Shown: positions 1 to 64,000 of the stretch, piece by piece
Layout of the letters: every line of letters starts with the position of its first letter
How positions within the stretch are numbered: the first letter of the stretch is position 1
IMG/VR virus record: IMGVR_UViG_3300029825_000001
Span: 69,558-133,557 of that record
DNA: 64,000 bases
Reading direction: 5' to 3' (one strand)
Source of the DNA: a virus
Program-made: the position numbers and the translations under genes
Notes under the pieces: model-generated
The model's database searches: none
Told to the model about the DNA's origin: nothing
The model's input: the letters and a program-made list of their open reading frames with translations, nothing else

Positions 1-165
1 AATCAAATACTGTACAATTTCTTCTGGCAGTTCTTTAATATCTACATAAGTTCCTTTACTTCCTGCCCATTCATATGTTCTCAAAAATCCATCAGATGTA
101 GAATAATTTACTGTAAATGGATAATTTCTGTATCTTGCCAATTTAATCATTTTTTGTTTTGCCAT
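1..165 (-). CDS. Virion morphogenesis-region protein, truncated by window edge
   Basis: ATG at 165 with RBS (AAGGAG on minus); open frame MAKQKMIKLARYRNYPFTVNY... runs off the window; downstream of capsid gene. Confidence 0.6.
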   Translation of the reverse strand, partial: MAKQKMIKLARYRNYPFTVNYSTSDGFLRTYEWAGSKGTYVDIKELPEEIVQYLI

Positions 166-186
166 TATTTAATCTCCTTCATAATT

Positions 187-441
187 TTACCTATATTTAT
201 TCAATTCATATCTCATAATTGTGATTGCATGAACGAAACTTTTTAAATTCACACTCACTGTTTTATTAATAAAATCTGTTAATAATTGATTTAATTTTTC
301 ATCATCATTGTTTTCAAAGATAAAATAAACTGTATTAATTCCATTAAATTCAGAATCAATTAATTTAAAACCATTGACATACAATAATGCAGACAAATAA
401 AAATCCTTTGTTTTGTATGTCTTCATATTTTTCTGCTCCAA
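187..441 (-). CDS. Small DUF5659-like protein
   Basis: 84 aa; pattern KTKDFYLSALL..NGFKL....VYFIFE resembles this phage family (by eye). Confidence 0.45.
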   Translation of the reverse strand: MEQKNMKTYKTKDFYLSALLYVNGFKLIDSEFNGINTVYFIFENNDDEKLNQLLTDFINKTVSVNLKSFVHAITIMRYELNKYR

Positions 442-448
442 TTAATAA

Positions 449-478
449 TTAAGAGGATAGAAAGTACTACCCTCTTAA
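449..478 (-). terminator. Hairpin after major capsid gene
   Basis: TTAAGAGGATAG / CTACCCTCTTAA inverted repeat; U-tract weak. Confidence 0.4.
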
Positions 479-494
479 TATTTTTATATATTGA

Positions 495-1538
495 CTATAA
501 GCTTACCTTAGAAGTATCAGATTCTTTAATGTATCCAATTGCTTCTCCGTAGATAAGTTCTACAGATGCATCCTGTTTAATAATCATCTTAATTCTTTCA
601 TCTTCAGGATTCTGTTCTGTATACTGTCTCATTCCACCATACTCTACAATAATAAATGGTTTTGCACCAACAGCAGAACTGAACATATAACCTTCATTTA
701 CTGGAAGTTCAGTAGCAGAATTTGTTTCATCTGTAAATGGATTAATTAGGTTTACAGCAGTTGTTCTACCAATCTGAGTAATATTTAATGCATTTAGGAA
801 TTCATCCTTTGTTTTATCACTATAAAGAGTAGAACCTACAGCAGTAGTCTGTTGATTAGCAAAATAATCAATTAATAATGTATCAGCTATGAATACAGGT
901 TTACCACCCATTCCTACTCTTGCAATAGTAGATGCAACTTTATTGAAATTTGCTAAAGTTACACCAGAAGCAGATTTTACATTGTTTGTAGGAATCTTAC
1001 CAGCAGTAATAGCAGACTGAATTAACTTCTGAACCTGTGCAATGTAAAGTCTTACTTTAGCTTCAGCAACATCATCGACTAGCTTTCTAAAGTTTGTTAC
1101 AGAATCAGTCACCATATCCATTGGTTCATAATAGAAACCAGTCTGGAATGTCTGAGGAATTGCAACAGATTTTTCGCCAGAACTTACTCTTGTAAGGTCA
1201 ACACCAGTACCAGTTGCAGACCATTTGAACTTAGCCTTAGTCTTTCTAGGAATTACATATGAATATACATCATTACCAGTCTGACTTGCCATAGTAGCAA
1301 ATAAAGGTAATAACTGAGTTTCTTTAGCTTTTGCAATAGCATCTGCCTGTTTTACTACAATATTGTTAAACTGATGTAATGCAGATGGGTCAGCAGATTC
1401 ACTACCATCACCAAAAACCTTCTGACAATAAGCCTTAATATCAGCTTCGTCAGAAATTTTATTCTGTTCATCTGTAATCATAGTGTTGTTATATACTCTT
1501 GAGCATAGAGCTTCAAGTTTCTTTAAATCGTATGCCAT
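495..1538 (-). CDS. Major capsid protein
   Basis: 347 aa; follows portal, protease/scaffold and decoration genes in SPbeta-like order; HK97-like segments (YYEPMD, VFIAD..LIDYF). Confidence 0.8.
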   Translation of the reverse strand: MAYDLKKLEALCSRVYNNTMITDEQNKISDEADIKAYCQKVFGDGSESADPSALHQFNNIVVKQADAIAKAKETQLLPLFATMASQTGNDVYSYVIPRKTKAKFKWSATGTGVDLTRVSSGEKSVAIPQTFQTGFYYEPMDMVTDSVTNFRKLVDDVAEAKVRLYIAQVQKLIQSAITAGKIPTNNVKSASGVTLANFNKVASTIARVGMGGKPVFIADTLLIDYFANQQTTAVGSTLYSDKTKDEFLNALNITQIGRTTAVNLINPFTDETNSATELPVNEGYMFSSAVGAKPFIIVEYGGMRQYTEQNPEDERIKMIIKQDASVELIYGEAIGYIKESDTSKVSL

Positions 1539-1606
1539 AATTTATTTTCTCCTTTTTATGTATATAATTATTTTAAAAATTTTTATATTTAGTTTATAAA
1601 ATTAGA

Positions 1607-2137
1607 TTAAGCTAAATTTAATTCTAATCTAATTACTGGATATCCTTCGATTGAAGTACAATCAACATCAACAACTGTAAACTTATTTACTGAAGTTGCG
1701 TAGTCAGCATGAGCTGAAGCTGAATCAGAAATGATAAACTTCTTAGTAGTTACATCAAAGTGAGCAACCATACCATTCTTTAAAGTTGTAACTCCTGCAT
1801 TCTTTGTAAATGACGATGTTTCAAATCTAACAATCCTGTTAAATAATACGCATCTTACTGGTTCACCTACTGCATTGTAGCAATCACATAACTGTTCACC
1901 ATCAATAAATCTTCTTTCTACACCAGCAACTAAAACTGCTTTATGTGTTTTATCTGCTAACTGTGTAACTGTTCTGTTACCATCTGCATCAAAACCTAAT
2001 TCCCCAAGGGTAAAGTTGTCTATATCTGCTCCTGCTACAATTGCACCATTAGGTAATACATCAATACTAAACGTATTTACATTACCTACACCATGAGTAC
2101 CCTTAGTCTTATAAAAATCCATTCCTCTACTTGCCAT
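1607..2137 (-). CDS. Capsid decoration / head-associated protein
   Basis: 176 aa beta-rich protein between scaffold and capsid genes; call by synteny. Confidence 0.5.
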   Translation of the reverse strand: MASRGMDFYKTKGTHGVGNVNTFSIDVLPNGAIVAGADIDNFTLGELGFDADGNRTVTQLADKTHKAVLVAGVERRFIDGEQLCDCYNAVGEPVRCVLFNRIVRFETSSFTKNAGVTTLKNGMVAHFDVTTKKFIISDSASAHADYATSVNKFTVVDVDCTSIEGYPVIRLELNLA

Positions 2138-2186
2138 AATAAATTTCTCCTTTACTTATTAAATAATTTTTTATTTGTTCTGTAAG

Positions 2187-3719
2187 TTAATCTTTATATC
2201 TACTATCAAAATCAGTAGAAATAGGAATTAACTTTTCATTTTTACTTGAAAGTTGTTTAACTTCAAATGGTTCTTCAACCTTCAATTGAACTAAATCAAC
2301 TAACTTGCTATTTAAAGAAAGAATTGCATCCTTACCTTCTTCACTTGAATTAATAGACTTCTGTAATAATTCCTGCACTTCTTCAGTGTTATATGTATCT
2401 AATCCATTAACTGCTTTAAATTTTGCTTCATAATATTCTTTCTTTTCGTTTAAAGCTTTTTCAACTGATTCTGCATTAAACTGTTCTACAATAGGTTTCA
2501 TTTCTTCAACCTGAGAATTTAAAGATGTGATTGTTTCAGTTGCAGAATTAAATTGAGTAGTTAAAGTTTCTTTTTCTGAATTTAAAGAAGTAATAGTTTC
2601 ATTAGCTACTGTTAATTCTCCATCTTTTTCATTAAGCTGTTCAGTCAAGGTATCAATTTCAACTTGCTTTTCATTTAAAGAATTTTGCATTACTTCGGTT
2701 TCAACCCAAATAACATCACGTTCTACCTTAGTCTTTTCACCTAAATTAATTGAAATATCTGTTTCAGTTTTTGTATAAGTCACCTTATAATAAACATACT
2801 TGCTTTCTTCGTATGTTTCATAAACAAAATATGTATCAAAAATATTCCAATTTGAAACATAAACATTATAAAATTCATCTGCTGTCATTGTCTTAGATAA
2901 AGTAGTCATAATTTTTTCTCTTATATCACCAAAAGACAATTCACATAATTGTTTATAAAATAAATTTTCTTCCACTAAATTTTCCTCCTTTTGTGAGTTA
3001 TTGTTTTTATTTATATCAATTTCCTTATTTTCATTTAAGGAACTTTGATTTAATATTGCTTGAGAAATTGCTTTTTCCCACTTTTGATTAAAAGATACTA
3101 ATTGAGATGAATTATAAGCTGGAGAAACTATTCCTGTTCCATTTTCGCCTGAATTCAAAATTACATGCCCTGTAAAAATAAGGGGACTTTGAATATACTG
3201 AATTCCATCTTTAACTTCATAATTTCTATAAAGATATTCACATGAACTTTTCAGTGGAATTCCTGCATCCCACATTTCTTGAATTAATGCAACGATATCA
3301 GGATTTTTGTCATTCCAAATAAAAAAATCTGCTAATAGTGCAGACTTTTCATTTCCATTTTCATCTATAATAGTTCCAATATACCCACCAGTTTCATTTG
3401 TTGTACCTATAGCAATTGTATTTGTTGCTATAATATCATTTCCATTCCTGTCTTTTGTAATATATTCTCCATGTGTACCAAAGTGGTCATTTTTTTCATT
3501 ATAATCAGTAGTTTTAAAGTATTGACACATCAGTGGTTTTAGTCGTAATGTTGGAGATGCTTCAATTGCTAATTCTTCACTAACAATTTGTTTATTACCA
3601 CTAACATCGAAGTCAAGTATCACGAATTGTAAACGTGTGAGCGTGGGGTCATCTTCTACAGAAGAAATTGCATTAAGTTGTAAACTGCATAGTCCTTTTA
3701 AATCTTCCACATTAATCAA
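2187..3719 (-). CDS. Prohead protease-scaffold fusion
   Basis: N-terminal protease-like domain (IAIGT...SSCEY...FTGHVIL) plus long C-terminal coiled coil; between portal and capsid. Confidence 0.65.
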   Translation of the reverse strand: MINVEDLKGLCSLQLNAISSVEDDPTLTRLQFVILDFDVSGNKQIVSEELAIEASPTLRLKPLMCQYFKTTDYNEKNDHFGTHGEYITKDRNGNDIIATNTIAIGTTNETGGYIGTIIDENGNEKSALLADFFIWNDKNPDIVALIQEMWDAGIPLKSSCEYLYRNYEVKDGIQYIQSPLIFTGHVILNSGENGTGIVSPAYNSSQLVSFNQKWEKAISQAILNQSSLNENKEIDINKNNNSQKEENLVEENLFYKQLCELSFGDIREKIMTTLSKTMTADEFYNVYVSNWNIFDTYFVYETYEESKYVYYKVTYTKTETDISINLGEKTKVERDVIWVETEVMQNSLNEKQVEIDTLTEQLNEKDGELTVANETITSLNSEKETLTTQFNSATETITSLNSQVEEMKPIVEQFNAESVEKALNEKKEYYEAKFKAVNGLDTYNTEEVQELLQKSINSSEEGKDAILSLNSKLVDLVQLKVEEPFEVKQLSSKNEKLIPISTDFDSRYKD

Positions 3720-3885
3720 CCCCTTTCTTTATTAAATTCATCTATAAACCATTGCTTTATTTCATCTATACTCATATTTTCAAACCCATTAATAGGCTTT
3801 ACAAGCTTAGTACCAGAATAAGTAATGATTACATTTTTATCATTTTTAATTACCAATAAATCTTCTTTTTTCAATATAATCACTC

Positions 3886-5400
3886 CTATTCTGGTAAGTC
3901 ATTTCCATCATTAGTTTTACTAATTACGGAATTTTCATTGTCGGGGTTATCATCTTTCGGTTTTCCATTTTTATTATCACCTGTAGTTGTGTAAGTAGAT
4001 TGATATGGTTTAATTTTTTCTGGTAATTTCATTTCTTCTAATTCATATAAAGATTCCTTTATAAATTCGTCAAAATTTACACCACTTAATGAATCTACAA
4101 TAGGTTTAACCGCAAAACCTTCAGCATGAAGTTTAAATAAAAATTCAAGCTTTTCTTTCTGAGTAATTGGAGTTTCTTTATCATAAATTAAATGGTAATC
4201 ATCTGCCACAGAAGCAGGTAATATAATATTGAATAACTTTTGATAAACTTCTGTTTCAATATCTTCAAGAACTACACCTATCTTTTTATAAAGCATATCT
4301 AAATTAATTTTTGCAGAAGCAAAATTAGAGCCTGTACCATTAGAAAGTGAAGCAGAAGTACCATAAGCATATGTAATATCATTATTAGTCGAATCAAATT
4401 TAGCAGGTTCTAATGCATCTGATTTCATATCAGGAAATTTTAAATCTACAAATTCAGGCACACCAACCACAGTAATTCCTTGCGACTCACTTTTCTCTAA
4501 AGCATTTTTAACATTAGTAAAAATCTTTTTCTTTATAGCTTTACCTAATTTTAAATTCCCATATTTATCAGGGTCTTTTGAATTACCAATAGTTAAAACT
4601 GCTATTGCTGATATAATTTTATTTGCTATAGCTTTTTCTAAATCCTTCAACTTTTTCTTATGCTTTATATCAAATAAACCTGTAGTACTCCAATTAATAC
4701 CAAAAGCTTGTGAAAAATGTAGTGTATGAGTTCTTAAACACACACTTCTGTCTTGTGGTAAATCTACATATTTATATTTCACTGTGTCTTTCTGATAATT
4801 GTCATAATCTTCTTGTGTTATATAAGGATACAAATTTTTAAATAATATAGCTCTTACATCGCTAGATAGTGAACTAATATATGACATATCAACACTAACT
4901 ACCCATTTACCAAATAATCTATATCTTGGTATAAAATACCGTACATCATCAAATATATATAAATATGGATTTTTAGCATCACCAATCCAAATTCCAGTTA
5001 ATGTGCCAACAGAAATTAATTGGCTAATTAGGTCTCTTGTTAATTGTTTATGTCCTACTTTATTTAAAGCTTTATTACACTTTGCCAAATTCTTTTCATA
5101 ATTTTTTGTTTTTTCTAATACATCAATTTTGTAGTTAAGAGTAGGCAAAACTTTTGCCAAGTCAAATAATTGAAATACTTCACCATTGCTTATATAGTTA
5201 TACATTGCATAGTTTGATAATTCGAGTATATAATTATCTGGACTACTTAAATATGTTTGTAATTGTTCTGCGGAAATATCTTTTAAAATATCTTGCATAT
5301 ACATTTTAGAAAGAAAACCTTCAACAAAAGCTTCACCCATTGCATTATATTGTCTTTCTGTTTCAGGGTCTAAAGTTTTTCTCATTACATTAAAAGCCAA
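3886..5400 (-). CDS. Portal protein
   Basis: 504 aa directly downstream of terminase large subunit; acidic low-complexity C-terminus. Confidence 0.75.
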   Translation of the reverse strand: MAFNVMRKTLDPETERQYNAMGEAFVEGFLSKMYMQDILKDISAEQLQTYLSSPDNYILELSNYAMYNYISNGEVFQLFDLAKVLPTLNYKIDVLEKTKNYEKNLAKCNKALNKVGHKQLTRDLISQLISVGTLTGIWIGDAKNPYLYIFDDVRYFIPRYRLFGKWVVSVDMSYISSLSSDVRAILFKNLYPYITQEDYDNYQKDTVKYKYVDLPQDRSVCLRTHTLHFSQAFGINWSTTGLFDIKHKKKLKDLEKAIANKIISAIAVLTIGNSKDPDKYGNLKLGKAIKKKIFTNVKNALEKSESQGITVVGVPEFVDLKFPDMKSDALEPAKFDSTNNDITYAYGTSASLSNGTGSNFASAKINLDMLYKKIGVVLEDIETEVYQKLFNIILPASVADDYHLIYDKETPITQKEKLEFLFKLHAEGFAVKPIVDSLSGVNFDEFIKESLYELEEMKLPEKIKPYQSTYTTTGDNKNGKPKDDNPDNENSVISKTNDGNDLPE

Positions 5401-5453
5401 ATATCATTCACCTCACTTTCTTTATTATTTTGTTATATTTTTTATTTATTGTA

Positions 5454-7190
5454 CTATACATAGATTAATTCATCATCTTCGTCATATTCATTATCCATAT
5501 TTTTTCTGTTATATTCTTCCATTTCGTTGACTACATTTAAACCATAAGCTAAACTTGTAGCTCTATCTCTTTTTTGGGTTTTTACAATTCTTTCATAAAC
5601 AATATTGTTATGTCCTGTAGTATCTTGTTTAATGTTACTTAATTCTTGAATTAACAAATCTGTTTGAATAAAATTGTAATATTGGTCAAGAGTGATTTCA
5701 TTATTTTTATATACAGAATCCATTTCTTCAGATGGTGATAGCAATCTCAAAGTACCATTCTCAAAACAAGACTTCATATATGTATACATAGTATTATTTA
5801 AATTATTAGTAGATGCGATTCCTCTAATTAAAGGTATAGCCCCTTTTATATTTTTACCTTTTTCATCATCATCTAAAACTAAAGGTGGATATTCTATTAC
5901 TTGTTTAGTTTTTTCATCTGTATATTCCCAAGTTTCATAAAATAAAGAAGGTAATGGTTCGCCATTACCTCTAATATCTATTACTAATTTAATGGTGTTT
6001 GGAAACTTAATATGAACTAATTCTCTCAAATATTTCATTTGGTCTGGCAATGTCATACCATTGTGAGTTTTTGTATAAATTACTTCTTTAATATACATGC
6101 CATTTGTTTTAGGTTTTAATTTAATTACATGTGTGCAAGCATTATCTGAATTATTTTTAGAGCTAATTGCTACATCATGTACAATAATATATTCAGAATT
6201 TGATTTCTTTGGCTGTTCTAACTCACATTTTTCTAATATTCTACTAGGGTTTGTTAATTCGTAAGGATAATAACTTTCACCATTAGACCCTACAAATATT
6301 GCATTATACTCATAATCAAATTTATCCTTATTCATTGTAGGTTTTTCAAGTTCTTTAACAATATCTTCTTCTTCAAACATTCCTGCTTTTACTCCAACTT
6401 GATATGGAAGAGTACATGCATAATAGTCTTTAGAGCCAGTAATCATTTTATCATAATGAAATTTAAATCTTTTATATAAATCACTTGTCTTTAAATACGC
6501 TGAAGAAATAAATATAACCTTACCCTTTTCAGGTTTATTATGATATATAGCAGATTGTCTCTTTGTTTTAGTCATTGGAATTAAAATTTCTTCTATAATA
6601 TCAGTTTTAACCAGCCGAGCTTCATCTATGAGTATCATATTGAAACGCCAACTTCTAGCTCCTTCCCCACCTTGATTTTGTGCTAATGAAATTGCTCTGA
6701 TTTCAGAACCATTTTTAAAATTAACAACACAATCATCTGCTCCAGTCTTAATAGGAAAAGATATTTCTCTAGCTACATTCTCATTTTTAGCTAATTCACC
6801 TTTAATTTTTTGTATAATTACATTACGACTCTGTTGCCCCTGACCACTAGAAATACCTAATTTGATATTAGGATATAAAATTGCAACACATATAAAAAAT
6901 ACAGCAGTTAAGTATGATTTTCCTAATCCTCTACAAGCGATAAACATAGATGTTTGATATCTTGCCATTGCTCTTAAAATTAATCGTTGGAAAGGATATA
7001 ATTTTAATCCTAAGATATCACATGCAAATTCGTCTATATAATATCTATAATATGATATAAATTTTACCCATTCGTCTATATCAATTTTTTCTTCATTTAC
7101 TGGGTCATAACTTAAATTACTATCAAAATCATCATTTTTACCTTCTTTTATTACTCTACTTTTCTTACTAAAATTATTATGAGAAGCCAT
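5454..7190 (-). CDS. terL: Terminase large subunit
   Basis: Walker A ACRGLGKS, Walker B ILIDEAR, coupling motif ISSA, nuclease acidic residues VHDVA and KRDRATSLAY. Confidence 0.92.
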   Translation of the reverse strand: MASHNNFSKKSRVIKEGKNDDFDSNLSYDPVNEEKIDIDEWVKFISYYRYYIDEFACDILGLKLYPFQRLILRAMARYQTSMFIACRGLGKSYLTAVFFICVAILYPNIKLGISSGQGQQSRNVIIQKIKGELAKNENVAREISFPIKTGADDCVVNFKNGSEIRAISLAQNQGGEGARSWRFNMILIDEARLVKTDIIEEILIPMTKTKRQSAIYHNKPEKGKVIFISSAYLKTSDLYKRFKFHYDKMITGSKDYYACTLPYQVGVKAGMFEEEDIVKELEKPTMNKDKFDYEYNAIFVGSNGESYYPYELTNPSRILEKCELEQPKKSNSEYIIVHDVAISSKNNSDNACTHVIKLKPKTNGMYIKEVIYTKTHNGMTLPDQMKYLRELVHIKFPNTIKLVIDIRGNGEPLPSLFYETWEYTDEKTKQVIEYPPLVLDDDEKGKNIKGAIPLIRGIASTNNLNNTMYTYMKSCFENGTLRLLSPSEEMDSVYKNNEITLDQYYNFIQTDLLIQELSNIKQDTTGHNNIVYERIVKTQKRDRATSLAYGLNVVNEMEEYNRKNMDNEYDEDDELIYV

Positions 7191-7205
7191 CTTATCACAT
7201 CCTAA

Positions 7206-8033
7206 CTAAACAGATTTTTTTATAGTAGAAAAGGCTTCTAATAAAATATCATAATCATCTTTTTCTAATGGAATATGAGTTGGTATCCATTGTTTTTTTT
7301 CAACTTTATCAAAAATCACCCCAAAGCAACCCAACGAAACATCATTAATACCTCTTTGACTTTCACTAAATTGAGCAGATTTAGATAATTTATCAAATGT
7401 TTCTTGCAAATCTTTATATTTTTTATCTGCTCCTGTTACCCCATTTGACATATCTTGGAATGCTTTGTTTACAGCTAAACTTGCTTGACAAATTTTTTTC
7501 GCATAATCTTTATGGTTTGTAGTAACTATTTTAAAATCATTTTTAAGTCCATTAAAATAATCATCTAAATAATCTATTTCATATTGCGTATAAAAACCAT
7601 GCCATTCTTTTGAATATATTTTTTTTGAGTCTTCGTAATTTAACTGGTCTATATCTTTATTTAATTCATTATTACAATTAACTTCATTATCTATCTGAGG
7701 TTGGAATATGGAATTACTCCATGTCTTATCTTTAAATTCATTAATCCCTGAGTTAGCCATTCTGATATAATCTCCAAACGGATTATTTGGTTTCTTTTCC
7801 AAACTTCTTTTCCAAGAATCATAGAAAAATGGAAGGTCTAACGATTTTAAAACATCATATATAGTTTGAATATTATTAATATCTATTTTCTTTTTAATAC
7901 ATGTTTTACATATTTGTGCCTTACCATCTGAACCACATAATATATTTTTTGTATTATAGTAGTTATCCAATGTAAGTGACCTATGACACTCTGCACATTC
8001 TTTTTTTGTTTGATTTTTTACTGTTTTTGCCAT
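7206..8033 (-). CDS. Putative terminase small subunit with N-terminal Zn finger
   Basis: CxxC...CxxC then helical domain; immediately upstream of terL as in SPbeta-like phages. Confidence 0.55.
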   Translation of the reverse strand: MAKTVKNQTKKECAECHRSLTLDNYYNTKNILCGSDGKAQICKTCIKKKIDINNIQTIYDVLKSLDLPFFYDSWKRSLEKKPNNPFGDYIRMANSGINEFKDKTWSNSIFQPQIDNEVNCNNELNKDIDQLNYEDSKKIYSKEWHGFYTQYEIDYLDDYFNGLKNDFKIVTTNHKDYAKKICQASLAVNKAFQDMSNGVTGADKKYKDLQETFDKLSKSAQFSESQRGINDVSLGCFGVIFDKVEKKQWIPTHIPLEKDDYDILLEAFSTIKKSV

Positions 8034-8077
8034 TATTCCATCACATCCTTTTATCCAAATTAAAAGAAGTTAGTATT

Positions 8078-9195
8078 TCAGCTAACCTCTTTTAAATCTT
8101 CTTCTTTTATTCTTCTTAATTTACCAAAATCATAATACTTCTCATATTGACTACAAATAACTTTGGAATTATCAATATCAAATTTAATCCATGTATGTCC
8201 TGAATTTATATATTCTTTTGCGTAATTTAACATTTCTAATAAAACTTCATCGGATGGTAATTTGTCATTTAGTGAAATAATTCTTACCTCTTTCCATCCC
8301 TTACTTAATAAAAAATATTTTCTTCGCTTTTCTTTATTGTTAAATTCATCTTGAGTTAAATCACCCATTTTTACAGATAACGCATGACCACTTCCGTCAT
8401 ACTCACAAAAAATTTTATCTTTAGGAAAAGCGATATCCAAACAACAATTATCAATTGGATAGTTGAGTTCACCATTGAATAAATTCCCTAGATAATCCTG
8501 TTGTCTGCTACTTTGACCAGTTTTATTTCGTCTATTTTCATTGGATGACAACCATATGTATTATTATTAAATTCAATAATCTTTTGTTTTACTTCCTCTG
8601 ACTGAAACGCATTATCTACACCATATTTCTCTTGACAAGTATTTTTATATCTTTCTTTATATTCATCGGTTTGAGAATATAACATGCCATATTTATCAAT
8701 TTGAGTATTTTTAATCTTATCTATAAACTGTGGCACTTTACTTGCATTATCATATCCATATTTATCTAGGCATGTTTTTATATAACATTGTTTATATTCG
8801 TCTGTTTGAGTATAAAATTCAACTCCATATTTATCTAAATTTGTTTCAATAATTTTATCTTTTATTTCGTCTCTCTCAAATTGATTTGAAACTCCATAAA
8901 TTTCTTGATTACTTTCAGAGCATTTTTTATACCAATGTTTCTTACAACAATCTTTATGTATAATTCCATTTTCTTGTGATTCATTATATTTCTGCCATGT
9001 TTTAGTAATTTTAGTTTCTATTCCTTCTTCCAAACAATAATCACATAATATGTCAACTTTTGCATGTGAATTATCAGTTAAATGTTCTACAGGAACAATA
9101 AAACGACCTCTCCACTCATATTTATAACCTAATTCTTCATAATGTTTTTGAGTTGTTGGACTCCATCCAATTTCTACTTCTTTTGTTAATAGCAT
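8078..9195 (-). pseudogene. Frameshifted homing-endonuclease-like gene (Zn ribbon, KYG repeats, C-terminal PD-(D/E)xK very-short-patch domain)
   Basis: ORF 8488-9195 (CDYC, CCKKH, repeated KYG helices) overlaps ORF 8078-8551 (LDIAFPKDKIFCEYDGSGH) in another frame; junction near 8520-8530. Confidence 0.7.
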
Positions 9196-9465
9196 ATTTA
9201 GCCCATCCTTTTATAATTCCTACCCTAAATTAAATAAAAGAAGGCTGTGTGGATAGGTTACACAAGTGAGCCAATTACCTCTCACTCTGCCTTCTTTTCT
9301 GTACTATATTTAAAGCACAATAAAACCCACGCAATAACCAAAATTATTCAACGTGAGTTCAATCTACTTTAAATTATCATTTACTTTTGTAATAATTTTA
9401 TATTTATTTCGCTTAAAAATAAATAAATCTTAATTACACCGTATAAAATTCATCTTTTAAATGCT

Positions 9466-10053
9466 CTATGGCAGTAATCCACCATCAAAGTTACCAATAA
9501 AATTTTCCATCTTTAATCTACATTCATCAAATCCAATAGCTTTACCTATGGTAAAAATATCTGCAACAAACTGAATTGCACAATCAGGACAGAAATCTCT
9601 ATTAAGTAATTCTTCAGCTTTATCCATAATGAATTTTACTTCTACATCCATATCTTCGTCATCTTCACAATTGCAATATTCATATTCATCACAGTCAATT
9701 AATTCGCAAAACATTTTATCGCCAATTAATCTTTCTCTAGCAACTTGGCTATCAATATCTGTAAAAATGAAATAATCACATTCACCTATATTATGCATTT
9801 TATATGTATCATTTCTACACTTAGCAGATTCAATAGAAAAATCGCATTCATTACCAAACCAAGCTACAGAAATATAGTATTCATTACAATCTGTTTCTTC
9901 CTTAGTATCAACTAATCCATAATTTTCATATAAATGCTCTGCCAATTCTTCTTTTAATTCTGCATCACATACTACTACAAAGCTTTCTTCGTCTTCTAAA
10001 TGTCTACTAACAATATCCATTAATTCACAGAAACATATTTTATTTCTTATCAT
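9466..10053 (-). CDS. Acidic Cys-rich hypothetical protein
   Basis: 195 aa ORF with RBS, co-oriented with late operon. Confidence 0.6.
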   Translation of the reverse strand: MIRNKICFCELMDIVSRHLEDEESFVVVCDAELKEELAEHLYENYGLVDTKEETDCNEYYISVAWFGNECDFSIESAKCRNDTYKMHNIGECDYFIFTDIDSQVARERLIGDKMFCELIDCDEYEYCNCEDDEDMDVEVKFIMDKAEELLNRDFCPDCAIQFVADIFTIGKAIGFDECRLKMENFIGNFDGGLLP

Positions 10054-10062
10054 ATTTTCTCC

Positions 10063-10410
10063 TTATAATCTACCATTTTCATCAATATCATTCTTAACTT
10101 TTACTGATTCAATAGTTGCTTGTTTATTAATTTCGGCAATATCTCTATTATTTTCTACAGCAATAAGAGTTAAAATTAATTCATTAGTACTTTGAGCTGA
10201 CATACCATTTCCTGTCAAAGCACTATATATTCCAGCATATTTCATTCCAATTTCAACACCTTTATGAAATTCGTCTGAATCTGAATATAATTGTTCATCT
10301 ATCAATATAGGAGTTTCAAAATATGTATCGTTAGTAGAAATACAAGATGATAATTCTTCGTTATCTAGTTCCTCGCTAATTTCCTGTTCAATATTTTTAT
10401 TTTCTTCCAT
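10063..10410 (-). CDS. Hypothetical protein
   Basis: 115 aa ORF with AAGGA RBS. Confidence 0.6.
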   Translation of the reverse strand: MEENKNIEQEISEELDNEELSSCISTNDTYFETPILIDEQLYSDSDEFHKGVEIGMKYAGIYSALTGNGMSAQSTNELILTLIAVENNRDIAEINKQATIESVKVKNDIDENGRL

Positions 10411-10429
10411 AATTAAATCCTTTTCTTTC

Positions 10430-11005
10430 CTAGATTATTTCGTCAATAACGCCAAGAGATAAAGCTTCTTTCGGACTCATCCACCAATCAAACTTACGCC
10501 TTTTAATATCTTCTAATTGTTCGTCTGTAATCTTTGTATGATTAATTATTAAATCCTTCATAATATTCCAAGTCTTTTGAGTTTGTTCAACTTCTTCTTC
10601 CATATCCTGAAGCATACCCCACGTTGAACTTGACGGCTGGTGGCACATTATTTCCGAATACCTTAAAGATTTACGATTACTACCAACTAACAATATCATA
10701 AATCCCATTGATGCACTTAATGAATGAACTGTTGTGTTAATGTTGTATCCTTGTTCTTGCAGAGATAACATTTTTGAAATCAAAGCTAGACCATTCATAC
10801 AATATCCACCTTCACAGTCTAAAACAATTTCAATATCTTCTTTTGTTTGTTTCTTATTATCTAACGAAACAAGTCTGTCTAATATATGAATAATTTTACA
10901 AACACTTTCTCTTGTAACCATTTCATTAAAATAGATTCGTCTATCTCTTAAAGCACTTGTTACAAAAATTTCATCAAGTAAACTATCCTTCTGAATTAGT
11001 TCCAT
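10430..11005 (-). CDS. clpP: ClpP-like protease
   Basis: DCEGG, SASMG (Ser), MCHQP (His), FDWWMSPKEALSLGVIDEI. Confidence 0.88.
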   Translation of the reverse strand: MELIQKDSLLDEIFVTSALRDRRIYFNEMVTRESVCKIIHILDRLVSLDNKKQTKEDIEIVLDCEGGYCMNGLALISKMLSLQEQGYNINTTVHSLSASMGFMILLVGSNRKSLRYSEIMCHQPSSSTWGMLQDMEEEVEQTQKTWNIMKDLIINHTKITDEQLEDIKRRKFDWWMSPKEALSLGVIDEII

Positions 11006-11076
11006 ATTTCACACTCTATGCCTTTCTAAAGTGTTATGTATATTTATATTTATACATTTTGTAATATTTTTTATAT

Positions 11077-12267
11077 TTAGTTTAATACAATTTCAAAATT
11101 AACAATATTTTCATCATCAAATACTATTAATGTTTGAGATGCTTTTCCAAATAATCTTTTACTCTTAGCATATTCATCAACTCCGCAAAGTGAACCATTG
11201 ACAAAGACCTTTGAAAAATGGAATGATTTTTCTGCTTTCTTATGGTAATGTCCCATCAATACAATATCTGCAATAATACCAGTTGAAAGAGTTAAGTCTT
11301 GAATTACTGTATTAGGATTTTCCAAATGCCCATGTACAGCAAAAATATTCTTACCATTCAATTCAAAATAAGCAATGCTTTCATCAATAATATTTTCAAT
11401 AAACTCAAAATCATCTAAATTAGTTAGCCTTGCTTTTAAATACCAATCAATAATCTTTCCAAAATTTTCTTTTTCAATATGTTCTTTAAAATTTTTATTT
11501 AGTCTTGAATGATTATCAGATACACTAACATACTTAATGTTTAATCCAAAATTATGTAATTCATTAATAAAATAAGCAAATAATTCTGATACGTGCATGA
11601 TTTGTTCTATAGAATCTTCTTCAGACATTACACGACAAGTAACATGAATTGCACCCTCCATCAAATCTCCAAGATTAGCAATATATAATGTACCAACATT
11701 CATAGTTTCACAATATCTTATTGTATCAAAAATTAATTTATCAACTCTATCTTTTGCAATTAAAGTGTTAAATTTATTCCAATAATTATCTGATATCTTA
11801 CCATAATGCCAATCACTACATTCAAGTATGGCAGATAATTCACCATCTAATTGTTTTTCTTTAGGTTGATATTTAAACTCTGGAAGATTAAAGGCTATTT
11901 CATATATCATATCCATAATATTTTCAATTCTAGCTTCATCTCTAAGAGTTTTTCGATATTCTCTTAATTTATCGGCAGTCTTAATTTTTGTTTTATATAA
12001 TTCATCTTCACGCTTATCTATTTGTTCTAATCTTTCAAGTAAAACTTCTTCGCTTATATATTCATCTTTAACTTCAAGCCACATATTTTCCCAACTCTGA
12101 TAAACTTTACGATAAGCACTTTCATCAAAATCTTCATTAAGTTCTTTTCTACAGATTTCACCTAATTCTTCATTTGATAAATTTCCTATGTCTTGTTGAT
12201 ATTTATATACTCTCCATATAAAGTGAAGTCTACTTTCACCTTCCATACGTTTTAAATTTTCTTCCAT
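11077..12267 (-). CDS. Calcineurin-like metallophosphoesterase with N-terminal coiled coil
   Basis: Motifs SDWHYG, GDLMEG, DNHSR, VHGH, GHYH. Confidence 0.85.
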   Translation of the reverse strand: MEENLKRMEGESRLHFIWRVYKYQQDIGNLSNEELGEICRKELNEDFDESAYRKVYQSWENMWLEVKDEYISEEVLLERLEQIDKREDELYKTKIKTADKLREYRKTLRDEARIENIMDMIYEIAFNLPEFKYQPKEKQLDGELSAILECSDWHYGKISDNYWNKFNTLIAKDRVDKLIFDTIRYCETMNVGTLYIANLGDLMEGAIHVTCRVMSEEDSIEQIMHVSELFAYFINELHNFGLNIKYVSVSDNHSRLNKNFKEHIEKENFGKIIDWYLKARLTNLDDFEFIENIIDESIAYFELNGKNIFAVHGHLENPNTVIQDLTLSTGIIADIVLMGHYHKKAEKSFHFSKVFVNGSLCGVDEYAKSKRLFGKASQTLIVFDDENIVNFEIVLN

Positions 12268-12340
12268 AAATCCTTTTTATCCTTTCTTATCCTTTTATTC
12301 TTATTTCTTTATAATAAAAAATTCATTCACACCAATATTT

Positions 12341-12384
12341 CCAGTATCTAAGGGAGTAGAAATAATATCTACCCCCTATACTAG
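12341..12384. promoter_or_regulatory. Long GC-containing hairpin in leader of phosphoesterase gene
   Basis: CCAGTAT-CTA-AGGGAGTAGA-loop-TCTACCCCCT-ATACTAG; followed on minus strand by triple AAAGGAT SD-like repeats (12270-12299). Confidence 0.45.
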
Positions 12385-12474
12385 AAAGAAAGGATTAAGA
12401 ATGAAAAAAGTAACTTGTAATGTTATTTTTTAAATTTACATTGTGTGATATTTTATATTTATCACGATTAAAAA

Positions 12475-13896
12475 TTATAAATGACAAATTGTATCTTTGA
12501 CTGTTGAAATAATTCTTGTAGTCTTATTCATTTTTCTAAGTTCATCTTCAAGTAAACCCTTAAAATGTAACTTACCATCTATATCCCCATGCAATAAATA
12601 TATTTTTTCACATTGAATATCTTTTAAATAATTCAATAATTCATTTTGCTGAATGTGAGATGAATATGAATTTAATACAGTTAATCCACACTTATTTTTA
12701 TATGATACTCCATCAACTGTAATATTCTTCTGACCACTTTTTATTTTACCTGCGATACTATTAGGAGAACTATATCCACATGTTATTATACAATCTTTTG
12801 GATGTTTAATATATTCACATAAATAATTTACAGCTCTGCCCTTTTGGAGAAAACCACTTGATGAAAGTACTATCTTAGGACTATCATTTTCTACACATGC
12901 ACGACTTTCTTTATAATCAGTAATAAATTTAACATTCTCCCAATTACAAGCATTTTCAAATAATTCTAGGTCATCATCTTTTAATACTTTTTTATATACT
13001 TTTGTAATTTCCCAAATCAAAGGACTATCTAAAATTATTTTAGTTTTAAATGATTTATCTTCATGGTACATTAAATACAAATCTGTAAGAATTTGTTGCG
13101 ACCTCGATAAACTGAAGACTGGAATCAAAATTCTACCCTTTTGAATATCACACACTTGATGAATGGTAGTCTTTAATTTTTCTAAATCTTTTTGTCTATC
13201 AGGTTTAAAATTCTTATCAGAGTCACCATACGTACACTCGCTGATTACAATATTTGCATTAGTGCATTTATCTAAATCATCAACATAATAATTTTTTAAA
13301 TTTACTCTGCCTAAATCACTGGTGTACAGAATCTTTGAAATATGTCCTGAACTTTCTTTTATGAATAATTCTAATTGACAAGCTCCCAAAAGATGTGAGT
13401 TATGTAAAAATCTAAAGCTTATTTCTTCATCTAAATTATATATCTCATTATAATCATAGGTTTCAGTAAGTTCTATCATTCGCCACACTTCAGATTCAGT
13501 GTAGTAAGGATATGTTTCTTTTCCTTTTCTATGAGTTACCGTATCTGCTTCTCTTTCAATAATTTTTGCTGAATCTAGCCCCATAGGTTTCATAAATTCT
13601 TTTGTAATTTCTGTACAAATAATTTTACCATCAAAACCATCACGAATTAATTTTGGGACTCGACCTACGTGGTCTTGGTGAATATGGTTGACAAATACAT
13701 AATCTATATTTTTAGGTTTAAATGGAAAAGATTTTGCATTGTCTTTAAAGTCGTTAATGAGATTATTTGTCTGTATTGTTCCACATTCAAGTAATATATT
13801 TTTATTAGGCGTTTCGATTAGAGTCATTGAGCCTGTGACTGCTTCGCTATTATTACCTAAAAAGGTTATTTTTATTTTGTCTTTCTTCTTACCCAT
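12475..13896 (-). CDS. MBL-fold beta-CASP nuclease (probable RNase)
   Basis: HIHQDHVG, SHLLG, YTSD, PVFSLSRSQ, YSSH motifs. Confidence 0.88.
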   Translation of the reverse strand: MGKKKDKIKITFLGNNSEAVTGSMTLIETPNKNILLECGTIQTNNLINDFKDNAKSFPFKPKNIDYVFVNHIHQDHVGRVPKLIRDGFDGKIICTEITKEFMKPMGLDSAKIIEREADTVTHRKGKETYPYYTESEVWRMIELTETYDYNEIYNLDEEISFRFLHNSHLLGACQLELFIKESSGHISKILYTSDLGRVNLKNYYVDDLDKCTNANIVISECTYGDSDKNFKPDRQKDLEKLKTTIHQVCDIQKGRILIPVFSLSRSQQILTDLYLMYHEDKSFKTKIILDSPLIWEITKVYKKVLKDDDLELFENACNWENVKFITDYKESRACVENDSPKIVLSSSGFLQKGRAVNYLCEYIKHPKDCIITCGYSSPNSIAGKIKSGQKNITVDGVSYKNKCGLTVLNSYSSHIQQNELLNYLKDIQCEKIYLLHGDIDGKLHFKGLLEDELRKMNKTTRIISTVKDTICHL

Positions 13897-13969
13897 ATAT
13901 CTTTTCCTTTACTAAATTTATTTTATCTGAGTTAAGTTATTGTATAGGATGTTTATTTAGTTTTTATTT

Positions 13970-14046
13970 TGGCATAAGTGGAGCGACTCGAACACTCATT
14001 ATTCAGATTTGGAGTCTGACAGTTTACCAATTAATCTTACACTTAC
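13970..14046 (-). tRNA. trnW: tRNA-Trp (CCA)
   Basis: Acceptor GTAAGTG/CACTTAT, anticodon arm TCAGA-CTCCAAA-TCTGA, T arm GAGTG-TTCGAGT-CGCTC, encoded CCA end. Confidence 0.9.
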
Positions 14047-14050
14047 ATAT

Positions 14051-14127
14051 TGGTCTGAATAGAAAGATTTGAACTTTCGACCTTCGCATCCCAATTGCGA
14101 CACTCTACCAAACTGAGCTATATTCAG
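14051..14127 (-). tRNA. trnP: tRNA-Pro (TGG)
   Basis: C1:G72 and A73, D arm GCTC-AGTTTGGTA-GAGT, anticodon arm TCGCA-ATTGGGA-TGCGA, TTCAAAT loop, CCA end. Confidence 0.9.
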
Positions 14128-14315
14128 ATATTTTTATTTTTATCACGACAAATAGAGCATTGAAAATAAATTCTTTGCTCTATTTTATCATTAAGAAACT
14201 CCCTCTGTTTTCGTGTATATTTAGTTTGTTTCCCTATTAGTTTCAACTTTTTTATGTATCTAATCACTGTAAATGTTGTAATTTAAAGGCTGGAGTCATA
14301 TATGGGGTATGGAAA

Positions 14316-16889
14316 TTATTGCTTTCTGAGTCTATCTTTATCTAATTTGCCTATTCTTTGACATCCTTTACTACACCATACTTGGTCTATCATATTAGGA
14401 TTAATTTTGAATCTCTTCCCACATATCGGACAAATCTTCCCTAATCCTTCGGTATTGAATTTTAAATTCTCAACAATTTCTTGTCCAAAACATGCCCATA
14501 ATAATTTTTTATGTGATGATTTTCGTTTGGTATATAAATACTTAACTAAAGTATCAACAATAAATTCTTTGTCATATGGTAACCTTAACATTCTATTTCT
14601 TATCTTCTGATATATATATAAATCTTGTTCTGGTCTATAATCTTCATCTTCAAATTCATATTTAAAATATTGATGAACGTTCCAATAGTCATATGCTTTA
14701 ATTACAATTTTACTTTCTTTTGTTAATTCAAACTCTTGCTTATGTAATAATAAACAATGATTCATTTTACTTACTGTATTTGAAATTAATAATGGATTAC
14801 TAGGGATAATTGTATCAAGCATATTCATAGGGCTTCTATTTACTTCGGATACTTGATATTCTTCTTTATCCTTTGCATACACAAAGAAATGTGGTAATTT
14901 TAATTTAGTATATCTTTTAATTAAATCGTCTTTATTATTTGGTCTTTTAGGCATATATAATGTTTTAGCCATATCAATGCAGAAATTGTTTTCCATACAT
15001 AATAGTTTAATTACATCAATTTGTTCTTGTTTTACTTTACCACAATTCCAAATCTTAGATATGTTATTACTATATAGTCCAATCTTACCACCCCTATATG
15101 CCGATTCTAACCCCTCAAATAATACATTACTATTAATTATCTGACTTGGAGCTTTTTTCATATCATAATATAATGGAACAATATCTTTCATATTTCTTTT
15201 AGCTATTCTACATAATAATTTATCTGCCACAACTAGAAGCTTATCGCCATCTACATCAAACATGAGATATTTACTAATTAAATCTTTTGTACTTGTATAA
15301 ATGGCTTTTCCTTTAAACCATTTTTTAGTATTCTCATTAATTACGTTTTGTCTTACAACATGTTCTCTATAAAGATGTGGACTTCTCAAGCAATCTAAAT
15401 CAATTCCGTTTTTATAAATAGAACAACTAACTTCTCCATCATTCAATAGTCCATCAGGATTTTTTATACCTAAAAATAACCATTCACTAAAAGCATATAA
15501 ATCAGGTAATACAAAAGTATATTTTCCTTTAATTGATAGTTTTCCTGCTTTACCTTCTTTGATAAGACTATCTCTACAATCTTTTAAAATCTGTCTATTA
15601 TATTTATCTCTCATTAATTCAGGATAGATTTCTAATGCTTGTTGCATATAATTTTTATTTGTATTAAATCCAGTTACTCCTAATAATTTCATCATGGTAC
15701 GATAATCTGAACCGATACTATTAATATCATTAATTGTTCTTTGTGCCAATCTAGTCATTTCTTTCTCAGTAATATCAGATAATGTTTGAAGCATTTGATA
15801 ATTTATTTGTGCATCAGGAATATTTTCTTCTTCAACATTACAAACACATGCTTGACAATTATATTTTTTAAAATTAGTTTTATAATGTTCCCATGAATCG
15901 TAATACTTCCACATTTTAAACTGACTTTTTGTAAAAATATATCTAATATCTTCAGCAATAATATCTCGTTTTTTACCATAGATATCTGGTATAATTCCAA
16001 TTTTGGGATTTTTATATTTATCTCTCCATTCTAAAACTAAATTATAATAATCAAATACACCCATTAAACCTTTTACCCAAGGTAAACGTACCATTTCATT
16101 ATCACCATCAAGCATATATCCACAACCATCAGTATGAGGTATCGGTACACTCATGGTTTTTCTAATAATTTCATATGTATTATCATTAATAAAATCTACT
16201 ACACTTTCAACTAGAGTTTCAAAATCATCAACCACAATAGATTTATCAATATCAAAATTTTCCCATATATCTGTTGCACTATTATTTAAACTATAATATG
16301 CAAGATATTTATTAGCATTAATTCCACCTTTAGAATTAATAATATCCCATGTTAGTCCGCAAGTAAGAGTATTTTCATATTGCTTTAATAATGACTCTTT
16401 TACACTCACAAATTTTTTAGTTCTAATTTGACCTGCACTAGCACTAAACAAACTGTATTTTTGACCATTATATAAAAAACCATGTTTAATTAAATCTTCA
16501 GCAACTTGAAAATAATATACTTGAATTACCATAATATCATCTGTTAGTTTATTAGTTTTAAATCTTAATGTTCTTGTAAGATTAGATTCAAATATTGATA
16601 TAACTTTTTTATCATTGATACTGTCTGTTCTTAACACTCTTAACTGATTTAATTTTCTTGTATTTTCAAATTCATCATATAAATGTGATTTAAATTTGTT
16701 AATTATTTTATTTATTCTCTTTAAATGAAAATCATAATGTTTATATTTTTTATCCTTTTTATATCTCTTTTTAATCTTAGTTCTAATTGAATAGCATTTA
16801 GATAATCTTTTATGTATTTTATGTTCTGTATCAGTATAAAAACAAGCAGTATCAAAACTATATAAATGTATTTGTTTAGTTAATGCCAA
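14316..16889 (-). CDS. yonO: YonO-type single-subunit DNA-dependent RNA polymerase (cellular RdRP-like fold)
   Basis: 857 aa; SAGQIRTKK, DGCG, RLPWVKG, RSPHLY, catalytic MFDVDGD; upstream of late genes as in SPbeta. Confidence 0.88.
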   Translation of the reverse strand: MALTKQIHLYSFDTACFYTDTEHKIHKRLSKCYSIRTKIKKRYKKDKKYKHYDFHLKRINKIINKFKSHLYDEFENTRKLNQLRVLRTDSINDKKVISIFESNLTRTLRFKTNKLTDDIMVIQVYYFQVAEDLIKHGFLYNGQKYSLFSASAGQIRTKKFVSVKESLLKQYENTLTCGLTWDIINSKGGINANKYLAYYSLNNSATDIWENFDIDKSIVVDDFETLVESVVDFINDNTYEIIRKTMSVPIPHTDGCGYMLDGDNEMVRLPWVKGLMGVFDYYNLVLEWRDKYKNPKIGIIPDIYGKKRDIIAEDIRYIFTKSQFKMWKYYDSWEHYKTNFKKYNCQACVCNVEEENIPDAQINYQMLQTLSDITEKEMTRLAQRTINDINSIGSDYRTMMKLLGVTGFNTNKNYMQQALEIYPELMRDKYNRQILKDCRDSLIKEGKAGKLSIKGKYTFVLPDLYAFSEWLFLGIKNPDGLLNDGEVSCSIYKNGIDLDCLRSPHLYREHVVRQNVINENTKKWFKGKAIYTSTKDLISKYLMFDVDGDKLLVVADKLLCRIAKRNMKDIVPLYYDMKKAPSQIINSNVLFEGLESAYRGGKIGLYSNNISKIWNCGKVKQEQIDVIKLLCMENNFCIDMAKTLYMPKRPNNKDDLIKRYTKLKLPHFFVYAKDKEEYQVSEVNRSPMNMLDTIIPSNPLLISNTVSKMNHCLLLHKQEFELTKESKIVIKAYDYWNVHQYFKYEFEDEDYRPEQDLYIYQKIRNRMLRLPYDKEFIVDTLVKYLYTKRKSSHKKLLWACFGQEIVENLKFNTEGLGKICPICGKRFKINPNMIDQVWCSKGCQRIGKLDKDRLRKQ

Positions 16890-16902
16890 ATTATCGCCTA
16901 CC

Positions 16903-17545
16903 TTATCTCAGAAACCCAGTTTTTCTTACATAATCACCGTTACCAGTCATATCATAAGAATCTCTAGTTTCTGTACGTTCTTTGAATATATAATCATCTA
17001 AATTAATGCCAATATCTTTTGTATTAGGTTCATTTTCTTCAAACTCACCTATTTTACCATTATGTATAGTTAATTCAATTTCAATATCAGGTTCAAATTC
17101 ACAGTCTTCACTATATGTATCATATTTTTTTTCACAAAATCCATATTGTCCAAACATACACTTTTCACACATTGTCATTTCATTTTCAGTCATATTACTT
17201 CTCATCCTCCATATCTAAAACATCAATCTTAATTTCCATAGGTATTTCAGTATGGTCAAATAAGAACTTGTCTAAATTCTCTCCGTCAATAAAAAATGAT
17301 ATAATACTATCTTTATCTTGAATCTTAAATAATCTGCCCTGACCTACAAATTCAATTGTGTTGCCAAATGAAACCTGAATATCAATAGTTTCATCATCTG
17401 CATATAGTCTTTCTAACATTACCGATAAATTGAACTGAGCAGTATTATCATCATTTTTTAATATGTATTCATAATCATGTTCAGCTAATTCAAGTATGCC
17501 ACTTAGGTTATAACTTTCTTTTATTTTATTTACTTTGTTGTTCAT
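16903..17545 (-). CDS. Two small hypothetical ORFs (16903-17205, 17195-17545)
   Basis: Coupled ORFs with RBS preceding yonO. Confidence 0.55.
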
Positions 17546-17621
17546 ATGTATTTTTATCTCCTTAATATGTAATATTTTTATATTATATTTTTTATTTATT
17601 ATGGTTAATTGCTTGATTTAA

Positions 17622-18215
17622 TTAATCCACATATGTAATATATAAATTGTCAATATATTTCTTTAATTCTTTTTCATTATCTATAGAATAAAATTCTTCA
17701 AGTCTATTATGTTCTTTTAACCATTTTTCTAAAGTATCTAAACATTTTTCATGATTCCATCTAAAACATTCATAACCATTAATTGTATCTGTTGTGGCTT
17801 TTTTACTAATGATAGCTTCTCTTTTAGGTTCTGTTGCACCTTTTGATGGTTTAGCTAATCCAATTACTTTAAAGAGTTTACCCACTGTTTTTGAACCAAT
17901 TGACACTCTAAATCTATTTCCAAAATCAGCTTGACTTTCAAATCCCCATTTATTTTTGTCTACTCTATATGTATTAATTGTAACCTCTAACTTTTTATCA
18001 TTATCACTTAACATATCATCTATTTTATTTGACAATTCTTCATGTATAATCTCAACTTTAGATTCCAATTGTTTAGTATCGTTTTGCAATTGTTCCATTT
18101 TTATATATAGTCCATTCATTTTTCTGTTCATAATTTGTTGCTGAATAAAATCTAATTCATCGTCACTCATATTTGATATATCATATTTATTATATAATTC
18201 AATTTCATTTATCAT
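17622..18215 (-). CDS. Coiled-coil plus probable DNA-binding domain protein
   Basis: 197 aa, 3 bp downstream of parB; function not recognised. Confidence 0.5.
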   Translation of the reverse strand: MINEIELYNKYDISNMSDDELDFIQQQIMNRKMNGLYIKMEQLQNDTKQLESKVEIIHEELSNKIDDMLSDNDKKLEVTINTYRVDKNKWGFESQADFGNRFRVSIGSKTVGKLFKVIGLAKPSKGATEPKREAIISKKATTDTINGYECFRWNHEKCLDTLEKWLKEHNRLEEFYSIDNEKELKKYIDNLYITYVD

Positions 18216-18218
18216 ATA

Positions 18219-19256
18219 TTATTCGATTACCTCCACATCAATTATTTTATTATTTGGCAAATAAGTTCTAATATCTTCACACCATTTTTCTACAGAATTA
18301 ATTATATCTACTAAATTATTCAAAGCAACATCACTATCAAGTCTTTCAAGAGTCCTAGAATATTTTATAGGAGCTAATTCAGTTTTTAAAAAGTTATCAA
18401 TTTTAACTGCTAATCCTGATAATTCTGTAGCTGACTGAATTCTTCTAGCAATATCATCTTTTTCCTTATTTAAAAAATCAATTTGTTGTTTTAACTCTTT
18501 AAATTTTTTTGCTTCTGCTTCATTTAATTGTACTTTACGTTCTAACAAATTTTTATCTCTTTTTAATATCTCAATATCTTTATCTTTTATTGATATTTTA
18601 GATTTTAATATTTCAATAGTGTTATAATCCGTATTGTCAATTATTTCAGGTTCTTTATTTTGTTCAATAGATAATTTCCTTTCTAGCTCATCTTTCTCTT
18701 TTTTTAAAGTTAAATAAGCTTTGTTGATAGAAAGTTGTCCTTCATCTAATTGTTTAATCATTTCTTCCGAAGCATTTTCTGATATGTATTTTGCTTGACG
18801 ATAAGTTTCTCCAGAACCAATACCTATATCATTTGCTACCTTGTCTCTTACACTACCTATATTTTCTCGACTTGCAGAATCTTGCATGTCGGAGTTTTGT
18901 TGTAAATTAGATAAAGAATTATTAGTTGCAATCTTTTTATATTCTTCTTCTAACATCTTTGCCCATGCCATTTTCTCATTAAAACTGAAATCTTTACGAT
19001 TTTCATTCTCACTAATTTCTAGTTTTAATTGATGCAACGCATCTTTTACACTCATTACTTTAACCTCAATCTGCTGATATCCCAAATATTTTAATGCTCT
19101 TAATCTACGTTCTCCTGCAATTAATTCATATTCAGGTGTAACCACTGGTGGATTAATTAATCCAATTTCTTTAATATCATTAGCAAGCTCAGGTATGTCC
19201 CCAAAATCTTTTCTAATTCTATCACTAACTTTAATCTTATCAATTGATATTAACAT
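18219..19256 (-). CDS. parB: ParB N-terminal domain protein with HTH and coiled coil
   Basis: GLINPPVV, LIAGERRLRA, ISENENRKD. Confidence 0.88.
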   Translation of the reverse strand: MLISIDKIKVSDRIRKDFGDIPELANDIKEIGLINPPVVTPEYELIAGERRLRALKYLGYQQIEVKVMSVKDALHQLKLEISENENRKDFSFNEKMAWAKMLEEEYKKIATNNSLSNLQQNSDMQDSASRENIGSVRDKVANDIGIGSGETYRQAKYISENASEEMIKQLDEGQLSINKAYLTLKKEKDELERKLSIEQNKEPEIIDNTDYNTIEILKSKISIKDKDIEILKRDKNLLERKVQLNEAEAKKFKELKQQIDFLNKEKDDIARRIQSATELSGLAVKIDNFLKTELAPIKYSRTLERLDSDVALNNLVDIINSVEKWCEDIRTYLPNNKIIDVEVIE

Positions 19257-19339
19257 TATGTATTTTCCTTTCTCTTATGTTTTTTTTATTTATTACACTT
19301 AAATTTCTAATTCAGAAGTTGTGAAACTTCTATACATAC

Positions 19340-19368
19340 ACTATACCATATCTACCATAGCTTGTCAA
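19340..19368 (-). promoter_or_regulatory. sigma-A promoter for parB
   Basis: TTGACA-17-TATAGT on minus strand. Confidence 0.75.
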
Positions 19369-19460
19369 ACAATTTAATAAAACTTTTATATTTATTACAA
19401 TTAAATTTTATATTAAATATTTCATCAGAATATACCAAAAATATCTTTGTCGAAAACCTA

Positions 19461-19548
19461 CTTTTTTTCCAAGGGTAAAATCTTTTTTCCAAGGGGCATT
19501 TACTTTTTTCCAAGGTTCATGTATTTTTTTCCAATGAACCCTTGGAAA
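19461..19548. repeat. Iteron array (probable replication origin)
   Basis: TTTTTTCCAAGG at 19461, 19482, 19503, variant TTTTTTCCAATG at about 19525 (20-21 bp period), one inverted copy CCTTGGAAA at 19540; AT-rich tract adjacent; just downstream of rep. Confidence 0.75.
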
Positions 19549-19681
19549 TAAGTACAAGGATATAAGAGTAGATGAATATATAAGATGAATTAATAAGATG
19601 ATATACTGCAAAAATAAATTAAAATTCATTTTCTTGTAAAAATCGCTTACGCTCATATTTTTTTCTTTTATCTTTCTCGTC

Positions 19682-20434
19682 TTATTTCTTATTTTGTTTT
19701 GATTGAAATATTTTTGTTTTCAATTTATTAGATATAAAATTAATTGAATGTTTTTCTATATTATCATTATCAGATTTCCATTCTTCCCATAAAGGATAAT
19801 ATTTATTTCTGTATCTCTGATTTGAACTTTCAATTTTACTTCCTGTATTTTGTCTTAATAAATTGTTTTCAATTAGTATTTTATTAATTGCTATAATAGT
19901 TTCATTATTACTTCCCACGATACCTTTAATTTGTTCAAATGAAATTCTTAATGGATTATTATCCTTTTTAATATATTTCATCTGATAAACATAATATAAT
20001 CTAGTAGCAACTTCTTTTGCATTTACAATTTTCTCATATTGTTGTTTATCCTTCTTATATTTCACTTTTAATTTACATGTTAATTCTTGTATTTTAAATA
20101 ATGCTTCATCACTAATCTGTGTAAATATTTTAGAAATATAATCTGAATCAATAAGATTAATTATAAGTGGTTGTCCATTTGGTAATTCTTCTTCTCCAGT
20201 TTCTTTATTAAATGGCAATTCATAATAAATAAATTGATTCCCTCTTAATTCACTTAACCGTTCTTTAATAGTCTTATTGTCTGATATTTTGGTTATGTTT
20301 TTTAAATCACTATTATATATGTATATTTTGTTATTACCTCTGGCATATAGTTTAAGATAAACATATAGGTAAAATGCTCTAGTTGATAAATTAGGATATT
20401 CTATTATAGTGTTGCTGACTTGTACTTTATACAA
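19682..20434 (-). CDS. Putative replication initiator (tandem winged-helix)
   Basis: LSTRAFYLYVYLK...ISDNKTIKERLSEL and second wHTH ATRLYYVY...SFEQIKGIVG; adjacent to iterons. Confidence 0.6.
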   Translation of the reverse strand: MYKVQVSNTIIEYPNLSTRAFYLYVYLKLYARGNNKIYIYNSDLKNITKISDNKTIKERLSELRGNQFIYYELPFNKETGEEELPNGQPLIINLIDSDYISKIFTQISDEALFKIQELTCKLKVKYKKDKQQYEKIVNAKEVATRLYYVYQMKYIKKDNNPLRISFEQIKGIVGSNNETIIAINKILIENNLLRQNTGSKIESSNQRYRNKYYPLWEEWKSDNDNIEKHSINFISNKLKTKIFQSKQNKK

Positions 20435-20673
20435 TGATTCTCATTCACCTCTTTTCGCATAAGTTTTATATTTATTGTTTTTAATATTGTGTTATATTTT
20501 TAAGATAACTCTAGTTTATCACATTTCTAATATTTGTCAATAATTATTTTTAATATTTTTTATTTATCACACTTGACTTATGTTTTTCTTCTGTTATAAT
20601 ATAGTTGTAAGATAAATAAAAATAAAAAATATTACATATAATAAAAATGAAAAGGAAAAGGAGATTTTAAACT

Positions 20674-21747
20674 ATGAGTAATTTAGTAGAAAATATAAAT
20701 ATAAATACAAATAATATAGTTGGATTTAAAAACGATTCTATAAAGGAATCATTTGATGTATTTCTAAGCGAATATAAAAGTGAAAATACAAAAAAGAATT
20801 ATACTAGATATATTAATCAAGCTTTTATGTATTTGATTGGTAAAGATATTAATACAATATCATTATCTGACATTCAAAATTTAAATCAAGGTGATATAAG
20901 AAAATATAGAAGTTATTTAAGGCAAAATTATAAAGACAATACTACTAACCAAATGATATTTGCATGTAAAGCATTTTTTGACTATCTTATTGATTGTGAT
21001 AAAATAAATAAAAATTGTTTTCACATTAAAAAAATTAAAACTGAAGAAGTTGAAGTAAATTATGGTTCACTTACTGAATCAGAATTAGAAGGATTATATA
21101 ATTATTGTTTAGGTCTTAAAGATAGAGGAATAACCAAAAAGTTATATTTTGAATTTTTAGCTACAGTTACATGTAGAAAGTCTGTTGCACAAGAACTTAA
21201 GTTTAATGATATAGTGCGTAAATTAAATCCTAGTGATGGAAAAGAATATTGGGTTATTAATTCATTTGATAAAACTAGAATTGTAGATAGAGCTATTACT
21301 GATGAATTTTATGATAGACTTAAAGTCAATTTTGATTCTTATGATTGGGTAGACCAAAAGAAAGGTCTTATATTTAATGTTGGAGATAAGACTTTAGAAA
21401 AAACATTAAACGATTATTGTAAATTTGTAGGTATTGACAAGAAAGGTAGAAATATTGTTCAACATAGTATTAAATCTAGTGGATTAGATATTATTCAAGA
21501 TGCTTTTGGAGATATTAAGATTACTGCTAAAGCTGGAGGTCATGCAAGTATACAAACACCTTATAAAAAATATATTGGTAAGAATACAGATTATTCTCTA
21601 CAACCTAGTATCTTATTATCAGATAGAAATAATATGAATTGTTTAGATGAATTGAGCAAAGAACAATTATTAGATTTAGTGAAAAATAGTGGAATGATTA
21701 CTTTTAATAAAATATGTGCTAATGCAGAAAAAAGAGGTTTGATTTAA
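20674..21747 (+). CDS. Tyrosine recombinase / integrase family protein
   Basis: N-terminal SAM-like domain (SENTKKNY); catalytic set R (TCRK), K (DKT), HSIK (H-x-x-K instead of R), GH, Y (PYKKY); promoter TTGACT-16-TATAAT at 20573-20600. Confidence 0.85.
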   Translation: MSNLVENININTNNIVGFKNDSIKESFDVFLSEYKSENTKKNYTRYINQAFMYLIGKDINTISLSDIQNLNQGDIRKYRSYLRQNYKDNTTNQMIFACKAFFDYLIDCDKINKNCFHIKKIKTEEVEVNYGSLTESELEGLYNYCLGLKDRGITKKLYFEFLATVTCRKSVAQELKFNDIVRKLNPSDGKEYWVINSFDKTRIVDRAITDEFYDRLKVNFDSYDWVDQKKGLIFNVGDKTLEKTLNDYCKFVGIDKKGRNIVQHSIKSSGLDIIQDAFGDIKITAKAGGHASIQTPYKKYIGKNTDYSLQPSILLSDRNNMNCLDELSKEQLLDLVKNSGMITFNKICANAEKRGLI

Positions 21748-21749
21748 TA

Positions 21750-24150
21750 TCTAAGATATATGATGTATAAACCTAGTTTATCTGCATATAAATTTAAGGC
21801 TTATTAGCGAGTTTTATGGGGCAAATTTCAATTTTTGTAGGACTTTGGTATAAGTTATCCACTTACGATATAAGTCTATCTAAAAAGGCTGTTTTAATTA
21901 ATATTTTATTGATAGGGTATATTGATTATTTTTATGTTAATATTATTAAATGCTAGTGTCTATATATTTAGATGCTAGTTTTTTATTGTAAAAATACGCC
22001 CCTCTATTATATAGATATAAAGGTATATTTCTTTAGTATGGTTTTCATATAGATTCAACATAAAAACAGACCTAAATAACGTTTTAAATGCAAGTTTGGT
22101 ATAAGTTATCAATTGACAAAATAAAATTGCTTAAATCTTTTGTATGATTAATTTAAGTATAGAGTAGTGATATTATATTGTTAGTTTATATTAATTTGAT
22201 TTTGCTGTGGCAAGTATGTATAATGAAATTGATTTAATATTTATCCTTTCATATTTTTATCCTTTTATTATATCCTTAGTCGGTGAGTGTATCGGTTAGG
22301 GATATTTTTATTTAGTTTTTGGGATGTTTTGTAAAATGTTTATATGGGTATAAGGTATAATTTTCAATGGGTTGAATGGATTTTGGTTAGTATTATTTTA
22401 GTGAATTTATAGGTTATTGGTAATTTTTATAAAACGGTATCGGTTATATAGAAGATTTAAGGATTTATTTTTGGTTTGTTGTGGGTTAATTGGTTAGGGT
22501 AAATGTTGATATTTCAACGATTGTTAGTTTGTAATTGGGTAAATACGAATGATTTTGTAGGTGATTTGATGTGATTAGTAATTGATTTTGTGGTTTTGAT
22601 GAAACGGGGTAAGGGTTGTAATCAGTGGGTTTTTACGAAACGGTTACGAAACTGTTTTATAGAAATTTTAGAGTATGCAGTAAAATTAGAAAAATTAAAA
22701 TACGAACTATTTTATAGATGCCAAAAATAATCAGGCGGTATGAGTAGAAGTGATATGGTGATTGTATACAATATAAAAAGTGTATACAATGTAAACTACG
22801 CCCCCACTACTGGAAATATATGCAATACAAATATTGGAATTTCAACGATTGCACATTACTTACAAGAATAATTGTATAGCAAACTTTACTGCATTAAAGT
22901 ATATAAAAGATACAATCATTAAAATTGTATAGTATAATCTGAATTGTATATACATTATAGAATATTATACATAAATAAACTGGTAATATATGACATATTT
23001 GCTTTATATGCTGAGACTCTGCAACCATTGAAAACACGAACATTATTTGGCATAATTCAAATATCGTTTGCATAACATGGAGTGAGCCGGTGAAGTATTC
23101 AACGTTGTAAAAACAACAAACAATATTAAAAACTATATAATGTAATATTCAAAATTAGATTATGTTGTAAAAACAACGAAACATAAACCTATAATCAAAT
23201 ATAAACTACGTTGTAAATACAACATAATTACATACCATTCTACTATGAAATACATAATAAACAATACTATATAATATAATAATGAAAATTAGATTAAGTA
23301 ATAATAAAAACTATATTACTATCCATCAACTGTCAACACTAATTTATTATAATCTAATCCAATACACAAAACTATATTGTAATAAATATAAAACATAATG
23401 TAATATTAATATATCACAATACAATATTTAATACCATATCACATACATTAATATCACATCAAGCAACATACATATATAAATACAAACATACATATATAAA
23501 TACTAATATAAACATTATATCACATGCCATTAATACTATACAATATACTAATCATGTATAAACTAATCACATAATGACTCATAATACCATATATAATACA
23601 TATACATTCAAATGCATAAACATACATACCATAAAATCCCAATCCAAACAAATCCACTCACACCACAAAAACCAAACCCTTCAAACCCACTAATTGCAAC
23701 GCATACGCAACTACCAAAATAAGGAAGCTCTAATTTCCATTCTAAGCGACTTTCCCAAACTTCTCGACCACTAATACTACAAACAACTGCAATTTTATTC
23801 ACATTATACATAATATGTAAGCCTTGAAACCATTGGAATATAAACGATTGACAAATAATGTATGTATAAATATATAATAATTATGTATATTCAATTATAA
23901 TAAATAAAAAATATGGACAAAATACAACCTAAAAATCACATATAAAAAACTTGTATATACTTGCATAATATATTCACATTATATTAATGTATTAAATATA
24001 GTACATAGAATATAATAAATAAAATCTATACCACTATAAAAAATACATATACTAAATTAATTGTAATAAATAAAATAATAGTTGTAAAATAATATGAAAG
24101 TGATATACTATTAAGTATAAATTAATACATATTAAATAGCATATCACATA
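21750..24150. other. Large non-coding region at the switch of gene orientation
   Basis: No credible ORF; G/T-rich on plus 22140-22720, A/C-rich 22800-24100; repeats and promoters. Confidence 0.8.
22231..22315 (+). ncRNA. Candidate ~85-nt sRNA with anti-SD motifs
   Basis: TTGATT-17-TATAAT (22196-22224), TATCCTT repeats, hairpin 22271-22306 followed by T-run. Confidence 0.4.
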
Positions 24151-24578
24151 TGGAGGTTAAACCATGAAAGCTTATATAATAGAAAAAACGGAGCAAGAAG
24201 CTGTCACACTAGCTAAAAAGTTACTACAGGAAAATAAAATAAAATCATATACCGAACCAAGACAGATAGTATCACATATTAGCAGAAAAACAAGACAACC
24301 AATATATAAATATCAGATTGAATGCGAAGAATAGGAGAATAGGAGAATATACCATGAACTTTAATGAAACTACAATGAATGAAATTGCAACCAAATACTA
24401 CAACCAAACTACGCAATTAATACAAATATACCATACTAGCATAAAACACGCTAAAACAGGCAATTTTAAGCTTATAAACGTATCACAAGACATATAATAT
24501 AAAACATGCTGAATTAAATAATATATCAATAGGATAAACCAGTACTAAAAATTTAATTTAAATAAATAAAAAAATATA

Positions 24579-24607
24579 TTGACAATATAATAATATAGGA
24601 GTATACT
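24579..24607 (+). promoter_or_regulatory. sigma-A early promoter
   Basis: TTGACA-17-TATACT with upstream TAAATAAAAAA. Confidence 0.85.
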
Positions 24608-24814
24608 ATTAGTATCAATTAATAATAAATGATAGTTAAATGATACCTTAACTATGTTGCATCCAGTAAAGCTGTAGTGCATTGAATAAAAAGCTTATTC
24701 AGAAATAGCATACCTTAAGCATTGTGTACTTAAGGAGTGGAGAAAAAGAAAAGGAATACTTGCTAATAACTATCATGTATTATAAAATTATTACATATTT
24801 AAAGAGGTGTAATT

Positions 24815-25543
24815 ATGTTAAAAAGTGATGAAATAAAAGAGAAGATAGCAAAGAAAAAAGAGCAGATTACTAAAAGGGAACAACTAAAAGCAAAGTATAT
24901 TGCTAAAACTGAACCTACTGATTTTTGGTATAATGACGAAATAAGAAACCATGATAATAAATTAAGTGATTTAAACTGGCAATTAAACAAGTTAAATGAA
25001 CAATTAGAAACGCAATTAAACAAGGAAAATGTACCTAAAATTCCAGCTATTGAAGAACTTTTGAACCAATGGGAAAAATCTTATCGAGAATATATTATAA
25101 AATGTAAAGAAATTCTAAAAGAAAAACACAAGGCTTATGAATTAGCAAAACAAGAATTTTATAAACAACACCCAAATTATAATTACGGTTCTGCTCATTG
25201 TTTTGACAAAGAAAATTATAAATTATATCAGAATTCCGTTGAAAAATTATATTTTGAATACAAGAAGTATTATGCAACACACATAGAAATTGACTGGGAT
25301 TCTGAAAAGCTTGAAAGAGAGATAATATTGGAAAAGCAAAATAAACGTGTTGACTTAATTAATAGAGTGACAAAAGTTGTAGGAGAAATTAAAGATGTTG
25401 ACCATTTACACTTTGGAGATAATTCGGGAATAAATGGTAAAATCATTGGTTCTAAATGTTCTGCTAATGTAGAAACAATATATGCAGGCGGTTATAATAT
25501 CCAATGCTTACACTTTAGAGTATTAATCAAACCAATTAAATAA
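24815..25543 (+). CDS. Conserved phage early protein
   Basis: 242 aa coiled coil plus C-terminal AGGYNIQCLHFRVL motif typical of phage early genes. Confidence 0.6.
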   Translation: MLKSDEIKEKIAKKKEQITKREQLKAKYIAKTEPTDFWYNDEIRNHDNKLSDLNWQLNKLNEQLETQLNKENVPKIPAIEELLNQWEKSYREYIIKCKEILKEKHKAYELAKQEFYKQHPNYNYGSAHCFDKENYKLYQNSVEKLYFEYKKYYATHIEIDWDSEKLEREIILEKQNKRVDLINRVTKVVGEIKDVDHLHFGDNSGINGKIIGSKCSANVETIYAGGYNIQCLHFRVLIKPIK

Positions 25544-25572
25544 ATATATTTTGAAACCATAGGAGGTATAAA

Positions 25573-25749
25573 ATGAAAACTAAACAGGAACTATTGAGCA
25601 AATTATTTGCAACTTTAGCAGAATTACAGAGTAAAACAGCCACAGGAGAACTAGAAAAGCGATTAAGAATTGAACTTGAATTATTATATGACATTTTAGG
25701 GGAAGAAGTTCCAGAGGAATATTGGGAACAAATTGAAAAAGAAATTTAA
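25573..25749 (+). CDS. Small hypothetical protein (58 aa, not in ORF track)
   Basis: AGGAGGT RBS; MKTKQELLSKLF...EQIEKEI*. Confidence 0.65.
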   Translation: MKTKQELLSKLFATLAELQSKTATGELEKRLRIELELLYDILGEEVPEEYWEQIEKEI

Positions 25750-25750
25750 A

Positions 25751-25805
25751 ATCCCTCTGACGAGTCTTTGAAAATTAAGACGAAACGGCTTAAGCCGTCA
25801 GGGAT
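25751..25805 (+). ncRNA. Type I hammerhead ribozyme
   Basis: Stem I ATCCCT/AGGGAT, core CTGACGA, stem II GTCTT/AAGAC, GAAA, stem III CGGC-TTAA-GCCG, GUC triplet with cleavage after C25799. Confidence 0.9.
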
Positions 25806-25858
25806 ATAAAGCATAGTTTAAAACAATAATTTTAAAGTATAACAGGAGGTTTTAAAAA

Positions 25859-28800
25859 ATGGATAATTACAGGAAAGCAATGGAAGAAAAACGAAACACA
25901 AGAGAAGCAAAAGCAGGAGATATTATAATAGCAAAAGGAATAACAGTAACAATAAAAGAGATTATGTATCAAGATTTTTATCCCTCAGATAGAAATGACG
26001 GATCGTGTGACTGGGATATAGAATTTAAAGATACAAACGGAAATTACAGACATTGGAAACAATATTTTGATGTTGGTAAAATTGAATTGAAATAATTTTA
26101 AATGCCGATAACAGGCAGGAAAGAAGGAATAAAAATATGTTTATGAGTTATGCGGATTATTTGGAGAAAACAAAAAAAGAGGATAACAGAAATTCATGGA
26201 TTGATTGGAAAACAGAAATTTGTGGAATGTCTTATACTGAAGCATATAAGGCAAGTTATGATCCAGACTGGGGATATGAAGAATAAACCATATAAATGTA
26301 ACATTTTATTACTATTTTAAGGAGGAAAGAAAATGATATTTATAGGAGACAGGATTAAATACAACCTAAAAACAGATAAGGTTATTGAAAGTATCAATCG
26401 CCCATCATTTATGACGGACAGAATAAGAGAAGAACTTAGAGTTAATAAAGACGGATACTATTATCTCCATACAGACAATGATAGAGAAAACGAGTTGATT
26501 TATACATCTGCTTTTGATATTAATGGATGGATGGAAATAAATAATGTATCAGTTAATTAAAAAAGAGGGCTGAATACCCTCTCTTTCGTAAAAATATGTT
26601 ATAGTCATTTTTTCAATCCACACAACGTTAAGTTGTGATAAAATAATTGTTGACGTTTTAAACAATGAAATTTTAAGTGTAGAAGACGTTAGTACAATTA
26701 GAAACGGCACAGCAAAAGTATTACAGTACATGAAGAGTAATGAGGTTGTACAAATATGATAAAAGATATGTACCATTATTATAATTTAAAAAGAGAGTGC
26801 AAAAAACTCTATTCCGAGATTATTTCACTAGATACCCAAAATATCAATAACAAGACTTTACAATGGGAACTCTATAACACAGAATCTAAAAAGGTTATTG
26901 ATAGAGTTACTGGAGAGTATAACAGCGTCAATATTTATGATGAGATATTTTGCATAGGTGATACAATTAAAATTCATTATATGGATATTAAGACGGCTAT
27001 AATTCAGAATATAAAAGTTGAATTAAATACTTGCACTTGGCATCCTGAGTATATCATAACAGCGAAAGACTTATTTTCCAATGATGTATATAGAATTACA
27101 TATAATACTTGTATTCACTTAACAGAACATTAACAGCACTTAAAACCTATATTTTATATATGAAAGGGAAATAAAATGGAAAGATGTATCTGTCCTAGAT
27201 GTAATGGAAGAGGTATAATTGAAAAATATAAACATGTCGAAAATGGTGTATGTTTTGAATGTTCTGGAAGTGGAACTGTAACACAAGAAGAATATACACG
27301 AATTCAAAAAGATATAGCAAAAGAGATTAAAAAACAGCAAAAGAAAAATCAAACAAAACAACAAAATTTGATTGATAGCCTAAAAAAAGAGTGGTTCAAT
27401 AATTCTGATATTATTTATGTATTAAATGAAAAAGATACATTCAGTATTAAAGATAAGTTAAAAAACGATGGAGCATTATGGAATAAAACATATCATGTAT
27501 GGTATTTTACAGAGTCTAAAAACAATTACAATTTGTTTTCTATATCATGGAATGAAGTTTTAAATGATAATAACAGAGGTTACGCAATAAATTTAACGAA
27601 CATAATAAAAGAACGTTCAAACGGAAATTTAAGGGGGTTTTAATATGAATAAAATAACGTTAAAAGACGTTGAAAATTTACAAAAGCATGACAGAATTAG
27701 TGTAACATATCTAAATAAAGATAATGAACCTATTACAAAGAACACTAGATTTTATGGAACGGAAAACAATTTTATAATTGTATATGCACCACGAAAACAA
27801 AAGAAAGGTTGGGAAATTCCCATAGGTACTGAATGTATCATTAAAAAAATATCTTAATATCATAGGAGGAAAACACCATGAACTTTAATGAACTAACACC
27901 ACAGGCACAAAATAAAGCCATACAGAACTATATAACAGAGTTCGCACCATATGAGGATATAGAGAACCCAAACGACATAACGGCAATTATTGAAGCTATA
28001 ACAATCAATAAAATATCGTTTGACGTTGACGGAAATATTATTAATTAGTCAATAACTTAACATAACAAAATAAAAAAGAATAGGAGAATATAACACCATG
28101 CAACCAGTTTTTATAACAGCACTATACATTTTAAGCATAACAGCCGTAATATTAACAACGGCAATCATAACAGCTAACTACATACAAAAGCAAATTTTAC
28201 ATAACAATTAAGAATGATAAATATAAAATTTATCGTTAAATTACATAAAACTGCTTGACATTACATATAATATACTATATAGTTAGTAGTATAAAAGATA
28301 GTTAATACATATTAAAAGGAAGGTGTAAAAATGAAAAAATTAACTTTCAAAAAGGTTGATACAATTACAGAAAACACAAGAAAAGCAACTATAAAAAATA
28401 ATGTAGTTGGATATAGAAAAGTTATAAAAAGTGATAACATTGTTATTTTTTATAGAGGCAACATAGGTATTGTTATTACAATATTACCTGATGATTTTAC
28501 TTTTGAAAAATTTAATTATTCACAAGAAGAATATTTAGAGTTTACTTATGATGATGTAAGAAAGTTTTTTGATTTTGAAAGTATTTAATGTACAATAGAA
28601 TAGAACAAATATTTTATTTGGTATTTATTACCATTTTGGAGGTGTAAAGCAAATGGAAAAAGAAAGTAAAATTATCACACATATTTCATATCGAAATGGA
28701 GATATTGTAACATTACCAATAAATGATATTAGCAAAGAAGATTTTGAAAAAGAAATAAAAATAGCAAAATCAAAGGGGCATATTGGATATTTTGAAACAG

Positions 28801-29225
28801 AACACACTGAAGACCAGAAATTTTTTATAAAAAAACTAGTTTATAAATCTATAGTATTTTGTAATATGTATAATGAAAATATGAAAAATGATATATTCAA
28901 ATTACGATGGGTAGGGCAAACTGAACCAGTATGGCATAATATATAGTGAGGTATAAAGCATGTATAAAGAATATCTATTAAATGTATGTGAAAATGGCAA
29001 AAATGAAGATGAACAACTTTATTTTTCAACTGAAGAAGGATTGAAAGCATGGGTAAAAGAAAATAAAAATAATTATAGGTTTGGTAAGGCTTATAAATTA
29101 AATGAAATCAATATAGATGATTGTTTTAATAGTGAGGTGTAATATGTCAGCACGAACCAAAAGCAAGCTGAAAAGCTATATTATAGACCTTGCAACGTTT
29201 AGTATATTATGTTGTATAGTTTCAT
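25859..29225 (+). CDS. Cluster of small hypothetical early genes (e.g. 25859-26095, 26333-26560, 26756-27133, 27176-27643 with Zn ribbon CPRC/CFEC, 27645-27857, 28331-28588, 28653-28946, 28960-29142)
   Basis: Co-oriented ORFs with GGAGG/GAGGT RBS; promoter TTGACA-17-TATAGT at 28255-28283. Confidence 0.65.
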
Positions 29226-29297
29226 ATTTTAGTATTACAATTTAAGAACAATAAATATAAATAAATAGTAAACATTTTTTTAACTTTCTATATATAA

Positions 29298-29328
29298 AAG
29301 CTACTGGTTTATATGCTAGTAGTTTTTT
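29298..29328 (+). terminator. Intrinsic terminator
   Basis: AAGCTACT...AGTAGTTT hairpin plus T-run. Confidence 0.6.
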
Positions 29329-29702
29329 GTTGTCTTAATTTATGTATCAGCCGAACAACTTAAAAAATCCCAATACCGAATAAAATCGACCTTTTATTTT
29401 ACGTTTTAAGCGTGTTTTTAGTATATAGTAATATTAGTTTATGGTCAGTATATAAAAATGGCTTATATGCGAATTTTGTGACTTATAGTGTGTTTATATG
29501 ATTTTAACATTGGTTTATAATATATTTATTAGTAATTTTAAAAGATATGTATATTATTGCAGTAAGGGCATATAATAATATTATCAATAATAAATAAAAA
29601 AGTTTTTAATAAATTACTTAAATTATATTGACAATATAATAAAGGTATAGTAATATATAGGTAAGTTAAATAATAAATAAAAAAATATTACATATAGAAT
29701 TT

Positions 29703-30428
29703 ATGGAGGGTTTAAAAATGGATAATAAAAATATGACTATTAAGGATATCGAAGCATTAACACAAAGTCAATTAAAGGATTTACAAGAAAAAGGAGAAGT
29801 TGAACTACTAAATATAAAAGAACATGATTGTTATTTTATAGATTTAGAAGGATCGTTCGGTTATTCTGTATTAGTTTTTAAAAATAATCATCATATCTAT
29901 TATGCAAATGATTATCAATTACATCATAGAAGCAAAACAATTGAAGATTTAAAAACATGGTATATAACAACATTGAACAACAAACTATTTACAGAATCAG
30001 AACTAATGAGCAATATAGAAGACTATAATGAATACGACAAAAAAAGTTATTATGTAAGAAATTACTGGATAATGCAATTTGATAGGTTATCAGCTTTTTG
30101 TATTGGAGAACCTAAAGAAGAATTTAAAAAAGCAAAAGAAAATATGTTATATTGTCCAGCTTGTTTCTGCTATGTATCAGATAAAAATATTATAGAAAAA
30201 TCAAATAATTTTATACAACATATTGAAAAAGCTTTTTCAGAAGTAAAAGAAAATACAGAAGTATTTAGAAAAATGATATCTTATGAATTAGCAAATCATG
30301 AAGCATGTATCACTTGTGATTATACAGACGCATTAAATGCTTTAGGGTTAAAATTTAATAAACTAACTGACGAACAAAAAAAGATTGTAAAAGAAGAACT
30401 AAGCAAACAAATTGCAAATTATTGTTAA
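29703..30428 (+). CDS. Conserved hypothetical phage protein
   Basis: 241 aa; promoter TTGACA-17-TAATAT at 29628-29656. Confidence 0.65.
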   Translation: MEGLKMDNKNMTIKDIEALTQSQLKDLQEKGEVELLNIKEHDCYFIDLEGSFGYSVLVFKNNHHIYYANDYQLHHRSKTIEDLKTWYITTLNNKLFTESELMSNIEDYNEYDKKSYYVRNYWIMQFDRLSAFCIGEPKEEFKKAKENMLYCPACFCYVSDKNIIEKSNNFIQHIEKAFSEVKENTEVFRKMISYELANHEACITCDYTDALNALGLKFNKLTDEQKKIVKEELSKQIANYC

Positions 30429-30733
30429 ATTAGGAGGTAATAAAAATGTGTAAATTAGATATGTGGTACAATGACAGTCACAAAGAAGCAGACAAAATTG
30501 ACATTACATTTTATCCAAACGAAAGTAAATACAGAGGCAATATATATAAAGGGGGAAAATGTATTGGTGATTATGTGTCAGACAGTTCGCAAGCAATAGA
30601 ACAAAATTTCAACCATTTAACATTTAATTGGGAATAACAACCGTAACAGTTTACTGGAGCATCTGTTCAAAAACTCCATACCATAAATAAAAAAGTTATA
30701 ACAAAACATTTACATAATTATAGGAGGTTTACA

Positions 30734-33466
30734 ATGTATTACGGTGATGAAAGAGAATCAATGGTAAATATATCAATTAAATTAAAGGCTTTAGGTTGGG
30801 AAATTTTCGGTTTTAGAGAAGACCAAAGTGACAGTATGACAGATTATTACTGCCCTGCTAGATGGGAAGGAATAGCAACCAAAAACGGTTATACTTTATG
30901 TATTGATATAAAAGATTATCATGTAAAATCATATAGTGGTTATGAAGTTTTTTCATATAACAAAACAAATATTTTTAATGCTAATGTATCTGATAAAATT
31001 ACAAAACTTGAAGCTATAACAGTTGATAGAGGAGCAACAGAAGCAGAAGAAGCAAACGCAAAAAGAATGATTGAAAATATCAGAGAATCAGCAGAACAGA
31101 AAGCAAAAGAAGCTACAGAACAAAGAGAAAAAAGCAAAGTATTATTATATAAATATCCTGAATTTATGGAAAATCCAAGAGGTTGTAATTGGCATGTTGA
31201 AAAAGATGGTAAAATATACGGAAAAGGAAAAGGTGCTTTTCAATTCCATGATTTACCATATGCTTATGATATAACAGAAAATAAAATGCGTGACACATGG
31301 GATAATAAAAACGTTCAACCAACGGAAGAAGAGCAGAAAGAAATATATAAGTTCTTAACTTTTGTACACAAAATAGATAATATTGCAATAGGCACAGCAA
31401 ACATGGGAGATGGAACAGAAGAAACAGAAACAGAAGGAATTGAAGCAGAAAAAAGAAGAGGTTATGAACTTAAAAAGGTAATAGAAACTAAAACATGTAA
31501 AAAAATGATTGAAGTAATAGGAAGAACAGAAATATTAGAAGGTGACTTCTTAACATTACCAAATCATAGCCATTTTTGGTTAGTGACTAAAGTATATAAT
31601 CGTCAAGGCACTTGGAAAATCAATGGCGAAAGCATAACAGAAGAACGTAAAGCAATAAATTATGAACGTGTAGGAAGTGAAAAACGTGGTTATCAACGTA
31701 TTAAAAATACTGAACACTACTATCAATGGGATGCAAAAATTCAAAGTCAATTAATAGAAGGTACTGCAAAAATTTACGAACTCAAAGAAGTAACAGAACA
31801 AATTGAGGTCGAAAAGTGGGTAAAAATTGATAACAGCAAGCCACAAACAAACTCAGAAAATAAGAAAGAAAAGCAAAATAATACAACAGAATCAGAACAA
31901 GTTGAAACATTAAATCATGAATACACTATAACAGAAGATATCGACACAAGAGACAATACACCTTTGTGGGTTATGAAAATTGCCGATAAAATGGATAGGG
32001 ATGAATATATTAGAGTTTCTAATCTATTAAAAACAATTAAAGGCTATTATTCAAGATTTAAAAAAGGCTTTATTTTCAAGTATAATCCTTCTGAAAATTT
32101 AGAAGGGTTAACAAATGGGACTATAACAAATACAACTCAAACAACAGATAAAACAGTTAATATAATTGAAAAAAATCACTTAATGGCTGAAACATTAACA
32201 GATATTTCAACAGATATTATTACTGATTTAAAGCTTGATAAAATGGAATATATCACAAATGAACAGTATAAAAACAAACTTGCTGAATATTTAACAGAAA
32301 ATAAAATCAGTATAACAGATGGATTACTCTCTGCAATAGGTTATGATGGTTTAAAATCTGTGTTAATGACTATTAGAATAGAACAGAAACAACAGAAACA
32401 AAGAGAACAACAAGCAAAAGAAAATACTGTATTAGTAGAAAAGATAAATAAAAATATTGATAGCCTACAAAAGAAAATTGATGCTTTAAGTGGGGAATAT
32501 AAAACTAATACGTGGAAGAGAATGAATGAACAGGCAAGCCGAGACAGTAAAAAAGAATCTTATGAAATTGATATTAAAATACTGGAATATGTGAAAGACA
32601 AAATTTTAAATAATGAAGCTATAACAGAACTTGAAAAAGGGTTAATAGTTGGAGCATTTAGGAATACTATGTATAGTTATTATGTGGGTAAGTTTGGAAC
32701 ATGTGCAAGAGAATTAAAATTCCCTACAGTAGACTATAATTTACCTCTTGACGGATGGTACAATAAAGAAGTGCCACAAAGACAAAATAAATTAACAAAA
32801 TATGGTATAACAAATACTGAACGACTTAACAAAGCCGTTGACGAATATAAAAATATTTATGATGTAAAAATTGATAGAAGTTATAAAAATCCATTACAAA
32901 AGAAAATTAAACAGTTAGAAAGAGAATTTAAACTATTGCAAAAAGGTGATGTGAATTTCACACCTTCAGAAGTTGCTGAACAATTAGTGCAATATGCAAA
33001 GATAGACCATAACAGTCGAGTATTAGAGCCTTCTTGTGGTATTGGTAATATTGCAGATAAAATTAAGACTATAACAGAACATGTTGATGTTTGCGAAGCA
33101 TCCTATCAGTTTGTTGAATTGCTAGAATTAAAGGGTTATAATGTTGTAGGTAATGACTTTTTACAGTATAATAAAATAGGATATTATGATTCAATTATTA
33201 TGAATCCACCATTTAGCAAAAATCAAGATATAACACACTTACAACATGCTTACAAGTTACTTAAAAACAATGGTACACTTGTTTGTATAACATCACCGCA
33301 TTGGCAATTTGCAAACGATAAAGCAAGTCAAGATTTTAGAAATTGGATAGAAGATAAAACACATTTCGTAAAAGAACTGGAAAGCGGAACTTTTGAAATG
33401 ACAGGAATTAACAGCAGAATTGTTGTAATCGAAAAGAAAGAAGAAAAAATGGATGAAGCTATTTAA
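30734..33466 (+). CDS. Large polyvalent protein with C-terminal N6-adenine DNA methyltransferase
   Basis: FTP, VLEPSCGIG (SAM binding), IIMNPPF (motif IV); N-terminal DUF2786-like KITKLEA..DRGATEAEEANA and other accessory domains. Confidence 0.8.
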   Translation: MYYGDERESMVNISIKLKALGWEIFGFREDQSDSMTDYYCPARWEGIATKNGYTLCIDIKDYHVKSYSGYEVFSYNKTNIFNANVSDKITKLEAITVDRGATEAEEANAKRMIENIRESAEQKAKEATEQREKSKVLLYKYPEFMENPRGCNWHVEKDGKIYGKGKGAFQFHDLPYAYDITENKMRDTWDNKNVQPTEEEQKEIYKFLTFVHKIDNIAIGTANMGDGTEETETEGIEAEKRRGYELKKVIETKTCKKMIEVIGRTEILEGDFLTLPNHSHFWLVTKVYNRQGTWKINGESITEERKAINYERVGSEKRGYQRIKNTEHYYQWDAKIQSQLIEGTAKIYELKEVTEQIEVEKWVKIDNSKPQTNSENKKEKQNNTTESEQVETLNHEYTITEDIDTRDNTPLWVMKIADKMDRDEYIRVSNLLKTIKGYYSRFKKGFIFKYNPSENLEGLTNGTITNTTQTTDKTVNIIEKNHLMAETLTDISTDIITDLKLDKMEYITNEQYKNKLAEYLTENKISITDGLLSAIGYDGLKSVLMTIRIEQKQQKQREQQAKENTVLVEKINKNIDSLQKKIDALSGEYKTNTWKRMNEQASRDSKKESYEIDIKILEYVKDKILNNEAITELEKGLIVGAFRNTMYSYYVGKFGTCARELKFPTVDYNLPLDGWYNKEVPQRQNKLTKYGITNTERLNKAVDEYKNIYDVKIDRSYKNPLQKKIKQLEREFKLLQKGDVNFTPSEVAEQLVQYAKIDHNSRVLEPSCGIGNIADKIKTITEHVDVCEASYQFVELLELKGYNVVGNDFLQYNKIGYYDSIIMNPPFSKNQDITHLQHAYKLLKNNGTLVCITSPHWQFANDKASQDFRNWIEDKTHFVKELESGTFEMTGINSRIVVIEKKEEKMDEAI

Positions 33467-33539
33467 TAATCTATACTATATTGTCAATCAGATTAACTGA
33501 ACTAAATAAAAAATATTTCGTAAAGTATGAATAATTATA

Positions 33540-33568
33540 TTGACAATATAGTATACTAATAGTATAAT
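33540..33568 (+). promoter_or_regulatory. sigma-A early promoter
   Basis: TTGACA-17-TATAAT; further near-consensus copies at 35043-35071, 36485-36513, 38134-38162, 42616-42645, 44434-44462, 51133-51161, 55044-55072. Confidence 0.85.
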
Positions 33569-34133
33569 AAAGATAGTTAAGAAAGTTAATTAAATGAACG
33601 GAATAAAAGGAATTTTGGAGGATTGAAAAATGAAAGCAGAAGCAAAGGAATTATATGTATTTACAAAAGACCATTTTGAAAATGATTTATCAAGAATCAG
33701 TAAAAGTTGTGTTGCTCCATTAATAGCAGTACGAAGAGTAGTTAAAAAGGCAATGACAAAATATATAGAAGATTATTGCAGTAAGGGTACACAATTTGAG
33801 GATGTATTTTCTGAAGAAGATTTCCAAGAAGTTAGTAAAAAGATTGTAGATGAATTGGAATAAATATCCTATAAAATCAGCAATTTATCCTATATATTAG
33901 CCTATAATGGCAGAAAGAATATGAGGTAATAACATGAATGATGAAGAGTTAAAAATCAGTAAAATTATGAATATGTTGGATGAAGCAGAACAGAAGAAAC
34001 AAACAGCAGAACAAGAAGATTATGGATATTATGCAGGGGAAGTTGATGCATTAAAGAATGTTTTAGATATATTACAAGGTTAAAAACAACCAATTAGAAC
34101 CAACATTTTAAACCTATAAAGGAGGTGTAACAA

Positions 34134-34676
34134 ATGGAATCTATAATTAAAATTGGTAAAAGTGAATTTTTAACAGATAGATTTATTGAGATAGTAAAGA
34201 ATAGTAAAGTTTATTCAGAGGTATGCGAAACTTTAGGACTTAACAAAACTACTCAAACAACTATCAATAATATTAAAAATGCTATAACAAATTTGAATCT
34301 TAACACATCACACTTTACTTACAAATATACTGTATCTGATAAAGTAGGTGGACAGAACGTAAAAGAATATAGCCTATCAGAGACTAATCAAAAGTATTAT
34401 GATGCTTTTCAAAACAATTTTGATAAATTAATCTCATGGCAACAATATAAAGTGCATTGTGGAGTATTTCTTGAATCACTCAAAGACAAAGATTTTGCAA
34501 CTATAACAATTGAAGATTTAGAAAACTATGTAAATAGCTTAACAGGAAGTCAGCAGACTATCAATAACAGCAAGGCACATATACGTTCTATGATGATTTA
34601 TGTAGTCAAGAATAATATAGCTGAAGCCTTTGAAAAGGTTAGCAAAGAAATGTTATTGTATTTAATTACTAAATAG
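34134..34676 (+). CDS. Stand-alone integrase SAM-like (core-binding) domain protein with N-terminal HTH
   Basis: C-terminal DFATITIEDLENYVNSL..SQQTINNSKAHIRSMMIY; no catalytic domain follows. Confidence 0.5.
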   Translation: MESIIKIGKSEFLTDRFIEIVKNSKVYSEVCETLGLNKTTQTTINNIKNAITNLNLNTSHFTYKYTVSDKVGGQNVKEYSLSETNQKYYDAFQNNFDKLISWQQYKVHCGVFLESLKDKDFATITIEDLENYVNSLTGSQQTINNSKAHIRSMMIYVVKNNIAEAFEKVSKEMLLYLITK

Positions 34677-35572
34677 GTATAATAGTAGTAATAGTATGAC
34701 AATAAACCTATAACAACCATAGGAGGTTACATGATGGAAGAGTATATTATTTTTTATGCAGATAAAAACCCAGATACAATAGAATATGATAATGACGAAA
34801 GGTTTTTATTTACAAATGAAACTGAAGCTATAAAGCAAGCTAATAAATGGCATAAAGAAGAAAAAGGTAAATATGCTTGTAATCAATATGTTGTGTATCT
34901 ATTTGTTGATAAGAAAAAAGTTAAAAAGGTTTATGAAACTGTATAATGAAATTGGTAAAATATACCAATTAAAATTGTAGATTTAATGGGTGTTTATATC
35001 CTATTTAATTGGAATAAATATAAAAATATATTGAAAATTATATTGACAGTATAGTTTCAAAATGCTATAATTAGATATACAAAGAGATACAAAAGTATGT
35101 TAAAATTATGTATTATAGAAAGAGGGTTATATAATGAAAATAGATGAAATGATAGAAAAATTACAACAAATGAGAAATGAATGTGGAAATATTGATGTGA
35201 TTGTTAGATGTGGATGTACCATATCCAGTAATTTAGAAATAGAAGATATCAACAATGAAAGCTATGGATATAATAGAATCAGTATTGTTGATAAGGATAG
35301 GGATTAATAGAAAGAAGGTATTAAGATGGGAGATTGTAATAATTCATTAATAGTAGACATTAATATGTTTAAGGATAGTATACCAAAAGATGCTGATAGG
35401 CTATTACATTTCTTTGATAAAAAGGAATATGAAAATGTTTTATATTATGCTGAAAGAATTTTAGAATTAACAAAAGATGCAATTGAACAACAAAAGATAC
35501 TGGATGAGAATATTAAATTTGAATGGTATGGTAATTAAAATATTGAATTGGTAGGAAAAGGAGTGATTTAAA

Positions 35573-36061
35573 ATGATTGAATTTGAAAAGAAGATAGACG
35601 AAAGAACCAGAAATTATTTAACAATTTGTAAAAATAATATAGGATGGTTAGGTAATAATGGAGGATGGGACGGAATTGAAGAAATATTAAAGAAAAAAGA
35701 AGTGTTTGAAAAAGCTAATCTACAGAAACTTAAAACATACGGTGGATATGTGAACAGTAGCGATATTGATATTTACTCGTATGAAACAGACGGAAATAAA
35801 AGATATTGTGCAGAATTATCTTATCAGACCGATATTGATGATTATTGTACAGAGACGCATATTTTTAATCATTTTCCTTCCAGAGAGAATGTTTTAACAG
35901 CGAGAGTAATTAAAGACATAGAATTTGCAATAATGTTCAAGGGATTGAAAACAGAATTCAATTGTTGGGAATGCGGTCATCATGCTCATTGGCTAGATAA
36001 TAACAGTGGAACATTAGAAGAGAAGTTTGACAGAATGAAAGATAAATATTGTGGGTGTTAA
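35573..36061 (+). CDS. Hypothetical protein with C-terminal CWECG...CGC Zn site
   Basis: 162 aa with RBS. Confidence 0.6.
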   Translation: MIEFEKKIDERTRNYLTICKNNIGWLGNNGGWDGIEEILKKKEVFEKANLQKLKTYGGYVNSSDIDIYSYETDGNKRYCAELSYQTDIDDYCTETHIFNHFPSRENVLTARVIKDIEFAIMFKGLKTEFNCWECGHHAHWLDNNSGTLEEKFDRMKDKYCGC

Positions 36062-36319
36062 ATCCGATAAATCGATTATTTGATGTATAGAAAGGAAGAT
36101 ATAAAATGACAACATTTGAACAATTGAAAGAAAATATCAAGGTATTAACCAATGAAGAAGCTAAAAAGCATATTAAAACATTATACGAATATAATCAAAT
36201 TACTTTTGATGAAGTGCTAAATATTGCAAAATTATTGTAATAGCCGTTAAAATGATTGATTTATATGTTTAAAAAGGTTATATCTTGATTTATGTATAAT
36301 ATAATGATATTATACATTT

Positions 36320-36451
36320 AGACTTATCGCTTTTGCAGGGCGGTCAGTCCAATATTTTGGGTTTAAGACACAGTCACTTCTACAATGGTGGCTAGTCCGA
36401 GAATCGTTACAAGATAATAACCTTCTATGCAAGTTTGGTTATTATCTTTTT
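36320..36451 (+). ncRNA. Candidate ~130-nt sRNA
   Basis: TTGATT-17-TATTAT with extended TG (36285-36313); GC-rich hairpins; 12-bp terminator stem 36411-36422/36437-36448 plus T-run; no ORF with RBS. Confidence 0.6.
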
Positions 36452-36797
36452 AACTACTACAAATAAAAAAGTTTCAAAAGTATATTGACAATATAATAAA
36501 TAAGTGTTATTATTAATATATCAAGTAAAGCAAATAAAAAATATGTGAGGTATTAAAAATGAGTAAACTAGAATTATTAAACAAAGAATTAATGAGATAT
36601 GGATTTATTAAAAAGCATTTTATTACAGATAGTAATAATGGCACGACAACAATAAGAGTAATTGAATATCAGAGTAAAACATATTGGCATCATATGTATA
36701 ATGGAAATATTGTAGAAATTACAGAATTGTAATAGGGATTGAAATAAATCACTATTCACTAAATAAAAAATATTACATATTTAAAGGAGAAGAAAAA

Positions 36798-37862
36798 ATG
36801 AAAAATGTTGTAAATGCAAGTGAATTTTTAAAGGCTATAACTAAAGTAAGCAAGGTATTACCTAAAAAATCATCATTCAAAATTTTAGAAGAAGTAAAAG
36901 TTGAATTTATAGATAACAAATGTATTATAACTGGAACAGACATTGAGCAGATAATTATATCAGAAATTGAAGCTAATGGAGATAATTTTAGTTTTGTATT
37001 TAAAGATACAAATTTAATTATTAAAGCAAGCAAACATTTTGATTCTGATTTAGAATTTGTCTATGAAGATGATAAAATTATTCTTAATAGCAATGGAAAA
37101 TCATGCAAACAATTAACCTTATCAGTAAAAGAATATCCAGACATTCCAAAGATAAAAGCAGATAATTCATATGATGTAAATTCCACAGAATTATTTGAAA
37201 GATATAATAAAATTAAATATGCAGTAGGTAATGATATAACTAGACCTGTAATAACAGGAGTATGTTTTAAAAATAATAAAATGGTTGCTCTTGATGGATT
37301 TAGAATGGCAATCAACACTAATGATAATTTAACAGTTGCTAATGAGATTATCGTTCCTCAAAACGCATTAAATTTATTATCTATTTATGATAAAAATATT
37401 AAATTGCAGATGCAGACAAATGATAAATATATAGTTTTTACAGATGAAAATACTAAGTTAATCAGTAGGTTGATAGAAGGCGAATATTTTGATTTTGAAA
37501 AGATTGTACCACAGAATTCATCTGAAGAATATAATGTTACAATTAAAGAATATATAAATGAATTAAAGTATCTAAAAGAATTTGTAAATAATAAAAATGT
37601 AAAAACAGAACCAGTTAAGTTTGAAAAGGGTATATTGTCTATTCAAAATGCAGATGGTGAATATTCTTCCAATGTTAATTTTGGGCATGAATCAGATATT
37701 GTGTATGGCTTTAACTGTAATTATATGCTAGATGCTTTGAATCAATTTAAAGATAATGAGACAGTAAATTATAAGGTTATAAGTAGGATTGCTCCTATGA
37801 TATTATCTAATGACAATGATTTAGCTTTAGTATTGCCAATTAGATTAAAAGATGTAGCTTAA
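36798..37862 (+). CDS. dnaN: DNA polymerase III beta sliding clamp
   Basis: 354 aa; GTD, TRPVITGV, ALDGFRMA, SRLIEGEY, GFNCNYMLDAL, LVLPIR. Confidence 0.92.
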   Translation: MKNVVNASEFLKAITKVSKVLPKKSSFKILEEVKVEFIDNKCIITGTDIEQIIISEIEANGDNFSFVFKDTNLIIKASKHFDSDLEFVYEDDKIILNSNGKSCKQLTLSVKEYPDIPKIKADNSYDVNSTELFERYNKIKYAVGNDITRPVITGVCFKNNKMVALDGFRMAINTNDNLTVANEIIVPQNALNLLSIYDKNIKLQMQTNDKYIVFTDENTKLISRLIEGEYFDFEKIVPQNSSEEYNVTIKEYINELKYLKEFVNNKNVKTEPVKFEKGILSIQNADGEYSSNVNFGHESDIVYGFNCNYMLDALNQFKDNETVNYKVISRIAPMILSNDNDLALVLPIRLKDVA

Positions 37863-38248
37863 TAATTAGACTAAATAAAAAATATATTATAGCTTTAGTA
37901 TAAAATTATATATTAAGGCTATAATATATAGATTAAAACGGTCAATTTATAGGTATAGGAGAAGTAAAATGCAAGATAATCATATAATACTAAAGGGAAT
38001 ATTAAATCGCATACAGGAGATAAAAACAACCAATAAACAAAGGTTTGATGATGAACTGGAAATATTGCAGAGTCAGTATAATCTATATGTGAATCTGATA
38101 TAAAAATAACTGTAATAAATATAAAAGTTTATATTGACAATATAATTTGAGCATGGTATAATTAGTTATAAGTTAAAGAGATACATAAAAACAAAATATT
38201 AAGTGGAATAAATATAAAATATTTTGTTTAAGAATTGGAGGGTTAAAG

Positions 38249-41200
38249 ATGAAACTTACAAGTGAAGATATTCAAAAAGTTGCTAATGGTATATCAAATT
38301 ATTTCTATAACAATAATTTAGAAGCTACAAAACAGTTAATGGATTTATTTGAAAGAATTACAAAGAAATTCTTAAATACTTGTGAAGATTATATTCAAAT
38401 GTATGATGATAATTTTTACACTTATCAAACATTTGACGAACTTGTTAAAAGTGAAGAAGAAATAAATGATGGATTAACAAGAGAAGAATGTATGGAACAA
38501 TTAAATAAAAGCATATGGCAGTTGCCATGTGGATGGTATGTTCAATATGTATAACAAATAAAAGTTCTGTTTTATAGGCTCACCTGAGCAGAAAGAAGGT
38601 AAAAAGATGAAAAATATTTATTTTGCAGTAACTATAAAAGAAGATGAAAAATATTACAGTTATGTTGTTAAAACAACAGAAAGTGACAATATTTTAAGTA
38701 AACTAAATATTAAAAATATTATATCTGCTAATATACTTCCTAAAAATGAAGCAAAAAGAACTGCCGAATATTGGAATGAATGTCATAAGAACAATGGTAC
38801 TTATATGTTTGCAGAGCCATTATTTTAAGGATAACAGAGTAGTTAAAACGAAAATTTCATGTTGAATTATAGAAAGGTAATGGTAGTTAAAATGAAAAGA
38901 TATAAAACTTATGAATGATTCCCAACGTACAAAGAGGTTTTAGAAACATATAACAATTTAGTAGATGAAATCAAAGGTATAACAACAATAGAACAGGCTT
39001 TAGAATATCAAAATAAACATGGTATTACTGTGGAAATTGACGGAGATGGTATTGATAATTATATTAAATCTGGTGGTGCTAATGAAGAAATTCAATGGAT
39101 TAGGTATGAAGAAATCAATCAGTTGGCATATGTATATTGTATGATAGGTGATAGAAAAGTAACTGATATTCGTTTTGATGTTTACTGTGAATGGAGTGAA
39201 GATGAATTTATTGATAATGTCAACGCTTTAACACAAGCAGAATATTATAACAAAATTGAAGAATATATCAAGTTCTTTAACAATCAAGATTTTAAGGTTA
39301 TTGGTGAAGAAGAAGAGCTTACAGATTTGAAGTTTGTAGTATAAGTAAAGCCGATGAAATGGAGATTTTAAGGGAGGAAATAAAAATGATAAAAGGTAGT
39401 TTTATTCAAGTTGTAAATGAAAAAGGTTATTATGATGTAGAAAGTCAAGAAGAAATAAAGGAATATCTTGAAGATATAAAAGACAAAACAGACACATATA
39501 TATTTAATGGTTTAGAAAAAGGTTATATAACCTATGACGAATTGCAAACATTACCAGATGATAATTATGTAGTGTTATATCAAGAAGATGATGGGAGCAT
39601 GACTTATTATCAAAGAGCAAATATAAATGTCAACAAAGAACAAATTGAAAAAATATTATCACAAAAGTTAACAAAAGATTGGGATACTAACGAAGATTTA
39701 ACTAAACAATGTGCTTATATCTATAGAATGTCAGATGGTGAAAAGATAGCTTAAAATTAATGATATAGTGAGGTGTAAAATATATGAAAAAAGTATATGT
39801 AGTTTGTGAATATGTTGAACATGGTAATGAAATTATTGGAATTTATGAAACAGAAGAAAAGGCAAACAAAGTTCATCAAGAACAACCAACATTTAGATAT
39901 GTAGAAAAACATTATGTTGAATAACATTACCAATAGAATTAACGATTTAATGGGGTAAATAAAAATATGGATAATGAAACTTTAAAAGATATTATAAGAA
40001 CAGCATTTAAAAAAGGTGAATTATGGGGAGTAACATATTCAACATGGTTTGAGCCAAATGAAGAACAAACAGAAGAACAAATTGAAAAAGCTATTGATGA
40101 AATATTAGATTAGGAGATAAAAATGCATATAAAAGATATTGGGTTTATAGTAGATAGTAACCCTACAACAGAAGTAAAATGTTCTTGTGGGTATATAACA
40201 CAACTAAAAGTAAAGTCATTAAAAGATATTGAATCTGAAATAGATTTTTTACAATGGCAGTTAAATGATATTCTTGAAAAACATAAAGAAGATAATATGT
40301 ATAACAAATGCATTATAACCTTAGAGGGTAAAATTGAAGCTTTAAAATGGGTAATAGGTTTATATGATGAACATTAGAATGTGAGGTAGCTATTTAATGG
40401 AAAAGGTTTATAAGCTTAAAGATAAAACAGGTAAAATATATAAATGTAAATTCAATCATATTTCGATAGTAATTGAATTTGCTAGGATAAGTAACTTAAA
40501 ATTCATCAATTAAAAGAAGTCTTTTATTTAGGTATAACAGGAAGGAAGATAAGAATGGATAAGAAGTATAGAAAAATTGAATTTATGATTGGTAGCACTA
40601 TTGAACAAGCAGTAAATGAACTGTTAAAGTATAAGGAACAAAGAATATTAGTAAGTGGTAGTTTTAATGGTCATATTCTATATTCAGACACAGTAAGTAT
40701 GGATAGTGCTTATTTAGAAATTATGGGAAAAACTAAATGTCAGTTTGAATCAGAACAAAAAGAGAGAAGAGAAAAACAAGAAAAAGCTGAACAAGAATTT
40801 AAAGAAGCTTTACCAAGATATATTGAAAATTGGAAAAATAAAGGTAGAAAAGTATTATCGGAAGATAAATGGGAATATTGGGATAAAATTGTACCTATTA
40901 GAGCAAATGATTTATATCATGGAATGGAACTGGATAACACATTGGATATTATATGTTCACTAAAAGAAAATAAATTAGAAGAAGCTAAGAATAAATTTGA
41001 TAAACAAGGACATTCTGGAATGTCTGCAAGTTTGGTATTTGGTATGATAAGAGAATTTTATGATGATGGTGATAAGTTTGTTGAGTATATGAAATAAGCA
41101 CTTAGATTCAGAGTTTAACGGTATAACAGAACTTATAACAGATTACATAGAAAGGTTAGGTATAACAGGATGAGAATATTAATGATTGGTATATTAATTA

Positions 41201-43645
41201 TATGGATTGGTTGGAATATATTATATACTACAGCGTTTATCAAATGTAAAAACCAGACATACGATTTAAAACTACAACAAAATTGTAAAAATGTACACAT
41301 ATTATGGTTTAAAATTAAAGGAAAAACAATTGGCGATATACTCTTTAGATACATATTAAATATATGGTTTACAATCATAGTATTATTTATTAAGTTAATG
41401 AAAATAAAAGTGAGTATATAAAATAAGTCTTCTAAAGGATATTGGAAAGGAGTAACAAGATGAAACAAATTAATAAAATAAATTATATACCAAATTTCTC
41501 AAATATAACCAGTGTGGCGAGAATGTTAAATTTAGAACTAAACGAAGTGTTTCAAATACAAATGTTTACACATAAAAACCCTTATAAATTGTGGTACAAA
41601 ATAACAGAGCAAGGATTATTGTATTCTAATACAATTAATGGCTTTTATAATCATTCTGATGCTTTAGAAGGCATAATCTTAGGAAAACACCAAATAATTA
41701 AAATAGCTTAAAATCAATGTTTTAAAGGTTGGAAAGGAAGATATGAAATGACAAATGAACAACAAGAAATAAAGAAAGCATGGCTTCAGATTATGGCTAT
41801 CTTAGATGAAACTGGTTATAGCTTTATGTATATGGATGAAATTTCTAAAATTGCAAATGTGGTAAGAAAAGAAATTGGTTTGGATTAGTTGATGAGTTTA
41901 AAGATAAGGAGAATAAAAATAATGAGAGATTATATACATATGATTATGACACAACTAGCTAGTATTTTATTTAATGCAACTCAAAGAGCAAGCAATGTAA
42001 CTAAAGATGAAATACTGGATAGTATAAAACGAATGTTGGTTGATTACAACGCAATAGTCAAGGGTAGTGGTAACGAGGTTCAAATTAAAGATTTTAGAGA
42101 ACAAAATTAGCCATTAAATTCGGTATTCTATGGCACAAAAGGAAGTGATATAAATGAAACTAATAGACCAAATGGAAACAATAAAACTAATGGAAAGATA
42201 TAATAATACACCACGAAGAATTATTAAAGAGAATCTGCTCTATATAATCAAGAATAAAGAAAAATATGAAACTAAAGATATTACTCAGATGTTAGATATT
42301 ACACAGGTAAAAGTTCTAAGTTGGTTTAATATGTCAAGTCAAAATATACCTACTTTCTATGATGCATTAAGACTAGCAACAAAATGTGGTGTAGATATAG
42401 AAGAGTTTATAAATACGGAACGATTTGGTTATTTTAAGAGTTTTAAATATCCAATAGAGCAAAGTGTTAAAATAGCAGAATATGATTATTTTAAGGAGAG
42501 TGAAGCAATATGGCAGTAGTATTTTTCGGATTTTTATTTATAGTAGCAAAGTGCATTGAAGGTTAATTTTATTGAACTAAATAAAAAAGTTTTTAGAAAA
42601 TGTTACTAATTATTATTGACAGATAAAGGGGATTGGGATTATAATAAGGGTAAGTTAAAAGGGTAAAAAGAATAGGATATAGAAACCTTATTTTAAGGTG
42701 AATTTAGGAGTAAAAAATGAATTACGAAAATGAAATGATGAATTTAATACTTGAACATAAAAAACTAAAAGAGAACGAAGAGGAATTAAGAGACTTTTTA
42801 AACGACCTTAAAAATAATGCAGAAGAAACTAGCTTAGAATATGTAATTACAAGACTAGATATTATACTAAACAACCGTTAAAAACAAGATTTTATAGGAG
42901 GAAAACAAGATGAATGAAGAAGATGGAGAAGTTATTTTTGATTTAAACAATTATGTTTCTTGTACTAAAGAAGAATACGAAAAAGAAGTAAGTGAATATC
43001 TCAAGAAATCCATAGAAAAAGATAAAGAGTTTTGGGATACTCATAATGGATATAGCGATATGTCTATTCATTTAAATAAATCATTAGAAGAAGTCATGCA
43101 GTTAATCGAATTTAATATATGTTTAACTCTTCAAGGTCATGTTGAAAAGAAAATCAAATCATATAGAATTGGCAAAACATTTACATTAACTGATTTATTA
43201 AAATTAGCAGATGATAATTTTTATGAACAAATAAATGTATTATTAAGAAATAATAATTTCTTAGAAAATAATAGCAAAATTAAATATGAAATAATACAAT
43301 TAACATGGAGAGCAATAGGTATGGCAATTAAGAATAATAGACATTTATTAGCAGAAGTCAATGACTCAACATTTAAAAGAATTGCTAGTAAAAATGTTAA
43401 GAGGATTTAAATGCTCTAAGGAGTGGAAAGTGAGTATTAAGATGGATTATTTAGTAACTGGATATGGTCGTGGAATGTCCAGAAGCGGAATTGAATTTTG
43501 TAAGGTTAAAGCAAAATCTGAAGAAGATGCATTATCAAAAATTTATAAATCAATATGGTATGATTATCATGCAACAGAATTTAATCAATTAAAGTATGAT
43601 GAATTAAGAGATGATATTCATAATAGAGAAATTGTAAGCAATTAA
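38249..43645 (+). CDS. Cluster of small hypothetical early genes (38249-38554, 38607-38828, 39359-39754, 40123-40377, 40555-41097, 41170-41421, 41442-41711, 42154-42519 HTH-like, 42910-43410 DUF1413-like)
   Basis: Co-oriented ORFs with RBS, many delimited by the 16-bp palindrome. Confidence 0.6.
38892..39344 (+). pseudogene. ORF interrupted by in-frame TGA at codon 9
   Basis: RBS plus ATG 38892, MKRYKTYE*FPTYKEVLE... in frame with ORF 39030-39344. Confidence 0.55.
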
Positions 43646-43677
43646 AATGAGAATTCTAAAGGGAGTGATGTATAATT

Positions 43678-43938
43678 ATGGCATTTGTATATGATAAATT
43701 ATGGGAATTAATAGAGAAGCAAGGAATAAATAAAGAGCAGTTGCGAAATAAAATCGGTGCTTCACAAACTACAATTGTAAAGATGGGGCGAAATGAAAAT
43801 GTATCATTAGATATTATCGATAGGATTTGTGATGTGCTAGATTGCATCCCAAAAGATATTATTGAATATGTAAAACATGATGAAAATATTGAGAATCAAA
43901 TACTTGAACTAGAAAAGAAATTAAGAAGTAGTTTTTGA
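43678..43938 (+). CDS. XRE/Cro-C1 HTH regulator
   Basis: YDKLWELIEKQGINKEQLRNKIGASQTTIVKMGRNENVSLDIIDRICDVLDC. Confidence 0.85.
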   Translation: MAFVYDKLWELIEKQGINKEQLRNKIGASQTTIVKMGRNENVSLDIIDRICDVLDCIPKDIIEYVKHDENIENQILELEKKLRSSF

Positions 43939-44495
43939 ATTGGTGTTTAAATCAGACATTTTAATCGGTTTTAGAGATTTTAAAACGTTGAAATTTCAAT
44001 AGTTTAGAAAGGAGAAATTATGCAAAAAAGTGATTTTAAGAAAGAACAAATAGTATTTCTTAAATACATAGGAGATAGAAGACATGGTACAATTGGAGAT
44101 ATAAAAGAAGCTATTGTAAAAAGTGTTGGAAGTAAGTATATCACAGTTACTTTAGGTCGATGGGAAGAATACAAGTTTATTATTGATGAAGATTTTAGAC
44201 AATATTATGATATTGGTGGTCAAGATTATGAATTATATTTAACTAGACAACAGATTGAAGATGAAAATGAAGCATTAGAAATTACTGATTTCATTATAAA
44301 ATATATGCCACAGGGGTATGGCAGACATTGTGCTAAATTACCATTAGATAAGTTAAGACGTATTAAAGCAATTATAGAAGAATAAATACATTTAATATGT
44401 GTAAAAACTTTGTACAAAATTTTGATATAAGTATTGACATAAATTTTCCAATATGATATATTAATAATATCAAATAAGAAAGGAAAATAAAAAAT

Positions 44496-44678
44496 ATGAG
44501 AATTCAAGATTTAGAAAGTTTGCTAATGAATGTATCAGACGTAAGAGCCAAAATAGCCGAGATAATAGAAAACAGGTAGACTAAGGTTATAGTTAAAAAT
44601 AACGTGCCTAAATCGGTTATTATACCCTATGATGAGTATGTAGAGTTAATGAATAAGATTGAACAATTAAATAAATAA
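44496..44678 (+). pseudogene. Phd/YefM-like antitoxin with internal amber codon
   Basis: MRIQDLESLLMNVSDVRAKIAEIIENR*TKVIVKNNVPKSVIIPYDEYVELMNKIEQLNK; TAG at 44577-44579; TGTACA palindrome at 44404-44423 beside its promoter. Confidence 0.65.
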
Positions 44679-44719
44679 ATTTGTAAAATTTATAAGAAGA
44701 AAGGAGTATATAAATTAAT

Positions 44720-45925
44720 ATGAAAGAATGTAGAGTAGAACAACAAGTAATTAAAAAGAATCATCCAATGTGGAAAGTAATTGATGAAAATTGCTTTTAC
44801 TCTAAGAATCTATATAATTATGCAAATTATATTATCAGACAAGAGTTTGTTAAAAATAAAAGATGGATTAAATATAAGGAACTTGATAAAATGTTACAAC
44901 AATCTGAATCGTATAAACAATTACAGAGTCAGCCATCTCAATGCACATTACAAGTATTAGATAGAAATTGGAAATCTTTCTTTATATCTATTAAAGATTG
45001 GAATATCCATAAAAATAAATATTTAGGAATGCCTAAATTACCTAAATATTTGAAACAGAATGGTAGATATCCTTGGTTTATTAAAAATAACTGTTGTTAT
45101 ATTGACGGAAATATTTTACATTTTAGAGTTAGACGATTACATGGATATGACTGGAAGACTCATGCACAGGGTAGATTAATCTGTGTAAGATTTATTCCAA
45201 GAGGTAGTGTTTATGTAATGGAAGTTGTAACAGAGATTGAGATACCAGATGAAGTTTCAACAGAATCTAAGAATATTGCTAGTATTGATTTAGGTGTAAA
45301 CAATTTTGTAACTTTAACAAATAATATTGGTAAGCAACCAATTATTATTAATGGCAAAATTGTAAAGAGTATAAATCAATATTATAACAAACAAAAGAGT
45401 CAAATCCAAAGTGATGTAATGAAACGAAATAAAAAATATTGGAGTAATAAACTTGATACATTAACATTTAAACGTAATATGAGAGTTAGGAATTTTGTTC
45501 ATCATAGTAGTAAATATATTGTTAAGTGGTGTATAGAAAATAATATAGATACTCTTATATGTGGTTTAAATAAGACTTGGAAACAAGAATGTAGCATGAA
45601 TAACACATCTACGCAAAATTTTGTATATCTACCTTATAATATGTTAATTCAACAATTAGAATATAAGTGTAGAGAAAAAGGAATTAGATTTATCACTACA
45701 GAAGAATCTTATACTTCAGGAACGAGTTTCTTAGATGGAGAAATTCCTTGTAAAGAAAATTATGATAAGAGTAGAAGAGTTAAAAGAGGGTTATTTCAAG
45801 CTTACAATCAGTTAATTAATAGTGATGTTAATGGTTCATTACAAATAATGATGAAGGTAATTCCAAATGCTTTTAGCTATGGAATAGAGGGTAATCTAAC
45901 CCCTATAGTTATAAATGTAATTTAG
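44720..45925 (+). CDS. tnpB: TnpB RNA-guided nuclease (IS200/IS605 type, rearranged RuvC-II clade); no transposase adjacent
   Basis: RuvC-I SIDLGVNN, ICGLNKTWKQ lacking canonical Glu, TEESYTS, RuvC-III INSDVNG; hairpin GGGTTTATAAAACCC just downstream. Confidence 0.88.
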   Translation: MKECRVEQQVIKKNHPMWKVIDENCFYSKNLYNYANYIIRQEFVKNKRWIKYKELDKMLQQSESYKQLQSQPSQCTLQVLDRNWKSFFISIKDWNIHKNKYLGMPKLPKYLKQNGRYPWFIKNNCCYIDGNILHFRVRRLHGYDWKTHAQGRLICVRFIPRGSVYVMEVVTEIEIPDEVSTESKNIASIDLGVNNFVTLTNNIGKQPIIINGKIVKSINQYYNKQKSQIQSDVMKRNKKYWSNKLDTLTFKRNMRVRNFVHHSSKYIVKWCIENNIDTLICGLNKTWKQECSMNNTSTQNFVYLPYNMLIQQLEYKCREKGIRFITTEESYTSGTSFLDGEIPCKENYDKSRRVKRGLFQAYNQLINSDVNGSLQIMMKVIPNAFSYGIEGNLTPIVINVI

Positions 45926-46497
45926 AAATAGATTATATGATTTATTATGAATGGGTTTATAAAACCCAATAGAAGATAAGTTTTATTTTGATTACACATC
46001 AATTAAAATAAATATAAAATCTTAAAACAGCAAAACAAAAAGGAGATATATAAGATGAACAGGAATTGGAATAATATTAAGATAGTACCTAAAGATAGTC
46101 ATTTAGAAGTTTTTAATGCAGATAATAAGTTCTTATTCTCAGCAGACAACATGGAAGAAGTTTATACTGAAGTTAACAGTCATATATTGCACTAAATAAA
46201 AAATATCAAACGTCTTAAAACAATATAAAATGGTTAGATAGTAAAAATAAATTATATTTTGCTTAGATAACCAAATAAAAACTCACATGAAAATTATAAT
46301 TATATGTCTAAATATGTCGAAAAATATCATAAAATACCATAAATATATAGTTAACAGTCATATCCCCTTATTGACTTTTTGCTATATGAGGTCTAATATA
46401 TTAATATAAATAAAAAATATTTTAGATATATGGTCGGAATTATCTGAAAATATTTTCCCCTAGACAATATGCACAAAAAGGTGTATATTAGTTTTTA

Positions 46498-46511
46498 AGA
46501 ACAGATGTTCT
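46498..46511 (+). promoter_or_regulatory. LexA/DinR SOS box
   Basis: AGAAC-AGAT-GTTCT immediately downstream of promoter TAGACA-17-TATATT (46461-46489). Confidence 0.7.
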
Positions 46512-46542
46512 TAAAAAGTAGAACAAAGGAGAACGAAGAAAA

Positions 46543-47013
46543 ATGGTTAAATTTCAAAGCATTAGTAGTTTCAATCAAATACTAGATGAATTAACAGACC
46601 AAACAAAATGTAAAATTAAATTTACAAAGAATGACATCAAGCTATTACATAATAATATTACAACAGAGGATAATTTAAATAATTTTACATGTTGGTTTAA
46701 TGTTTTTAAAGATTTCTATACTCCAAGTCGTATAGTAAAAACCTATATAGAATATGGTCAAGAAAAGTATGGACAAACTTTGAGTAGAATTATTGAAATG
46801 TATAACAAGTTAGTTAAATATCATGTAGTAAATCCATTTAATCGAATGTATGACATAACTTTATTTGAATTACAAGATTTAATTAAAAATGAAAATGATT
46901 GGGATATGTTTTATCAGGTATGGCAAGAAATGAAAGATGATTATTGTTTTGGCAAAATCTTGTTTAGATTTAAGCAGAGCAAGATTGAGAGGTTAAAATG
47001 TGAAGCTAGTTAA
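46543..47013 (+). CDS. Hypothetical protein, predicted SOS-inducible
   Basis: 156 aa with AAGGAG RBS after the LexA box. Confidence 0.65.
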   Translation: MVKFQSISSFNQILDELTDQTKCKIKFTKNDIKLLHNNITTEDNLNNFTCWFNVFKDFYTPSRIVKTYIEYGQEKYGQTLSRIIEMYNKLVKYHVVNPFNRMYDITLFELQDLIKNENDWDMFYQVWQEMKDDYCFGKILFRFKQSKIERLKCEAS

Positions 47014-47143
47014 AAAAGAACTGAACAAAATAAAAAATATTTTAAAAAACACTTGACAATATATTTTTTGTGTTGTATTATTGTATCTACAAAGACAAAT
47101 AATATAAATAACACAAAAAATATATTGAAAGAGGTGTAGATAT

Positions 47144-47758
47144 ATGAATAAGGGGATTAATTTAGAAAGAGGACACATTTACATGTGTAATTTAGGTGAA
47201 ACTGTAGGTTCAGAACAGGGTGGAACTAGACCAGTTCTTGTAATTAAAAATCAAAAGGGAATAGATAATGGTAGTGTAGTGACAATCGTTCCAATTACTA
47301 GCAAAATTAATAAAGGTAAGAAATTGCCAACGCATATTTCTGTTGGAACAGAAAGTGGCTTATTAGTTGATAGTGAATTACAAGTAGAACAGACTACAAC
47401 AAAAGATAAAGAAAGATTTTTATTCTGTAATAAATATAATAATAATTATGAAGTTAGAAAACTTGGGGAAGTATCTGACTACATATTGAACAGAGTAGAA
47501 ACAGCATTGTCAAAAGACACAGGCTTTATTGAATTGTATTTCAATGAAAAACATGCTTATCATATATTAGATATGCTAACTTCAGCTATGAAAGCTAATT
47601 TAGACGAAATAAAAAACCATTTCATACATGAATTTAAAAATTATTGTGAACAGTATAACAAAGATTATAAAACAGTATTAAGCTATTACAAAGCAAATAA
47701 AACTATGAATATAACAGATGATTTATGTGTTGTTTCATGCGGACATAGATGTTCATAA
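47144..47758 (+). CDS. mazF: MazF/PemK (EndoA-like) endoribonuclease with C-terminal extension
   Basis: RGHIYMCNLG..VGSEQGGTRPVLVI...VPITS...LPTHI...EQ...DKER; about 70 extra C-terminal residues; promoter TTGACA-17-TATTAT at 47053-47081. Confidence 0.9.
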   Translation: MNKGINLERGHIYMCNLGETVGSEQGGTRPVLVIKNQKGIDNGSVVTIVPITSKINKGKKLPTHISVGTESGLLVDSELQVEQTTTKDKERFLFCNKYNNNYEVRKLGEVSDYILNRVETALSKDTGFIELYFNEKHAYHILDMLTSAMKANLDEIKNHFIHEFKNYCEQYNKDYKTVLSYYKANKTMNITDDLCVVSCGHRCS

Positions 47759-47796
47759 TTTTTAAATACAAAACTAAATAAAAAACTAAAAACCTC

Positions 47797-47825
47797 TTGA
47801 ACATACTACTGTAAAGTAGTATAAT
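47797..47825 (+). promoter_or_regulatory. Promoter with palindromic operator for the DndB-like/MrpR-like operon
   Basis: TTGAAC-17-TATAAT; perfect ATACTACT-GTAA-AGTAGTAT palindrome at 47803-47822. Confidence 0.7.
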
Positions 47826-47859
47826 ACATATTGATGTTTACAGGAGGTGTAATTAAAAT

Positions 47860-49191
47860 ATGATTAAAAAAAGAAGTGAACTCGAAGCGATAATAGACAA
47901 AATTATTAAAGTTAACAATACAAAGCAAGACATTGTTAAACCATTAAAAAAGAGTTTATTGGAACATAATATTAGTATTGGTGAGTTTCAAAGTATTTGG
48001 AATAAAAATAAAACACTAGATTCTATTGATGACTCTACATTATTTTTACTTACTAAATATTTATATGAATTAACACTTGAAGAAAATATAAAACCTGAGA
48101 CTTATTTTACTGAAACTGAAATAAGTGATGGTAATAATTATAAAAGGGAAATTGTCAGTGATATGATAGAATTACCTATTACTTTTGATGAAGTTATAAA
48201 AGTAACAGATAACCAATATATCACTACTTTAAGTATTCAAAAAATTAAGCAGTTACAAGATAGTAAATTAATTAGTTATAATTTTGATGCACAAAGAAAT
48301 CCTAAGTATAAAATAGATAACGAAGGTGAATTAATCAAGGTTGCTAATATTAAACCACAAGCTGTTAAAGAAATTTCTGATGATATGGTATCTGGAAAAT
48401 TTATCCCTAACACTATTACTTTAAACATATTACAGAATGGTGAGGAAGATTTTGTATTTGATGCAAAAGCACATGAATTAACTATAACACGTGGTATGAT
48501 TAATATTATTGATGGATTCCATCGTGAAATGGGGTTAATTGATGCTATCGGACAAAATGAAAGTTTAGACTTCCCTATGGAAATACGTATAACAAATTGG
48601 GATATACAGAAATGCCGTAATTTTATTCGTCAAGAATCTATTAGGAATAAAATTGATACAAAATATTTGTCATCTGTTATTAATGTAGATAAATGGGGTA
48701 ATAAAGTAGTTAATAAACTTAACGAAGGGCAATGTGATTTAAAAGGTAAGATTACCACTGATGTGGTTGTAATAAGAAAAAATAAAGCGTATACTATGTT
48801 TGATTTAATGTCTGATACAATTGATTTATTATGGGATATCAAAACCAATATGGATGTTAATAATTTGGCAAAATATTTAACAGAGTTCTTTGATTATATA
48901 GTAGGATATAAAGTTGAAGATTTTATTGAATCTTTATCAGAATCAAAAGAAAAAAGCGTTGTGACTTATCCAGCTATGTTTATTGGATATTTAGCAATTG
49001 CACATAAATTAGAAAAAGATAAAAATTGGCAAGATAAGTTAAGAGAATTTTTAGATAATACTGATTTTAGTTTAACTAATCCAATTTGGAAAGAACTTGA
49101 TATTATTGACAACAATTCATCTTTAGTTTTAAATATTAGAAAGTCAGGAAAGAAACATATTGTAAATTATTTTGTTACATTAGTTAAGTAG
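47860..49191 (+). CDS. DndB/ParB-like DGQHR-domain protein (SPbeta YopQ/SroE-like)
   Basis: FIPNTITLN and IIDGFHR motifs; directly upstream of MrpR-like gene as in SPbeta. Confidence 0.75.
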   Translation: MIKKRSELEAIIDKIIKVNNTKQDIVKPLKKSLLEHNISIGEFQSIWNKNKTLDSIDDSTLFLLTKYLYELTLEENIKPETYFTETEISDGNNYKREIVSDMIELPITFDEVIKVTDNQYITTLSIQKIKQLQDSKLISYNFDAQRNPKYKIDNEGELIKVANIKPQAVKEISDDMVSGKFIPNTITLNILQNGEEDFVFDAKAHELTITRGMINIIDGFHREMGLIDAIGQNESLDFPMEIRITNWDIQKCRNFIRQESIRNKIDTKYLSSVINVDKWGNKVVNKLNEGQCDLKGKITTDVVVIRKNKAYTMFDLMSDTIDLLWDIKTNMDVNNLAKYLTEFFDYIVGYKVEDFIESLSESKEKSVVTYPAMFIGYLAIAHKLEKDKNWQDKLREFLDNTDFSLTNPIWKELDIIDNNSSLVLNIRKSGKKHIVNYFVTLVK

Positions 49192-49205
49192 AAAGGGGTG
49201 TAAAA

Positions 49206-50207
49206 ATGTACAATGCAGAACTTAAAAACAGATTTTTAGAACAATATAGTAATGTTAAAACAAGAAAAACATATAGTGATAGTTTGAGCCAAATTAATGA
49301 TATGGAAGAACTATATGATAAAGACGTATTTCTTTTTACTTATGAGGAATTACATGAAGCTTTGAATGGAATTAGAACAAAGACATCTTCTGGAGCAGGA
49401 AGAATTATATCGCCTATTATGAAATATATAGATTTTGCAAATGAAGAAGGTTATGTTCCATCAAAAATAACTTACACAAAGTTGTTTAAAGGGAAAAAAC
49501 TAGAAGAATATATTTCATCTTACGCTTTAAATAATAGTTATATTGTAAGAGATGAATTATATGATATTTGCTCATATCTAACAAATGATATGGATAAATC
49601 AATTTTAGTAATGGCTTTTGAAGGAATTGATGGTAGGGAACATTTTGAAATGAGAAATTTGAAAAAACAAGATATTAATTTTAGTACAGGAGAAGTAGAA
49701 GTAACTAATATTGATGGAGAGATTAGGAAAATTACCATTGAGGATAAAAGAAGTTTAGATATACTTGAAGATACTATAAAAGAAACTGAATATAAGTTCA
49801 GTAATGGAGCAGAACTATTAAGAGCAAAAGATGATATTTTAGAAAATACTCCTTATTTATTAAGAAGAGTAGAAAGCAAACTTTCAAATACAGAAATAGA
49901 AGATGAACGAGTAACATCAAATTTCTTATCTTGCAAGGTTACAGTATTCTTTAAAGGTAAAAAAGTAAAAAAGAATATAATTGCTGACCCTCCGTATGTG
50001 CCAAATTATCAATTTCTCAACATAACTAATGTTTTTAAAAGTGGATTCTTTGATTATTGTACACAATTAGAACAGAAAAAAGGAATTAAATTAGAAACAA
50101 AAGATTATAAAACGGCATGTGAAAGATACGGCATTAATCCTAATAATATTCCTTCTTATAAAAAACAATATCTTGATTGGAAAGAAAGAATCAATCGAAA
50201 GGGGTAG
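49206..50207 (+). CDS. mrpR: MrpR/YopR-like repressor (degenerate tyrosine recombinase fold)
   Basis: MYNAELKNRFLEQ...EELYDKDVFLFTYEEL...KYIDFA; LVMAFEGIDG replacing the catalytic Arg region. Confidence 0.75.
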   Translation: MYNAELKNRFLEQYSNVKTRKTYSDSLSQINDMEELYDKDVFLFTYEELHEALNGIRTKTSSGAGRIISPIMKYIDFANEEGYVPSKITYTKLFKGKKLEEYISSYALNNSYIVRDELYDICSYLTNDMDKSILVMAFEGIDGREHFEMRNLKKQDINFSTGEVEVTNIDGEIRKITIEDKRSLDILEDTIKETEYKFSNGAELLRAKDDILENTPYLLRRVESKLSNTEIEDERVTSNFLSCKVTVFFKGKKVKKNIIADPPYVPNYQFLNITNVFKSGFFDYCTQLEQKKGIKLETKDYKTACERYGINPNNIPSYKKQYLDWKERINRKG

Positions 50208-50210
50208 GGA

Positions 50211-50633
50211 ATGAAAGATTTACATGAAACTTTTATTGAAATGTATGAAAAACAACATTTTTTATCCTTTTATTTTCAAGAGATTAACAAAAGAGGATAT
50301 AGTATAAAAGAGACACAATATATTAAAGGGAAATTAGAAGTAATTGAAGAATTTATAGATAATTTATCTTATAGGGTATTACACAATTTATTAATGTCTA
50401 GTTCAAATAGACGGCTTGATAGAATAATATTTGGGGCAGAGAAAATAATCGAAATAATTCAATGCCCTGAAGACTTTAAATTAGTTATTGATTTAGATAA
50501 ACTTGATGATAATGATGTAAGGGATGCATTAGTTTTTAAAGATTTAAGACAGAAATATTGTTATTTTCAGCACAAAGAAAAATGTGAAATTGGACTTAGG
50601 TATATTAATAATAAATGGCAAGTATTATCTTAG
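50211..50633 (+). CDS. Hypothetical protein in repressor operon
   Basis: 140 aa, 3 bp after mrpR-like gene. Confidence 0.6.
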   Translation: MKDLHETFIEMYEKQHFLSFYFQEINKRGYSIKETQYIKGKLEVIEEFIDNLSYRVLHNLLMSSSNRRLDRIIFGAEKIIEIIQCPEDFKLVIDLDKLDDNDVRDALVFKDLRQKYCYFQHKEKCEIGLRYINNKWQVLS

Positions 50634-50653
50634 ATAATAGGGGGAATATATAA

Positions 50654-51067
50654 ATGAATTTTGGTGAAAAACTTGGTTATCAATTATTGAAAAATGGATA
50701 TAACTACTCTACAGAATTTGCTCCAAAGGTAGATTTGAGTGAAAAAACAATTAATCAATATAAAAGAAAAGAAACAGCAGACGGAATAGACGTAATGAGG
50801 CTAATGAAAATAGCTAATGCATTAGGTATATCATTGGATTATCTTATAGGAAATGATGATGAAAATGAAGAAATACAAATTGATGATTATAAATATATTA
50901 ATGCAAATAACATTGAAAGTATACAAATTGAAGATTTAGTTAATGAGATGAAAGCAATAATTAAAGATAAAGAATGTATTTTTAAGAATAAAGAAATTAA
51001 TGACGAGAAAAAATATCTTATTGATAGTTTAGATATAGGATTTAAATTAATAAAGCAGAACACCTAA
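50654..51067 (+). CDS. XRE HTH regulator
   Basis: FAPKVDLSEKTINQYKR....LMKIANALGISLDYLIG. Confidence 0.8.
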   Translation: MNFGEKLGYQLLKNGYNYSTEFAPKVDLSEKTINQYKRKETADGIDVMRLMKIANALGISLDYLIGNDDENEEIQIDDYKYINANNIESIQIEDLVNEMKAIIKDKECIFKNKEINDEKKYLIDSLDIGFKLIKQNT

Positions 51068-51421
51068 TCTGCTTTATTTTTTTATCATTTTCAAAATTAA
51101 TTGTGATAAATAAAAAAGTTTTAAAAAATATATTGACAAGGTAGGACGTGAGTGATATTATGATAAGTAGAAGAATTAAAAGATGACTATTTGTTAGCAA
51201 TAAAGGAATAAAAATTAATGTAGATGTTAATGGAAGTTATCAAATTATGGAAAAAGTATTCCCAAACGTCTTTGACAATGGGATAGAGGATTTAGGGTTA
51301 AATCTAATTAGAATAGATTTATAGAAATATCAATCGACTAACAAACATAGCTTATTAAAATTAATAAATAATATTAAAAATTTTAATAATTATGATAACC
51401 TGATGGTAAATTAAAGTAAAT

Positions 51422-51700
51422 GTGAACTACCCACGACTAAAGTCACGGGTTTCAAGGAGCTAAGTTCACCAGACTAAGTATAGAGAAATCTATACTACGA
51501 TAATTTAGTTATGATACCTTTGGTTAACGCATCAGACCATTGCTCTATCGTATATATTTAAGTAGAACTGAGGTAAGGTTCGGTGATATATACATGTAAG
51601 CTATTTTATCATTGTCGAGATGATGACGGATTCTTATTATGGTAATAGTAATAAGATACGCATAACCTACTTTTTAGTAGAGTATTTTCAGAAAGGAACT
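51422..51700 (+). ncRNA. omegaRNA (HEARO) scaffold of IscB
   Basis: GTGAAC...GTTCACCAGACT opening stem, CTACGATA, ATTGTCGAGA segments typical of omegaRNA; directly 5' of iscB. Confidence 0.8.
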
Positions 51701-51705
51701 GAATT

Positions 51706-52965
51706 ATGGTATATGTAATTGATATGAACAATAACCCATTAATGCCTTGTACTAATGTGATAGCTAGACTATTGTTAAAACAAGGTAAAGCAAAATGTAT
51801 TAAACGAACTCCATTTACAATTAAACTTTTGTATCAAACTAAAAACTACACTCAAAATATAATACTTGGTGTGGATACAGGCAGTAGTAAAATTGGAAGT
51901 TCAGCAGTCAAAGATAATGGAGATGTAATTTATTTATCTCAAGTAGAAATAAGAAATGATATAACCGATAAAATGAAACAACGTTCAAAATATAGAAGAA
52001 ATAGACGTAATAGAAAAACAAGATATAGAAAAGCACGTTGGTTAAACAGAAAAAATAGTATTAAGAAAGATAGATTTTCACCAACTATGGTTAGTAAAAT
52101 TAATAGTCATTTAAAAGAAATTAATTTTGTTAAATCTATATTACCAATTAGTAAGATTATACTTGAAACTGCAACATTTGACCCACATTTAATGAAAAAT
52201 CCAATGTTGTACAATGAAAAATATAAACATTGGGGTTATCAGAAAGGCATTAATTATGGATTTGCAAATACTAAAGCATATGTTTTAAATAGAGATAATT
52301 ACACATGTCAACATTGTAAAGGAAAATCTAAAGATAGTAAATTGGAAGTTCATCATATTGTGTTTAGAAGAAATGGTGGTTCTGATGAACAATATAATTT
52401 AATCACTTTATGTAAAACTTGTCATGATAAATTGCATAAAGGTTTAATTAATTTAAATAAAAATGGTAAGGTTAAAAGTCAATTAAAACATGCAACCCAA
52501 ATGAATAGTATTAGGCAACAATTATTAAGATTATTACCAGAGGCAGAAGAAACATTTGGATTTATAACTAAAGAGCATAGACAAATAATGAATTTACCTA
52601 AAGAACATTACATGGATGCAGTATCAATAGCAAGTCAAGGAAATGAGATTAATTTTAAAACTAATGTAATCTTGTTTAAAAAGTGTGTATCTAAAGGTGA
52701 TTATCAACAAAGTAAGGGAGTTAGGAGTGAACAAAGAATTCCCACAGGTAAAATACAAGGTTTTAGAAAATATGATAAGGTTAGATATTTAGGAAAAGAG
52801 TATTTTATTAAAGGAAGAATGTCAACTGGTTTTGCAATATTAATGGATATAGAAGGAAATAAAGTTGATTTTAAAGATGCACCAAAAGGTATGAAAACTC
52901 CTAAAATGAAAAATATGAAAAAAATTACAAGTAGAAAATCATGGATTATACAAGAACAAAATTAA
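51706..52965 (+). CDS. iscB: RNA-guided endonuclease IscB
   Basis: PLMP, RuvC-I GVDTGS, Arg-rich bridge helix, RuvC-II ILETATFD, HNH (EVHHI...NLITLCKTCH), RuvC-III HYMDA. Confidence 0.95.
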   Translation: MVYVIDMNNNPLMPCTNVIARLLLKQGKAKCIKRTPFTIKLLYQTKNYTQNIILGVDTGSSKIGSSAVKDNGDVIYLSQVEIRNDITDKMKQRSKYRRNRRNRKTRYRKARWLNRKNSIKKDRFSPTMVSKINSHLKEINFVKSILPISKIILETATFDPHLMKNPMLYNEKYKHWGYQKGINYGFANTKAYVLNRDNYTCQHCKGKSKDSKLEVHHIVFRRNGGSDEQYNLITLCKTCHDKLHKGLINLNKNGKVKSQLKHATQMNSIRQQLLRLLPEAEETFGFITKEHRQIMNLPKEHYMDAVSIASQGNEINFKTNVILFKKCVSKGDYQQSKGVRSEQRIPTGKIQGFRKYDKVRYLGKEYFIKGRMSTGFAILMDIEGNKVDFKDAPKGMKTPKMKNMKKITSRKSWIIQEQN

Positions 52966-53044
52966 TAAGTTAAATCGTCAATTCATCTCATGACTAAAGT
53001 CACGAGTGTTCTTGACAAGATTATATAAAAGAAAGGATAATAAA

Positions 53045-55015
53045 ATGCAAGATAAAATTAAACGAATTAAAGAGTTAGTGCAGTTATTGAATACATATAG
53101 AGATGAATATTATAATTTGGCTAGACCTAGCGTATCTGATTTGGAATACGATAAGTTGTTTGACGAACTTCAACGACTAGAAAATGAAACTGGATTTATT
53201 ATGTGTAATTCACCTACTCAGACTGTAGGATTTGAAGTTAAATCAAAACTTGAAAAGGTTAAGCATAATCATCCAATGTTGTCATTAGATAAAACAAAAT
53301 CAGTTGATGATGTACTGTCATTTTTAAATAACAGAGAAGGAATTGCTATGTTAAAGATGGATGGTTTGACAGGTTCGTGTTTGTATACAGACAAAGTATT
53401 AACTGGTTTTGAATCGAGAGGGAACGGCGAGATTGGCGAAAACCTAATACATAACGCTAGAACAATTCAGAATTTGCCTGTCCAAATTGGCATTGATAAT
53501 TTGATTGTAGATGGCGAAGTTATTATTGATTATGATGTATTTGAAAAAATTAATAGTAAACTATCAGAAGATGAGAAATATAAAAATCCTAGAAATCTAG
53601 CAAGCGGTTCTATTAGACAACTAGATAGTAAGATTGCTTCAGAACGTAAAATGAGATTTATTGCATGGAAAATTATATCAGGAATTGATGATAATAGTTT
53701 CTTTAAGAGATTACAACAATTGTATAGTTTAGGATTTGAAGTAGTACCTCATTATAAAATAAAAACAGATATAGTAAGAGAAGAATTAGAAGATATTATA
53801 TATGATTTAAAATTATATGCTGGGAAGAATAAGTTACCAATAGATGGAATAGTATTTGGATATGACGATATTAATTATGGTGAATCTTTAGGACAAACAG
53901 GACACCATGTTCGTTCTCAAATAGCTTTTAAATTCGCTGATTCTATTGAAGAAACTATTTTAAAAGAAATTAAATGGCAAGGTTCAAGAACTGGAGCATT
54001 AACCCCTGTAGCAATTTTTGATACAGTTGAAATAGAGGGGTCAGTTAGTAGAGCATCATTACACAATATTTCAATTTGTGAAGGATTACAATTAGGTATT
54101 GGAGATACAATTACTGTTTATAAAGCTAATATGATTATTCCTCAAATAGCTGAAAATTTAACTAAAAGTAATACTTTTGAAATTCCTAGAGTATGTCCTA
54201 TTTGTGGAGCATTAACTGAAATCAAACAAGAAAATGATAGTAAGGTATTAATGTGTACTAATGAATTTTGTGATAGTAAGAAATTAAAAAAGTTTGTACA
54301 TTTTGTCTCTAAAAATGCTATGAATATAGATGGATTAAGTGAAGCTACTTTGGAGAAATTTATAGAATTAAATTTATTACAATCATTTAGAGATATTTAT
54401 AATTTAGGATTACATCAATCTACCATAAAATCTATGGAAGGGTTTGGAGAAAAATCATACAACAAACTTATTACAGCAATAGAAAATTCAAAATCAGTTA
54501 AACTTGCTAATTTTATTTATGCATTAGGTATTCCACAGATAGGTAAAACAGCTAGTAAAACCATTGCAGAATATTTTAAAGACTGGAACAGTTTTGAGCA
54601 AGCTATTATTAATGAATTTGATTTTACTAAATTAAAAGATTTTGGAGATACAACGAGTAACAATATTGAGAAGTGGTATTATAACACACATGAAAGAGAT
54701 ATGTGGGTTGGATTAGTAGATATATTAAACTTTGTTCAAGATGAACCTAAAGAAATGAATAATAATTTAAAAGATTTAAGTGATTTAACTTTTGTTATTA
54801 CTGGAAGCGTAAACACGTTTAAAAATAGAGACGAGTTTAAAGAATTAGTTGAGAGTTTAAATGGTAAGGTATCAGGTTCAGTAAGTAATAAAACAAATTA
54901 TTTGGTAAACAATGATAAAACTTCTACTACTGGAAAGAATAAAAAGGCTATAGAATTAGGCATAGAAATTATATCAGAAGATGATTTTAACAGAATAATA
55001 GGAATAGTTATATAA
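53045..55015 (+). CDS. ligA: NAD-dependent DNA ligase
   Basis: KMDG adenylation motif, NPRNLASG, Zn finger CPIC...CTNEFC, HhH, BRCT; real start probably 53045 (RBS AAAGGA), not 53006 which lies in the IS end. Confidence 0.95.
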   Translation: MQDKIKRIKELVQLLNTYRDEYYNLARPSVSDLEYDKLFDELQRLENETGFIMCNSPTQTVGFEVKSKLEKVKHNHPMLSLDKTKSVDDVLSFLNNREGIAMLKMDGLTGSCLYTDKVLTGFESRGNGEIGENLIHNARTIQNLPVQIGIDNLIVDGEVIIDYDVFEKINSKLSEDEKYKNPRNLASGSIRQLDSKIASERKMRFIAWKIISGIDDNSFFKRLQQLYSLGFEVVPHYKIKTDIVREELEDIIYDLKLYAGKNKLPIDGIVFGYDDINYGESLGQTGHHVRSQIAFKFADSIEETILKEIKWQGSRTGALTPVAIFDTVEIEGSVSRASLHNISICEGLQLGIGDTITVYKANMIIPQIAENLTKSNTFEIPRVCPICGALTEIKQENDSKVLMCTNEFCDSKKLKKFVHFVSKNAMNIDGLSEATLEKFIELNLLQSFRDIYNLGLHQSTIKSMEGFGEKSYNKLITAIENSKSVKLANFIYALGIPQIGKTASKTIAEYFKDWNSFEQAIINEFDFTKLKDFGDTTSNNIEKWYYNTHERDMWVGLVDILNFVQDEPKEMNNNLKDLSDLTFVITGSVNTFKNRDEFKELVESLNGKVSGSVSNKTNYLVNNDKTSTTGKNKKAIELGIEIISEDDFNRIIGIVI

Positions 55016-55815
55016 ATTAACTGCAATAAATATAAAATAAATATTGACATAAGGCTTGGTTGGTTGTACTATAGAAATATAAGGAAGATAATCAAGCCTT
55101 TAAATGTTATATTTTAATTGGTGGAAAGGAATAAATATTATGGGAATGGATTATTCATATTCAGGTTCTTCTTCTTACCCAAGATTTGATAGAGAGATAA
55201 AATCATTAGTTGAATTATTTGGGGGAAGAGAAACAAAAGAATTAGAAAAAAGAAAAGAAACAGAGAATGAAAGACCTTGTGGATATTGGTTTGGTTATAT
55301 GAGTTCAGCAGAACCAAATATGCAGAAGTATGTTTTTCCGAAAGAAACAAACGAAATATTAGTGAAATGGTTTAATAATATATATAATACTTTTACAGAA
55401 GAAGAAACAGTAATAGTTTTTACTGAAATAAAAAAACATAAAGCAAAAGTATTGGAAATATCAAGCCAAATTTATAATGAATTAGAGACATTATGTGAAT
55501 GTAATGAAGGATGGTATATTTATTGAAAAAATTGAAGAATACCAATTCAAAGACCATTTTATAAGTAGGAGGTGAGGTTTTGGAAATTGTTAAAGATAAT
55601 AGACCAACAATAAATACTGAATGTTGGAGTTGTAAATCTATTTTAAAAATTAATAAAGAGGATATAACCGTAGATTACAAAAAAGGATATGCAATATATA
55701 ATTATTATTGTCCATTATGTAGGAGCTTGAACGGCATTACTGCATTACAATATGCTGAATTAAATAAATATATATAAGCATAAATAAAAAAGTTACATAC
55801 AGAAAAGAGGATGAC

Positions 55816-56532
55816 ATGAAAAGAAGAAAATATAGAATAAAGAACAAAACAAGATGGAGAGTATTTATAAGTATAATAAGTGCAATATTATTAGCATTGG
55901 TAATTTACATATTATATACCTACAATAATCAACAGTCATATGCGGAAACTAAACAGACAGAATATGATATGTCAGATTTACATATTAGAACGGTACAAAT
56001 TGAACCTATAACAGCTTTTGAGTATGGTATGATACTAGATGCTCAAAATCCGAAAGTAGATGCTCCAGCAATGCCACAGTACAATATAGTATTAAGTAAA
56101 GAGCTTCAAGAATATACATGGAACGAATGTTTATATTATGAGGTTGCTTATGAACTTGAACTTGCTATAATGCATACGGAAAGTAGATTTAACGAAAAAG
56201 CCGATAATGGAATCAGTAGGGGTATATGTCAGATTAATAGAAATACTGCTAAAAAATTAGCTGAAGATTTACAGATTCAAAATTATGATTCTTTTAATGC
56301 CAAACATAATATTAGTGCTTCAATCTATTATATTAAGCAAATAAGAGATTATTGGATAAGTGAGGGATATTGTGATGAAGATGTAGTTTATCTAACTCTA
56401 ATAAGCTATAATCGAGGTTTAGCAGGTTGTAAGAACTACATTAGAAGTCATGGTATTTATGATGATTATTATGCTCATAAAGTTTTAGGTTATAAAGAAC
56501 AATTAGAAACTACTAGAACAATTGTTGATTAA
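55816..56532 (+). CDS. Membrane-anchored SLT lytic transglycosylase
   Basis: N-terminal TM helix; AIMHTESRF, GICQIN, SYNRG. Confidence 0.85.
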   Translation: MKRRKYRIKNKTRWRVFISIISAILLALVIYILYTYNNQQSYAETKQTEYDMSDLHIRTVQIEPITAFEYGMILDAQNPKVDAPAMPQYNIVLSKELQEYTWNECLYYEVAYELELAIMHTESRFNEKADNGISRGICQINRNTAKKLAEDLQIQNYDSFNAKHNISASIYYIKQIRDYWISEGYCDEDVVYLTLISYNRGLAGCKNYIRSHGIYDDYYAHKVLGYKEQLETTRTIVD

Positions 56533-56582
56533 AATTAAGTGGAATAAATAAAAAATATAATAAAAAGGTGGAAAATTGAGAT

Positions 56583-56957
56583 ATGGAATGGAGAAAACAT
56601 AGAAATCAAATGACACCAATGGAAAAGCAAGAAATATATAAAGCATTAGCATTATGCTCTTGCTATAGATTTACAAGGCATTCTTTTGATAAGAAAGAAC
56701 AAAGAGGTATATCTAATAGAGAAATTTTTCGATGTATAAAATATGGTGATATTATAGAATTTCACTATATTAAGGGGCAACAACGTGTATTGCTGAGAAG
56801 TAATGAAACTGTACATAATTCTAATGTTTGCGTTGTAGTAGACATTAATACATATGAAATTGTAACTGCATATAGAAATACAATAACTGATAGCCATATT
56901 ACGTTACATACGGAGTTATATGATAGCAGTTATGACTTACTAAGTTACATAAATTAA
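56583..56957 (+). CDS. DUF4258-like protein
   Basis: FTRHSFDKKEQRGIS...VVVD...IVTAY. Confidence 0.55.
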   Translation: MEWRKHRNQMTPMEKQEIYKALALCSCYRFTRHSFDKKEQRGISNREIFRCIKYGDIIEFHYIKGQQRVLLRSNETVHNSNVCVVVDINTYEIVTAYRNTITDSHITLHTELYDSSYDLLSYIN

Positions 56958-58559
56958 CATAGAATACAAGTTTTATTTGGTGAAAGGAGAAAAAATGAAA
57001 ATTGAAAATGAAACAAAAAATATAGAAGTTACAAAAGAAATAATAAAAGCTGTATATAGTGAAATAGATATTAAAAATTTAATTCTTGCAGACTTAAAAT
57101 CACAAGGCTATAACGTACAAGCTATATTGTTTAAAACAAATTACAAATATGTATCTGATGAATGGGGAATGAATTGCCATTCTGTAACTGAATTTTGTGG
57201 AGCTGAAGTCTTATTAGATAAAAATAATACCATTTAAAATTTATGTTTTATATAGGAAGGAGTAAATAAAAAATATGAACAATAAACAAGAATTACTACA
57301 TAGAGCTATTCAACATTATAAAACTATGGTGATAGCAGATATAAACATAGATGATGATTTAGCTAAGTATAGAAGAGTTGCTTTAGAAGCACTTAAATCA
57401 GAATTAGAACGAGAAGAATCTGATGGTTGTGAGTATTGTAATACTGAAAATAAATTTACAGAAACAGGTGTATCAATTATTTCTAAACCATATTTACAAG
57501 TTTATATTGCAAAACAACCTATAGATAATAGATATTACTTAACGACAAGTGAATATGAAGAATTGAAGAGTAGAAAAGGACAATATGATAACAGTCCTTT
57601 TAGAAGTGATAAGAGAGAAATATATTATTGCCCTAAATGTGGAAGAAAGTTGTGATAAATAACAAATAGTACACCATATATAGTGATAAAATTGTTATTA
57701 TATACAAAATATAGAGTGAAAACTACTATAAATTCATCGTTTTAACGGTAGAAAGGTAAAGTAAATGAACGAAATAAAATATACATATGGATGTGAGAAT
57801 AAAAAATATCATGTAGAATATTATCCCAATCAGTTAGAAAGGCAAGAACAATATGGAATGACTCTTAAGGTTAATGGTATTGTTAAACATTTTGACCCAT
57901 CATGCCAAATAGCAATTCAAACTGCTAAATGTGATTTTATATTAATTGATAGTCGTTTAATTGCAGTAATGCGACCAATGAATGAGTTTGAAATAAAGGA
58001 TTTTGAGAAATTAGAGGTAAAAAATGAGTAATATAAAATATTATTGTTTGTATTCACAATGTCCATTAACAGACTGTGAAAAACATTTAAAACAACCATT
58101 TGATAAAACTGGTGAATATATTAATTTAAAAGATTATGCTCCAATATGTGAAAGATATATTGGGTGGTTAGTAGATAAGGAAAGGGGAAAATAAATATGG
58201 ATATTAAAATTAATGATACAGAAATAGAAAAGTTAGTAAAAGCTCAAGTAAATCAAAAAATTACTGAAAAAGTAAATAGTGTTTTTAAGAGTTGTTATAG
58301 CAATAAAGACTATATTGAATATAAAATTAGAGAAATTGTTGAAGAAAAGATTAATGGTATATTAGAAGAAAATTTAGACGGAATGATATATGAAGTAATT
58401 CAAAAATGTGATAAGAAACAAATAGCAAACAATATAAAAACAGAATTTGTAGAAGGATTACTTGATAAATTAACAGAAAGAGAATGGTAAATAAAAGGTG
58501 AGTTTTAATTGGTGTTATATGTAATAAATATAAAATAAGGAAAGGAATAGTTATAGATA

Positions 58560-59255
58560 TTGACAAGAGAAGAACGTAAACAAAAGAAATATGATGAAAC
58601 ACATAAAATTATAGATGGAGTATTATATAAAAAATGTAGTAGTTGTGATGAGTGGTACATATTAAATGAGGATAATTTTTATAAACATAAAACATCTTCT
58701 GATGGTTTTCATCCATATTGTAAGGAATGTAATATTATTAAGAGTTATCTTTGGACTAGAAGCCATTTAGATAGATATAATGAAAGTAATAAAAGACATA
58801 AAGAAACACAGAAATTTAAAGATAATCGTAAGAAAATATCACAAAGACAAAGAGATGATGGATATTGCAATGAATATTATAGTTTAAATAAAAATAAGTT
58901 CAAAGAATATGGAGAAAAGCATAGAAAGCATGAAATATCAAGTAAAGAATGGAAGTTGAATAAGGATTATTTTAAAAACAAAGATGGAGAATGGTGTTGT
59001 GCTTATTGTGGAATTACTGAAACAGAACATAAAAAATTATACAATCAGCAATTACAGAAAGACCATGTACAGTATGACGGTAAAAATGATTTGTCTAATT
59101 GTGTACCTGCTTGTAAACCATGTAATAGTAGTAAGAAACAATATGACATAGAAGAATGGTATAGACAACAAGAATTCTTTTCAGAAGAAAGATTAAATAA
59201 GATATATAAATGGATTAAAGAAGATTATAAACAATACATAAAAATTACCGAATAA
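58560..59255 (+). CDS. HNH endonuclease with N-terminal Zn finger
   Basis: KKCSSC...YCKEC; CAYCG...KDHV...NCVPACKPCNSSK. Confidence 0.88.
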   Translation: MTREERKQKKYDETHKIIDGVLYKKCSSCDEWYILNEDNFYKHKTSSDGFHPYCKECNIIKSYLWTRSHLDRYNESNKRHKETQKFKDNRKKISQRQRDDGYCNEYYSLNKNKFKEYGEKHRKHEISSKEWKLNKDYFKNKDGEWCCAYCGITETEHKKLYNQQLQKDHVQYDGKNDLSNCVPACKPCNSSKKQYDIEEWYRQQEFFSEERLNKIYKWIKEDYKQYIKITE

Positions 59256-59292
59256 AGCTGTTATTTTAATGGATGTTATAGAAAGGAGATAA

Positions 59293-60591
59293 ATGTTACC
59301 AGTATTTAAAGAATATATTAGTTTTCTACAATCAAATGGTGATTTACCAGTAGATTTAGTAGAAGGATATTATTGGCTTGATAATCAAATAATTAAAGCT
59401 TTTAATAAGAAAAATAAAATAGAAAAGATATTTAGAATTAACATTACAGATGATTTACAAGTATCATTCAAACCATATGCTAAAGTACCTAAATTTGAAG
59501 ATTTACAATCATGGGAAGAAACATATCAATATTATAAAAATGAAATACATAATAAAGAAGCAGAAAGTTTACATGTAATTAATACTATAATTGCAAAATA
59601 TCCCGAACATGAATTAATTTTAACTACATCTAAAGGCAAAGATAGTAATTTAACAGAACATTTACTAGACAAAATAAAAAATAATTACAGAAAGATATTC
59701 AATAATACTACATTAGATTGTGCAGATGTATATAAAGCAGTTAAAAAAGATAAATCTATTGAAATTGCTACACCCAAATTATCAGATGGTAGTTATCGTA
59801 GCTTTTATAAAATGATTCGTAAATATGGAGTCCCATCAAGACATCATAGATGGTGTTGTACATATTTTAAAGAAGGAGCAACTAAGCAATATTTAAATGG
59901 ACAAAATAATGTATTATTTGTGATGGGTATGAGAAACGAAGAAAGTTCAACACGTTCTGACTATGATTTTGAATGGAGAAATGAGCAATGGACTAATAAA
60001 ACATGGATTGGTATGTTGCCTATTAGAAAATGGACTGAATTAGAATTATGGTTGTATACATTACATAATAACTTAGAAATTAATTCTAAATATAAAAAAG
60101 GATATTCAAGATGTGGTTGTCATATTGCTTGTCCATTTTATGCAAAATCAACATGGGTATTAGATAAATATTGGTATCCAAAGGCTTATGAAAGATTTCA
60201 TAATATTTTAGATGAAGATTTTACTAAGAATGAAAAGTGGACAAATATTAATTGCACTCAAGCAGAATATCATTATAACTGGAATGGTGGAATTGTGAGA
60301 GAAATTCCTACAAAAGAAGTTGTAGAAGAATTCCAGAATTATAAAGGTATTGAAGATTACAATGTAGCAGAAACATTTTTTAATAAAGAATGTTGCATGT
60401 GTACAAATACAAAAGGGAATTCCACTAGAGTCTATAAAAAAGATGAGATTGCTATGAACTTAAAATTACTTGGCAGAAACACAGAAAAGTTCATGTGCAA
60501 AAAATGTTTAATGAAATACTTAAATATTACTGAAGAACAGTGGAATGAATACATAAAACAATTTAAACAACAAGGTTGTAATTTATTTTAA
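59293..60591 (+). CDS. PAPS reductase family protein with C-terminal Cys cluster
   Basis: SKGKDS, FNNTTLD, RWCC, GMRNEESSTR, PIRKW, RCGCHIACPF. Confidence 0.85.
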   Translation: MLPVFKEYISFLQSNGDLPVDLVEGYYWLDNQIIKAFNKKNKIEKIFRINITDDLQVSFKPYAKVPKFEDLQSWEETYQYYKNEIHNKEAESLHVINTIIAKYPEHELILTTSKGKDSNLTEHLLDKIKNNYRKIFNNTTLDCADVYKAVKKDKSIEIATPKLSDGSYRSFYKMIRKYGVPSRHHRWCCTYFKEGATKQYLNGQNNVLFVMGMRNEESSTRSDYDFEWRNEQWTNKTWIGMLPIRKWTELELWLYTLHNNLEINSKYKKGYSRCGCHIACPFYAKSTWVLDKYWYPKAYERFHNILDEDFTKNEKWTNINCTQAEYHYNWNGGIVREIPTKEVVEEFQNYKGIEDYNVAETFFNKECCMCTNTKGNSTRVYKKDEIAMNLKLLGRNTEKFMCKKCLMKYLNITEEQWNEYIKQFKQQGCNLF

Positions 60592-60606
60592 AGAAAGGAT
60601 ATATAT

Positions 60607-60966
60607 ATGAAAGTTTACTATGCACATTTTGTTGGCATATATGATACAAAACAAGAAGAAAGAGATTTAAATACTATAAAAACCATATTTCCAAATGCAG
60701 AAATTATCAATCCAAACAATGATAAACACAACAAAGGTTATAAACAGTATGGAATGAATTATTTTGAAATACTTATTGAAGAATGTGATGTTTTAGTGTT
60801 TAGAGGTTGTATTAATAATAAAATATCAACAGGAGTTTATCAAGAAATTAATATGGCAAAAGAACATTATATTCCAGTTGTTGAATTACCTACAATGTTA
60901 AATAGAGAAATGTCAGTACAAGAAACAAGGCAAATGTTAATCGAATTGGGTATTAGGAGTGAATAA
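60607..60966 (+). CDS. Nucleoside 2-deoxyribosyltransferase-like protein
   Basis: KVYYAH...IINP...IEECDVLV...STGVYQEI..A....IPV pattern. Confidence 0.5.
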   Translation: MKVYYAHFVGIYDTKQEERDLNTIKTIFPNAEIINPNNDKHNKGYKQYGMNYFEILIEECDVLVFRGCINNKISTGVYQEINMAKEHYIPVVELPTMLNREMSVQETRQMLIELGIRSE

Positions 60967-61045
60967 TTGCACTTTAATACAATAAAGTGAACGCTGGAAT
61001 TTCAACGTTTTAAAAATACAAAAACCGATTAAAATTGCACTTTTA

Positions 61046-63571
61046 ATGGTGTGGAAAGAAGAATTAAGAATGAAGATAAAATTATTAACTCGTGACACTA
61101 TTAGCAATATAATGGAATTTGTAACATACATAAATAAGAGCAATAATATGACAGCATTAGCCCAAGAACAATCTGAAGATGGGTATTATGTTATCTGTGT
61201 AGAATCATTTGAAGAAGGAGAGCAATAATGGCTAGAAAATCAAAAGAAGAAAAAGTACATGAAAACAAATCACAAGAACAAATTAAGTTAAAAGATGCTT
61301 TAATTGAATCAAAATTATCTCCTGAAGATATAGTATATATACATAAACACAATGTATACGGAGATGAAAAATACTTGGTTAAGGATATTGAAAATAATAT
61401 ACTAAATAAAAAAGTAATGGGAATAAATCAACACTATAACAGTGAATTACGTGCATCTGACGGATTTAGATTTATGATTGAATAGGAGAAATAAAAAATA
61501 TGATAGAAAATACTTGGGATAATGGGTTTGATTTTGAAAATATGTCAAAAGAAGAATTAATTGATGCAATAACACATCATTGTCCATATCAAAAATGTAT
61601 TAAAGAAATTGAAGGATATAATTTTATTGTAGGAAGATATTACTATTATGAACAAACATGTGAAGATGAAGTTGGTTTTTGTTGTAAGAACATATGTTAT
61701 TTAAGCTTTGATGAAGCAAGAGAACATTTTGTTTAGAGAGGATAAAAATATGAATAGCAAAGAAATATATGAAAATTTATATAATTTAGTCACTCATGTA
61801 GATACAATTAGTAAAGCTAATTTGAAATATGCTAAAGAACTTCAGATAGTCTTATACAACCTAGAAATAGAATCTGCTCATATTAATGAAGCTAATGGGT
61901 TGTTAGCTATTGCAGAAGAATTAAGTCGCATACTCAATAACATCATTAAGCATACAGATGAGTTAATTAAAGAAGATGATGAAGTTATTGAAGGCACTAT
62001 GAGCGAATTAAAGGGTGTTTTGAATATATAGAAAGGAGAAATTATGAGTAAACAATATACGTGGGAATCTGAATTAAATAAGGAAATGTGGCAACATGAT
62101 TGTTTTAATTCACCAACAGATTGTATTTTAGATGCAGTTGAAAATTATGGATATAAATCAGGTGAAACAATTTATATTGGTGTAACTGTAGATTTTGGAA
62201 TTAATGTTGATGCAACTGATGTATTAGAGAAATTAGAGGAAGAAGCATATGAATTTGCAGAATCAGCAGAAGATTGGAACACATTTAATTATAAAGAAGA
62301 TAAAAAAGAATTAGATGAATTAAGTGAACAATTGAGTGATGTGATTATTAAATGGTTAGAAAAGCATAATAACATGCCTAATTTTTATCAGGTTATTGAT
62401 GTTCAACCATTTAAAATTTGAATTTTAAGGTGAAATAGATGAAAGAAGATATTAATAATCCATATTTTAATTTGAAACATTATGAGTTTAATGATTTGGA
62501 AGACTTGATAAATTCATATAAATCATTTGATGGATTACATAAAGCTAAATTAAATTGGTTAGATAGATTAATTTCAAAAGAGCATAAATATGGATATAAC
62601 CGAATGTGTGTATTTGGACTATGGTTAATGTGTGGAGCATTTCTTCCATTCTGGATATTATTTATGTTTTTAATAGGTAATTACACTAATAATAGTAATG
62701 CTATTGGAGGAATAAGTTTCGTAATTTGTTTTATTATAGGAATTGTATTTGAACTGATTTATCAACATAGTTGTGACAAGATAGATTACAATTCATTAAT
62801 GGATAAAGTTGCTCAGATTAATATATTTGAGTGGTTAGAAAGAAATTAAAATGAGACATTTAATGGGGTGAAATATGAATATAAATAATGAAATACCTAA
62901 ATATAGAAAAAAATCTAAATCTACTAATAAGGCTAAATCAGACCATAAACATGAATATACAGACTGTTTATTGTTTGATGGTAAGTCACATTGGAAAGGT
63001 ACTTACTGTAAAATTTGTGGCAAGATTGGTGATAGAAAATGGGAGACTGAACCAATAGAACTACATGGTAAAATGTTCCATAGATTATTACATAATGAAG
63101 AATTAGTACTAAAATACAAAGATTTAAATGTATTTAATATTAATAGTGATGGTAAATATATTGAAAAATAGGTATAAAATGTACGTTTTAATGTACGAAA
63201 AGGAGATAGGAATGAAAATAACAAGAAATAAAATTACACCAGTTATAAACCCAAACTATCAAGTTAAAGAAGCTCCACAAGAGTTAATTAAAATATTAAT
63301 AAACAGTGGCACAATACCTGTAGTTACTACCAGTTTAGATAAATTATGTGATGATAACATATCATTTAGTGTTAATGAGGATGATGTTATAGGTTACGTG
63401 ACATTTAGTTGTTATGAGCCAACATTAGAAGATAACGGATTTATTTACGCTGATATTTCATGGTGTAAAGATGACTACAAAGACTATCAATGGGCAAATT
63501 GTGAGTTCGAAGTAGATTGTAATATGAATATCACTAGATTTATATGTGTACAATATGAAATGGTGGATTAA
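61046..63571 (+). CDS. Cluster of small hypothetical genes (61046-61228, 61228-61485, 61500-61736, 61708-62031, 62044-62421, 62439-62849 membrane, 62875-63171, about 63212-63571)
   Basis: Co-oriented ORFs with RBS; last three each bracketed by the 16-bp palindrome. Confidence 0.65.
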
Positions 63572-63633
63572 AACAGAGATTTTATATGTAATAAATAAAA
63601 AAATAATTAGAAAGAGAGGGCAAAATATATTAT

Positions 63634-64000
63634 TTGAGAGGTAAAAAAGCATTATATAGAGATATAAACGGAATTATAGAAAAGCAATGTACAAAATGTG
63701 GGAAATGGTTTCCTAATACAGAAGAACATTTTTACAAATTAAAATGTGTATGTAAAATATGCCTAAAAGAGCAACGTAAAATATATAGAGATAATAATAA
63801 AGAAAAAATAAAACAATATGAAAAAATGTATACCATAAAGAACAAAGAAAAACAAAGAAAAAAAGATAAATTATATTATGCAAATAACAAAGAAAAAGAA
63901 AGAGAAAGAAAGTTTAAACAAAAATATAATTTATCTTTAGATGAATATAATGCGATGTTAAAAAATCAAGATAATAAATGTCTTATATGCGGAAATGAAC
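63634..64000 (+). CDS. Endonuclease VII-like protein, truncated by window edge
   Basis: TTG start; KQCTKC...CKIC Zn finger; KYNLSLDEYNAMLKNQDNKCLICG. Confidence 0.7.
   Translation, partial: MRGKKALYRDINGIIEKQCTKCGKWFPNTEEHFYKLKCVCKICLKEQRKIYRDNNKEKIKQYEKMYTIKNKEKQRKKDKLYYANNKEKERERKFKQKYNLSLDEYNAMLKNQDNKCLICGNE

Follow-up and report, generated by a model that had tools for sequence, protein, structure and literature searches.

A TAAAA-N6-TTTTA palindrome at early-gene boundaries is a family-wide signature of SPbeta-like phages and a candidate docking site for a phage-encoded protein

The early genes of this phage, which is SPbeta-like as judged from its YonO, YopQ and MrpR homologues, are accompanied by a 16-bp word of two-fold symmetry, T-R-A-A-A-N6-T-T-T-Y-A, here mostly TAAAA-N6-TTTTA. 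The palindrome is a family-wide signature of SPbeta-like phages, SPbeta included, and is conserved in those carrying the yopQ-mrpR lysogeny module. We see a little better than an even chance that it is the docking site of a symmetric, phage-encoded protein dimer on duplex DNA at early-gene boundaries.

In the window (the whole stretch of 64,000 nt that was analysed), the strict form TAAAA-N6-TTTTA occurs 17 times compared with 2.57 ± 1.67 in dinucleotide shuffles (largest 7), and the looser TARAW-N6-WTYTA occurs 43 times with 19.7 ± 4.5 expected. The original prediction had estimated roughly 2-3 strict copies by chance, in agreement with the shuffles; the enrichment it claimed stands, its count of 14 strict copies does not. 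Across the 135,434-bp genome we found 37 strict copies at the 6-bp spacer, while the same arms at the other spacers tested (0-14 bp) gave 1-14 copies, confining the enrichment to 6 bp. According to our own crude gene call, 23 strict and 46 loose copies in the genome are wholly intergenic (0.94 expected, largest 6 in 300 shuffles, and 6.7 expected, respectively), bearing out the anticipated intergenic excess; counts in coding DNA (strict 7 vs 4.0, loose 22 vs 28.3) show no excess of the motif. An unbiased scan likewise returned TAAA-N8-TTTA as the top intergenic dyad when ribosome-binding-site words and A-tracts were set aside (49 vs 10.1). We count about 58 intergenic copies in the genome as a whole, of which 32-35 fall in the window. 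The flanks carry a weaker symmetric consensus, about ACC-n-A-W ... W-W-K-G-n-T, without site-by-site pairing, and the inverted repeat of 24-28 bp described earlier is to be replaced by this consensus.

The copies at gene boundaries in the window comprise 14 strict, 18 one-mismatch and 3 two-mismatch sites, and each spacer in the following list is unique, with no identical pair, as had been noticed before. Three strict copies lie inside ORF calls (34157 and 49223 in the first codons of genes, 21881 in a doubtful ORF), which corrects the earlier statement that every copy found lies at a gene boundary. The strand is given as "." throughout.

9444-9459, strict site, late arm, 7 nt past a stop codon
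14270-14285, two-mismatch site, adjoins the YonO-like gene
21881-21896, strict site, 134 nt past the YopP-like gene, in a doubtful ORF call
25819-25834, strict site, start codon 25 nt downstream
26293-26308, one-mismatch site
27141-27156, strict site, stop 8 nt upstream, start 20 nt downstream
28601-28616, one-mismatch site, TAGAA arm
29381-29396, strict site, within a long gap without genes
33872-33887, one-mismatch site, stop 9 nt upstream
34095-34110, one-mismatch site, start 24 nt downstream
34157-34172, strict copy, first codons of ORF 34134-34676
34970-34985, one-mismatch site, stop 24 nt upstream, promoter 35043 downstream
36248-36263, one-mismatch site, long gap
37934-37949, one-mismatch site
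38559-38574, strict site, stop 5 nt upstream
38844-38859, one-mismatch site, TTTCA arm
39355-39370, one-mismatch site, TGAAA arm, gene edge
39934-39949, two-mismatch site, stop 10 nt upstream
40511-40526, strict site, start 29 nt downstream
41419-41434, one-mismatch site, TAA doubles as the upstream gene's stop
41709-41724, strict site, TAA doubles as the upstream gene's stop
42115-42130, two-mismatch site, stop 5 nt upstream
42680-42695, one-mismatch site, sigma-A promoter 42616 upstream
42879-42894, strict site, TAA doubles as the upstream gene's stop
43643-43658, one-mismatch site, TAA doubles as the upstream gene's stop
43948-43963, one-mismatch site, stop 10 nt upstream, followed by terminator-like palindrome 43984
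45970-45985, one-mismatch site, follows the TnpB-like gene, last before a 9-kb site-free gap
49223-49238, strict copy, first codons of the MrpR-like gene, probably a coding coincidence
55101-55116, one-mismatch site, promoter 55044 upstream, first past the 9-kb site-free gap
56960-56975, one-mismatch site, stop 3 nt upstream
57235-57250, strict site, TAA doubles as the upstream gene's stop
57729-57744, one-mismatch site, start 21 nt downstream
58492-58507, strict site, stop 2 nt upstream
61030-61045, strict site, 20 nt past terminator-like palindrome 60990
62412-62427, strict site, gene edge, start 12 nt downstream
62847-62862, one-mismatch site, TAA doubles as the upstream gene's stop
63175-63190, strict site, stop 4 nt upstream
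63569-63584, strict site, TAA doubles as the upstream gene's stop

The sites are anchored to stop codons, directly behind or overlapping the stops of early lytic-cycle genes. In gaps of at least 117 nt, 29/75 strict sites lie within 15 nt past the upstream stop (null 8.2, largest 17), and no enrichment near starts was found in these gaps (14 vs 15.3 expected). As a result of this anchoring, sites in compact gaps come to lie 20-25 nt before the next start. The reason for the anchoring is not obvious under a pure operator model. Only about 30% (52/178) of the same-strand gene junctions bear a site, so the genes are not all partitioned singly, contrary to the earlier picture of palindromes dividing the early genes into cassettes. 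In nine genomes the yopQ-mrpR module lies inside a site-free span of 4.7-14.4 kb, with a median site spacing of 0.85-1.5 kb; the span in SPbeta is unexceptional (5.98 kb vs a 90th-percentile gap of 10.5 kb).

SPbeta itself contains 34 strict copies compared with 0-3 at other spacers, and no intergenic palindrome ranks above T-R-AAA-N6-TTT-Y-A in SPbeta or in about 20 uncultured relatives. TAAA-N8-TTTA ranks first among intergenic palindromic dyads in SPbeta, G002, G008, G015, G016, G032, G041 and this genome. Relatives from IMG/VR hold 16-64 strict copies (0-4 for the reversed control), and the relaxed form reaches 62, 39 and 45 copies in G014, G017 and G003 (vs 5.5, 3.2 and 4.8). The motif is absent from YonO-bearing phages without yopQ-mrpR; G001, of similar base composition and with a 73%-identical YonO, has no copies. 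YopQ-like and MrpR-like genes were found in 8/8 motif genomes and 0/6 motif-free genomes. A YopQ-like gene is present in 23/42 records; 18 of these reach 16 or more strict sites and another 3 show the relaxed form, while only 1/19 records lacking it, a 39%-complete fragment, shows the motif. In G005, which has both genes, the motif is weak (19 vs 9.5). This co-occurrence is confounded by descent, as the motif phages may be one clade sharing yopQ-mrpR for other reasons. The motif is phage-specific and host chromosomes are not enriched: a Virgibacillus contig has 28 sites in a prophage stretch of roughly 126 kb and 17 in the remaining ~1.07 Mb, and over whole genomes the motif is about as frequent as the control in three hosts and less frequent in two.

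Our leading candidate for the binder is encoded within the site-free gap of the window:

47860-49191, strand +, YopQ-like DndB/ParB-fold protein, 443 aa, Pfam DndB, putative binder of the palindrome

Its DGxHR motif is invariant in 10 homologues, and its central domain matches the N-domains of ParB (Z 8.6, rmsd 2.9 Å, 99 residues), Noc (8.1) and KorB (7.2); the fold match is of middling strength and covers the ParB N-domain only. A ParB_N_Srx domain was noted in SPbeta YopQ (PMC8612738), and DndB binds TACG-N10-CGTA palindromes (PMC4507180). The dormant SPbeta prophage transcribes yopQ, and without this gene the colonies are translucent and apparently lyse (bioRxiv 10.1101/2021.11.22.469490). 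In the YopQ-like protein we identified no helix-turn-helix that would read DNA, and among the relatives of the fold are nucleases and NTPases without any palindrome-reading function. The YopQ homologues are 24-30% identical, yet the core word is unchanged, which is unusual for a co-evolving binder. Alternatively, the binder could be a small helix-turn-helix protein too divergent for the searches run.

Homology between related phages often ends at a site. Of the homology block ends in related phages of the Bacillus type, 10-19% fall no more than 15 bp from a site, compared with about 1.3% at random, and block ends in site-bearing gaps pile up at the outer motif edges (6/13, 6/20, 7/25 and 8/23, with 1-2 expected). 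The word might be kept as short homology, a linker for modular exchange among co-infecting relatives, the role suggested for PeSL cassettes in T4-type phages. These phages have their own recombination proteins (a Sak4-like annealing protein and a RecJ-like exonuclease in the SPbeta record, a RecJ-like protein in this genome), and PeSL-mediated shuffling is documented (PMC2839356, PMC4122927). We nevertheless regard this explanation as unlikely. PeSL cassettes of T4-type phages are whole promoter-plus-terminator units, far longer than 10 fixed bases with weak flanks, and the excess of junctions in site-bearing over other gaps is not significant when region type is controlled (small-gene regions, pooled odds ratio 1.48, p = 0.15). 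Moreover, the strict 6-bp spacing and symmetric half-site logic argue for a reader protein rather than mere homology, and selection for evolvability would be a weak means of keeping 30-60 exact copies. Because the site is the only sequence that unrelated genes share, the ends of homology at its edges are probably a by-product and not its purpose.

The gene next to that of the YopQ-like protein encodes one of the binders proposed earlier:

49206-50207, strand +, MrpR/YopR-like repressor, tyrosine-recombinase-derived, Pfam MrpR_N_CB and MrpR_C_cat, in the site-free gap

The motif is accompanied by MrpR-like genes as strictly as by YopQ-like ones, and MrpR, a DNA binder derived from a recombinase, has dispersed sites (PMC10516654). 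However, all ten ChAP-seq peaks of SPbeta MrpR lie at SPBRE (PMC10516654), the 34 SPbeta palindromes are not among the reported peaks, and SPBRE as derived here, about CAAATACAAAwAATATGTATAtAAT, is a different sequence embedded in sigma-A promoters. In the window, the exact 15-bp palindrome TATATTGACAATATA overlies the -35 of five promoters and is a better SPBRE analogue than TAAAA-N6-TTTTA. It is thus quite unlikely that the palindromes are MrpR operators. From the operator reading of the original prediction, recognition by a phage protein is retained as the best-supported view, while the binders it named are not supported.

The sites start at or just past stop codons, the usual place of 3'-end hairpins, with the next ribosome-binding site just downstream, and some copies form 9-11 bp stems (e.g. 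-9.7 kcal/mol at genome position 20819). An early-transcript hairpin for processing, 3' stabilisation, weak termination or translational coupling is very unlikely all the same. The mean fold energy is -2.7 kcal/mol and does not change when flanks are swapped among sites; 8/57 sites, about one in seven, never fold. Mirror positions in flanks and spacer pair at chance level, with no covariation in four genomes. One-mismatch variants are symmetric, non-wobble changes being as frequent as wobble-compatible ones (30 mirror-image vs 28 sense-wobble-compatible). In G014 the half-sites vary independently, and TAAAA...TTTCA, which would place A against C in a fold, is common. In addition, little RNA is expected at SPbeta sites such as 76171 and 99498, which follow an annotated terminator and precede the next promoter. 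Altogether, the sequences speak against a hairpin and fit a symmetric protein dimer on duplex DNA.

A role in recombination at the sites had been proposed for the following protein:

20674-21747, strand +, YopP-like tyrosine-recombinase-family protein, HxxK instead of HxxR

In the integron-like reading, gene cassettes would be moved after cleavage at the borders of the 6-bp spacer, by this protein or by a YomM-like one whose catalytic residues are intact and whose gene lies beyond the window (genome 60631-61647). In favour of this reading, the 11-6-11 layout is similar to that of XerCD/dif-type core sites, and three members of the tyrosine-recombinase family are encoded in the genome, of which the YomM-like one retains R, HxxR, H and Y; block ends also concentrate near sites and at motif edges as described above. 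The 5-N6-5 layout is not diagnostic of recombinases and is also seen in CRP-type sites (TGTGA-N6-TCACA) and 16-bp palindromes of the ParB type. Most tyrosine recombinases require identical overlaps, whereas here every spacer differs. Furthermore, the 20674 protein scores under the Pfam cut-off for the catalytic domain and has no homologue in G002, a genome with 43 strict sites; G017, G015, G016 and G002 have no YomM-like protein or at best a marginal one. In related phages, the majority of mosaic junctions lie well away from the sites, only 3/46 variable segments are flanked by sites at both ends, and the junction excess is non-significant. Excised or rearranged forms were not found, the sequencing runs listed containing only short pieces of unrelated sequence. 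With 30-60 active sites per genome, frequent deletions would also be expected. We consider the cassette reading highly improbable. Finally, a conserved host protein borrowed by the phage can hardly be the reader, for although the core is identical in phages of hosts as different as Bacillus, Virgibacillus and an unknown one of about 27% G+C, which such a reader would readily explain, host chromosomes show no enrichment outside the prophage and G001 has zero sites despite its similar composition and YonO.

According to the explanation that we favour, a DNA-binding protein encoded by the phage would dock as a symmetric dimer at each 16-bp copy. This protein would be the YopQ-like ParB/DndB-fold protein, whose SPbeta homologue is co-transcribed with the repressor in lysogens. 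Bound sites might dampen or block transcription across early-gene boundaries, the lysogeny module itself being without sites. This module and analogy with known systems suggest such a silencing role: the proposed mechanism may be likened, as an analogy only, to the stoperators of mycobacteriophages and to the dispersed KorB operators of plasmid RK2.

By its sequence, the 135,434-bp IMG/VR phage record, of which the window covers bases 69558-133557, belongs to an SPbeta-like phage. The following genes of the window are central to the analysis.

14316-16889: YonO RNA-polymerase homologue, 48% identity to SPbeta YonO
47860-49191: DndB/YopQ-like gene (Pfam DndB), directly preceding the MrpR/YopR-like gene
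49206-50207: MrpR/YopR-like gene, after the YopQ-like gene

Elsewhere, the genome carries DnaE-like, DnaB-like and RecJ-like replication genes as well as a YomG-like tail gene. Early and replication genes are located on the + strand (genome 1-36.5 kb and 90-135 kb), and the late genes in between on the - strand. GenBank phages had no DNA in common with the window, no close relatives for direct breakpoint analysis were found, and a PAPS-reductase query of IMG/VR remained without a match. The nearest YonO homologues among species-representative genomes, at 56% and 45% identity, come from contigs assigned to a Treponema MAG ('uncultured Treponema sp.') and a Gastranaerophilales MAG (L212 and L239); these are probably phage contigs binned wrongly.

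The most prominent feature of this genome is a short spaced palindrome found mainly between genes. The strict form, TAAAA-N6-TTTTA, occurs 17 times in the window against 2.57 +/- 1.67 expected from dinucleotide-preserving shuffles, and the looser pattern of the original prediction 43 times against 19.7. Across the whole genome, 37 strict copies compare with 6 for the reversed control. Based on a crude gene call and 300 shuffles, the genome was further split into coding and intergenic sequence.

Palindrome copies in the whole genome by location
Strict, wholly intergenic: observed 23; expected 0.94 (largest 6 in 300 shuffles)
Loose, wholly intergenic: observed 46; expected 6.7
Strict, coding: observed 7; expected 4.0
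Loose, coding: observed 22; expected 28.3

The predicted intergenic enrichment was thus borne out. It is restricted to a spacer of 6 bp (37 copies versus 1-14 across spacers of 0-14 bp), and TAAA-N8-TTTA ranks first in an unbiased scan for intergenic dyads once ribosome-binding-site words and A-tracts are set aside. At gene boundaries in the window we counted 35 sites (14 strict, 18 with one mismatch and 3 with two), no two of which share the same spacer, as had been noticed for the central 6 bp. Sites are present, however, at no more than about 30% of the junctions between same-strand genes, so that the genes are not all partitioned one by one.

The sites show a characteristic placement relative to the upstream gene. 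In compact gaps, they begin 0-10 nt past the stop codon, with the TAA of the site often being the stop itself, and end 20-25 nt ahead of the next start. For long gaps pooled from eight genomes, 29/75 sites lie within 15 nt past the upstream stop (null 8.2, largest 17), whereas no enrichment was seen near the next start (14 versus 15.3). Where a gap holds both a sigma-A promoter and a site, the site may lie upstream or downstream of the promoter, and some SPbeta sites follow an annotated terminator and precede the next promoter. One region is consistently spared: in 9/9 genomes the yopQ-mrpR module lies in a site-free span of 4.7-14.4 kb, compared with a median site spacing of 0.85-1.5 kb.

45985 to 55100: site-free gap around the yopQ-mrpR module in the window

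Two genes in or next to this gap may be mentioned separately. A TnpB (IS605 OrfB) gene (44720-45925), the only transposon-type gene among the scanned ORFs and without a visible TnpA beside it, is followed by palindrome copies at 45929 and 45970, 4 and 45 nt past its stop. An RRXRR-HNH endonuclease gene (51400-53000) stands alone in the window in having numerous divergent look-alikes in metagenomes, namely short pieces, 80-90% alike, on groundwater and sludge contigs; this distribution fits a widely mobile homing-type gene.

As a general trend, the motif is family-wide among SPbeta-like phages. SPbeta itself (NC_001884) has 34 strict copies versus 0-3 with other spacers, and TAAA-N8-TTTA leads the intergenic palindromic dyads of SPbeta as well as those of six IMG/VR relatives that were retrieved; further IMG/VR records contain 16-64 strict copies versus 0-4 in the control. 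In three related genomes (G014, G017 and G003; loci L181-L204), positions 2 and 15 are degenerate, so that TGAAA and TTTCA stand beside TAAAA and TTTTA in all four half-site combinations. There, the relaxed word T-R-AAA-N6-TTT-Y-A occurs 62, 39 and 45 times, respectively, versus 3-6 with other spacers. This degeneracy represents a natural specificity variant, useful for tracing the reader protein via coupled changes. YonO-bearing phages of 40-45% G+C lack the motif, and so does G001, the nearest YonO relative of the window's phage (30.5% G+C, YonO 73% identical), in which no substitute motif was found either. In a Virgibacillus genome, 28 sites fall within a prophage stretch of ~126 kb versus 17 in the remaining 1.07 Mb of the contig, corresponding to a ~14-fold higher density. 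Host chromosomes showed no enrichment, with whole-genome counts close to the control for three hosts and lower than the control for two, and a host factor as the reader was rejected on this basis. No description of the palindrome was found in the literature searched, SPbeta's 1999 genome paper being outside that search.

Which protein could read these sites? Comparing 8 motif-bearing with 6 motif-free genomes, the perfect co-occurrers were the YopQ-like, MrpR-like and YomM-like proteins, the latter only when queried with the copy of the window's phage. Among 42 records, 23 carry a YopQ-like gene; in 18 of them the strict sites number at least 16, and 3 more have the relaxed form, while a further genome (G005) has the gene and only a weak motif. 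Without a YopQ-like gene, the motif was present in 1/19 records, a 39%-complete fragment. This co-occurrence is, however, confounded by descent. The YopQ-like protein belongs to the DndB family (Pfam) with an invariant DGxHR motif. In its structure model (mean pLDDT 81.8), residues 115-264 align to the N-domains of ParB (Z 8.6), Noc (8.1) and KorB (7.2), a match of middling strength spanning about 95-100 residues; the C-terminal helical half gave no clear structural match. DndB is known to bind TACG-N10-CGTA palindromes (PMC4507180), and SPbeta yopQ is transcribed in the dormant prophage, its deletion resulting in translucent colonies (bioRxiv 10.1101/2021.11.22.469490). Based on family, predicted fold, DndB binding and the yopQ expression and deletion data, we infer that the YopQ-like protein is the first-ranked candidate binder.

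The neighboring MrpR-like repressor, proposed as a reader in the original prediction, shares this co-occurrence, but is an unlikely one. In SPbeta, all ten ChAP-seq peaks of MrpR fall at its operator SPBRE (PMC10516654). This element, derived from the ten published target promoters, is a different word (~CAAATACAAAwAATATGTATAtAAT) positioned across the -35/-10 spacer within sigma-A promoters, whereas the palindromes lie mostly outside promoters; an MrpR operator was therefore rejected. Another repeat of the window is a better candidate for the operator of the MrpR-like or an XRE-type repressor, and hence for the local analogue of SPBRE. At five strong sigma-A promoters, the -35 hexamer forms the centre of an exact palindrome of 15 bp, TATATTGACAATATA, for which 16 matches with up to two mismatches compare with 2.8 expected.

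24575-24589, 29624-29638, 33536-33550, 36481-36495 and 38130-38144: exact copies of TATATTGACAATATA
35039, 51129, and 17643 on the - strand: near copies of TATATTGACAATATA

According to a second proposal, a phage recombinase encoded at 20674-21747 excises and inserts single genes at the sites in an integron-like manner. Related Bacillus-type phage pairs (SPbeta/G041 and G016/G015/G008) do show an association: a site is found within 15 bp of 10-19% of homology block ends versus about 1.3% at random, and junctions are enriched at an odds ratio of 1.7-3.75 before controlling for region type. The odds ratio before control is largely explained by the sites residing in plastic small-gene regions. 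When only gaps between small genes were compared, there was no significant junction excess at site-bearing ones (pooled odds ratio 1.48, p = 0.15). The majority of junctions occur at a distance from the sites, and of 46 variable segments between G016 and G015 just 3 have sites at both ends. Block ends in site-bearing gaps concentrate at the outer edges of the motif, with motif and spacer staying together with one block. Such a pile-up is to be expected where a conserved functional word is the only sequence common to unrelated neighbors. In addition, the proposed enzyme, a YopP-like protein, carries HxxK instead of HxxR (the second catalytic arginine is missing), scores below the Pfam cut-off for the catalytic domain and is absent from the motif-rich genome G002; together with the lack of any shared spacer, this argues against cassette shuffling. 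HxxK at the second arginine position is shared by SPbeta YomM and both YopP proteins. The genome does encode an intact recombinase.

Genome 60631-61647 (L008:3631-4647), - strand, outside the window in the late arm: YomM-like tyrosine recombinase that keeps R, HxxR, H and Y

This protein does not track the motif: among motif-bearing genomes, G017 lacks it, and in G002, G015 and G016 it is no more than marginal. As to reads that might show circles or deletions, none were listed for a 10-kb stretch, and two metagenome runs with small shares for one gene; contigs of both runs were short, less than 90% alike and mostly homologues of the HNH gene (51.4-53 kb), with all joints having sides of 21-28 nt, and hence uninformative.

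A promoter function of the palindromes was rejected. They are distinct from the canonical sigma-A promoters, which consist of TTGACA-N17-TATAAT and an upstream TAAATAAAAAA tract, and no hexamer resembling a -10 fits. An oriented tract (G)TAATAAATAAAAAA(T) lies ~15-25 nt upstream of most TTGACA promoters, ahead of the -35 (examples listed below). This gives the TAAATAAAAAA 11-mer reported in the original prediction its place, as an UP-element-like component of a repeated promoter cassette of roughly 60 bp. A promoter or terminator for YonO was likewise rejected, since every motif-free relative has YonO and no palindrome lies in the region of its published start site in SPbeta (PMC5467207). Besides that, a second palindrome family, approximately AACGTTGRAATTYCAACGTT, has 4 matches versus 0.02 expected (GTTG-N6-CAAC genome-wide, 6 versus 0.1). 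Two of its copies are terminator-like and adjoin TAAAA sites, and two lie in a gene-poor control region at 22-23 kb.

24555-24570, 29600-29615 and 36460-36475: examples of the (G)TAATAAATAAAAAA(T) tract
43984-44003, 60990-61009, 22502-22521 and 22830-22849: AACGTTGRAATTYCAACGTT palindromes

An RNA or DNA hairpin was rejected on weak folding, lack of mirror pairing, symmetric mismatches and the half-site combinations of G014. The mean fold energy of the sites (-2.7 kcal/mol) remains at -2.85 +/- 0.25 when right flanks are exchanged between sites, and in four genomes pairing between mirror positions of flanks and spacer does not exceed the level expected under independence. Among one-mismatch variants, 28 keep a G.U pair on the sense RNA versus 30 with the mirror-image change that breaks it (six genomes, 190 exact intergenic sites), and in G014 the A/G at position 2 and the T/C at position 15 vary independently, with A.C combinations being common. 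The flank consensus is symmetric within each lineage and differs between lineages (~ACC-n-A-W in this phage, T-Y-T-R-R-A in SPbeta). Such a pattern is typical of a symmetric dimer that reads duplex DNA and has drifted in its outer contacts.

Altogether, the best explanation is that the sites are dispersed, operator-like docking places for a family-specific phage protein on duplex DNA, with the YopQ-like protein as leading candidate, most likely serving, by analogy, in silencing or insulation in the lysogen. In a more far-reaching reading, the YopQ-type protein would be made in the lysogen together with the master repressor, load at palindromes positioned at the ends of lytic early genes and from there silence, or else mark, the early region as a whole, much as KorB or Noc do. 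That YopQ-type proteins with their ParB/DndB fold constitute a new class of phage silencers or insulators acting at 30-60 copies of T-R-AAA-N6-TTT-Y-A is a speculative proposal, which we consider rather improbable at present. If true, SPbeta would gain a second, much larger and hitherto undescribed cis-regulatory network, and the conserved core gene yopQ a function. In SPbeta, a model temperate phage, the lysis-lysogeny switch (arbitrium, MrpR, SPBRE) is being actively studied, and the phage shares with a wide range of uncultured relatives this far more abundant, strictly conserved palindrome at early-gene boundaries. As the motif tracks the yopQ-mrpR module, the proposal is concretely and cheaply testable in B. 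subtilis. Furthermore, the example suggests that arms around a 6-bp spacer should be taken for recombinase sites only after testing pairing, spacer identity and junction enrichment.

Several known systems resemble the palindrome in part. Integron attC sites follow the stop codon of each cassette gene and are recognised as a folded single strand; here, sequence is kept and pairing is not, and an integron-type integrase is absent. With XerCD/dif and attC the sites share inverted arms around a 6-bp centre; here, invariant arms of 5 bp and a symmetric flank consensus enclose exactly 6 bp, a geometry that also suits many dimeric regulators, but the spacers all differ and no recombinase with the full R-H-R-H-Y set co-occurs. 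Unlike REP/RAYT repeats, which form hairpins, go with a RAYT transposase and are shared with the host chromosome, they show neither a pairing signal nor enrichment in host chromosomes, and the TnpB-like gene was the sole transposon-type one in the ORFs scanned. The PeSLs of T4-type phages are promoter-plus-terminator cassettes with both activities shown and mini-circles detected (PMC2839356, PMC4122927). They are likewise repeated intergenic elements of plastic early regions at which homology between relatives often ends, but the 16-bp word contains no promoter or terminator, and once region type is controlled its junction excess is not significant. The DndB operator, two 18-bp sites at one promoter in a DNA-phosphorothioation operon (PMC4507180), is also a spaced palindrome opening and closing with TA, although yopQ has no dnd genes beside it here.

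Among known systems, KorB/OB, Noc/NBS, the L5 stoperators and SPBRE/MrpR come closest. SPBRE is a repeated cis element of the same phage family, and the proposed reader of the palindrome is also a lysogeny-module protein; however, SPBRE has ten copies in sigma-A promoters, while the 34 strict palindromes of SPbeta differ in sequence and are not promoter-embedded. The stoperators of Cluster A mycobacteriophages such as L5, dozens of copies of one short repressor site as reported by Brown et al. (1997), are asymmetric 13-mers in fixed orientation, bound by the immunity repressor and thought to stop read-through in the lysogen. They share with our sites the confinement of many copies to short intergenic gaps of a temperate phage, whereas here word and mismatch spectrum are symmetric and the master repressor uses another site. 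Finally, ParB-fold proteins of a mobile element or host read dispersed palindromes of 13-16 bp, and KorB represses transcription from such sites, of which plasmid RK2 has about a dozen (OB operators). Unlike in the KorB system, there are 30-60 sites located at stop codons, and YopQ, the candidate reader, is of the DndB/DGQHR type rather than a canonical ParB; as in KorB/OB, ParB-parS and Noc-NBS, a dispersed, replicon-specific 16-bp palindrome is found together with an encoded protein of the predicted ParB N-domain fold.

Follow-up and report, generated by a model that had tools for sequence, protein, structure and literature searches.

A 135-kb record (CheckV completeness 85%) of an SPbeta-type temperate phage, whose host group is the anaerobic Clostridia, carries a module that is probably a lysis-lysogeny switch: a phage-encoded MazF would cut lytic messages and spare those of the repressors, and the product of a LexA-box gene would act as an SOS antirepressor. 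The module lies in the window, by which we mean the whole 64,000-nt stretch that was analysed, and reads on the + strand as the LexA-box gene, mazF with an 80-aa helical extension, sroE, sroF, a gene matching no family and an XRE gene. All six open reading frames that an earlier note on this DNA had placed between 46461 and 51067 were recovered there, on the + strand, together with the following sites:

46461..46489, + strand: promoter-like site of the LexA-controlled gene (TAGACA-17-TATATT)
46499..46510, no strand assigned: LexA (SOS) box GAAC-N4-GTTC, just 3' of the -10 hexamer
46543..47013, + strand: candidate SOS antirepressor, 156 aa (LexA box; predicted SroF binding)
47053..47081, + strand: mazF promoter-like site (TTGACA-17-TATTAT, 11/12)
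47057..47127, no strand assigned: perfect 18-bp inverted repeat (arms 47057-47074 and 47110-47127), one arm within the mazF promoter
47144..47758, + strand: MazF-family endoribonuclease, 204 aa (PF02452, residues 8-123, E 3e-22)
47797..47825, + strand: sroE promoter-like site (10/12)
47860..49191, + strand: SroE/YopQ-like co-repressor, 443 aa (DndB PF14072; PHROG 5732, E 4e-93)
49206..50207, + strand: SroF/MrpR/YopR-like master repressor, 333 aa (MrpR_N and MrpR_C, integrase fold)
50211..50633, + strand: gene of 140 aa, no family
50654..51067, + strand: XRE-type HTH gene, 137 aa (HTH_3)
51049..51078, + strand: terminator-like hairpin at the module end (sequence scan)

The closest known system is the sro operon of phi3T and SPbeta, in which sroA-F (yopM-R, phi3T_92-97) operate with arbitrium and the host MazEF (PMC10769878; 10.1101/2023.04.27.537455; PMC10516654). 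Shared features are the adjacent sroE-sroF pair, with a yopQ-like gene followed by an mrpR-like gene as in SPbeta, an integrase-fold repressor (SroF matches SPbeta YopR at 24.6% over 88%), a serine recombinase encoded in the phage genome, and a MazF site that is abundant in the other phage genes but missing from those of the repressors. Unlike in phi3T and SPbeta, MazF is phage-encoded and extended, and AimR, AimX, YosL, SroA and SroB were not found; the six-gene sroA-F operon is lacking, with no SroA or SroB match in the phage genome and the sroD/yopP-like gene 27 kb from the module (window 20674).

The order small gene-mazF-sroE-sroF is kept in all six relatives with context, and in the SroE tree the association of mazF with sroE-sroF extends across deep branches. 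Not every sroE-sroF pair has a mazF beside it: none was seen in 11 of the 26 non-Bacillus sro-type records. The gene can be lost or lie elsewhere, and an Anaerovorax element is nested inside the mazF clade, yet has no mazF. Downstream, the XRE gene is an optional member of the module family, and the 140-aa gene co-occurs with it in five loci (L001, L066, L054, L017, L024) and is absent from four (L003, L005, L006, L007).

The absence of arbitrium genes, previously noted for the window, extends to the whole record (85% complete), where AimR (NF038310/PF22871) gave no match although the positive controls were detected, and arbitrium was found in 0 of the 26 non-Bacillus sro-type virus records surveyed. 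TPR_12 and AgrB were likewise not found in the whole record, and an agr or TPR input in the phage genome was rejected. No MazE partner was recognised beside mazF, as already reported, or elsewhere in the record. The protein encoded directly 5' of mazF, where a type II MazEF system would have its antitoxin, bears no likeness to MazE, and a search of all six frames of the record, weak as judged by its control (E 0.005), returned no MazE-, AimX- or YosL-like peptide. Together with the search for SroA and SroB, it thus brought no off-switch of MazF to light.

The phage MazF matches PF02452 at 79 bits (cut-off 23) and consists of a MazF part (residues ~7-126) and a three-helix C-terminal extension (~135-198). 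Its model (pLDDT 91.7) superimposes on the RNA-bound B. subtilis MazF 4MDX with a TM of 0.92 (Foldseek). Retention of the catalytic Arg and Thr, proposed from the GGTRPV and PITS motifs, is borne out: Arg29 and Thr52 correspond to B. subtilis Arg25 and Thr48 and are invariant in all seven members of the phage family. By the residue list of PMC4041440, in B. subtilis numbering (contact residues from PMC4041440 and PMC10864209), Ser19, Gln21, Lys53, His59, Ser73, Glu78 and Gln79 are equally invariant (7/7), Leu56 is conserved in six of seven, and Phe69 is replaced by Leu, the residue that 87 of 88 short clostridial MazFs also have there. Fold, catalytic pair and base-reading residues are those of Bacillota MazF/NdoA (EndoA, PDB 4MDX), which is specific for U^ACAUA. 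The phage protein differs from these enzymes in its lack of an adjacent mazE, its ~35% identity, an insertion near residues 94-104, a changed beta1-beta2 loop and the 80-aa extension; Gln31, Asn36 and often Arg81, near-invariant in short MazFs, are lost, and the phage proteins form their own branch (SH-aLRT 94). With dN/dS values of 0.09 and 0.14 for the MazF domain, similar to those of sroE and sroF, the sequences indicate that the phage MazF evolves under purifying selection.

The extension had been proposed to be a fused inhibitor or sensor, for which we found no support. It matches no Pfam family and has no Atlas match at 0.9 or above; its model is a three-helix bundle of a generic kind, and the best structural hit (Z 5.9) falls among generic helical bundles. 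Family and structure searches did not point to a known sensor or to an inhibitor resembling MazE, although this does not prove the absence of one. The 14 relatives of the extension are either fused to a MazF or short fragments; two proteins reached solely by its profile are again encoded 3-4 kb 5' of sroE-sroF.

The distribution of the Bacillus-type site UACAUA suggests what such an enzyme would act on. By combined score it ranks first of 4096 hexamers, with 109 occurrences in the phage genome for 65 expected, and 109 in sense against 65 in antisense orientation. The sroE and sroF genes of six modules together contain none (7.9 expected), and in this phage the XRE and integrase messages are free of it too; among seven close modules counted, only the Anaerovorax element has a site in sroF. 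Conversely, the gene in the LexA slot carries at least one site in all six modules, here at 46646, and mazF itself holds one at 47480. A further site begins at 47825, the last base of the sroE -10 hexamer. An unbiased scan of 5- to 7-mers for another cut site of this divergent MazF gave none better than UACAUA. Median enrichment is 1.73 in 12 non-Bacillus records with mazF and 0.88 in seven without (p=0.001), although the records are not phylogenetically independent, several of those without are incomplete, and the groups overlap (G018, with mazF, 1.04; G004 and G012, without, 1.3-1.4). Bacillus AimR phages without a mazF of their own bear the same signature (0 vs 13 in the sro genes, ratio 1.93), and MazF is present in about 80% of Bacillota (10.64898/2026.08.06.743204); a host MazF could therefore be the selector of the pattern, and could be the source of part of the signature.

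Expression of the module appears to be divided. The exact LexA box occurs once in 135 kb, and because ~0.8 would be expected by chance its weight rests on position and conservation: of six related loci, five (L001, L003, L005, L006, L066) have an exact box 31-52 nt 5' of the corresponding gene. The box is missing from L007 and L054. The promoter-like site preceding it has counterparts in L001, L005, L006 and L066, and that of mazF in L001, L005, L006, L007 and L066. The total number of sites in the promoter scan equals chance; those of mazF and sroE are nonetheless equally placed in relatives. A sequence scan found no terminator-like site between the LexA-box gene and mazF. As mazF and sroE have promoter-like sites of their own, the whole module is probably not one LexA-controlled operon. 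The inverted repeat at the mazF promoter is a candidate operator, conserved in L066 and L001 and absent from the other four loci; since its arms have no exact match elsewhere in the genome, it is not a genome-wide operator.

The 156-aa product of the LexA-box gene apparently comprises two copies of a ~75-aa unit, and profile and solved-chain searches yielded neither a family nor a solved relative. It had been suggested as a possible partner of MazF. Joint prediction points instead to SroF, with a score of 0.79 as opposed to 0.00 for MazF, and a best control, with SroF replaced, of 0.00; the mark used for this score is reached by 58 of 80 solved pairs and by 2 of 110 mismatched ones. The runs share 85% or more of their contacts, the partner pLDDT is at least 84, and the predicted interface touches SroF in its N-terminal as well as its catalytic-like domain. 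A main role as an AimX-like MazF antitoxin was rejected, no contact with the MazF dimer being predicted. These models make the protein a candidate for an SOS antirepressor and not for an antitoxin. The Sar antirepressors (phi3T_99, SPbeta YopT) are beta-sheet dimers whose acidic residues mimic DNA (10.1101/2025.11.27.690993). Like Sar, the 156-aa protein is encoded by a small LexA-box gene near sroF and is predicted to contact both SroF domains; unlike Sar, it is encoded 5' of mazF-sroE rather than 3' of sroF, has a net charge of +1 and contains a repeated unit. It shows no profile likeness to the 99-aa product of the LexA-box gene 3' of sroF in a Bacillus phage, a product taken to be Sar from its position.

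In the mechanism that we favour, SroE and SroF, whose homology is clear and whose function is taken by analogy with SPbeta, would keep the prophage silent. MazF, expressed from its own promoter, would be an active RNase of low toxicity cutting U^ACAUA, as its residues and the cut-site pattern suggest; given a six-base site, a dedicated antitoxin may be unnecessary. It would clear leaky antirepressor, replication and late messages and let the site-free sroE, sroF, XRE and integrase messages persist, a filter that would push towards lysogeny and set the induction threshold. Upon DNA damage, LexA would leave the box at 46499, output of the 156-aa protein would outpace MazF cutting of its message, and this protein would clamp SroF, leading to lytic growth. 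The phage enzyme would take over from the layer that host MazF, SroA/SroB and AimX form in phi3T. Our best guesses are that MazF is overcome in lytic growth by transcriptional shut-off at the inverted repeat together with saturation by target messages, and that the extension may serve as a docking site for a regulator. A more ambitious version is a tentative possibility: the extension may be a signal-input domain and the phage RNase the decision hub of clostridial SPbeta-type phages, with different inputs in the place of arbitrium (a TPR protein, a peptide cassette of agr type, a fused HTH or, in this phage, a host or phage ligand), and a satellite family may have captured the antirepressor to induce its helper.

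The same observations can be read otherwise. It is unlikely that the phage MazF acts mainly through the host system, titrating host MazE or forming mixed dimers and so freeing host MazF in the manner of SroA/SroB, with the host enzyme writing the pattern. mazF does occupy the slot of sroA-D in Bacillus phages, no SroA/SroB homologue was found, in Anaerovorax, a related possible host, a chromosomal mazF is accompanied by a short mazE resembling AimX, and Bacillus phages carry the same signature with host MazF alone. However, a protein acting as a sponge and nothing more would have no need of the full catalytic and base-reading set, the signature is missing from most non-Bacillus phages without mazF, and the changed beta1-beta2 loop and Arg81 lie near the MazE-binding surfaces of S. 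aureus MazF (PMC4041440), which suggests weaker MazE binding. We also doubt that mazF is an accessory for superinfection defence or host growth control, beside sroE-sroF merely because the region is expressed in lysogens and with no part in the phage's own decision. MazF-like genes are frequent cargo of gut phages (67 records), phi3T mutants without antitoxins are restricted by MazF (10.1101/2023.04.27.537455), and the separate promoter-like site and the loss or displacement of mazF in some records fit an accessory; but the phage's own genes are enriched in the cut site rather than depleted, with repressors spared and the antirepressor always hit, and the tie to sroE-sroF is deep.

Very improbable, in our view, is a pro-lytic decoy, in which the divergent MazF would poison host MazF as mixed dimers in place of AimX/YosL and be co-induced by read-through from the SOS promoter. 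The altered Gln31 and Asn36, the terminator-free interval and the lack of an AimX/YosL-like gene despite a cut-site-rich genome fit such a role, against which stand the intact and conserved active site, the strong promoter-like site of mazF and a cut-site enrichment that rises, not falls, with mazF ownership. The interpretation given in the earlier note is upheld in part: synteny, selection, residues and the cut-site pattern support its proposal that this phage brings its own MazF into the switch, within the limits that mazF is not universal and that a host enzyme could yield the pattern.

A literature search, with little coverage of subscription journals, returned no earlier description of a MazF encoded by a phage at its sro genes. 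In phi3T the choice between lysis and lysogeny passes via host MazF, whose lysogeny-favouring action is understood only in part. With a MazF of its own, repressor messages that lack the cut site and an antirepressor message that bears it, the present phage family opens the mRNA-filter model to a direct test with a few genes in a laboratory strain, and the 156-aa protein adds a second, apparently unrelated, candidate antirepressor for SroF. These observations suggest that SPbeta-type switches have the MazF filter, rather than arbitrium, as their more general core.

The module at 46461-51067 is a real variant of the SPbeta switch and is conserved; the phage itself encodes the RNase, and arbitrium is missing. 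All elements listed in the earlier note (LexA box, MazF, sroE, sroF, a gene of unknown function and XRE) are present, and the lack of arbitrium genes from the window, also claimed there, was borne out by two AimR models that matched nothing and detected their positive controls. The virus record is linear (135,434 bases, rated 85% complete) and encodes a serine recombinase, so the phage is most likely temperate; the nearest named relative of its SroE belongs to Anaerovorax odorimutans (58% identity), suggesting that the host is an anaerobic clostridium. Relatives carry small accessory genes between ligase and the yorF-like replication block, the interval in which both contig ends lie. The stretch upstream of the module, which houses aimR in Bacillus phages, is unbroken and contains small ORFs together with a transposase-like gene. 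A sroD/yopP-like integrase-fold gene (window 20674-21747; E 2e-25 to Bacillus SroD) is separated from sroE-sroF.

Six full-length MazF orthologues were found (49-65% identity), and the order small gene, mazF, sroE, sroF recurs in all five with context and in a close relative found later. The earlier note had proposed surveying mazF-yopQ-yopR synteny against aimR: AimR was absent from all 26 non-Bacillus sro-type virus records, and mazF occurred in 15 of them, in a set with some near-duplicates, many incomplete records and four with a SroF-like gene only; both Bacillus records tested (n=2) carry AimR and lack mazF. Given these 15 of 26, mazF at sro genes is common, not required. Since an Anaerovorax element, a remnant of ~19 kb without mazF or LexA box, nests within the mazF clade of the SroE tree (98/92), it reads as having lost mazF.

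A profile of the three-helix C-terminal extension alone retrieved 14 further proteins, nearly all MazF fusions, some with an additional N-terminal domain; context was fetched for four, two lying within 4 kb of sroE-sroF and two being on short contigs. More distant relatives have TPR genes directly after mazF, or mazF within agr-type cassettes, an arrangement hinting that the extension serves as a docking site. Neither TPR genes nor an agr-type cassette occurs in the studied record, where whole-record searches (85% complete) found no AgrB, TPR_12 or MazE/AimX/YosL-like peptide. At five loci (L017:2381-5416, L059:4906-9410, L024:2984-4178, L055:4334-5616 and L028:8484-9626) MazF adjoins AgrB cassettes or just precedes ~200-aa TPR genes, near sroE-sroF and in some cases with an extra N-terminal domain. 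In a separate phage group (L051:5537-6951, L052:95-1529, L053:5544-7005), whose loci gave no SroE match, a ~140-aa MazF immediately precedes a distant SroF-like gene.

The phage MazF, modeled from a deep alignment (pLDDT 91.7), superimposes on RNA-bound B. subtilis MazF with a TM of 0.92 and retains the catalytic pair, as the earlier note had read it. Side chains reading the UACAU core (PMC4041440) are conserved, except that Phe69 is replaced by Leu, as in short clostridial MazFs. The dN/dS of the MazF domain (0.09-0.14) and extension (0.11-0.29) both fall within the sroE/sroF range. Positions changed in the phage family are the beta1-beta2 loop, Gln31, Asn36, the loop after it and Arg81. Asn36 is described as a structural residue (PMC4041440); another MazF mutated at this position stayed active but changed in specificity (PMC8634880). 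Because the beta1-beta2 loop belongs, with strands 5-6, to the S. aureus MazE-binding site (PMC4041440), escape of the phage MazF from host MazE is possible. The host mazE of Anaerovorax (L154:6243-6410) encodes a ~55-aa AimX-like peptide (E 0.004).

B. subtilis MazF cleaves at U^ACAUA, and its activation is non-lethal (10.64898/2026.08.06.743204). Compared with synonymous shuffles, UACAUA is the third most enriched hexamer in the phage genes (109 observed, 65 expected) and the most depleted in sroE plus sroF of six modules (0 observed, 7.9 expected); it is one of just three hexamers present in all six upstream genes, and ranks first by combined score. Replication genes carry 1.3 sites per kb, late genes 1.0 and the region after ligase 2.1; none occurs in the integrase, in the sroD-like gene or anywhere from sroE to XRE. 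The early arm of small genes (window ~23400-46400) is poor in sites (0.2 per kb) compared with the rich replication and late genes, which suggests that these small genes must survive MazF. Bacillus arbitrium phages without their own mazF, taken as a control, show an equal pattern, so the selection evident in these counts is that of some UACAUA enzyme. Among non-Bacillus records, enrichment is higher with mazF (1.73, n=12) than without (0.88, n=7), a comparison (p=0.001) that ignores kinship and in which the groups overlap; it speaks for the phage copy being the selector. Genome-wide, no pentamers on the coding strands exceed TGACC/GACCA in over-representation relative to synonymous shuffles (z about 9), for which avoidance of restriction sites may be indirectly responsible.

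In five of the six relatives a LexA box stands 31-52 nt upstream of the corresponding gene; with 0.8 occurrences expected, the box alone is not beyond chance. As mazF and sroE each have their own promoter-like site, LexA probably controls mainly the first gene of the module, that of the 156-aa 46543 protein, a candidate antirepressor. Folded jointly with SroF and a MazF dimer, this protein scored 0.79 (every control 0.00, SroF replacement among them) and made confident contacts with SroF alone, at the N-terminal and catalytic-like domains of SroF; the benchmark mark was reached by 58/80 solved and 2/110 mismatched pairs. The prediction supports, without proving, binding to SroF. The 46543 protein is an apparent tandem repeat, with a single unit in two relatives, and its sequence resembles neither the Bacillus gene in the Sar position nor solved chains. 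In L005, a related locus, the slot is filled by a gene of unrelated sequence, yet with LexA box and UACAUA site.

A satellite-like integrated element was found twice (L063:6049-16363; L149:7136-17051, the latter in Anaerovorax), with genes for an integrase, an XRE repressor, a divergent 46543 homologue, an HNH-like protein and a tail-like protein. The homologue is the first gene after the repressor and lacks a LexA box; in L063 it shares 84.6% DNA identity with the 46543 gene. The tail-like gene is about 60% identical to its phage counterpart, and the L063 element, inserted after guaA, shares several DNA segments with the phage (73-100% identical). By analogy with P4 epsilon, this would fit the capture of a helper-inducing factor.

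Gene order, conservation, residues, selection and site pattern are observed, and binding of the candidate 46543 antirepressor to SroF is predicted. In the mechanism that we infer, MazF would be produced in the lysogen, where it would trim antirepressor and lytic messages, spare repressor messages and set the SOS threshold. Candidate off-switches for MazF are saturation, host MazE, a ligand of the extension, self-cleavage at 47480 (a UACAUA site in mazF shared only with the related locus L066) and the following putative element:

A perfect inverted repeat of 18 bp at window 47057-47127, which straddles the mazF promoter and has arms 53 bp apart

This repeat is unique in the genome. Of the close relatives with mazF, the three that carry it are those with the XRE gene too (L001 and L066 included).

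No published account of a phage-encoded MazF at sro genes was found, in a literature coverage mostly outside subscription journals. New here are the control with and without mazF, a divergent subfamily of MazF, and the predicted antirepressor, which also has homologues in satellite-like elements.

Follow-up and report, generated by a model that had tools for sequence, protein, structure and literature searches.

An AT-rich palindrome dispersed between small early genes of an SPbeta-like phage is associated with mosaic junctions in the SPbeta group

The stretch of viral DNA analysed here (64,000 nt, the window) ends in a series of small genes separated by copies of a 16-base AT-rich palindrome, TAAAA-N6-TTTTA, which recurs between small early genes of this phage. 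The features of this locus are given below, the palindromic sites without strand.

62044-62421, + strand, ORF of 125 aa (phrog_1672), crossing the left arm of site 62412, with its TGA stop in the site centre
62412-62427, palindrome site TAAAATTTGAATTTTA, exact, with TTTGAA in the centre and the ORF A start codon (ATG) 12 nt downstream
62439-62849, + strand, ORF A, predicted membrane protein of 136 aa, terminated by the TAA of site 62847
62847-62862, palindrome site TAAAATGAGACATTTA, one mismatch (right arm ATTTA)
62875-63171, + strand, ORF B, 98 aa, small Cys-rich protein
63175-63190, palindrome site TAAAATGTACGTTTTA, exact, centre TGTACG
63212-63571, + strand, ORF C, 119 aa, terminated by the TAA of site 63569
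63569-63584, palindrome site TAAAACAGAGATTTTA, exact, centre CAGAGA
63634-63999, + strand, endonuclease VII/HNH-like gene, start only; it leaves the window at its end

Sites 62412, 62847, 63175 and 63569 bracket one ORF each (62439-62849, 62875-63171 and 63212-63571), as a preliminary description of the window had stated. Its placement of the ribosome-binding sites was equally correct: a Shine-Dalgarno-like run and an ATG 12-22 nt past the site follow sites 62412, 62847 and 63175. So was its reading of 62404-62421, where the last residues of the upstream ORF (QPFKI*) are encoded by site 62412, the left arm being translated and the TGA lying in the centre. ORFs A, B and C had no family match. 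Downstream of site 63569, an SPBRE-like box is followed by the endonuclease VII/HNH-type gene, and a paralogous endonuclease VII/HNH unit (58560-59255) is likewise preceded by a site and an SPBRE-like box. Since homologues of YonO, MrpR and YopP are present, the phage is SPbeta-like. Searches of viral and genome contig collections with peptide patterns yielded no close relatives of ORFs A-C and the neighbouring large genes, and Megablast/blastn searches against deposited phages returned HNH fragments only. The three proteins A-C are also encoded by a near-identical contig of 137 kb.

Comparable sites and units occur elsewhere in the window.

41709-41724, exact site; its TAA is the stop of the ORF 41442-41711
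42879-42894, exact site, supplying the TAA stop codon for the 54-aa ORF 42717-42881
56960-57250, + strand, one-gene unit consisting of site 56960, an 86-aa ORF and site 57235, the TAA of which is the ORF stop
59253-59268, one-mismatch site (TAAAG), supplying the TAA stop codon for the HNH/endonuclease VII gene 58560-59255

The left-arm TAA serves as a stop codon at 41709, 42879, 57235, 59253, 62847 and 63569, as had been noticed before, and in a further case at 43643; the remaining one-gene units that had been named are present too. In the early region of the window, this TAA is the stop of the upstream gene in 7 of 34 sites, while the stop lies 1-15 nt upstream of the site in 13 and farther away in 14. 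The distance is therefore variable. Site-to-start spacing amounts to 12-28 nt in 19 of the 34 sites, and such a fairly constant spacing would also fit a role in expression. With TAA in the left arm and TAA or TAG in the right, the motif alone closes two of the three reading frames. As it starts with TAA and sits directly behind tightly packed genes, the stop codons within the palindrome are a side effect of this packing. A C-terminus supplied by the site, as proposed for ORF C, was not supported: the end of this protein, CVQYExV[D/Q]*, and its TAA are identical with or without a site.

A chance origin of the motif is excluded. Nineteen exact copies lie wholly in the non-coding DNA of the 135-kb genome vs about 1.1 expected (1.09 ± 0.99 in 200 Markov shuffles of the non-coding DNA). 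Among all 5-N-5 palindromes of the genome, TAAAA-N6-TTTTA shows the strongest enrichment (37 copies vs 6.7 expected from k-mer frequencies), and the reversed control pattern occurs only six times. When one mismatch was allowed, the raw count over the whole window (61 vs 52.8) was not significant; hence, the signal consists in the exact copies and their intergenic placement. The six-base centres are all different among 55 copies. Per kb of non-coding DNA, the density is 4 in both early arms vs 1.7 in the late arm. In the present phage the motif is weakly extended to ~28 bp (about 11-6-11 bases), and the 5-6-5 core was found in all phages examined.

In Bacillus phage SPbeta, TAAAA-N6-TTTTA is again the top-enriched palindrome and has the same placement. 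The early region (50 kb) contains 15 exact copies vs 0.94 expected (P about 1e-13), located behind stops and 19-25 nt upstream of start codons, and the whole genome has 36 copies vs 3 for the control. Some of the SPbeta sites fall in untranscribed DNA that follows a terminator and precedes the next operator and promoter, and several sites between a terminator and the next promoter exist in SPbeta and in the present phage. The motif is also enriched in Bacillus phage Nate (22 vs 2) and Geobacillus virus E3 (30 vs 7), and a variant, TGAAA-N6-TTTCA, separates small genes of the groundwater phage contigs L020 and L025. Copies were too few to be informative in a related provirus (G001), with 13 vs 6.4 expected, and in Clostridium phage D-1873, with 11 vs 4.5 expected, no common flanks and no link to ribosome-binding sites. 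The palindrome is a hallmark of SPbeta-like phages, in which it fills short spacers between small co-oriented early genes. It is not mentioned in the papers on SPBRE/MrpR, SroF and arbitrium or in the SPbeta review, a set that does not extend to the 1999 genome paper (Lazarevic et al.).

The proposal that the three units recur in unrelated neighbourhoods together with sites held to a different degree for each of them. It was borne out for ORF A, the homologues of which occupy five different neighbourhoods with a site directly upstream in all five and five different centres. ORF A is the only sequence that L020, L025 and the present phage have in common, and in L025 a site with a centre similar to that of site 62847 follows the homologue. 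For ORF C the result was mixed. In L017, site 63175 with an identical centre precedes the ORF C homologue, and the homology begins at the left edge of this site and finishes inside site 63569; in three other contexts, homologues with 69-81% amino-acid identity lack sites and the DNA homology spans only ATG to TAA. The ORF B homologues (47-55% identity) were found in contexts without sites, and the proposal was not supported for this unit. Because homologues of ORFs B and C reside in site-free phages, the exchange of these genes needs no sites.

The description of single-gene units delimited by sites was upheld, and in the SPbeta group mosaic junctions are concentrated at the sites. Comparing the Bacillus relatives SPbeta, phi3T, SPbetaL2 and SPR with one another, we found a homology break in 30 of 46 site-bearing spacers (~65%) vs 17 of 77 length-matched site-free spacers (~22%). 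This corresponds to an odds ratio of 6.6 (P = 3e-6), with the same direction in all four genomes, where junctions are not independent across genomes. Measured from the first base of a site, the starts of homology blocks cluster between -2 and 0 and their ends between +13 and +17. An example is a 3.2-kb block, 100% identical between SPbeta and phi3T, which starts at one site and finishes inside another. Whole sites with identical centres are included in homology blocks and are common to otherwise unrelated flanks, and sites accompany upstream and downstream blocks with roughly equal frequency. The order of sites that have identical centres is conserved, and 13 of the 22 intervals between them are mostly non-homologous. 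These genome comparisons suggest that the sites mark places where related phages have swapped genes.

The arms of the palindrome are fixed and degenerate symmetrically, the six centre bases are free and the RNA does not fold, from which we infer that it is probably read as double-stranded DNA by a putative paired protein. About evenly balanced is our confidence that the sites constitute a dispersed dyad-symmetric DNA element, putatively recognized by a protein, which would serve as joints for the exchange of gene units. A site with its own centre would stay at its relative position, while the DNA beside it or between two sites would be replaced by unrelated genes. Such exchange would most likely proceed by recombination over the short homology offered by two sites with common arms and centre, and a recombination module of the annealing type is present in these phages (in SPbeta, the Sak4-type YorG). 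In a more specific form, which we consider quite unlikely, the exchange would be position-specific: an integrase-fold phage protein would bind the arms and the centre would be the address for swaps between co-infecting phages, and swaps at matching addresses would leave the gene order unscrambled and the phage's own DNA undeleted. SPbeta, the namesake of the group, is a model temperate phage, and SPbeta-like phages have large accessory arms with anti-defence genes, toxins and many orphan genes. Should the sites indeed be joints of exchange, this would account for the rebuilding of these arms gene by gene with their order kept. The sites would also provide a simple handle to predict module borders in unannotated phage DNA.

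Alternatively, the sites could be purely regulatory DNA within operons, either resembling stoperators or roadblocks or docking a silencer such as SroE/YopQ. The stoperators of cluster A mycobacteriophages, bound by the L5 repressor gp71, amount to dozens of short sites for protein binding, placed in the narrow intergenic gaps within operons. These known repressor sites of temperate phages are asymmetric, oriented with transcription and present in both arms, whereas the palindrome, which shares their location in short intergenic spaces, is symmetric. Stoperators are not known to act as exchange joints. Several observations agree with a regulatory function: the preference for the early arms described above, the placement between stop codon and ribosome-binding site, arm degeneration that is symmetric as in a protein site, and the existence of a second repressor, SroE/YopQ, in SPbeta-like phages, for which a YopQ/DndB-like gene is found here at 47860-49191. 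Moreover, homologues of genes flanked by sites move without sites. The link to junctions would then be indirect, with sites on variable accessory genes and not on the conserved core; indeed, the sites may merely accompany variable accessory genes, which would give the association without a causal role. A regulatory function does not account well for breaks exactly at site edges, for whole sites common to otherwise unrelated flanks or for the threefold lower number of junctions in length-matched site-free spacers. Furthermore, ChAP-seq of the master repressor detected SPBRE boxes only (PMC10516654). Altogether, we regard a purely regulatory role as unlikely.

Equally, we doubt that a dedicated site-specific recombinase acts on the sites. 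Such an enzyme, for instance one of the conserved YopP type, would bind the arms and use the unique centres as addresses, so that exchange would be confined to sites with matching centres. The candidate in the present phage is the following gene.

20674-21747, + strand, YopP-type tyrosine-recombinase-fold gene, candidate site-binder, heading the early arm; match to Pfam Phage_integrase below threshold

The layout argues for such an enzyme: the 5-6-5 core, here about 11-6-11, has the inverted arms and the 6-8 bp centre of tyrosine-recombinase core sites, each centre is unique within the genome, relatives retain the order of centres although the intervening DNA was replaced, and homology blocks take in whole sites with identical centres. 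A YopP homologue exists in the present phage and in every SPbeta-group phage examined, integration of SPbeta uses another enzyme, SprA, YopP carries no functional assignment, and the two further phages with an enriched motif, Nate and E3, bear YopP as well. A dedicated enzyme that reads arms and centres would represent nature's equivalent of the cassette exchange done with heterospecific lox sites, or a parallel to dif modules. However, YopP has a lysine in place of the second catalytic arginine both here and in SPbeta (H-x-x-K). YopP homologues occur in Brevibacillus phage Sundance and Lactococcus phage 949 without a comparable palindrome system, a weak YopP-like gene in L015 comes without any sites, and the retention of centres is equally well explained by short-homology recombination.

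Action of the sites in mRNA, as a hairpin for processing, stabilization, termination or translational control of the downstream gene, appears very improbable. It would suit the many start codons 12-28 nt downstream of a site. A hammerhead ribozyme is located 14 nt upstream of site 25819, which suggests processing of early mRNA. Yet the stem would comprise five A-U pairs, 34-nt RNAs fold with 0 to -5.3 kcal/mol (z-scores -1.4 to +1.2), energies no better than those of shuffled sequence, and 5 of 12 minimum-energy folds bypass the palindrome. The flanks display no covariation, and changes of the G-U type (left-arm A to G) vs the A-C type (right-arm T to C) numbered 16 vs 11, an asymmetry that is not significant. 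These folds, the lack of covariation and these counts led us to reject an RNA hairpin, and the sites located between a terminator and the next promoter also speak against a function in mRNA. Two further candidates were rejected: a promoter, because the right arm is too near the start codon for a leader and a -35 element at 17-bp spacing is absent, and a CRP/FNR-type activator site, because of its position.

That the units are integron-like cassettes, with an attC-type site at the 3′ end of each gene and an integrase inserting them at a fixed point, can hardly be correct. This analogy, drawn in the preliminary description, starts from genuine similarities, as attC arrays also consist of small, co-oriented, mostly promoterless genes parted by imperfect palindromes that sometimes overlap the stop, and the early arm is headed by an integrase-fold gene. 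The analogy breaks down because ORF B and ORF C homologues exist free of sites, there is no fixed polarity and integron-type cores (RYYYAAC/GTTRRRY) are absent. An attC is always at the 3′ end of its cassette, whereas the palindrome sites travel with either flank, measure 16-28 bp instead of 57-141 bp and have centres that do not follow ORF A (five contexts, five centres). The single-strand folding of attC has no counterpart here.

A parallel is provided by the PeSL mobile regulatory cassettes of T4-type phages, in which a sigma-70 promoter is joined to a terminator stem-loop and for which regulatory activity was demonstrated (Arbiol et al. 2010, PMC2839356). They too are short and conserved and lie scattered among small early genes that are not essential, and the insertions, deletions and replacements that distinguish close relatives are explained by recombination between their copies (PMC2839356). 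The palindrome sites share with them the dispersed copies at places where relatives differ (odds ratio 6.6, breaks at the edges), but the palindrome, a 16-bp AT element whose centre is free, shows features of neither a promoter nor a terminator. In the dif modules of Acinetobacter plasmids, palindrome-like pdif (XerC/XerD) sites with a six-base centre flank accessory modules of one or few genes, which recur in different replicons (PMC6449649). The pdif sites are similar to the dif site of the host, whose Xer enzymes are thought to act on them (PMC6449649), whereas the arms of the palindrome match no dif consensus and its sites are many per genome, co-linear and equipped with their own centres.

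In SPbeta, the tyrosine-recombinase-fold repressor MrpR/YopR/SroF has as its operators the SPBRE boxes, which are also a repeated intergenic element of this phage family and are not recombined by the integrase-fold protein that binds them (PMC10516654). They differ from the palindrome in sequence, are non-palindromic, adjoin promoters and number about 10 copies in SPbeta (PMC10516654). Their counterpart in the present phage is the TAAATAAAAAATAT box, which is distinct from the palindrome and often has it just upstream. Besides, the internal repeats of the genome are only short promoter/operator stretches, several of which begin beside a site.

The region from 62412 to 63569 contains four copies of the 16-bp palindrome TAAAA-N6-TTTTA (left arm TAAAA, six-base centre, right arm TTTTA), which separate three single ORFs:

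Palindromic sites and ORFs of the region
62412, TAAAA-N6-TTTTA copy, upstream of ORF A
62439-62849, ORF A, 136 aa
62847, copy with one mismatch, between ORF A and ORF B
62875-63171, ORF B, 98 aa
63175, TAAAA-N6-TTTTA copy with centre TGTACG, between ORF B and ORF C
63212-63571, ORF C, 119 aa
63569, TAAAA-N6-TTTTA copy, at the end of ORF C

A Shine-Dalgarno-like run and an ATG follow each of the sites 62412, 62847 and 63175. This confirms the preliminary description, in which each interval held a single ORF with its ribosome-binding site placed after the palindrome. ORF A, ORF C and five more ORFs of the window stop at the TAA of a left arm, and the ORF ending at 62421 runs through the left arm to a TGA stop in the site centre. 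Searches with all three ORFs returned no Pfam or named-PHROG match.

The palindrome is more abundant than chance would allow. The viral record (135,434 bp, 26.6% G+C; the window represents its bases 69558-133557) contains 37 exact copies, vs 6.7 expected from k-mer frequencies and 6 of a reversed control pattern, making this the top palindrome of the genome by a wide margin. A loose count over the whole window, allowing one mismatch, was not enriched (61 vs 52.8). Non-coding DNA accounts for 11.5% of the genome, and 25 of the 37 exact copies lie mostly within it; 19 are wholly non-coding, compared with 1.09 ± 0.99 in shuffles. The sites are located in the early and accessory arms of an SPbeta-like phage, at about 4 per kb of non-coding DNA in the two plus-strand early arms vs 1.7 in the minus-strand late arm. 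The phage was recognized as SPbeta-like because it encodes an 857-aa homologue (14316-16889, ~48% identity) of the single-chain RNA polymerase YonO from Bacillus phage SPbeta, a match to the core-binding and catalytic-fold domains of the master repressor MrpR (49206-50207), a DndB/YopQ-like protein (47860-49191) and a YopP homologue (20674-21747, E = 7e-23). All six-base centres differ among the 55 intergenic copies. In this phage a weak outer symmetry of the flanks (roughly A.C... to the left and ...G.T to the right) extends the element to ~28 bp; no covariation between left and right flanks was seen among the copies of this phage.

It had also been proposed that the palindrome encodes C-termini. 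Among 34 sites of the window's early region, the upstream stop codon lay inside the site in 7, 1-15 nt upstream in 13 and further off in 14, and the next start codon followed 12-28 nt past the right arm in 19. The motif closes two of the three frames (TAA in the left arm, TAA or TAG in the right); therefore, a gene packed against a site often ends in it. The C-terminus and TAA stop of ORF C are unchanged in homologues lacking any site, which attributes the stops inside sites to tight packing. Homologues of ORF A share a conserved core followed by variable tails of 1-12 residues, which would fit different 3′ joints; the palindrome contributes only the stop codon to these ends and no tail residues. 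The idea of site-encoded C-termini was thus not upheld.

Whether homologues carry the sites in other neighbourhoods depended on the ORF. For ORF A they did: each of the five contexts (this phage, the groundwater phage contigs L020 and L025, and the loci L035 and L036) has a site immediately 5′ of the gene, with five different centres, and ORF A is the only sequence common to this phage, L020 and L025 over the 8-10 kb compared in each. The L025 homologue takes its stop from a site downstream whose centre is similar. For ORF C the outcome was mixed. In locus L017 (87% amino-acid identity) homology takes in the upstream site from its left edge onward (the site and its centre TGTACG are shared) and ends inside the downstream site; a further site follows two genes on. 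On the 100-kb contig of L015/L016, homology (81% amino-acid, 85.6% DNA identity) coincides with the ATG-to-TAA span, the genes on either side are unrelated, and the gene has no site within a wholly site-free 20-kb locus; the homologues in L018 and L019 also lack sites. ORF B homologues (47-55% identity) were found in site-free phages. To judge from these contexts, ORFs A-C are single-gene mosaic units that the sites frame only in phages with the site system, and the site does not belong to the gene.

The same element is present in SPbeta, where TAAAA-N6-TTTTA is the top palindrome of the 50-kb early region (15 vs 0.94 expected, P ~1e-13); the whole genome contains 36 copies of TRAAA-N6-TTTYA vs 3 of the control, 29 of them in the early arm. 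These sites sit behind stops, their TAA being the stop of yoqG, yoqS and yoqY, and 19-25 nt ahead of the starts of yoqD, yoqE, yoqU and yoqY. Some are found beside terminators and just upstream of SPBRE boxes, the MrpR operators (e.g., aimR, yorE). A TGAAA-N6-TTTCA variant, mixed with TAAAA/TTTTA, separates small genes of the two groundwater phage contigs and occurs in L035 and L036, the latter adjoining a YonO-type gene. The system is absent from D-1873, the related provirus G001 and the 100-kb contig behind L015. The SPbeta papers examined, on SPBRE/MrpR, SroF and arbitrium together with SPbeta reviews, do not refer to the palindrome. TAAAA-N6-TTTTA is also enriched in Bacillus phage vB_BanS_Nate (NC_071044.1; 22 vs 2 for the control pattern) and Geobacillus virus E3 (NC_029073.1; 30 vs 7), large phages outside the SPbeta group, and so the element may reach beyond the SPbeta family.

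Candidate exchange joints were mapped in SPbeta, phi3T, SPbetaL2 and SPR, which stood in for closer relatives of this phage. Where co-oriented genes are 20-400 nt apart, homology to another phage is broken in 30 of 46 site-bearing vs 17 of 77 site-free spacers (odds ratio 6.6, P = 3e-6), with the same direction in each of the four genomes and an odds ratio of 8.6 for spacers of 20-80 nt. Homology blocks mainly begin at -2 to 0 relative to a site's first base and end at +13 to +17; hence whole sites with their centres are shared, and the sequence just beyond is unrelated. For instance, a 3.2-kb block 100% identical between SPbeta and phi3T reaches from one site into the right arm of another, and a site with the centre GATGCA joins flanks A+B in SPbeta, A+C in SPbetaL2 and D+C in SPR. 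Sites with identical centres occur in the same order in the four phages; of the 22 intervals that neighbouring shared sites enclose, 13 are mostly non-homologous and some are wholly replaced (e.g., 2319 vs 1954 bp, no homology). At the level of sequence, a conserved dyad-symmetric site at gene borders is strongly and precisely associated with mosaic junctions in this family.

In our interpretation, the element is recognized as double-stranded DNA by a putative binding protein. An RNA hairpin is very unlikely: twelve 34-nt stretches folded at 0 to -5.3 kcal/mol (z-scores -1.4 to +1.2), five of the best folds ignored the palindrome, and some copies are located outside transcripts. Among 58 exact and 57 one-mismatch copies from six phages, G-U-type arm changes (16) were not clearly commoner than A-C-mismatch-type changes (11), and at the second arm position they were equal (7 vs 8); the arms thus degenerate symmetrically and independently, like half-sites of a paired DNA-binding protein. 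Exchange most probably proceeds through the 16-20 identical bases of same-centre sites, which would act as a homology patch between otherwise unrelated DNA. Phage annealing proteins of the Rad52, Sak and Sak4 types can use short homology patches.

Homology alone needs no protein, and the fixed arms point to one, so that a dedicated recombinase is still a candidate. Tyrosine-recombinase core sites are laid out in the same way, the uniqueness of each centre would prevent self-deletion of genes yet permit exchange with the same joint of another phage, and a conserved YopP-type protein of tyrosine-recombinase fold is present. However, the second catalytic arginine of YopP is a lysine (H-x-x-K) in both this phage and SPbeta, and YopP homologues exist in Sundance and 949 without any such palindrome system, as well as in Nate and E3 with it; we consider this explanation unlikely. 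About equally unlikely is a purely regulatory role, in which the site would block transcription as a roadblock or serve silencing, possibly by the second repressor SroE/YopQ, and the junction association would be a consequence of accessory-gene architecture. The element is not an integron attC, from which it differs in size, cores and polarity and in breaking the gene-with-site rule; what stands of the cassette idea is that the sites frame swappable gene units. Among known systems, PeSL cassettes of T4-type phages and dif modules of Acinetobacter plasmids behave most similarly, and the element looks like a variant, not yet described, of such linkers or regulatory cassettes. It is testable in a model phage.

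YopP-type integrase-fold proteins occur in 75 deposited phages, including the large virulent Lactococcus 949-group and ~165-kb Bacillus phages. Next to sigma-A-like promoters there is a second repeated box, TAAATAAAAAATAT, which often runs on into TACAT (e.g., 46200-46215, 47030-47050, 55030-55050, 58515-58535, 63590-63605). It resembles SPBRE (CAAATACAAAAAATATGTATA) and is its counterpart here, SPBRE being different from the palindrome. The palindrome is often found just upstream of this box, and short internal repeats of the genome begin at such pairs. The endonuclease VII/HNH-type genes at 58560-59255 and 63634-63999 share a composite 5′ region (palindrome, TATGTAATAAATA, A-rich box), which points to a mobile nuclease unit that is repeated and has inserted immediately after a site. 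Another palindrome of different sequence, AACG(T/C)TG(A/G)AATTTCAA, followed by a run of T and A, occurs at 43984-43999 and 60990-61005 (2 copies vs 0.02 expected); similar copies exist in provirus G001 (L006) and beside the YonO-type gene in L036, and the RNA polymerase encoded by the phage itself might use it as a signal.

The repressor module (46543-51067) comprises an unknown 156-aa gene, a MazF/PemK-like toxin (47144-47758), the DndB/YopQ-like gene, the MrpR homologue, an unknown gene and an Xre-type HTH gene. A 401-aa TnpB-type protein with OrfB_IS605 and Cas12f1-like TNB domains is encoded at 44720-45925, with no TnpA seen nearby. At 51422-52965, a HEARO RNA (Rfam RF02033, 105.8 bits) lies directly 5′ of a 419-aa HNH endonuclease gene, which is how IscB genes and their guide RNAs (IS200/IS605 family) are arranged, here inside a phage. 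tRNA genes for Trp-CCA and Pro-TGG (13970-14127, minus strand) are located downstream of the yonO homologue, and a type I hammerhead ribozyme scoring just at the Rfam threshold (34.6 vs 34 bits) is found between two early genes at 25751-25805, 14 nt before the palindrome at 25819.
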